This document shows, in pieces, positions 1-37,183 of a stretch of 37,183 nucleotides of DNA (within the stretch, counting starts at the first letter, position 1; every line of letters begins with the position of its first letter). Source of the stretch: Octopus bimaculoides. Its lineage: Eukaryota. A program made the position numbers and the translations under genes. The DNA lies in assembly GCF_001194135.2 (NCBI RefSeq), contig NC_068986.1:80218398-80255580 (forward strand), given 5' to 3'. The notes beneath the pieces are model-generated. The model worked only from the letters and a program-made list of their open reading frames with translations, ran no database searches and was not told where the DNA came from.

Positions 1-1396
1 ACTTTGCTGAAGCTTTGAAGCAAAGTGAAACTGTTGTGTCCTACACAACAAAAGAAATAATAGAAATGAGAAAATTAATCACCAAAGAAAGCGGTGAAAT
101 ACACTTAAACATACCACAACACATAGAGGAAACAAGTAGAAAAACAATAATATATAAAATAATAAACACTAAAAATAGAAAGCCGGAACAGGCCAGTATA
201 GACAAGATTGAACGATGTTTGAAATCAATTTGGAATGAAAAATCATATATTACTTTTTACAAATTTGCACAGGTACAAGTGATTTTTCGAAATGAAGAGT
301 TAGCAAAGAAATATTCAACGCTAACTCTTCACACACCAGAAATAACGATGTTACCTTGGCCAAAAGGTAACAAAGGTAACAATAAAACACGCACCTCCAA
401 CAATAGACACACTATGGTTGACATCGGCCATATGTGTCGATATGGATAACATAAACATACTTAAAATAAACGTTGGAGAAAGCAACTGGACGGGAAAAAA
501 CATACAAATCCAGTTTCACACAAACGAAAAAGAAATCAAAAAAATCCCACCATACATCCGTTTGGCAGGAAACCAAAATTTACATATAGTGGTAGAGGGC
601 AGGTGGCCTCGCTGTTACTTATGTGACAGCGAGGCACACCTCAAAAAGGAGTGTCCGACTGCCCTAAAAACACAACAACAACAAAGACTAACTAAAGCCA
701 TAAAAAAAGCCTTGCTGCCCACACCGCCATCCACTCAAAAAACAACAAAAGCAACATCAACAACATCAACGAAAGGAAACACTACAAAAACTGCAAAATT
801 AACAGACAAAGAAGATGAAAAAAGAAAAGACAATACAAAAATTGATACCCCTTCCCCCATAACCAAAAATTCAACAACCAACAACAACACAACCACTTAC
901 ACAAGCAAACACAGATCCATACAACATGCCCCTACCCACTTCCGATTTCTCAGAGATTTCGTCTGAAGATGAGTTAAGTAATGAGGAATGGAAATTAGCC
1001 CAAAAAGGAAGGGGGAGAGGAGCAAAAAAAGAAGAACAAACAACAACAAAGCAGGGAGATTCACATCTCCCGAAAATACTCCTAACTCGTACACGATAGA
1101 CACCAATAATACCAAAAACAATGCTAACAGCAATAGACACTACAAACACAGAGTTGATGAAATACATCAACTCTAAAACAAACATCACAAATAACGATAT
1201 CAAAACAAACAATCACCCACACACAACACCGCCAAAACACATAAAAATATAACACGTAACACCAGCATTGCACCACAAAATAAAATCCCTCTACCCCAAT
1301 GCGGTAGGGGGATGTCAAAAATATTTATGCAAAAAATTGTATAATAGCCTCCTTGGTGAAAAATCCAAGGAGGAAACAAAACTTTCAAACAAGTAA
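1..1396 (+). pseudogene. Element A ORF1 (RNA-binding, CCHC zinc knuckle), frameshifted
   Basis: ORFs 15-449 and 418-966 contain VVEGRWPRCYLCDSEAHLKKECP; the terminal module ends at TAA 1394-1396. Confidence 0.9.
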
Positions 1397-1446
1397 CTCT
1401 CTGTTCCTTTCTTTTTGTGCTTTAAAGCACATATTTCAATAGAGTC

Positions 1447-4400
1447 ATGCTCAAAATTGGTTGTGTAANNNNNNNNNNNNNNNNNNNNNNNNNNNNNNNN
1501 NNNNNNNNNNNNNNNNNNNNNNNNNNNNNNNNNNNNNNNNNNNNNNNNNNNNNNNNNNNNNNNNNNNNNNNNNNNNNNNNNNNNNNNNNNNNNNNNNNNN
1601 NNNNNNNNNNNNNNNNNNNNNNNNNNNNNNNNNNNNNNNNNNNNNNNNNNNNNNNNNNNNNNNNNNNNNNNNNNNNNNNNNNNNNNNNNNNNNNNNNNNN
1701 NNNNNNNNNNNNNNNNNNNNNNNNNNNNNNNNNNNNNNNNNNNNNNNNNNNNNNNNNNNNNNNNNNNNNNNNNNNNNNNNNNNNNNNNNNNNNNNNNNNN
1801 NNNNNNNNNNNNNNNNNNNNNNNNNNNNNNNNNNNNNNNNNNNNNNNNNNNNNNNNNNNNNNNNNNNNNNNNNNNNNNNNNNNNNNNNNNNNNNNNNNNN
1901 NNNNGAACACCCAAATGTGCCAACGTGGACTTGGAGCAACCGCATTGGGTCGTCGAGATCGTATCTAGATAGGATAGTGTGTAGGACAATAGATAGAAAT
2001 AGCTTAGGATGTCCACAATTCCACACAGTCAGCTACACGGATCACAAACTTGTGACGTGTACGCTAGACTTAAGATAAGGCACATAGGCAGGGTCCCGGT
2101 TACTGGAAACTAAACGTGTCTTTCCCGTCAAGACAGGTTTTCAGAGACCGGATTAGCACGTTAGTAAAGAGGACTTTGACGGAAGCCATCATCAACAACA
2201 AAGGGTGGTTTGCCCTCAATAAAGCAGTAAAAGCAGAAGCAGTTAGATACAGCAAGGCACTAGCCGTAGATAGAAACAAAGTAGAGGGAGAGCTAGTGCA
2301 TAAATTAGAGGAGGCATTAAGAAGCGGCATCGCATCCGACGTTTTGGCGGTGAAATTGGCCCTCGACCAACATTTCAAAGGCCAAACACGAAGGATGTGC
2401 TGTCAGGGCAAGAATGCGTGCTCTAAGGAACGAAGGTGTTGGAGCCGCGCAAGAGGCCCGGGTGGCAGAGGCGCAGCGGGGCAACAGACCCACCATCCGG
2501 TCTCTGGTAGATGAACAGGGGCGCGAATTGCGAGCCGAGCAAGATGTGCAAGGTCTTTCAGCAGCATTTTGCCCGACTGTTCAGGACGAGTGGCGAGCGA
2601 GAACGCAGGGTGGACTTCAGTGCCTACCTGCACAGCCTGCCACGACTCTTGGCAAGAGAGGCGGAGTGCTGCGAAGGTACTGTCACGGCAGCGGAAGTGA
2701 GGGACGCGATGACNNNNNNNNNNNNNNNNNNNNNNNNNNNNNNNNNNNNNNNNNNNNNNNNNNNNNNNNNNNNNNNNNNNNNNNNNNNNNNNNNNNNNNN
2801 NNNNNNNNNNNNNNNNNNNNNNNNNNNNNNNNNNNNNNNNNNNNNNNNNNNNNNNNNNNNNNNNNNNNNNNNNNNNNNNNNNNNNNNNNNNNNNNNNNNN
2901 NNNNNNNNNNNNNNNNNNNNNNNNNNNNNNNNNNNNNNNNNNNNNNNNNNNNNNNNNNNNNNNNNNNNNNNNNNNNNNNNNNNNNNNNNNNNNNNNNNNN
3001 NNNNNNNNNNNNNNNNNNNNNNNNNNNNNNNNNNNNNNNNNNNNNNNNNNNNNNNNNNNNNNNNNNNNNNNNNNNNNNNNNNNNNNNNNNNNNNNNNNNN
3101 NNNNNNNNNNNNNNNNNNNNNNNNNNNNNNNNNNNNNNNNNNNNNNNNNNNNNNNNNNNNNNNNNNNNNNNNNNNNNNNNNNNNNNNNNNNNNNNNNNNN
3201 NNNNNNNNNNNNNNNNNNNNNNNNNNNNNNNNNNNNNNNNNNNNNNNNNNNNNNNNNNNNNNNNNNNNNNNNNNNNNNNNNNNNNNNNNNNNNNNNNNNN
3301 NNNNNNNNNNNNNNNNNNNNNNNNNNNNNNNNNNNNNNNNNNNNNNNNNNNNNNNNNNNNNNNNNNNNNNNNNNNNNNNNNNNNNNNNNNNNNNNNNNNN
3401 NNNNNNNNNNNNNNNNNNNNNNNNNNNNNNNNNNNNNNNNNNNNNNNNNNNNNNNNNNNNNNNNNNNNNNNNNNNNNNNNNNNNNNNNNNNNNNNNNNNN
3501 NNNNNNNNNNNNNNNNNNNNNNNNNNNNNNNNNNNNNNNNNNNNNNNNNNNNNNNNNNNNNNNNNNNNNNNNNNNNNNNNNNNNNNAGAACTGGGGCGAA
3601 ATAATGACTATGGTGGCCACTATCACCCAGTAATGGGCCAAGAGGAAGCTGTCCCTAACAGGTCGGGCGGAGGTGGCAAACATGTACATCACGTCCATCA
3701 TCAACTACCGCCTGACCGTCGTACCTTGTCCCAACCCTACCATCACCAAGCTGGAGTGCATCCTCTTCCACTTGTGGAAGTGAAGCGTTCCGATGGTTAG
3801 GCGATCCATTTGCTGTCAACAGCTGCTAAATGGAGGGCTAGGTATGCCGTAGTTGATGATGCACAGACATGCGCTGAGACTGCGATATCTCCGGCGCTTC
3901 ATCGACAACGGTGAACATATGTGGTCGCTGTTCGTGTGCCACACTTTCCCGCAGCTCGTCTCCTTAACCAAACTGCAGTCGTAGATTAAACAGAGACCTA
4001 GGCTAGGCGAATGGCACAGCGAGTGTCGTGTTGCTCTCAAGCAACTATGCCGTCCGGGACCAAAGTTGTGCAACTTTGATTCCACAAAAGCGTTCTATAG
4101 AGGATTAGTGGAGGGAAGGTGCGACGACGATCTTGGGCAGAATCTGGGCGTCGACAAGGAACACCTGACCTGCCTTTTCAGGACAACTTTCGGGCCGGGA
4201 CCTATGGACAACCACCAAAGAGCCCTGGCCTGGCAGTGCTATCGAGAAGCATTACCCATTTGGGATAAGNNNNNNNNNNNNNNNNNNNNNNNNNNNNNNN
4301 NNNNNNNNNNNNNNNNNNNNNNNNNNNNNNNNNNNNNNNNNNNNNNNNNNNNNNNNNNNNNNNNNNNNNNNNNNNNNNNNNNNNNNNNNNNNNNNNNNNN

Positions 4401-4900
4401 NNNNNNNNNNNNNNNNNNNNNNNNNNNNNNNNNNNNNNNNNNNNNNNNNNNNNNNNNNNNNNNNNNNNNNNNNNNNNNNNNNNNNNNNNNNNNNNNNNNN
4501 NNNNNNNNNNNNNNNNNNNNNNNNNNNNNNNNNNNNNNNNNNNNNNNNNNNNNNNNNNNNNNNNNNNNNNNNNNNNNNNNNNNNNNNNNNNNNNNNNNNN
4601 NNNNNNNNNNNNNNNNNNNNNNNNNNNNNNNNNNNNNNNNNNNNNNNNNNNNNNNNNNNNNNNNNNNNNNNNNNNNNNNNNNNNNNNNNNNNNNNNNNNN
4701 NNNNNNNNNNNNNNNNNNNNNNNNNNNNNNNNNNNNNNNNNNNNNNNNNNNNNNNNNNNNNNNNNNAAAGGAAGGTGAGAATAGAGAGGTAGGTTTTGTC
4801 TCGTGAAAGTTTCAATAAAAGGTGAGTGAATGTAGTAAAGATGGTGCGTGCGAGTGACGATATAGGATTTGAGCATGATCCTTTAAATCGAGAAAAATAA
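1447..4900 (+). pseudogene. Element A ORF2 (APE-RT), disrupted, largely in gaps
   Basis: Starts MLKIGCV; contains SYLDRI/SYTDHK and GPGYWKLN; post-RT LSLTGR-type motif near 3650; C-terminus RKVRIER*VLSRE matches the copy at 27730-27820. Confidence 0.9.
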
Positions 4901-5173
4901 AAAAAAAAGAGAGAGAGAGCACTTTGCACTCCTGTGTCTCTTCCCTACTGAGGTTACCGTGGTCTTTTCTCTCCATGGATAAACCTAATGTTACCCCATT
5001 TTATACTATTGACATTTTCTGTGATATATGATACTTTTTTTTTTTGCCCCTACCGATCCCTTCTGATCAGATTTTTTTATTTTATCTTTTTTATTTTTAA
5101 AGAAAAGCTCTACAGTTGTATTTGTCCCCTCTGTGTGCAGCCTTGTTTGGCTAATAAAAGAAAGAAAGAAAGA
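4901..5173 (+). terminator. Element A 3' UTR with AATAAA (5153-5158) and (GAAA)n tail
   Basis: Shares blocks with the 3' UTR at 27821-28216; AATAAA is followed by an A-rich tail. Confidence 0.8.
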
Positions 5174-8084
5174 TATCTATCTATCTTTATGGACGAATGA
5201 TAGACGTATCAGCTCCGTAAGTTTTGCCTTTTTTATGCTTTCAAAAGTTTGTATTTAAATTGAATTTTGTATAGAAGGTTGTACAACTTATAGACTCTGT
5301 GGTGCAAGTTCATTGCAACGGAGATCTGCCCTGTGTGGCATATTTCCAGATTTTGAAAATTGATTTAGGCTTTCTGGCCATTTTTTGTTTTGGACGATGG
5401 CGTCTTCAAGCCATGAAGATGTTTGTCAAACGAACACTGAATTTTGCAGTGTGTCATTTGACCTTGATTTCCCTACACTTCCTTCCCCACATTTAAACAA
5501 GGGAATGAAGAAAAAGGAAAAAGACATCACACACACAGATGCAGGTGTTGGCATGAAAGTTAACACCGCCACCACCACCACCAACAACAAAAACGAAAAT
5601 GTAACCAAGGTTACAAAAGCATGCCTGAACGACGTCACTAAGGTCTCTGACGTAAATACCATTTCTGCTGACGCCATCATCATCATCACCACTACCACCA
5701 CCAACAAAAACTTTGAGGACATGCCTAAACAAAAAAAAGAAATCCTACATTTTACAAACAAAGAACTCATAGAGACCAGGTCTCTTTTTTCTATGCCTGG
5801 ACAAAATTTAATATTGCATACACCAAAAGAAGTGAGAGAAGACGTAGAAAAAAGAACAATTAGTTATAAAATAATAAGAAAAAGCAATAAAGTTACAGAA
5901 CCAATTACAAAAACAGACACTGAGAAATGTGCAAAAAAAATTATGAAACTTAAACAGTATATAAACTGGGGTCTTCAATATAATACTGTGCAATTTCGGT
6001 TTAATAATGAAGAAGAGGCGAAAATACATAGTATGGAAGCCTTGCAAAATGATGAACTCATCATGGTCCCATACTACATGGGACAGAGAGTGAGTAAAAT
6101 TAAAATAAAAAATGTCCTTCCTGAAATTGAGTCGAAGTGGATTACTTCGGCGATATGTTTTCATTTGAAAACAATCAATGTTTTAGAAACCACTGTTGTC
6201 CATAATGACAATTGAACGGGAAAATCCATTGAAATCTTGATCCAGATGGATCAAGATTCACTGGAAAAATTGCCAAATGTAATTCACCTAGAAAATGGAC
6301 AAAGCTTCTATGTCGTGGCGGAGGGTAAAAAACCGTGTTGCTACCTCTGCGGCAGCCAAGAGCACCTAATATCAAAGTGCGTTTTGGCACAAAAAAAAAG
6401 AAAAAGCAAGAACAGTTACAACCAAAACAAAAAACAAATAAAAAACATTTGCTACCAACACCACCAAACCCACAAGTGATCCGAGAAGTGTATAAAAAAA
6501 TAGAATCCCATCAACAAAGTAAACCAAGAAAAGAAACAACACCACCACAATTAACTCCAACACCGAAACCAATTAGGGATACAACACTACCACCAACATC
6601 AAAAGATAGACCAACACCAATACCAAGAACAACAACGAAGAAAACAAACACCAACGAAGAAAAAACAAATGCTAAACCAAAATCCCCAACAACACACACA
6701 CCACACAACACAACAATGTCTAATAATACAGGCATAGAACCTGATACCTTGCCCTTACCCCCTTCTGATCTGTCGGACTTTTCGTCCAATGATGAAAGTC
6801 CAGTAGAATGGCAAATAGCCACAGAGGGTAAGAGAAAAAGATTAAAAAAGACAAAACCAAACACAAGCAAAGCACGGAGGTACACAACCCCTGAAAGCCC
6901 TTTACACAAACATATGTGAAGATGACTTGAAAACAAACAATCACCAAAGAACAACACCACCAGAACATATAAAAATAGTACATTTGACACCAACACAGCA
7001 CCACACACTCAAATCCCTCTATCCAAATGCAGTAGGGGGTTTCCAAAAATACCTTTCCAAAAAATTGTATAAAGACTTACTCCAAAACACTTCTAAGCAG
7101 GAACAGTGTAAAACTGTCGAAATGAATAAGTAACCTTCTATCTCGTCTCTTTACACTTTTCGACTAAATTATGCTTAAAATAGGTTTGTGTAAATGTACG
7201 TGGCTTGGCGTCAGCTTGGAAGCAAGAATATCTTCTAAATGACATCAGGTCACAGAACATAGAAATAATAGCTATCAGTGAAACCAGACTCAGTAACCCG
7301 CAGGCCCTCAAGTCCATGTTTGGCGGACAATTTGACATTCATTTTTCTCCCTGGAACGCTACCTTGGACACGCATCTAGACTATGTGGGAATGGATAGGA
7401 GTAGAAGGGGATGTAAGTGCCTTAAAGACCTGCTCAGACGTTTCCATTTGTCTGACAGGTTCCGACTCNNNNNNNNNNGGGATGTAAGTGCCTTAAAGAC
7501 CTGCTCAGACGTTTCCATTTGTCTGACAGGTTCCGACTCGACCATCCGAACGTGCCAACGTGGACTTGGACAAACCGCGTTGGATCGTCGAGATCATATC
7601 TAGATAGAATTCTATGTAGGACAGCGGATAGAGATAGTGTAGGATGCCCACAATTTAAAATAGTCAGCTACACGGATCACAAATCTGTGACGTGTACGCT
7701 CAACTTAGATAAGACATATAGGCAGGGTCCTGGTTACTGGAAACTGAATGCTTCGCTCTTAGCACGGCAGGTTTACAGGAACCGGATTAGCGAATTAATT
7801 AAGAGGGCATTAACTGATGGTGGTTTGCCCTGAAAATAGCATTTAAATCTGAATCTATTAGGTTTAGTAAAGAACTAGCGATAGATCGAAATAGAGTATG
7901 AGACTTAGTCAAGAAACTAGAAGAGGCACTTACAACTGGCAGCGCAACCAACGTTTTGGCTGCGAGGATGGCCCTTGACCAACACCTCAACGCCAAACAC
8001 GAAGGTTGCGTCGTCAGAGCTAAAATGCATGCCTTAAGGAACAAAGGGATCGAAACTACGTGAGNNNNNNNNNNNNNNNNNNNN
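5174..8084 (+). mobile_element. Element B: 5' UTR, ORF1 (5397-7133), ORF2 N-terminal part (7171-8084)
   Basis: Starts with (TATC)n and GGACG; ORF1 begins MASSSHED and has CYLCGSQEHLISKC; ORF2 begins MLKIGLCKC with SETR, SYLDR and GPGYWKLN. Confidence 0.9.
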
Positions 8085-8441
8085 NNNNNNNNNNNNNNNN
8101 NNNNNNNNNNNNNNNNNNNNNNNNNNNNNNNNNNNNNNNNNNNNNNNNNNNNNNNNNNNNNNNNNNNNNNNNNNNNNNNNNNNNNNNNNNNNNNNNNNNN
8201 NNNNNNNNNNNNNNNNNNNNNNNNNNNNNNNNNNNNNNNNNNNNNNNNNNNNNNNNNNNNNNNNNNNNNNNNNNNNNNNNNNNNNNNNNNNNNNNNNNNN
8301 NNNNNNNNNNNNNNNNNNNNNNNNNNNNNNNNNNNNNNNNNNNNNNNNNNNNNNNNNNNNNNNNNNNNNNNNNNNNNNNNNNNNNNNNNNNNNNNNNNNN
8401 NNNNNNNNNNNNNNNNNNNNNNNNNNNNNNNNNNNNNNNNN

Positions 8442-9898
8442 GAGGGATAAGTCGCCTGGATTGGATGGTCTACTCTACGAGCTGTATTGCTAAATGCCAG
8501 ACCTAATGAAATTCATTAGGTCAAACACTGACATAACAGAAAATGACACAAAAACAAGCAATCACCCACGTACAACACCACAACACATCAAAATCATACA
8601 CATAACACGTAACACATACAATACACTGAAATCTCTCTACCCGGATGCAGTAGGGAGATTCCAGAAATATTCCTCTAAAAAACTGTATAAAGACCTTCTG
8701 AGAGAAGACTGTGAGGCGAAGAACCAGGAACTTTCGGACAGTTAGTAACTCTCTCTCTCTCTCCTTTCGTGTGTAAAACACAAATTTTCATAGGATCATG
8801 CTCAAAATAGGCAGTATAAATGTAGGTCGCTTGGGGTTGCCTTGGAAACAAGGGTACCTGTTAAACGACATCAAGTTACAAAATCTGCATGTCATAGCCA
8901 TCAGCGAGACGACTCCACAGCCCGCGAGCCCTCCAGCACATGTTCGGCGGACATTTCGACATTTATTTTTCTCAGTGTCTGCCGAGAATGGGTGGAGGAG
9001 GCACCGCGGTGCTTCTTCGGAAGAGTTTGGATCTTAAAATAAAAGCAATTTTCCTAGACCCAGAGGGTAGACTGGTCGTCAAAACCATTCGACATCATGC
9101 GTTCCGTCCGTCAGGGATGTCCCCTGTCGGCACTTCTGTATGTATTGACGCTCAAACCACTACTGCGGAAGCTGGCGACACTGAGGGGTATCCCACAGGA
9201 GCTGGGTTGCGGGACGAGCGTGTCTGCATATGCGGACGATGTCACCGTCATAGTGTTGAGCGAAAAGCACATCGAGATGCTAAGCGAGACACTTAAAGAA
9301 TATGAAACGGTGACAGGAGCAGAAATTAACCCGGAAAAGTCAGTGGGCTTGCTACTCGGCACCTGCAGAAGCAAGCCCATACCGTCCAACAGTGACTCCG
9401 TAGTGGGACGCTGAACGGACGGACTGGTTAAACTGCTCGGGGTCTGGTTCAATCCGGACCTCCAGATGGATAAGAACTGGGACGAGATCACCAGTAGAGT
9501 AATCAAACTCAGCCAAACATGGGCCGAGAGAAAGTTATCTCTAAAAGGTTGGGCGGAGGTGGCTAATGCGTACATCGCATCAGTCATCAATTACCGCCTG
9601 ACCATCGTACCTTGTCCCGATGCCACCATCACGAAACTAGAACGGATGCTCTTCCGCTTTCTGTGGAAGGGTGACGTTCCGATGGTGAGGCGATCCATTT
9701 GCTGTCAACAACCGTTACATGGAGGACTGGGGATGCCGTGGTTAATGATGCACAGACATGCATCTCTGGAACTACATTGACGACGCTGAACAGGTGTAGG
9801 CGCCGTTTGTGAGGCTCGCCTTCCCACAGCTCGTCTCACTCACCGAACTGCAAGCGTGGATCAAAAACAGACCGAAACTGGGCAATTGGCACCGCGAG
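8442..9898 (+). mobile_element. Segment C: RT stub, ORF1 C-terminus (8497-8745), internally deleted ORF2 (8798-9898)
   Basis: RDKSPGLDG stub joined to ORF1 at CCAGAC; APE start MLKIGSINV jumps near 9080 to RT SVRQGCPLS and an intact YADDV. Confidence 0.88.
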
Positions 9899-12800
9899 GA
9901 ATTGGTCGCATGCAAAAGCATGCTAAGTAAAAAGGACATTACAGTCCATCTACAAACACCTGCAGACTTTAAAAAAAACATAGATAAAAAGACCATCATC
10001 TACAAAACCATAAATACAAAAACAAAGACTCCGGAAAAATTTACTCAGGAAGAAGTTGAGAAGTGTCTTATAAAAATTATCTTACGAGAGGAACCAAGTT
10101 CGCAACAATAGAGGTAAGATTCAACAGCGAGCAGCAAACCAAGGACCTCTCCACAAAGCCATTGCAACATGAGAACCTGCTCATGATCCCTACGTACTTT
10201 GGTGGTAGGGTTACAAAGATAAAGATATCAAATGTGCCTCCTGAAATTAAAGAATGGCTCGTATCTGCCATATGTCTCGGCATAGAGGAGGAAGTAAACA
10301 TATTAGAAGCTACTGCCGTGTACCATGAAAACTGGATTGGCCAGGAAATTCAACTCCTGGTACAAGTTGATCCAGCAAATTATAAGAACATTCCTCACAG
10401 AATCCAATTAACAGAGGATTCAAGTTTCCATATTGCCGTCGAAGGCAGAAGGCGAAGTTGCTACGTTTGTAGTAGCAAAACTCATCTTCGAAACACATGC
10501 CCAGTAGCCCAGGAGCAAAAGCAACAACAACGTCAACAAGACCAAGAAAGACAAAAACAACCACAAGGAAACCAGAAACACAAAAAAAAAAACAGCATTA
10601 CTGCCCACACCGCCATATGCACAACTGGTCAAGCAGCTGTACAAAGAAATGGAGAAACGCCAGCAACCAGCCGAACCANNNNNNNNNNNNNNNNNNNNNN
10701 NNNNNNNNNNNNNNNNNNNNNNNNNNNNNNNNNNNNNNNNNNNNNNNNNNNNNNNNNNNNNNNNNNNNNNNNNNNNNNNNNNNNNNNNNNNNNNNNNNNN
10801 NNNNNNNNNNNNNNNNNNNNNNNNNNNNNNNNNNNNNNNNNNNNNNNNNNNNNNNNNNNNNNNNNNNNNNNNNNNNNNNNNNNNNNNNNNNNNNNNNNNN
10901 NNNNNNNNNNNNNNNNNNNNNNNNNNNNNNNNNNNNNNNNNNNNNNNNNNNNNNNNNNNNNNNNNNNNNNNNNNNNNNNNNNNNNNNNNNNNNNNNNNNN
11001 NNNNNNNNNNNNNNNNNNNNNNNNNNNNNNNNNNNNNNNNNNNNNNNNNNNNNNNNNNNNNNNNNNNNNNNNNNNNNNNNNNNNNNNNNNNNNNNNNNNN
11101 NNNNNNNNNNNNNNNNNNNNNNNNNNNNNNNNNNNNNNNNNNNNNNNNNNNNNNNNNNNNNNNNNNNNNNNNNNNNNNNNNNNNNNNNNNNNNNNNNNNN
11201 NNNNNNNNNNNNNNNNNNNNNNNNNNNNNNNNNNNNNNNNNNNNNNNNNNNNNNNNNNNNNNNNNNNNNNNNNNNNNNNNNNNNNNNNNNNNNNNNNNNN
11301 NNNNNNNNNNNNNNNNNNNNNNNNNNNNNNNNNNNNNNCCCAACAATGTTGACAGCGATAAAAACAAACAATCCAGACTTAATGAAATTCATTAGGTCAA
11401 ACACTGACATAACAGAAAATGACACAAAAACAAGCAATCACCCACGTGCAACACCACCACAACACATCAAAATCATACACATAACACGTAACACATACTA
11501 TACACTGAAATCTCTCTACCCGGATGCAGTAGGGAGATTCCAGAAATATTCCTCTAAAAAACCTTCTGAGAGAAGACTGAGGCAAAGAACCAAGAACTTT
11601 CGGACAGTTAGTAACTCTCTCTCTCTCCTTTCGTGTGTAAAACACAAATTTTGATAGGATCATGCTCAAAATAGGCAGTATAAATGTAGGTGGCTTGGGG
11701 TTGCCTTGAAAACAAGGGTACCTGTTAAACGACATCAAGTTACAAAATCTGTATGTCATAGCCATCAGCGACACGACTCCACAGCCCGCGGGCCCTCCAG
11801 CACATGTTCGGCGGACATTTCGACATTTATTTTTCTCCGTGTCTACCGAGAATGGGTGGAGGAGGCACCGCGGTGCTTCTTCGGAAGAGTTTGGATCTTA
11901 AAATAAAAGCAATTTTCCTAGACCCAGAGGGTAGACTGGTCGTCTTGGATGTCGACGGCAGCAATGGGCGTGCTTTTCGACTGATAGCAGTTTNNNNNNN
12001 NNNNNNNNNNNNNNNNNNNNNNNNNNNNNNNNNNNNNNNNNNNNNNNNNNNNNNNNNNNNNNNNNNNNNNNNNNNNNNNNNNNNNNNNNNNNNNNNNNNN
12101 NNNNNNNNNNNNNNNNNNNNNNNNNNNNNNNNNNNNNNTAACAGGCTGGCCAGATTTCTTTAGACGTCTAGAGGTTTTCTTGGGAACGTCTCGACCTTTA
12201 CTTTTAGTGGGGGATTGGAACACTACCCTGGACACGCATCTAGATTACGCAGGCAGCGATAGCAATAGAAAGGGATGCAAATGCCTCGAAGACCTACTCA
12301 GACGTTTCCAACTGTCTGACAGGTACCGACTGGACCACCCGAATGTGCCAGCGTGGACAAGGAGAAGTGGCACTACTAAAGAAAGATCCAAACAAGAGGA
12401 ACGTCATAGATAATTTCCGGCCCATCACTCTGCTCAACGCAGATTTGAAAATTTTGGCCAAAAGGTTAGCCGAGAGGTTGGCGCTTGTCATCGAGAAACT
12501 AGTCGACAGGGCGCAAACGTGCGCCGTGCCAGGTAGGAGTATCCATGACAACCTCCACCTGATCCGCTACATCATGGACAGGGTAGTTAAGGAACCTGGC
12601 ATGGGTGGGGCGCTGATCAATTTGGATCAATCAAAAGCCTTCGATAGGGTAGACCATCACTACTTAGAGGCCGTCCTAGTAGCGGCTGGTTTCGATCCCG
12701 TCTTCCATGGTTGGATCGCTGCTTTATACAGCGGCATCCGCTCGGTAGTTCACGTAAACGGTCAACTATCCAGACCATTCATCATCATGCGTTCTGTTCG

Positions 12801-13272
12801 TCAAGGATGCCCCTCTCAGCCCTTCTGGATGTATTTTCTCTTGAGCCTCTACTGTGGAAGCTGGCAACGCTGAGGGGCATCCCACGAGAGCTGGGATGTG
12901 AGACGAGCGTGTCTGCATACGCGGACAACGTCACCGTCATAGTGTCGAGCGAAAAGCACATCGAGCTGGTCAGCGAGAGAGACTAAAAGAATACGAAACG
13001 GTAACGGGAGCAAAAATTAACCGGGTTAAGTTAGTGGGATTGCGGCTCAGCACCTGCCGTCTAACAGCCTCTCCACTGTGGGACACTGGACCGACGGGCC
13101 GGTTAAATTGCTCAAAGTCTGGTACGGTCCGGACCTCCAAATGGAGAAGAACTGGGGCGAAATAACGACTAGGGTGATCACTCTCACCCGGCAATGGGTT
13201 GAGAGGAAGCTGTCCCTAACAGGTCGGGCGGAGGTGGCGAACGCGTACATCGCATCTGTCATCGAATACCGC
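9899..13272 (+). mobile_element. Segment D: ORF1 (9899-11611), internally deleted ORF2 (11662-13272)
   Basis: CYVCSSKTHLRNTCP knuckle; GDWN; FRPITLLNADLKILAK, DQSKAFDRV and SVRQGCP; catalytic motif mutated to YADNV. Confidence 0.9.
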
Positions 13273-16200
13273 TAACTCTTCAAACACAAGAAATAACTAT
13301 GATACCTAGTTACCTTGGCCAAAGGGTAACAAAGGTAACAATAAAACATGCACCTCCAACAACAGACACACTATGGTTGCTATCGGCCATATGTGTCGAC
13401 ATGAAACATTAATATCCTCCAAATCACCATTGGAGAAAACAACTGGACAGGAAAAACAATACAAATCCTCTTCCACATAGACGAAGAGGATATACAGAAA
13501 ATTCCACCTTACATCCGTATGTCACCCAATCAAAAACTACATGTAGTGGTAGAGGGTATAGAAAAAATCATCCATGATGTACAAAAAAAAAAACCATCAT
13601 ATACAAAATTTTGAACACAAAAACACGAAAACCAGAGCAACCAGCAACAGAAATTATTGAACAATGTTTGTATCCCATATTGGCCAACAAGACCTACATA
13701 AACTGGGGGGAACAATTTCACCACCATACAAATTCGTTTTAATAGTGAAGAGAAAGCGAAAGAGTTGTCCACTCTGACTCTTCGTTCCGAAAATATATTG
13801 GTCCCCACATACCTTGGACAAAGGGTAACCAGAGTATCGATAAAAAATGTCCCTCCAGAAGTGGAACCACAATGGCTGTTATCAGCGATTTGTTATCACA
13901 TGGAAGGAAATATAAACATTCTAGAAACTACTGCATTAAAGCAGGAAGACTGGAATGGAAAAAAATTCGATGCCCTGTTACAAATTACACATGAAGAAAT
14001 GCAAGAAATTCCAACTCAAATTGAGCTGCCAGACGACCACACCCTCTACATTGTGGTAGAAGGTAGAAGGCCTCGATGCTACCTGTGTGGCATCGAAATG
14101 CACCTAAAAAAAAATTGCCCAACAGCAACAGATAACCAACAACCACAAGAAGGAAAAACAGCAAAAAAAGGACCCCTACTACCCACACCACCATCAACAC
14201 AAAGGACGAGCAAAGGGAGCAAGACAGAAGAAACCCACAAACCAAACCCGCCTACACCAACAAATGTACCCGAAAAAACACAAACAACAACTACAAGAAC
14301 TAAGGAAACAGTAAAAGCAAAAGACAATACAAAAACTGATTCCACTTCCCCCACATCACATACATCACAAGCAGACAATCAACAACCATCAACAACACAC
14401 CTACTTCAACAAACAAACACACAAGCACAAGACATACCCATACACCCTTCTGATTCCTCAGAAGTTTCGTCCGAAGATGAAAGTAGCGAGGAGTGGCAAA
14501 TAGCCAGAAAGGGAAGGAGGAAAAGAAGTCAAAAGAGAACCAAACCAAATGCAAACACCAACAAAGCAGGGAGATATACATCTCCCGAAAACATCATCTC
14601 CAAACATACCACAAACACCACCACCACCACCACAAAAATACATGCAACAAACATGCTCACAGCAATAGACACTACAAACACAATTAATGAACTACATAAA
14701 TACAAAAACAAACACAACAGAAAACAACATCAAAACAAACAACCACCCATACACGACGCCACCTAATCACATAAAAATATATCATATCACGCCAACATTA
14801 TACCACACTTTAAAATCTCTCTATTCCAAAGCGGTAGGGGGATGTCAAAAATATTTAGCAAAAAAACTTTACAGTAGCCTCCTTGACAAAAATTCAAAGG
14901 AGGGAACTGAACTTTCAAATAGAAAATAACTCTCTGTTCCTTTCGTTTTGTGCTTTAAAGCACATATTTCAATAGAAACATGGTCAAGATTGGTTGTGTA
15001 AATGTGCGTGGCTTGGGGTCCCCTTGGAAACAAGGGTACCTCTTAAATGATATCAAATCACATAACTTGGGAACCATAGCCCTAAGTGAGACCAGACTCC
15101 ATGGTCCGCGGGCCCTAAAGTCGATGTTTGGCAGACAGTTCAACATTTATTTTTCTCTCTGTCTGCCAAGGATGTGAAGTAGTGGCATGGCGTTTTTTTT
15201 TTTTCGCAAGAGTATGGATCTCAAAATAAAGATGATATTCATAGACCTGGAGGGTAGATTGGTTGTTCTGGATATCGACGGCAGCGCTTTTCGGCTCCTA
15301 GCAGTCTATGTTCCTCCTTTAACAGGGAGAGACAACAATAGAAAGGGATGCAAATGCCTCAGAGACCTGCTCAGACGCTTTCAACTGTCTGACAGGTACC
15401 GACTCGAACACCCAAACGTGTCAACGTGAACATGGAGCAACCGCATTGGGTCGTTAAGATCGTATCTAGATAGGATACAGTGTAGGACAATAGATAGAGA
15501 TAGCTTAGGATGTCCACAATTCCACAGTCAGCTACACAGATCACAAACTTGTGACGTGTACACTAGACTTAGATAAGGCACATAGGCAGGGCCCCAGTTA
15601 CTGGAAACTAAACGCGTCTTTCCCGTCGAGACAGGTTTTCAGAGACCGGATTAGCACTTNNNNNNNNNNAAACGCGTCTTTCCCGTCGAGACAGGTTTTC
15701 AGAGACCGGATTAGCACTTTAGTAAAGAGGGCTTTGACGGGAGCCATCATCAATAACAAATGGTGGTTTGCCCTCAAGAGAGCAGTAAGAGCAGAAGCAA
15801 TTAGATATAGCAAGGCACTAGCTGTAGATAGAAACAGAATAGAGGGTGAGCTAGTCAAGTAGCTAGAAGAGGCAATCAGAAGTGACATCGCAACCGACGT
15901 TTTGGTGGCGAGGTTGACACTAGACCAACACTTCAACGCCAAACACTAAGGGTGTGCTGTCAGGGCAAGGATGCATGCTCTAAGAAATGAAGGTGTTGGA
16001 GCCACGCGAGAGGCCCGGGTGGCAGAGGCGCAGTGGGGCAACAGAGCCACCATCCGGTCTCTGGTAGACGAACAGTGGCACAAATTGTTAGAACTGAGCA
16101 AGATGTGCGAGGCTTTTCAGCGGCATTTTGCACGACTGTTCAGGACGAATGGCGAGCAAGAACGCAAGGTGGACTTCAGTGTCTACCTGCACAGCTTGCC

Positions 16201-16501
16201 AAGACTCTCAGCAAGAGAGGCTGAGTGCTGCGAAGGTGCCATCACGGCGGCGGAAGTGGGGGACGTGATGGCAGGATGCTTGAGGGACAAATCTCCGGGT
16301 TTGGATGGTCTGCTCTACGAGCCTTACAATTGTATGCCAGACAGGTTTGGAGACATCCTGGTGGTGGTGTACTGCAACTGGCAGCAGAACGGGAGCATTC
16401 CAGGTTTTGTGAGCTAGGGAACCGTAACGCTGCTGAAGAAAGATCCAAACAAGGGGGATGTCATAGATAACTTTAGGCCCATCACTCTGCTCAATGCAGA
16501 C
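13273..16501 (+). mobile_element. Segment E: chimeric ORF1 (13273-14929), ORF2 (14980-16501)
   Basis: ORF 13765-14766 with CYLCGIEMHLKKNCP; ORF2 begins MVKIGCVNVRGLG and has KSPGLDG and FRPITLLNAD. Confidence 0.9.
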
Positions 16502-16924
16502 NNNNNNNNNNNNNNNNNNNNNNNNNNNNNNNNNNNNNNNNNNNNNNNNNNNNNNNNNNNNNNNNNNNNNNNNNNNNNNNNNNNNNNNNNNNNNNNNNNN
16601 NNNNNNNNNNNNNNNNNNNNNNNNNNNNNNNNNNNNNNNNNNNNNNNNNNNNNNNNNNNNNNNNNNNNNNNNNNNNNNNNNNNNNNNNNNNNNNNNNNNN
16701 NNNNNNNNNNNNNNNNNNNNNNNNNNNNNNNNNNNNNNNNNNNNNNNNNNNNNNNNNNNNNNNNNNNNNNNNNNNNNNNNNNNNNNNNNNNNNNNNNNNN
16801 NNNNNNNNNNNNNNNNNNNNNNNNNNNNNNNNNNNNNNNNNNNNNNNNNNNNNNNNNNNNNNNNNNNNNNNNNNNNNNNNNNNNNNNNNNNNNNNNNNNN
16901 NNNNNNNNNNNNNNNNNNNNNNNN

Positions 16925-18072
16925 AGGTCTACACCTAAACATTCCGCAAAACATTATAGAGGCCACATGAAAGAGAATAATATACAAAATCCTAAATGCA
17001 AAAACACGCAGACCAGAACAAGCACCCCTAGAACTCATTGAAAAATGTTTACGTCCGATATGGATTTTCCAAAAATATGTAAACTGGTGGAATAAATATG
17101 CCACAATCCAGGTTCGCTTCAACAGTGAAGAAAAAGCCAAAGAGCTGTCGACACTCACACTACAGTCGGAAAAACCAATCCTAATTCCGACCTACTTTGC
17201 TCAAGTACGCTTCCAGAGCGAAGACTTAGCAAAGAAATTTTCGACACTCTCTCTCCACACAGATGACTTGGTGATGATACCGAGATATCTTGAACAGAGA
17301 GTGATGAAGGTGACAATAAAAAATGTGCCTTCAGATGTAGAGATGCAATGGATAGTATCTGCCATATGCCTCAAAATGGAGGAGGCAAACATACTGGAAA
17401 TTCCTGCTGTAGAGGAAAAAAACTAGGAAGGGAAAATACTCGAAGTCCTCCTCCACATCACTAAAAGAGGAGTCCCAAAAAATTCCCAGATATATCAAAC
17501 TGGCAGAGGACCACAAATTGTATGTAGTGGTGGAAGAAAGGCAGCTACGCTGTTATATATGCAACAGCGAGGTACACCTCAAAAAGAATTGCCCAACTGC
17601 CGCGAACCAAAAACAACAACAAGACCAACTACCAAAACCCACGAGAAGACAATAGATAAAGATAGCTTAGGATGACCACAATTCCACATGGTCAGCTACA
17701 CAGATCACAAACCAACCGACGGATAACTCTACCACCGAGAAAGATCGAACGATGCCTTCACCCTATATGGGCTCATCAAGAGCATGTTACTTGGGGTGTA
17801 AGTTCGCCACTGTTCAAGTGTGCTTCCAGAGTGAAAATATAGCGAAGCAATTTTCAACACTCTCTCTCCACACAGATGACTTGGTGATGATACCGAGTTA
17901 TCTTCGACAGAGAGTGACGAAGGTGACAATAAAAAATGTGCCTTCAGAAGTAGAGATGCAATGGATAGTATCTGCCATATACCTCGAAATGGAGGAAGCA
18001 AACATACTGGAAATTGCTGCTATAGAGGAATAAAACTGGGAAGGAAAAATACTCGAAGTCCTCCTCCACATC
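16925..18072 (+). mobile_element. Segment F: mosaic of three ORF1 fragments and a short APE fragment (about 17650-17712)
   Basis: Blocks near-identical to 18583-18850 and 20215-20640; an APE piece (ACAATAGATAAAGATAGC...GATCACAAAC) is embedded. Confidence 0.8.
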
Positions 18073-19978
18073 ACTTTGTGGCGTATTTCCCATTTTTGTA
18101 AAATTAATTTCGACTTTCTTAGCCATTTTTGTTTTGAGAATGGCGACTCCAAGCCATGAGGATGAACCTATGACGAACGCCGGTCTGTTTGGCCACTCGT
18201 TTGACATTAATTTCCCTAGACTGCCTTCATCACAACTTCACGAAGGAGGGAACAAAGGGAGAAGTAGCACACAAACAGGTGCCAATGTTAGCATGAACGC
18301 TAACACCGCCACCAACAACAACAGCGATATCATCTCAAAGGCTATTACCTTAAAGACAAACACCAGCACCACTACCACAGCTTCACCATCAACTGCTACA
18401 ACGGACACCTACACCACCACCACAGCCTCACCGTCAGCTGCTACAACGGACGCCCTTGCCACCACTACCAACACCACCACCATCACAAATTTCGCAGAAG
18501 CATTGAAACAAAGAAAAACACTTCTACATTTCACACCAGAATAAATCAAAGAAACCAAAGTCCTCTGAACAGAAAAGGGCTCAGGTCTACACCTAAACAT
18601 TCCGCAAAACATTATAGAGGCCACATGAAAGAGAATAATATACAAAATCCTAAATGCAAAAACATGCAGACCAGAACAAGCACCCCAAGAACTCATTGAA
18701 AAATGTTTACGCCCGATATGGATTTTCCAAAAATATGTAACCTGGTGGAATAAATATGCTACAATCCAGGTTTGCTTCAACAGTGAAGAAAAAGCCAAAG
18801 AGCTGTCGACACTCACACTACAGTCGGAGAAACTAATCCTAATTCCGACCTACCTTGGTCAACGTGTGACCAAAGTTTCAATCAAGAATGTCCCTCCTGA
18901 GATTGAGTCACAATGGCTTTTGTCAGCCATTTGTTACCGCATGGAGGACTTCAACATCCTCGAGTATGCTACTTCGCAGGAAGAGAACTGGTCCGGAAAA
19001 AGGATTCAAGTATTGCTACAAATAAATGAGAACCAAATAAACAGCATTCCACACCATTTTGATCTGCCAGACGGCCATAAGCTCTATGTAGTGGTAGAAG
19101 GCCTCTCTGTTACCTGCGTGGCAGCGAAGAGCACCGCCGAACTGACTGCCCAACAGCAAAGAAAAATCAACAAAAACAAGAGCAAGAACAACTACCACAA
19201 CAAGGAAAAACTACAAGGAAAAAAGAACCCTTACTACCCACACCACCATCAACACAGAGAACAAGCAAAGAGAGTAAAACAAAACAAACACACCAGCCAA
19301 CACCAACCGCTTACACAAACAAACACAGATCCATACGACATGCCCCTACCCCCTTCCGATAACTCAGAACTTTCGTCGGAAGACGAAAGTAGTGAGGAAT
19401 GGCAAATAGCCAGGAAAGGAAGAAGGAAAAGGGGGAAAAAAAGAACAAACACAAACACCAACAAAGCAGGGAGATTCACAACTCCCGAAAACACTTCCAA
19501 CTCTAACACAAACACCACCAATAATAACTACCAAAACAATGCTCACAGCAATAAACACAAAAAACACAGAGTTGATGAAATGCATCAACTCCAAAACAAA
19601 CATCACACAAAACGACATTAAAACAAATACACAACACCACTAGAACATCAAAATTTACCATATCTCACTAACATTGCACCACATACTAAAATCCCTCTAC
19701 CACAATGTGGTGGGGGTGGGGTCAAAAATATCTGTGTAAAAATTTGTACAGCAGCCTCCTTGGTGAAAAGTCAAAGGAAGAAACCGAACTTTCGAACAGT
19801 AAGTAACTGTTCATTTCGTTTGTGTTTTAAAGCACACAACTCAATAGGATCATGGTCAAGATTGGTTGTGTGAACGCGCATGGCTTGGGGTCCCCTTGGA
19901 AACAAAGGTACCTCTTAAATGGCATAAAGTCACATAATTTGGGAATCATAGCCGTAAGTGAGACCAGACTCTATGATA
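18073..19978 (+). mobile_element. Segment G: distal 5' UTR, ORF1 (18140-19806), start of ORF2 (19852-19978)
   Basis: ORF1 begins MATPSHEDE and includes SSEDESSEEWQIARKGRRKR; ORF2 begins MVKIGCVN and has VSETRL. Confidence 0.9.
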
Positions 19979-20640
19979 CCCAAAAACAAATCAATGATAC
20001 AAAATCCCTTCTCACGAAAGAAGGTGACACCGTACAAATACACATACCAAAAGAAATCATCGAAAACACAAACAAAAAGCACATATGATACAGACTTATC
20101 ATCACGAAAACCAAGCGACCGGAGAATTTCTCCACCAAAAAAATAGAAATTTGTCTCAAACTTATATGGCCCTTTCAAAACCATGTTACTTGGGGGTGCA
20201 GGTTCGTCATCATTCAAGTACGCTTTCAGAGCGAAGAGTTAGCAAAGAAATTTTCGACACTCTCTCTCCACACAGATGACTTGGTGATGATACCGAGATA
20301 TCTTGAACAGAGAGTGATGAAGGTGACAATAAAAAATGTGCCTTTAGATGTAGAGATGCAATGGATAGTATCTGCCATATGCCTCGAAATGGAGGAGGCA
20401 AACATACTGGAAATTGCTGCTGTAGAGGAAAAAAACTGGGAAAGGAAAAAACTCGAAGTCCTCCTCCACATCACTGAAGAGGAATCCAAAAAAATTCCCA
20501 GATATATCAAACTGGCAGAGGACCACAAGTTGTATGTAGTGGTGGTAGAAAGGCAGCTACACTGTTATATATGCAACAGCGAGGTACACCTCAAAAAGAA
20601 TTGCCCAACTGCTGTGAACCAAAAACAACAGCAAGACCAC
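19979..20640 (+). mobile_element. Segment H: ORF1 central fragment
   Basis: KSLLTKEGDTVQIHIP through CYICNSEVHLKKNCP. Confidence 0.85.
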
Positions 20641-20699
20641 GATCACCAAACGAATTGCTGAAATATGCCTGAACTCTGAGAATAATTATGAAAAAAATT

Positions 20700-22887
20700 T
20701 CGTGCTACTTCTTAATTCACGTGAAGGTAAGATGGGTACAGAAGAAACAGATCACCCAACTGCCACAACAGCAGCCCCTACCAGCATCACAACTGCCAAC
20801 AACAATGCTAATACAGCAACAACTGTCACCTCTGCCATCAACACCAACACCACCACCAACAACAAGATAAAAACAAACTTTGCCGAGGTGATAAGGCAAA
20901 AAACGACAATAGTATCTTTCACTTCATAGCAGATGAAAGATACAAAGGCTCTACTTACCAAAGAAAATGATGAGGTACAGATCAACATACCACAAGACAT
21001 ATTAGAAGATACCAACAAAAAGACAATTATTTATAAAATTTTAAACTCCAAAATCAAAAAACCAGAAAAAGCAAGCACGTAAAAGATCGAGAAATGCTTG
21101 AGATCTGTATGGCCATATAAAGATTATGTAACTTGGTGGCATAAATTTGCCCATGTGCAAGTTATTTTTCAAAATGAAGAGTTAGCGAAACGATTCTCAA
21201 CGCTAACTCTTAAGACAGAAGACATAATAATGATACCGAGTTACATTGGTCAGAGGGTAACAAAGGTTATCATAAAATATATTCCTCCCATGGTAGACAC
21301 ACAATGGATAACATCAGTCATGTGTGTTGACATGGAGGAGGTCGACATATTACAAATTGCTGTTTCTGAACAGCAACATTGGGTGAGTAAAAAAATGGAG
21401 ATCCTTCTTCATATTACCCAGGAGTCATTAAACAAAATACCCACCTACATACAGTTATCACCAGAGCAAAAGCTGTATGCAGTGGTGGAGGGCAGACGAC
21501 CACGCTATTACATATGCAGCAGTGAAGCTCACTTTCAAAAGGATTGTAATTCTGCTGCAAAACAATATGTAACCCCTGAAAGTCCCTTGCACAACCAAAC
21601 CAGCACCAACATCACAAAAACACACACAATGCTATCAGCGATAGACACAAAAAACACAAGACTAATGGACTACATCATATCTCACACAAACATTTCTGAA
21701 GATGATTATAAGCTTAACAATCATACATGCACTACACCACCGAAACACATCAAAATAGTTCACATCACACAAATGCAGNNNNNNNNNNTAAACAAAATAC
21801 CCACCTACATACAGTTATCACCAGAGCAAAAGCTGTATGCAGTGGTGGAGGGCAGACGACCACGCTATTACATATGCAGCAGTGAAGCTCACTTTCAAAA
21901 GGATTGTAATTCTGCTGCAAAACAATATGTAACCCCTGAAAGTCCCTTGCACAACCAAACCAGCACCAACATCACAAAAACACACACAATGCTATCAGCG
22001 ATAGACACAAAAAACACAAGACTAATGGACTACATCATATCTCACACAAACATTTCTGAAGATGATNNNNNNNNNNNNNNNNNNNNNNNNNNNNNNNNNN
22101 NNNNNNNNNNNNNNNNNNNNNNNNNNNNNNNNNNNNNNNNNNNNNNNNNNNNNNNNNNNNNNNNNNNNNNNNNNNNNNNNNNNNNNNNNNNNNNNNNNNN
22201 NNNNNNNNNNNNNNNNNNNNNNNNNNNNNNNNNNNNNNNNNNNNNNNNNNNNNNNNNNNNNNNNNNNNNNNNNNNNNNNNNNNNNNNNNNNNNNNNNNNN
22301 NNNNNNNNNNNNNNNNNNNNNNNTTAGACGTCTAGAGGTTTTCCTGGGAACATCTCGGACTTTACTGCTAGTAGGGGACTGGAACGCTACCTTGGAGACG
22401 CATCTAGACTATGTGCGAATGGATAGGAGTAGAAGGGGATGTTAGTGCCTCAAAGACCTGCTCAGACATTTCCATTTGTCTGACAGGTTCCGACTCGACC
22501 ATCCGAACGTGCCAACGTGGACTTGGACAAACCGCGTCGAATCGTCGAGATCGTATCTAGATAGAGTTCTATGTAGGACAGCGGATAGAGATAGTGTAGG
22601 ATGTCCACAATTTAAAATAGTCAGCTACACTGGTCATAAATTTGTGACATGTACACTCGCTTAAATAAGACACATAAGCAGGGTCCCGGTTACTGGAAAC
22701 TAAATGTTTCACTCTTAGCACGGCAGGTTTACAGAAACCGGATTCTTGAGTTAATTAAGAGGGCGTTAACAGGAGCCATCGTTAACAACCACTGGTGGTT
22801 TGCCCTAAAAATGGCAATTAAATCAGAATCTATTAGGTTTAGTAAAGAATTAGCGATAGAGCGAAATAGAGTAGAGAGAGACTTAGT
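20700..22887 (+). mobile_element. Segment I: ORF1 (about 20717-22066) and ORF2 APE part (22324-22887)
   Basis: Thr-rich N-terminus, NFAEVIRQK, IPSYIGQRV; GDWNATL, SYLDRV, GPGYWKLN. Confidence 0.88.
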
Positions 22888-22990
22888 TATCATCATGGAC
22901 GGACGGTAGACACATCGGCTCCGTAAGTTTTACCTTTTTTGCTTTTAAAAAGTTTGTTTCTCAGTCATACTTTATATACAAAACTTGATT
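22888..22990 (+). mobile_element. Segment J: isolated LINE 5' UTR start
   Basis: TATCATC-ATGGACGGACGG...GCTCCGTAAGTTTT aligns with 5174-5260 and 24633-24720. Confidence 0.75.
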
Positions 22991-23209
22991 GATTCTCAAA
23001 AATACGACTTGGAAAAACGTTGCATTCCTGATTAAATAAATATAATACAGTTATTTTTTGTTATTGTTTGTACATAGATACAGATATAGGCACCATCAAC
23101 ATATTTATGGATATCAGTCAACCTGTTACTTTCTTTCTTTCTTTCTTTGTGTATGTATATAAACAAAATACAATATACGACAAACTTCTTTGTTACAGAG
23201 ACACCACTC

Positions 23210-23302
23210 TAAATCTGCAAAAATCAGTTTTTAACCGCTTTTGAGAATTACTTATACTTAAACTCGGTTTTTGGAATTATCGGTTTTTTTTTGTGAGCCC
23301 TA
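23210..23302 (-). mobile_element. Possible single terminus of a hAT-like DNA transposon
   Basis: Minus strand reads TAGGGCTCAC followed by AAAACCG subterminal motifs; no second end found. Confidence 0.35.
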
Positions 23303-23538
23303 GTAAGTAACCTTCTCTCTCGTCTCTACTGTTTCGACAAAATTATGCTTAAATCAGGTTTGTGTAAATGTACGTGTCTTGGCATCAGCTTGGAAACAAG
23401 GTTATCTTCTAAGTGACATCAAGTCACAGAACGTAAAAATCATAGCAATCAGTGAAACCAGACTCAGTAATGCACGGGCCCTCGCATCCATGTTTGGTGG
23501 ACAATTCGACATTTATTTTTCTTCCTTTCTGCCAAACA
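23303..23538 (+). mobile_element. LINE fragment: ORF1 stop, spacer and APE start (ATG 23345)
   Basis: Closely similar to 7128-7350; MLKSGLCKC...ISETRL...FSSFLPN. Confidence 0.85.
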
Positions 23539-23590
23539 TCTATCTATGTGTTGTTGCATTGGTTCTTAAGGTAATCGCTTTTTTCTACCG

Positions 23591-23955
23591 TTCATTGAAT
23601 AAGTTTTGTTTACATTTTCACACACGAGGTGTGTAAGGCACCCAGCTTTTGTCTGGGTGTGTTTCCAAGGGGGAATTTGCCCCTAGGAGCAATTTCAGCC
23701 CTATTTTAATATCTAATTTGCCTTCTCGAGTTTTATAAATGTCACGAAATTTATCTGTCGTCTGACGTTATCGTGTCATCTGTGTAACTTTTCATTGAAC
23801 AAGCTTTGTTTACATTATTGCATTCAAGGTGTGTGAAGCACCCAGCTTTTGTTTGGGTATTTTTAAGGGTGGAATTGGCCCCTAGGAGCAGTTTCAGCAC
23901 TACTTTAATATCCAATCTTCTTTCTCGAGTTTAAAAATGTCGAGAAATTTGATTG
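23591..23955 (+). repeat. Two diverged direct repeats, period 200 bp
   Basis: TTCATTGAA...GTTTACATT...GCACCCAGCTTTTGT...CCCTAGGAGCA...CTCGAGTTT occurs at 23591 and 23791. Confidence 0.9.
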
Positions 23956-24620
23956 TGAAGCACTGGTCGGCATCCTTCATGAATGAACATTTTCCTAGCC
24001 TGGGAATGATGGAAGAAAAAAAGAATGAATCTTTCACACACACACACACACTCCAAAACAAGCACAGTTACACCAACAAATGTAAAAGATGGAAAATAAA
24101 TTGCTGTCAATACCATGAATACTAATTCCATGATCAATAAAAGCCCTGTCATCACCACCACCACCACCAAAACTACCACATCTACCATTGCCACCACCAC
24201 AACAACCATTAACAACAACATTATCGCTACAACTGTGCCTGCTGATTCCCAGAAATTGAATATCTTACCTATTACTGGTGAAGATATTAATACTAGTAAT
24301 AAGAATACACCATCCACTGTTTCTACTAGTGCCACTACAAACATTACCACCAACAAAAAGAGCACTATGGTTACTAAACCAAATGCCCCAAGCAATGCCA
24401 CTACACCATCAGCTAACACTATTGACACCAATTTTTTCACATGGATTTAAATGAAATTTGAACCATAGGTAAATGAATAGAAACTATGCCTGTTCCCAAA
24501 ATATCAGCAAATTTCAATAATATTAAGACACCCTAATAGGGGCTAAATCCCTTTATATTGCAAATGTTGGAAGTTTATAACTTGAGTTTTTGAACTTCTA
24601 TTATCATGGGATCTTTCTAT

Positions 24621-24632
24621 TAATTAAGCGTA
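24621..24632 (+). repeat. Left target-site duplication of element K (TAATTAAGCGTA)
   Basis: Identical 12-mer at 28222-28233; 14/15 match if extended to 24618 and 28219. Confidence 0.85.
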
Positions 24633-27600
24633 TCTATCTATCTCTGATCCGGACGGATAATAGTCGCATCTGCTCGCAAGTAAGTTGGCTTTTTATATGA
24701 CAAAAATTTTGCAGTTTTGAAATATTTTTTGTGGAAGAGGTGTATAAGACTATACACTTCGATCCTATTGGGTTTCTGTAATAGGAAGTGGCTCCTTTTG
24801 GAGTTTATTTCCAAAAGTTTTAATTTTTTTTCTCCAGCTTATTTGCCATATTTCGTAAAATAAATATGGCTAGGCCTTTACACATGGTCAATTTGCCTCT
24901 AATATCAGGCAAGGAGACTGACAAACAAGTCGTTGCACATAAACAAACACAAGACATAGAGACCAGGAATGCTTCTGCTTCTACTACTAATGCCTTCACC
25001 ACCCCCACTACCACCATCACATCCAAAAACTCTACTGCTAGAGAAGTCCACCACCAGTGACAACAACAACAACAGGACACTGGCCGTCAACACCGACACC
25101 ACCACTACTTCAACAAACTCTGCTGCCACTACCACCACCTTTGAACCTAGCAGTACCAACACCACCATCAACAACTATAACAAGATGAACAAGATAAACA
25201 ACACCACAACCACCACAAAAATAAATTTTGCCGATGCAACTAAAGAAAAAAGAACAATAATAACATTCACCCCAAAACAAATTAAAGATACAAAATCCCT
25301 TCTCACGAAAGAAGGTGACACCGTACAAATACACATTCCAAAAGAAATCATCGAAAATACAAACAAGAAGTACAAAGAATACAGACTTATCAAAAAGAAA
25401 ACCAAGCGACCGGAGAATTTCACCACCAAAATGATTGAAATCTGTCTTAAACCTATATGGCCCTTTCAAAACCATGTTACTTGGGGCTGCAAGTTCGCCA
25501 CGGTCCAAGTACGCTTTCAGAGTGAAGAAATTTTCGACACTCTTTCTCCACACAGATGACTTGGTGATGATACCGAGTTATCTTGGACAGAGAGTGATGA
25601 AGGTGAGAGTAAAGAATGTCCCTTCACAAGTGGAGACACAGTGGATAATAGCTGCCATATGCCTCGAAATGGAGGAGGCAAATATATTAGAAATTGCTGC
25701 TGCAGAGGAGAAAAACTGGGAAGGGGGGAAAAAACTCGAAGTCCTCCTCCACATCACTGAAGAGGAGTCCCAAAAGATCCCCACACACATCCAACTGGCA
25801 AAAGACCACAACTTGTATGTAGTGGTGGAAGGAAGGCGGCCACGCTGTTATGTATGTGGAAGCGAGGCACACCTCAAGGACAGTTGCCCAACCACCGCCA
25901 ACCAAAAAAAGCAACAAGGACAACTACCAAAACCCACGAAAAAAACCCTACTACCAACACCAGCATCAACACTCAAAACAAGAGAAATACCAGCAATATC
26001 AACTCAGAAGACAACAGCAACTGCAAGAACAAGTGAGGAAACAGGAGAAAAAAAAAAAGAAAATTCCAAAACTGTCTCCCCCTCCCCCATATCACATACA
26101 CCTCACACAAATAACAAGCAGCCAACACCAACAAAAACAGCAACACACACAGCGCTCACAAGCAACAAAACCCCAAAAGTAAACACACAATGCTCACTGC
26201 CATCAACACAAAAAACTCAGAGTTGATGGAATACATCAACACAAAAACAAACATAACAAACGAAGACATAAAAACCAGCAACCACCCATACACAACACCG
26301 CCAGAACACATCAAAATACTACACATAACACCAACCCTGCACCACACACTAAAATCTATTTTTCCAAAGGCAGTTGGCAAATGCCAAAAATACCTGGCGN
26401 NNNNNNNNNNNNNNNNNNNNNNNNNNNNNNNNNNNNNNNNNNNNNNNNNNNNNNNNNNNNNNNNNNNNNNNNNNNNNNNNNNNNNNNNNNNNNNNNNNNN
26501 NNNNNNNNNNNNNNNNNNACGACAAAGTCACACAAACTAGAAATCATAGCCATAAGCGAGACCAGACTCCATGATCCGCGGGCCCTAACGTCCATGTTTG
26601 GCAGACAGTTTAACATTTATTTTTCTCCCTGTCTGCCGAGAATGGGTGGTAGTGGCACGACGGTACTCTTTCGCAAGAGTCTGGATCTCGAAGTAAAGAC
26701 AGTATTCATAGACCCGGAGGGTAGATTGGTTGTTCTGGATGTCGATGGCAGCGATGGGTGTGCTTTTCGACTCATATCAGTCTACGCACCACCTTTAACA
26801 GGGGACTGGAATGCTACCTTGGACACGCATCTAGACTATGTGGGCAGAGATAGGAATAGACGAGGATGAAAATGCCTCAAAGACCTGCTCAGACGCTTTC
26901 AACTGTCTGACAGGTACCGACTCGACCACCTGAATGCGCCAATGTGAACATGGAGCAACGGCATCAGGTCGTCAAGATCGTATCTAGTCAGCTACACGGA
27001 TCACAAACTTGTGGCTTGTACGCTAGACTTAGATAAGACACATAGGCAGGGCCCCGGTTACCGGAAACTAAATGTGTCTTTCCTGACGAAACAGGTTTTC
27101 AGAGACCGGATTAGCACGTTAGTAAAGAGGGCTTTGACGGGAGCCATCATCAATAACAAATGGTGATTTGCCCTTAAGAGAGCAATAAAAGCAGAAGCAG
27201 TTAGGTATAGCAAAGCACTAGCTGTAGATAGAAACAGAATAGAGGGCGAGCTAGAAGAGGCAATTAGAAGTGGCATCGCATCCAACGTTTTGGTGGCGAG
27301 GTTGGCCCTAGACCAACGCTTCAACGCAAAACACNNNNNNNNNNNNNNNNNNNNNNNNNNNNNNNNNNNNNNNNNNNNNNNNNNNNNNNNNNNNNNNNNN
27401 NNNNNNNNNNAAAATGTGTGAGGCCTTTCAGCGGCACTTTGCTTGACTGTTTGGGACGAGTGGCGAGCGAGAAGGCAGGGTGGACTTCAGTGCCTACCTG
27501 CACAGCCTGCCACGACTCTCGGCAAGAGAGGCGGAGTGCTGCGAAGGTGCCATCACGGCGGCAGAAGTGAGGGACGCAATGGCGGGATGCTCGAGGGACA

Positions 27601-28221
27601 AATCTCCGGGATTGGATGGTTTGCCCTACAAGCTTTACAACTGTATGCCAGACTTGTTTGGAGACGTCTTGGTGGTGGTGTACTGCAACTGGCAGCAGAA
27701 TGGGAGCATTCCCGGTTTTGTGAGCCAAGGAAGGTGAGAATAGAAACGGAAGTTTTGTCTAGTGAATGCTTCAAAAAAAGATGGGTGAATGTAGCAAGAA
27801 TGGCACGTGTGAATGACTGATCCACCTTGAACATAACCCTATAAAGGAGTAAAAAAAATCCAGGAAAAAAAACAAAGAGGCAAAAGAGAGTTACTTGCTG
27901 TTATAGTCTCTTCAATAACAATGACAATATTGACCAAGGTTACCGTGGTCTTTTTCATAGGCTTTTCTTTCCACAGCTAAACCTAAACTGTCCTCCCCTT
28001 TTTTTACATGAGAACATTACTGTGATACACAATCCCTATTGATCATTTTTTTTTTTTCTCTCTTGATCCCTTTTGATTGAACTCCCCCCTTTTTTCTTTC
28101 CTATGATCCCTTTTGATTGACACCCCCACTCTTCTTCCTTTTTCTCTTTCCTTCCCCCTCCCAAAAAGAAAAGCTCTACATTGTATTTGTCCCATCTGTG
28201 TGGCTAATAAAAGAAATGTAG
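24633..28221 (+). mobile_element. Element K: TSD-flanked, internally deleted LINE with both termini; ORF1 24866 to about 26399, ORF2 26519-27820
   Basis: (TCTA)n 5' end, GTAAGT, ORF1 knuckle CYVCGSEAHLKDSCP, APE and early RT, C-terminus RKVRIETEVLS...ARVND*, AATAAA at 28206-28211. Confidence 0.92.
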
Positions 28222-28233
28222 TAATTAAGCGTA
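28222..28233 (+). repeat. Right target-site duplication of element K
   Basis: TAATTAAGCGTA, a few nt after AATAAAAGAAA. Confidence 0.85.
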
Positions 28234-28439
28234 ATACAACAAAATCACCCCTCTTTTATAGAAAAATTCTGCAAATTTACATATTTTATCTACGATAAAA
28301 CATCACTAGAATTATAGCAAGAAAAATTATAAGTGAATGACTCTACTTCAGCATTTTCTTTTTATTAATTTTTCTTCAGACACCCATTAAGCCACAGAAA
28401 AGCAAGTCCACTTATGCAAATACTCCACACGCACAAAGA

Positions 28440-28945
28440 ATGAAGCTTCGTCGTCAATCTTAAAGCTGTGATGCAAGGGAAGAATGACTTTCTAGAGAAA
28501 GACAGAAGCAAACAGAGTCCTGGCAAAATGAAACTTTGGTGAACATCAAGAAAGACAGGAGCAAGATATATTTCGCCATATAGTTGCAAGAAGAAAGGAC
28601 TCAAGAAGAGAGACAACAGCATTTGATTGCTGATAGAAACAGGTACCAAAATTTAAGACAATGTGAGATGCAAAATGCTAAATGCTCTGCATTACTGTAT
28701 GACAAAAATGACCCATATAACAAGGCAGAAATTGGAGAAATGACCAAACATTGTAAGTGTGGCGCTTAGAAATTTACTGGAGAATCACCAGGAATGTGTT
28801 ATGGAAATGGAAAGGTTAGTGGATCCATTCCCACCTCTGCCTCAGTTATTTCAAGAAGTGTTCACTGGGGAAAGTCAATTCAGTAAACACTCTTTGTCAA
28901 AGCTGAGGGAGTACAACTCTCTGCTTGCCATGATCAGCTTTGATC
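28440..28945 (+). pseudogene. Helitron RepHel N-terminal relic
   Basis: EERTQEERQQHLIADR repeat-like segment, then IGEMTKHCKCGA*KFTGESPGMCYGNGKV and FPPLPQLFQEVFTG...REYNSLLAMISF, typical of the Helitron Cys-rich N-terminus. Confidence 0.8.
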
Positions 28946-29306
28946 ACAAAGGTTGGAAACCTTCCCATCAACTTCGTGAAAATAAGTGTGCCAAGCAGGC
29001 ATGTAGCCATGGGTGGAGTGGGGGATATGGGTGCTCAGCACCCCCAGTTAGAATCTCAGTCTCCTCCCACACAATTAGTGTGAGAATTTGCTTTATCCAC
29101 TTTTGAAATAAATACATTGTAGCTGCCTTTCTTTTTTCTCATGAGCAATATCTGAAGTCGCTAAAGATGCAATAAATTGAATTTCTTTTGATTTAGTAGT
29201 TAGTGATATAAAAACGTGGATAAATTAGAGCTGGTCAAAGTATTTGTTGTAGCTATAATTGTCGTAGAATCATGGGTTGAATTAAGAAGTGGCTGATGCT
29301 GGGTCA

Positions 29307-29443
29307 GTTGTTGTTGTTGTTGTGGTGGTGGTGGTGGTGCTGGTGATTGTCGTTGTTGCTGTTGAAAAGTATGTGAAGAATTGTTGCTGTAGTTAGAGAT
29401 TTATGGTAGCAAACGCACCACTACACACGTGTACATATATATA
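29307..29443. repeat. (GTT)n/(GGT)n microsatellites and (TA)n at the gap edge
   Basis: Read directly from the sequence. Confidence 0.9.
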
Positions 29444-30189
29444 NNNNNNNNNNNNNNNNNNNNNNNNNNNNNNNNNNNNNNNNNNNNNNNNNNNNNNNNN
29501 NNNNNNNNNNNNNNNNNNNNNNNNNNNNNNNNNNNNNNNNNNNNNNNNNNNNNNNNNNNNNNNNNNNNNNNNNNNNNNNNNNNNNNNNNNNNNNNNNNNN
29601 NNNNNNNNNNNNNNNNNNNNNNNNNNNNNNNNNNNNNNNNNNNNNNNNNNNNNNNNNNNNNNNNNNNNNNNNNNNNNNNNNNNNNNNNNNNNNNNNNNNN
29701 NNNNNNNNNNNNNNNNNNNNNNNNNNNNNNNNNNNNNNNNNNNNNNNNNNNNNNNNNNNNNNNNNNNNNNNNNNNNNNNNNNNNNNNNNNNNNNNNNNNN
29801 NNNNNNNNNNNNNNNNNNNNNNNNNNNNNNNNNNNNNNNNNNNNNNNNNNNNNNNNNNNNNNNNNNNNNNNNNNNNNNNNNNNNNNNNNNNNNNNNNNNN
29901 NNNNNNNNNNNNNNNNNNNNNNNNNNNNNNNNNNNNNNNNNNNNNNNNNNNNNNNNNNNNNNNNNNNNNNNNNNNNNNNNNNNNNNNNNNNNNNNNNNNN
30001 NNNNNNNNNNNNNNNNNNNNNNNNNNNNNNNNNNNNNNNNNNNNNNNNNNNNNNNNNNNNNNNNNNNNNNNNNNNNNNNNNNNNNNNNNNNNNNNNNNNN
30101 NNNNNNNNNNNNNNNNNNNNNNNNNNNNNNNNNNNNNNNNNNNNNNNNNNNNNNNNNNNGGGGGGGGGGAGTCTTGCAAAGTCATTGAC

Positions 30190-30510
30190 ACCCTCATTGG
30201 AAGATCTAGGACAGGTCAACAGCCAGCCAGAGCAGCCAGTTCTAGCAAAGTTGGATCCAAAAATTTATGGAAATCAGAGACATGACTTCTCGTCAAGCTG
30301 GTATACTGGTCGCCCACGATTAGAGTATTCTCTTTCAAAGAAAGCCTTGTTTTATTTGTTGGCACTTTAATACTTCTGCTCAAGCTGATACTTGTTTTAT
30401 TAAAAATGGATATTCTAATTGGCATCATGCAAAAGGAAAAACACAAAGGTCTAAATAAGCATGCAAACTCTGCATCCCATATCCAAGCTATGGTAACATG
30501 GAAGAAACAC
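30190..30510 (+). pseudogene. hAT-family transposase N-terminal (TTF-type zinc finger, ZMYM1-like) relic
   Basis: DLG...QPEQP...YGNQRHDFSSSWY...RLEYSLSKKALFY, then GYSNWHHA and KHANSASHIQAMVTW; frameshifted. Confidence 0.7.
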
Positions 30511-32608
30511 CAACAGCGTTTATCCACAAAATGGCAGGACAATTAAGTGGGTTACAGTTAGAGATAAGACAGAAATGTGAATCTGTAGTCTTTGTTCTTT
30601 AGTTATGCCCTACTAAATTTAGTTCTTTCACAAATATGCTCTGCTGTTAAAACAAACAAAAAAAACTGCAAGATACTTTTTGAGTACATTTTAACAAAAT
30701 CATCCAAAAAATGTCAATGTATTAGGAAATATTATTAAAAGAAAATTCCCAAAGCAGCAGCAGCAGCAGCAGCTAGTTGGAATTATCTGTCTCATTATCA
30801 ATACAAAAGAAAATTGTGATTTCCTAATCAACGTCTGAATACATCATTGAAAATTCTGAATCACAAGAAGAGACATGTATCAATTCTGCAACTGGATTCC
30901 ATCACAATCAAATAGATCCTAATTTCTCATTTTTATTATAAGTATCAAGTGATATATTTTCTTTTACTGATAACTTATTTAATATCCATCAGGCTAAAAG
31001 TCTTGACAGAATGTATTGTAAAGAGCAAATAGATAAAACTAGAACTATGTTTGCAAAAAAACTGGAGGGAAAACATGATAAAAGTGCAGATAAATTTATT
31101 GACACACAAGAAGTTTTTGTACCGACTTCACCAGTTCCTGAGAACTGCTACAAAGAACAATATCATTCCTTTCATACAAGAATGGGGAAAAAATTTGTAC
31201 ACTACTTTATTCTTCTACATAAGAACTTTTGAACTGTATTATATCCCTAAGAACTGTATTAAATACATAAGAACTTTTGAATTGTAACACTTGCATAATA
31301 ACTTACCAAATATGACTATGAACTTTTGATTGTATTATACACTTAACAGTAAATCATCAGCATGCAACACTCTATGTTCTTTTATTACACATACCAAAGT
31401 GTCACAGACTCCTCTGGGGAACCAAAGCATACATTCCCAAGGTGACAAAGAAGTGTACGGTACAGATGTGATTCCCCACAGAAATATGGGTCAGAGAGCA
31501 CTCAACAATAACATAAATGAATTAAAGATGGACAACATCTTAGACTTAATCAATCTTCCACACAGCTCACACTTCTATATGGGCCATTGAGCACAGAAAG
31601 CCTTCAGGTGGAAACTTGTGACAAATCTGAAGACAATGATAGACAACAATTCATACCAATATATTTGGGGCAGAGGACAGTAAAAATAAAAATTCAGCAA
31701 GAAACAAACCACAGAATTGGGATAAATAAAACATTCCAAACACATTCCAAATCCAAACTAGAAAAGGAATAGGTGGCACAGCAACAAATACAAAAGGGCT
31801 TCAGACTCATTTGAGGCACCAAAATGTACCTCGCCAAAAATATAGTACAGGACAGATGTGATTCCGCCACAAAATCCATTTTGGACTTAATCAACCTATC
31901 CCCACAGATCACAACTCTATATGGACACCGAGAGCAGAAAGCCCTTAACTTGTCACTTGTGCAGTGACACTAACATTTTCCTCCATTACAAAGAAAGAAA
32001 CAAAAAAGACCCCCACAACATTATACAATCTGAATACATCAAGAAATTATTAACAGTGAAATAGATATACCTAAATGATTTGCTTCAGCATGGACAAATC
32101 TTTCTGCTGAGAATTAAAAACAAAACAAAAACACTTAGCAGAAAACTAAAGCCATCTGTCTGAATACAACATAGGAGCAGCACCATACAATATTTAAACC
32201 AATTCTTCCATGATAATTGTTAATCCAACAAAGTAGTCATTGATAATTAAACAAGTTGAAAGGAATAGAAGTATGTGCCAAAAACACTTAATTAAAATAA
32301 AGCCGTACTGTCTGAAGGATGAAAATTAAAAAAAAAACAACAGACCTTTACCAAAAGGTTGCTCAACTTTAAACATTACCAATAACTGCAAAAACCACTT
32401 AACTAGACAAAAATGCATACAACCTTCTTTGCTGTCACTGAGAACGCCACATAATCCTGGTCAAACATTCACACACTTGAAACTAAGAGCACAGTAATTC
32501 TGATGTTTGTAATTCATTCAAAGATGATATTTAATAGAGACAATATAACTTGGATTTCTGTTTAGGCATTCTACATTATTATTTTTATGATAATCAAGTA
32601 CTATTTAC

Positions 32609-32677
32609 AAACTGGGAGGAGGGGGAGTCTTCAAAAGCGAGAAATACAAATTATAAACCCATAATTTCTTTGACAAC
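32609..32677 (-). CDS. Putative next host exon (69 nt)
   Basis: TCTTCAG acceptor; phase-compatible with the exon above (AT|G), giving MLSKKLWVYNLYFSLLKTPPPPS; GTAAAT donor. Confidence 0.33.
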
Positions 32678-32822
32678 CTGAAGATTTACACCAGATAAGT
32701 GCTAAGAAATGGACTGATCTGACATTTTCAGTTAATATAGGAAAGAGATTAGGTCAAGAATGTTAATTACTAACAGAAAAACATGAAAACAGGTTTTCAA
32801 AGCAGTAAATATCTAAGTTCAC

Positions 32823-33032
32823 ATCCGTCTCATTAAGGCAATAAAATACACTAAATTCCTTGGTGTTGATGAAAATAACAAATTTACTGTGAACACAAAG
32901 ATTTCCAGGATGTTATTCCAAGCTGCAGAAAACACAAAAGTCAAAGCTCCTTTTACAATAAAATAATTTCCATAATCCATTGACAGTAGAGCTACAGACA
33001 CCAATATTTGGCATACTAATCCATGTTGTTTC
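32823..33032 (-). CDS. Putative host-gene internal exon (210 nt), unidentified hydrophobic protein
   Basis: Poly-T tract plus AG acceptor; open frame KQHGLVCQILVSVALLSMDYGNYFIVKG...FIALMRR; GTGAAC donor. Confidence 0.4.
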
Positions 33033-34769
33033 CTATTTTAACACAGGATAGAAAAAAAATAAAATCTTAGGATAAAAAATGAGAACACAATGTATTTAGT
33101 TTCTGTATATGCACCAACAAAAGAAAATCAGGAACTTGCATACTTACTTTCATTACACACCAGAAATATCAGAAACTCATACTTTTTGATTGTTCATAAA
33201 CCCATTATTTGGAGTTGCTTACAGACTCCTTTTGTTCTTCAGAAATGTGTTCAGATTCTCGACCAATACAGAGTCACTAATTTTTACTGTACATTTGAAC
33301 AGTATACTAAGTATGTTAGATGATGTATAAGATTAGATGCACCACTGCAATGTAGTATATTCCAAAACCAACACCACAGATAAGGCTATCTGTTGGATTG
33401 GAACTCGATAAAACTATTTAGTTGACATATATGTGGATGAGAGATTATCCAGAAGCTGAGACTATGTTCAAACTGGAAGTGAACAAGATTAGTGTGGTCA
33501 ATTGATGCAACTTTCTCAAGGATGTATGTTAGCAGCATCTGGAAGAACATCCTCAGCAACTAATAGGTACAATGATGAAAGCTTGCTCATTACAATTGAG
33601 ATTGACAAACTGAAGAATATGTATCAGGAGTATTACAGAGGAATGTGGTATGAGTAACCCTGGGCACTTGACAGTTGACCAGAAGATAAGGCAAATACTG
33701 CCTTATCAATGTCACATATCACTGACATGAAAGTTTGACCCATTGTTAGACCGTAGTTTCAATTTCACAGTCAAGTGATATCTGATGAATGGGTTTTGTA
33801 ATTTAGATTGGAGGCCCTGAGGAATGGAATGTATATGCATGAAGTTGTGAACAATTCACATAACTGCATTAATCCAAAAGGCTCAAATGCCATATGCAAA
33901 CAAGTGAAAGACAACAGATGACTGCTAACAAAAAATGCAGACAGAGCAGGATGAACAATATTTTATTCACTTTGTAACAATCCTAAAGTGACCTACAGGA
34001 GAGATTTTTCTACTGAGATGAAAGCTACCCTGTAAGATTTTTTAAACATTAATGCAAAACTGTTTTGAATTAGATAAAGATATCACCAGACCTACATATC
34101 TTAATGTCTTAAGAGATTATTAGTAATAGTATTTTATTACTCACACACCACTTAAACAACAAAAGCAAATATTAAAAAAAACACATTCAACAAATGTTTA
34201 AAAGTGAAGAAAGAGATCGACATTTTATTAGTCAGTAAAGTACTCCTCAAATATGTTTGTGCCCTCTTTGTGTATTCAAATGTCATTTGCAGAAATTATG
34301 AACTGGGTGTACGGTTTTATTCCTGTTATGGAGGTCTGCATCATGTTTTGGGCTCCTTCCTGCCTTGTTAGAGTGTAATCTGAAGGATGGTGTGATGACT
34401 TGGTAGATTTAATTCTATCATTAGAATAAGAAAGTCACGATGATGATGATTTTGTTTTTAGATCCATCAAAATGGGATTTTGATGATTAATGTTGTATTC
34501 CAAGTGCTCAGTGTTTTTTTTTTGCCCCCTTTTATGTTATGAGCACATGAAGTACATTAGCTACCTTGATTATAACTGTAGATGCCAGAGATGCATTTGA
34601 GCCCAAACCACTAGGTTAAAAAAAAGAGCTTCTTTTGTGTGACTATTGCACAAATGAACTCTACCTTTTTAGAACTGAACTATATGAATGCCTGGTTATG
34701 AGGTGTAACAACGGGTTTCAAACTTTGGTATGCATTATAATTATTATGCATCACTGTGGTACAGTAGTT

Positions 34770-34955
34770 ACAGATGGCAGAATCAGTAGAGAGATGGACT
34801 AAATGTTGCACCAGCATTTAGATTTAGCAATTCCATTCATGTCCTGAGTTCAAATGCAACTAGAGTCCGTAAAGCAATATGTAAAGTTACGTCAATTGAC
34901 TACAACCACCCACTACAAATTTTTGATTGTGTGTATATGTGAGAAATTATTATTA
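34770..34955 (+). mobile_element. Degenerate tRNA-derived SINE (resembles an abundant Octopus SINE, recalled not searched)
   Basis: A-box TGGCAGAATC (34775), B-box GAGTTCAAAT (34846), (TTA)n tail near 34945. Confidence 0.55.
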
Positions 34956-35255
34956 TTTCTATTATACTATCATTTTATATGAATCATCATTATTGTTGTT
35001 GTTGTTGTTGTTGTTGTTACTTAGTATGTTACATATTTGCTGCCTTAAGATGTATAAATTATCACTGCTAAAATATTTCCATTGTAAATATGACAATCAA
35101 TAATTGATTTAATTTAACAAAAAATTATATGAAGCCTATTTTTACAACATGAACATTGAAACTATGGTTTTCTAGAGAAAATTAGGTAACTTTGAAATGT
35201 TAGACAATCAGAAATCAATATAAACCCAAACATATCTGAACATTTCTTGTATATA

Positions 35256-35892
35256 CGAGGTGAAGTCAAAAATTATCCACACTTTTGCCATAACACATCT
35301 TTATTGTTGTCACACTGCCTTCTGTGCATGCATGCTTGTCGTCACATGATCGAAGTTTGAGCCTGATCACACCATTTTTCTTTCAGGTTTTACAGTGTAA
35401 ACATGGCCACTCCACTAGCAAATATGCACCAAAGAAGAACAAAGAGCAATGATCCGAGAGATGGTAATGGTGAACCGAGCTTGCTAAATCTCTCAAGCTT
35501 GCTGAATCTTCTCATCAGTGATGGAGATTGACAGGCATCCTGCTCCCTCTTCATGCATCACCTTTGTCCGGCCACTTTTAAACTTCTCGATCCACTCATA
35601 CACACTTCTACGCAGTAGAGCACTATCCCTGAATTGTGCTAAAAGCCTCCAATGAATTCCTGCACCTGACCCACCTTCCAACAAGAGAAATCGAATCATT
35701 GCTCTTTGTTCTTCTTTGGTGCACATTGCTAGTGGAGCGGCCATGTAAAACCAGAAAGAGAAATGACACAATCAGGCTCAAATTTCTATCACATGACCAC
35801 AACAGTACCAACTATAAGCATGCATGCGCAGATGGCAGTGTGAGAATAATATAGATATGGCGAAAGTGCAGATAATTTTTGACTTCCCTTCG
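35256..35892 (-). mobile_element. Non-autonomous mariner derivative with about 202-bp inverted arms, TA-flanked
   Basis: TA|CGAGGTGAAGTCAAAAATTATC ... GATAATTTTTGACTTCCCTTCG|TA; minus-strand ORF MAAPLAMCTKEEQRAMIRFL...SVYEWIEKFKSGR is a mariner HTH domain. Confidence 0.92.
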
Positions 35893-36766
35893 TATATGAA
35901 ATAAATACACTAAAACAGTGAACAAGCTGCTTCTTCCATATCAAGACATTTACAAACCAACTTAGCAAAAGAAAATACCACTAATGAATGACTACGTTCT
36001 TGTAAGAAATGGTACAGGCCTTTAATGAAGGAGTTACACTTGAAATAGATATATAAAACAGCGAAAATTCAACTGAAATTTTGTACAGCCATTAAAAATA
36101 TTAAAATCTAAATAGATAAAAGAAGCATTTGGCACTACAAGATTTGAAAGGTAAAATACAATCAGCAACTCTTTGGCTAACAGTGTAAAACTATATCAAG
36201 CACTAAAAACAAAAACACTATTACCTGATTTACTAATGAGAAGTTAATCTATGTAAGCCTATTTGCATGGGGAGTTAACATAAAGAAACATAATACTAAT
36301 TGATAGTGTCTGATTTTCTAGATGAATTGCATCCTTGTCATACTGGTTACATTGTACCATTTAAAATATGCACAAGATAAACACACAGCCTAACAAGTTA
36401 CATTGACCATATCCTTTTATGAAACTTGTTTCTGTCACTGAATCGTTGCTAGGCTGAGGTACACCTCTGAATGGTTTAGTCAAACAAATCGCCCCTCATA
36501 TGTATTCTTTAAGTCTGGTACTTATTTTAACAGTCTCTTTTGCCTAACTGCTAAGTTAAGGGGATGTCAAGTAAACAAACCAACACTGGTTCTCAAGTGA
36601 TGAGAGGAGGGTACAAAAACACACACACACACACAAATATATCAGTGGCGTGCAGTCTCAGCCATGCAAGCTATGCGCCGCATGCCCTGTTATATAATCA
36701 GAAAATTAGATAAAATAGTTACTTTCTTGCAAAAAAAATAATCCGTCCAGTTTTCGAAATATTCTG

Positions 36767-37100
36767 TCTCCCCTTCCCCTCTCTCAGTGACTAGTAAAAG
36801 CTTTGAGAATCTAGCATATAAACACTCTCCTAACTCCCTATCTATGTTAGTTTATCCTTCCTTCCTTCTCCTCTCTCTCTTAGTGACCTGTCAAAAGATA
36901 TGCTAGGACCGATCTCCCCTTCTCCTCTCTCAGTGATTAGTAAAAGCTTTGAGAAGGGTATGCAATGAGAATCCAGCTTATAGACACCCCCTATCTCCCT
37001 ATCTATGTTAGTTTGTCCTTCCCTCCCCCCCTCTCCTCTCTTAGTGACCTGTCAAAAGATATGCCATATATTTTGTACCCCTTCCTCTCTGTCAGTGATT
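36767..37100 (+). repeat. Minisatellite: two full units (about 146-160 bp) plus a partial third
   Basis: TCTCCCCTT...CAGTGA...AAAAGCTTTGAGAA...CTATCTATGTTAGTTT...GTCAAAAGATATGC at 36767 and 36913. Confidence 0.88.
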
Positions 37101-37183
37101 CCACAAATTTATCATAGGAAGTAATGCTTTCTGATAATAGCATGGCCCCCACCTCTCTATCTCTTTGTTAGCTGGTTCTGACC

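What the first reader, a model, noticed from the sequence alone, without database searches (positions are those of the whole stretch)
1..28221. 28-kb strictly unidirectional array of multi-subfamily Tx1-like LINEs: candidate piRNA cluster or self-attracting insertion locus
At least 11 segments from clearly divergent subfamilies all lie on +, including the independently inserted, TSD-flanked element K. The Helitron and hAT relics are also +. Random orientation of about 11 independent events is very unlikely, although some segments may be duplicates. Strand-biased TE graveyards such as Drosophila flamenco produce antisense piRNAs; self-targeting L1-clade elements (Zepp) also build oriented arrays. 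Which mechanism applies here is inference.
Basis: partly seen in the sequence, partly recalled or inferred. Interest (0 to 1): 0.82.

Follow-up and report, generated by a model that had tools for sequence, protein, structure and literature searches.

The report
One-way pile-up of truncated LINE fragments
About 19 pieces of L1/Tx1-type jumping genes from at least seven lineages all point the same way, but most lack their tail ends and are spliced directly onto each other, so they are not independent insertions and a piRNA-cluster role is untested.

Summary
In window 1-28221 every detectable LINE piece is on the + strand, while the single inverted self-match lies outside the array, at 35.2-35.9 kb (95 direct self-matches in the whole window). 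All 25 ORF2 and all ORF1 protein matches are +, and minus-strand ORFs have no Pfam domain. ORF1 copies belong to at least 7 old lineages (synonymous sites saturated, pN/pS about 0.15-0.4). They are therefore not local duplicates of one or two insertions.

The independence assumption fails. Only element K (24632-28221, 12-bp TSD) and the direct A-tail to B-head joint (5165/5166) look like ordinary retrotransposition. There are two 3' tails in the whole array. The other ~15 pieces are 3'-truncated. They are joined internal-to-internal, or internal-to-5'-end, inside gap-free sequence with 0-6 nt of microhomology. Coverage falls from 5' to 3': ORF1 core about 11x, RT 2-3x, tail 2x. This is the reverse of a normal LINE profile.

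My best reading is orientation-coupled, RNA/cDNA-mediated LINE-on-LINE joining at a repeatedly broken site (inferred). Zepp- or telomere-type arrays are not met. A flamenco-type piRNA cluster cannot be tested here, and its content feature (LTR/Gypsy enrichment) is not met. The draft assembly keeps a partial scaffold artefact possible: 13 gaps in the array (14 in the window), unmerged overlaps, one redundant contig.

The parts
1..5165 (+). Element A. ORF1 is cut by the window start. Then EN end and linker (1905-2713), RT C-terminal part (3587-4269), and the 3' tail (4767-5165) ending GGCTAATAAAAG(AAAG)2A. Three internal N gaps.
   Evidence: Gap sizes 436 and 873 match the missing element lengths of 405 and 937.
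5166..8490 (+). Element B. The full 5' end (TATCTATCTATCT TTATGGACGAATGATAGACG) directly abuts A's tail. 5'UTR, complete ORF1 (5397-7006), EN and linker up to composite position c3326.
   Evidence: The 10-N gap at 7469 has a perfect 61-nt overlap.
8497..9080 (+). Piece B' (ORF1 end to ORF2 start, c1699-2280). 94.7% identical to C 11373-11944. It sits between B's linker and an RT piece. Left joint: 6-nt microhomology CCAGAC. Right joint: AAA filler.
9084..9898 (+). Piece B'' (RT and RT C-terminal part, c3837-4653).
9899..12366 (+). Piece C. ORF1 from about aa 114 (c~454), then a gap, ORF1 end and EN start, a gap, and EN up to c2451.
12373..13272 (+). Piece C'' (RT, c3434-4335; RVT_1 E=3e-17). 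Joined to C with the whole linker missing.
13272..13560 (+). Piece X1. ORF1 core fragment (c790-1070), 81% identical to A 319-599. Left joint microhomology CGC.
13563..16501 (+). Piece D. ORF1 from about aa 152-164 through EN and linker to the RT start (c570-3505). It runs into gap 16502-16924.
16925..17712 (+). Pieces S6a (16925-17204, 96% to E), S6b (17201-17650, 96% to F) and a 65-nt EN/linker snippet (17648-17712, 94% to D). The S6a|S6b joint has microhomology TCAA and stays in frame.
17704..18075 (+). Piece S7. ORF1 core fragment (c640-1000), of the F lineage (85% to F, 91% to S6b).
18076..19975 (+). Piece E. It starts 153 nt into the 5'UTR and carries ORF1 (18140-19618) to the ORF2 start (c2117).
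19978..20638 (+). Piece F. ORF1 aa ~126-353 (c490-1170), 85% identical to K.
20640..22887 (+). Piece G. ORF1 from about aa 38, a redundant contig and a gap, then EN and linker to c2859 (87% to B).
22888..23535 (+). Piece J. A full 5' end (TATCATCATGGACGG..., 70 nt) abuts G. Then 346 nt unassigned, then ORF2-start piece JEN (23304-23535, c2008-2190, 86% to B).
23538..24440 (+). Piece H. 5' end with a TATC repeat, two tandem 5'UTR monomers (23591-23752 and 23791-23950), and the ORF1 N-terminal low-complexity region up to the NF motif (c~455).
   Evidence: Assignment rests on motif and composition, so it is weaker than the others.
24620..24631 (.). Left copy of K's target-site duplication, TAATTAAGCGTA.
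24632..28221 (+). Element K. 5' end, ORF1, EN, linker, an internal deletion from the RT start to the tail at 27732, and the 3' tail ending GGCTAATAAAAGAAATGTAG. Two N gaps.
28222..28233 (.). Right copy of K's target-site duplication, TAATTAAGCGTA.

Best explanation
The array is a real LINE-on-LINE pile-up, not a row of independent insertions. A few ordinary target-primed insertions are present: A, B attached head-to-tail to A's tail, and K with its TSD. The rest consists of 5'-proximal LINE segments that never had, or immediately lost, their 3' ends.

Proposed mechanism (inferred). Breaks or nicks in a resident + oriented LINE expose its antisense strand. Sense RNA of related LINE lineages anneals there by homology or microhomology. 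It is reverse-transcribed toward its 5' end, either to the true 5' end or to a stall near the low-complexity borders of ORF1. The cDNA is then sealed to the other break end by microhomology-mediated joining. A neighbouring variant is new tail-primed insertions whose 5' joining resects the predecessor's 3' part.

Because the primer is the resident element's antisense strand, every added piece must have the resident orientation. Repetition stacks 5' pieces from whichever lineages were expressed.

Shown: orientation, piece map, joints, lineage divergence. Inferred: the RNA/cDNA step and the recurrent break.
For: (1) All pieces are +.

(2) Only two 3' tails (4767-5165 and 27727-28217) against four true 5' ends (5178, 22888, 23538, 24632) and 11 ORF1 cores.

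(3) Coverage declines 5' to 3' along the element: ORF1 core about 11x, linker about 5x, RT 2-3x, tail 2x. This is the opposite of a 5'-truncation profile. Random deletion of ordinary insertions would not produce it.

(4) The ten joints resolved at base level inside gap-free sequence carry 0-6 nt of microhomology or a short filler: TCAA, CCAGAC, CGC, GA, CT, AAA. A k-mer mis-join would need much longer overlaps.

(5) No poly(A) signal or A-tail at piece ends: 1 of 16 against a 6.5% background. No returning halves that nesting would require.

(6) The pieces come from at least 7 ORF1 lineages that diverged under selection. The sources were therefore different expressed elements, not local copies.

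(7) The near-register joint S6a|S6b (c840 to c755, E-like to F-like) fits homology-guided annealing.

(8) Within single elements, ORF1 is anciently diverged while ORF2 is recent: pS 0.6-0.84 against 0.11-0.28. 5'-module exchange therefore happens in this family.

(9) Literature. Endonuclease-independent L1 insertions are 3'-truncated, lack TSD and poly(A), and show microhomology at both ends (PMC1920257).
Against: There is no read-level or experimental evidence for an RNA step.

The rightmost piece (H) ends at c455 next to non-LINE DNA. The expected final colinear run to a 3' end is absent, so one extra deletion or an interrupting insertion must be assumed.

Four forward jumps also need extra deletions or out-of-register priming: B' to B'', C to C'', S6b to the 65-nt snippet, and J to JEN. 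This makes the model flexible.

Human non-classical L1 insertions are biased to the 3' half (PMC1920257), unlike here.

A recurrent break at one locus is postulated, not shown.

The draft assembly could have concatenated several real but separate loci.

Three relatives examined in another genome are ordinary solitary elements.
Confidence: 0.4

Rival explanations
1. Ordinary TPRT insertions into or next to resident copies, followed by many microhomology-mediated deletions. Orientation would be biased by the A-rich sense strand or by homing to the (AAAG)n tail.
For: The A-to-B joint is a clean tail-to-head junction and K is a classical insertion. TAAAA:TTTTA is 75:22 in the array, so an L1-like nick preference would favour same-sense insertion about 3:1. 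Microhomology deletions inactivating LINEs are documented (PMC2861651). Tail-to-head or tail-to-internal tandems from consecutive insertion are documented (PMC5932611).
Against: It needs at least 12 deletions, each of which happened to remove a 3' tail while sparing 11 ORF1 cores and 4 exact 5' ends. Only 1 of about 16 joints keeps a tail. A 3:1 bias gives about 0.16 for 8 events and about 0.01 for 19 events all in the same sense. K's one TSD shows no A-run or microsatellite target. Deletions ending exactly at an element's first base (G-to-J, JEN-to-H) would be coincidences.
Confidence: 0.2
2. Assembly artefact. The scaffold chains contigs from dispersed LINE copies. Links inside a repeat family always preserve element orientation, so the 'array' is largely a construct.
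For: There are 13 gaps in 28 kb. Two 10-N gaps have unmerged perfect overlaps, and there is one fully redundant contig. Nearly all gaps sit between colinear element coordinates. Repeat-guided scaffolding would produce exactly this. Close pairs at 94-96% identity could be allelic or paralogous contigs placed in series.
Against: Most non-colinear joints lie inside gap-free sequence. Four contigs (8442-10678, 12139-15659, 16925-21778, 22324-26399) each contain 3-7 pieces, all on +. Their joints have only 0-6 nt of overlap, too short for graph mis-joins. K has a perfect 12-bp TSD and unique flanks. Identity profiles across A's gap resemble those seen in the contiguous D and K.
Confidence: 0.2
3. 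A flamenco-like unistrand piRNA cluster. Selection kept only insertions in one orientation relative to a long precursor transcript, and fragments were trimmed over time. This does not exclude the mechanisms above.
For: Uniform orientation of fragmentary, inactive TE pieces from several lineages. The left border lies outside the window, so the locus may be larger.
Against: Only one LINE group is present. Described flam-like clusters are 227-1085 kb, enriched in Gypsy/LTR elements, and defined by a promoter and one-strand piRNAs (PMC10643416). Selection on orientation does not explain the missing 3' ends, the 5' bias or the direct piece-to-piece joints. The right flank has a minus-strand mariner relic. 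No small-RNA or expression data are available.
Confidence: 0.12
4. One or two giant retrotransposition events in which the reverse transcriptase jumped serially between LINE RNAs. This would give a concatemer of sense pieces.
For: Same-sense pieces, microhomology or filler at joints, and a tail-to-head joint (A-to-B) of the kind that end-to-end template jumping produces. ORF1/ORF2 modular exchange suggests template switching in this family.
Against: It would need about 15 jumps and more than 17 kb of cDNA. Known chimeras have 1-2 jumps (my own knowledge). No 3' tail or TSD closes the mosaic on its right side. Piece ends are not RNA 3' ends.
Confidence: 0.08

Closest known systems
Endonuclease-independent ('non-classical') L1 insertions at DNA breaks, and L1 chimeras formed when new cDNA joins a resident L1 (Sen et al. 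2007, PMC1920257; Gilbert 2002 and Symer 2002 from my own knowledge)
   Same: The pieces are 3'-truncated and lack poly(A) and TSDs. They have short microhomology at both ends. The same orientation is required when cDNA pairs with a resident element.
   Different: Here about 15 such pieces are stacked at one locus, from many lineages, and they are biased to the 5' third of the element. Human cases are single events and mostly involve the 3' half.
Head-to-tail LINE arrays: Drosophila HeT-A/TART/TAHRE telomeres, Chlorella Zepp clusters, Giardia GilM/GilT, and consecutive-insertion tandems (PMC5932611)
   Same: One orientation, LINE-only, several insertions at one place. The A-to-B joint is of this type.
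   Different: Those arrays keep every unit's 3' end and vary at the 5' end (tail-to-internal joints). Here 3' ends are missing and 5' parts are kept, with 0 tail-to-internal joints.
flamenco-type unistrand piRNA clusters (PMC10643416)
   Same: A strand-coherent graveyard of inactive TE fragments.
   Different: Single LINE group instead of diverse Gypsy/LTR elements. Only 28 kb in view against hundreds of kb. Promoter, transcript and piRNAs are unknown. The direct fragment-to-fragment joints are not a known feature of those clusters.
Microhomology-associated deletions in LINEs (Hebe in Adineta vaga, PMC2861651)
   Same: Intact 5' ends, with internal and 3' losses joined at short microhomologies.
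   Different: Hebe copies are dispersed single elements with 12-200 bp deletions. They are not multi-lineage stacks.
L1/Tx1-group LINEs (Tx1L, Keno, Kibi and Koshi; human L1 ORF2p structures 8C8J and 8SXT)
   Same: ORF1 with an RRM-like core plus one CCHC knuckle. ORF2 with an AP-type endonuclease and an RT closest to human L1 ORF2p (E=1e-17 against 7e-8 for R2).
   Different: No specific repeat, snRNA or rDNA target of the kind used by site-specific Tx1-clade members. Clade placement by phylogeny was not done.

Membership tests
L1/Tx1-group non-LTR retrotransposon | ORF2 with AP-type endonuclease followed by reverse transcriptase | tested here: met
   RVT_1 at E=3e-17 on 12244-12870. EN, linker and RT tblastn hits to relative L001, whose gene products carry Exo_endo_phos and RVT_1. 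The best solved relative is human L1 ORF2p.
L1/Tx1-group non-LTR retrotransposon | ORF1 with RRM-type core plus CCHC zinc knuckle | tested here: inconclusive
   zf-CCHC scored 19.8 bits at E=8e-4, just under the 20.8-bit cut-off. The CX2CX4HX4C motif is visible in D, A, F, K and C. An RRM was not detected by Pfam.
Tx1 clade specifically | RT phylogeny grouping with Tx1L, Keno, Kibi and the like rather than L1 proper | not tested
Tx1 clade, site-specific members | Insertion into a specific repeated target (snRNA, 5S, microsatellite, Tx1D) | tested here: not met
   K's TSD TAATTAAGCGTA lies in non-repetitive AT-rich DNA. No Rfam family in the window. No target tandem repeat.
Zepp / telomeric HTT-type head-to-tail array | Each unit keeps its 3' end or poly(A) and is joined to a variably 5'-truncated neighbour (tail-to-head or tail-to-internal joints) | tested here: not met
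   Two tails in 28 kb. One tail-to-head joint (A-to-B), no tail-to-internal joints, and about 15 internal-to-internal or internal-to-head joints.
Zepp / telomeric HTT-type head-to-tail array | All units in one orientation | tested here: met
flamenco-type unistrand piRNA cluster | Strong strand bias of TE fragments | tested here: met
   All LINE pieces are +. The direction relative to transcription is unknown.
flamenco-type unistrand piRNA cluster | Large locus (hundreds of kb) enriched in LTR/Gypsy elements | tested here: not met
   28 kb in view, with the left edge open. Only one LINE group in the array. Criteria taken from PMC10643416.
flamenco-type unistrand piRNA cluster | Discrete promoter, long single-strand precursor, 24-32 nt 1U piRNAs from one strand | not testable with these tools
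   No expression or small-RNA data. The species is not identified.
Endonuclease-independent (non-classical) LINE insertion | 3' truncation, no poly(A), no TSD, microhomology at the junctions | tested here: met
   Piece ends lack a tail, A-run and poly(A) signal. Microhomology is 0-6 nt. TSD absence can only be judged from the lack of repeated flanks. Criteria from PMC1920257.
Endonuclease-independent (non-classical) LINE insertion | Demonstrated pre-insertion (empty) site | not testable with these tools
   No other individuals or species are available.
Nested ('Russian doll') LINE-in-LINE insertions | The interrupted host element resumes after the guest's 3' end, with a TSD | tested here: not met
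   No resuming halves anywhere to the right. No LINE homology beyond 28221.

The most novel reading that the evidence does not exclude
A LINE family whose RNA or cDNA is repeatedly captured in register by resident copies, through break repair or serial template jumping. This would build strand-locked, ORF1-rich, tail-less stacks of many lineages. The same process would explain the observed swapping of ancient ORF1 modules onto young ORF2 backbones. Such a stack could also act as a ready-made single-strand source of small RNAs against ORF1 and the 5' regions.
Probability: 0.15. Interest if true: 0.7.

Novelty: new variant of a known kind. Interest (0 to 1): 0.42.

Why it matters
If the joints are real, this locus records a route by which LINE sequence enters DNA without the usual tail-primed insertion, and in a forced orientation. 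It would link three things that are usually studied apart: break repair with retroelement cDNA, recombination between LINE lineages (new ORF1 modules on old ORF2 backbones), and the origin of strand-coherent TE graveyards that can become piRNA sources.

There is also a practical lesson. Uniform orientation of neighbouring LINE fragments cannot be scored as a run of independent coin flips. If the locus turns out to be a scaffold construct, it is a useful warning case for repeat-guided scaffolding.

Tried and rejected
1. NESTED INSERTION. No resuming host halves and no LINE homology right of 28221. Rejected.

2. PREMATURELY POLYADENYLATED RNAs AS THE SOURCE OF 5' PIECES. Only 1 of 16 piece ends has AATAAA or ATTAAA within 45 nt, against a 6.5% background, and there are no A-tails. 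Rejected.

3. LOCAL DUPLICATION OF ONE OR TWO INSERTIONS. ORF1 synonymous sites are saturated with pN/pS well below 1. Rejected for the main lineages. It stays possible for B', S6a, S6b and S7, where pN is about equal to pS.

4. SPLICING AS THE CAUSE OF K'S AND C'S INTERNAL DELETIONS. The joints lack GT...AG borders. Rejected.

5. AGE GRADIENT ALONG THE ARRAY. Frame interruptions run at 1.5-3.5 per kb with no clear trend. Uninformative.

6. CHIMERISM ACROSS A'S FIRST GAP. The jump in identity to D (70-80% before the gap, 91-93% after) is mirrored in the contiguous D and K comparisons. No evidence for chimerism.

7. SPECIES IDENTIFICATION. The best RT hit is 73% (an unnamed ENA contig), a named cuttlefish hit is 58%, and ORF1 has only two unnamed hits. 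Failed. No second locus of the same genome could be examined.

8. RELATIVES IN ANOTHER ASSEMBLY (L001, L003, L004). Solitary colinear elements, no arrays.

9. STRUCTURED RNA OR TARGET GENES. Rfam found nothing. Tandem Repeats Finder found only short low-complexity arrays.

10. PFAM ON THE HELITRON-LIKE AND hAT-LIKE ORFs. Silent. Only a weak Helraiser match in the PDB at E=0.08.

Full report
WHAT THE WINDOW IS

The window is a eukaryotic draft scaffold: 40.7% GC, CpG observed/expected 0.58, and 14 N runs. The + strand is A-rich (11428 A against 7882 T). AT skew is positive across the claimed array except for one slightly negative bin at 22.5-24 kb. Rfam finds no RNA family.

THE GAPS

- The 10-N gaps at 7469-7478 and 15660-15669 are flanked by perfect overlaps of 61 and 50 nt, so the sequence is continuous there.
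- The contig 21789-22066 is a 100% redundant copy of 21429-21706 placed after a 10-N gap. This is an assembly artefact.
- I built a composite element from the window's own pieces and used its coordinates ('c'). On that scale, every other array gap except one lies between colinear positions with roughly the expected missing length. Examples: c2015 to c2420 = 405 nt against 436 N, and c3274 to c4211 = 937 nt against 873 N.
- The single exception is 16502-16924, which separates c3505 from c558.
- Colinearity across gaps is also what repeat-guided scaffolding would give. It therefore does not prove that both flanks come from one genomic copy.
- Frame continuity across N runs has no meaning, because the lengths are estimates.

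CHECK OF THE OBSERVATION

- Self-comparison gave 95 direct HSPs and one inverted HSP. The inverted one lies at 35.2-35.9 kb, outside the array.
- A related, nearly complete LINE was fetched from an ENA contig (L001; ORF1, Exo_endo_phos, RVT_1) and used as a protein probe. All 25 hits were on +.
- Three ORF1 proteins from the window hit only the + strand.
- Minus-strand ORFs of 50 aa or more, covering about 1-25 kb, contain no Pfam domain.
About 19 colinear pieces can be delimited (listed under 'parts').
It spans 24632-28221, has a 5' end and a 3' tail, and is flanked by TAATTAAGCGTA on both sides.
- The Helitron-like relic (28584-29103) and the hAT-like relic (30161-30543) are on +. They lie outside the stated span and are weakly supported. 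Pfam is silent. The only PDB match at E<10 for the first is the Helraiser transposase, at E=0.08.
- A mariner-like HTH relic is on the minus strand at 35496-35771.

ARE THE PIECES DIVERGENT SUBFAMILIES?

In the ORF1 core, pairs among A, B, C, D, E, F and G have pS of 0.57-0.94 (saturated) and pN of 0.26-0.42. They separated long ago as functional lineages. The 'one or two insertions plus local duplication' refutation does not apply to them.

Four pieces are close, neutrally diverged copies of neighbours:
- B' to C: 94.7%, pN 0.021 and pS 0.025.
- S6a to E: 96%.
- S6b to F: 96%.
- S6b to S7: 91%.

The number of independent ORF1 lineages is therefore about 7-8.

ORF2 is much less diverse. A, D and K share EN and linker at 85-93% (pS 0.11-0.28). 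B and G share them at 87% (pS 0.19). The 5' module has evidently been exchanged between lineages.

All pieces are inactive, with 1.5-3.5 frame interruptions per kb and no clear gradient along the array.

ANATOMY OF THE ELEMENT

- The 5' end is a short TATC repeat followed by TGGACGRAYGRTAGAC...GCTCCGTAAGTTTT.
- The 3' tail is about 450 nt and ends GGCTAATAAAAGAAAG.
- True 5' ends occur at 5178 (B), 22888 (J), 23538 (H) and 24632 (K).
- Tails occur only at 4767-5165 (A) and 27727-28217 (K).
- The RT is closest to human L1 ORF2p among solved structures: E=1e-17, against 7e-8 for R2.
- ORF1 has an RRM-like core and one CCHC knuckle. The Pfam zf-CCHC match falls just under its cut-off.
- 'L1/Tx1-group' is therefore supported. 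'Tx1 clade' was not tested. The site-specific habit of some Tx1-clade members is not seen.

THE KEY FINDING: THE JOINTS

- A's tail runs directly into B's 5' end with no intervening DNA (5165/5166). This is a tail-to-head joint of the kind produced by consecutive insertion or end-to-end template jumping (PMC5932611).
- Every other joint between 5178 and 24440 is internal-to-internal, or internal to a 5' end.
- The element coordinate traces a sawtooth:
  B 5'-to-c3326 | B' c1699-2280 | B'' c3837-4653 | C c454-2451 | C'' c3434-4335 | X1 c790-1070 | D c570-3505 | gap | S6a c558-840 | S6b c755-1190 | c2500-2562 | S7 c640-1000 | E c51-2117 | F c490-1170 | G c230-2859 | J 5' end | JEN c2008-2190 | H 5'-to-c455.
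- None of these pieces has a tail, an A-run or a nearby poly(A) signal: 1 of 16 against a 6.5% background.
- None is followed later by the resuming half of an interrupted host. Simple nesting is therefore excluded.
- All but one of these joints (D to S6a, hidden in gap 16502-16924) lie inside gap-free sequence. The ten I aligned base by base carry 0-6 nt of microhomology or a short filler: TCAA, CCAGAC, CGC, GA, CT, AAA. The rest are placed only to within a few bases. This is typical of end joining or template switching, and far too short for k-mer mis-joins.
- Four separate contigs each hold 3-7 pieces, all on +.
- Coverage along the element falls from 5' to 3': ORF1 core about 11 copies, linker about 5, RT 2-3, tail 2. 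A normal LINE population, which is 5'-truncated, shows the reverse.
- Piece starts cluster at c450-640 and several ends at c1000-1190. These are the low-complexity borders of the ORF1 core.

INTERPRETATION

Random deletion of ordinary insertions would not selectively remove about 13 tails while sparing 11 ORF1 cores and four exact 5' ends.

I therefore favour an orientation-coupled process in which LINE RNA or cDNA is joined onto resident LINE DNA. The antisense strand exposed at a break or nick in a resident copy pairs with sense RNA of related lineages and primes reverse transcription toward the RNA's 5' end. The product is then sealed by microhomology joining. Four things follow from this directly:
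- same orientation
- no tail and no TSD
- true or stalled 5' ends
- a 5'-rich stack from many lineages

It resembles endonuclease-independent L1 insertion (PMC1920257) and L1 chimera formation (my own knowledge). It fits the near-register S6a|S6b joint and the family's ORF1/ORF2 modularity.

Weak points:
- There is no closing run to a 3' end on the right.
- There are four forward jumps.
- A recurrent break has to be assumed.

Confidence is 0.4. The RNA step is inference.

RIVALS

- Biased ordinary insertion plus deletions (0.2). TAAAA:TTTTA is 75:22 in the array, so an L1-like nick preference would give about 3:1 same-sense insertions. This helps but is not sufficient.
- Scaffold artefact (0.2). 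Supported by the poor assembly, opposed by the gap-free short-microhomology joints and by K's TSD.
- Unistrand piRNA cluster (0.12, not exclusive). Strand coherence fits. However, described flam-like clusters are 227-1085 kb, Gypsy-rich, and defined by a promoter and one-strand piRNAs (PMC10643416). None of that can be tested here, and selection on orientation does not explain the missing 3' ends.
- A single serial template-jump concatemer (0.08).

COMPARISON WITH KNOWN SYSTEMS

Zepp and telomeric HTT arrays share orientation and LINE-only content, but they keep 3' ends. That defining feature was tested here and is not met.

Three relatives in another genome are ordinary solitary elements.

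The species could not be identified.

VERDICT

- Observation: confirmed.
- What is there: a strand-locked stack of mostly tail-less, 5'-biased LINE pieces from several old lineages.
- Novelty: a new variant of known LINE-at-break and LINE-array phenomena, provided read data confirm the joints.
- Interest: moderate (0.42), limited by the draft assembly and the lack of reads, small RNAs or a second locus.

Noticed in passing
A 1-2713, D 13563-16501, K 24969-27730, B 5397-8064, G 20640-22887: ORF1 and ORF2 of the same elements have very different divergence. ORF1 is 63-70% identical at nucleotide level with pS 0.6-0.84. EN and linker are 85-93% identical with pS 0.11-0.28. This implies exchange of the 5' module (5'UTR and ORF1) between lineages.
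   Followed up: partly
23591-23752 and 23791-23950: Two tandem ~160-nt 5'UTR monomers (83% identical), each ending in an ATG, lie upstream of H's ORF1 N-terminus. This recalls the monomeric promoters of mouse L1.
   Followed up: no
12366-12373 and 27727-27732: Two unrelated joints fall within about 10 nt of the same element position at the linker/RT boundary: C to C'', and K's internal deletion. This may be a breakage or switching hotspot.
   Followed up: partly
16971-17423: A 151-aa ORF reads in frame across the S6a|S6b joint. This duplicates about 28 aa of the ORF1 core.
   Followed up: no
7408-7539, 15610-15719, 21429-22066: The assembly contains unmerged perfect overlaps (61 and 50 nt) at two 10-N gaps. 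It also has a fully redundant 278-nt contig at a third.
   Followed up: yes
28584-29103 (+): A decayed Helitron-like N-terminal region (HCxCGA...GKV...LREYNS...SF motif). The only PDB match at E<10 is the Helraiser transposase, at E=0.08. Pfam is silent. K is inserted about 350 bp upstream of it.
   Followed up: partly
30161-30543 (+): ORFs with a TTF-type zinc-finger-like motif (W..RPRLEYS...CFIC...NW...H..S.SH), typical of hAT/ZMYM-like transposase N-termini. I recognised this from memory only. Pfam is silent.
   Followed up: no
35242-35906: A mariner-like HTH_48 relic (minus-strand ORF 35496-35771, E=0.007) sits inside an inverted duplication (35242-35457 against 35691-35906). This is the only inverted repeat in the window.
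   Followed up: partly
36767-37100: A tandem repeat of about 146 nt (77% identity between copies) lies at the right end of the window.
   Followed up: no
22958-23303 and 24441-24631: Two unassigned stretches lie inside or at the edge of the array. The first contains (CTTT)4 at 23129-23148. The second is the DNA into which K inserted.
   Followed up: no
L001, L003, L004 (ENA ERZ21867824 contigs): Relatives of this LINE (about 50-57% RT identity) in another long-contig assembly are solitary colinear ORF1-EN-RT elements lying next to LTR retrotransposons. They do not form arrays.
   Followed up: partly
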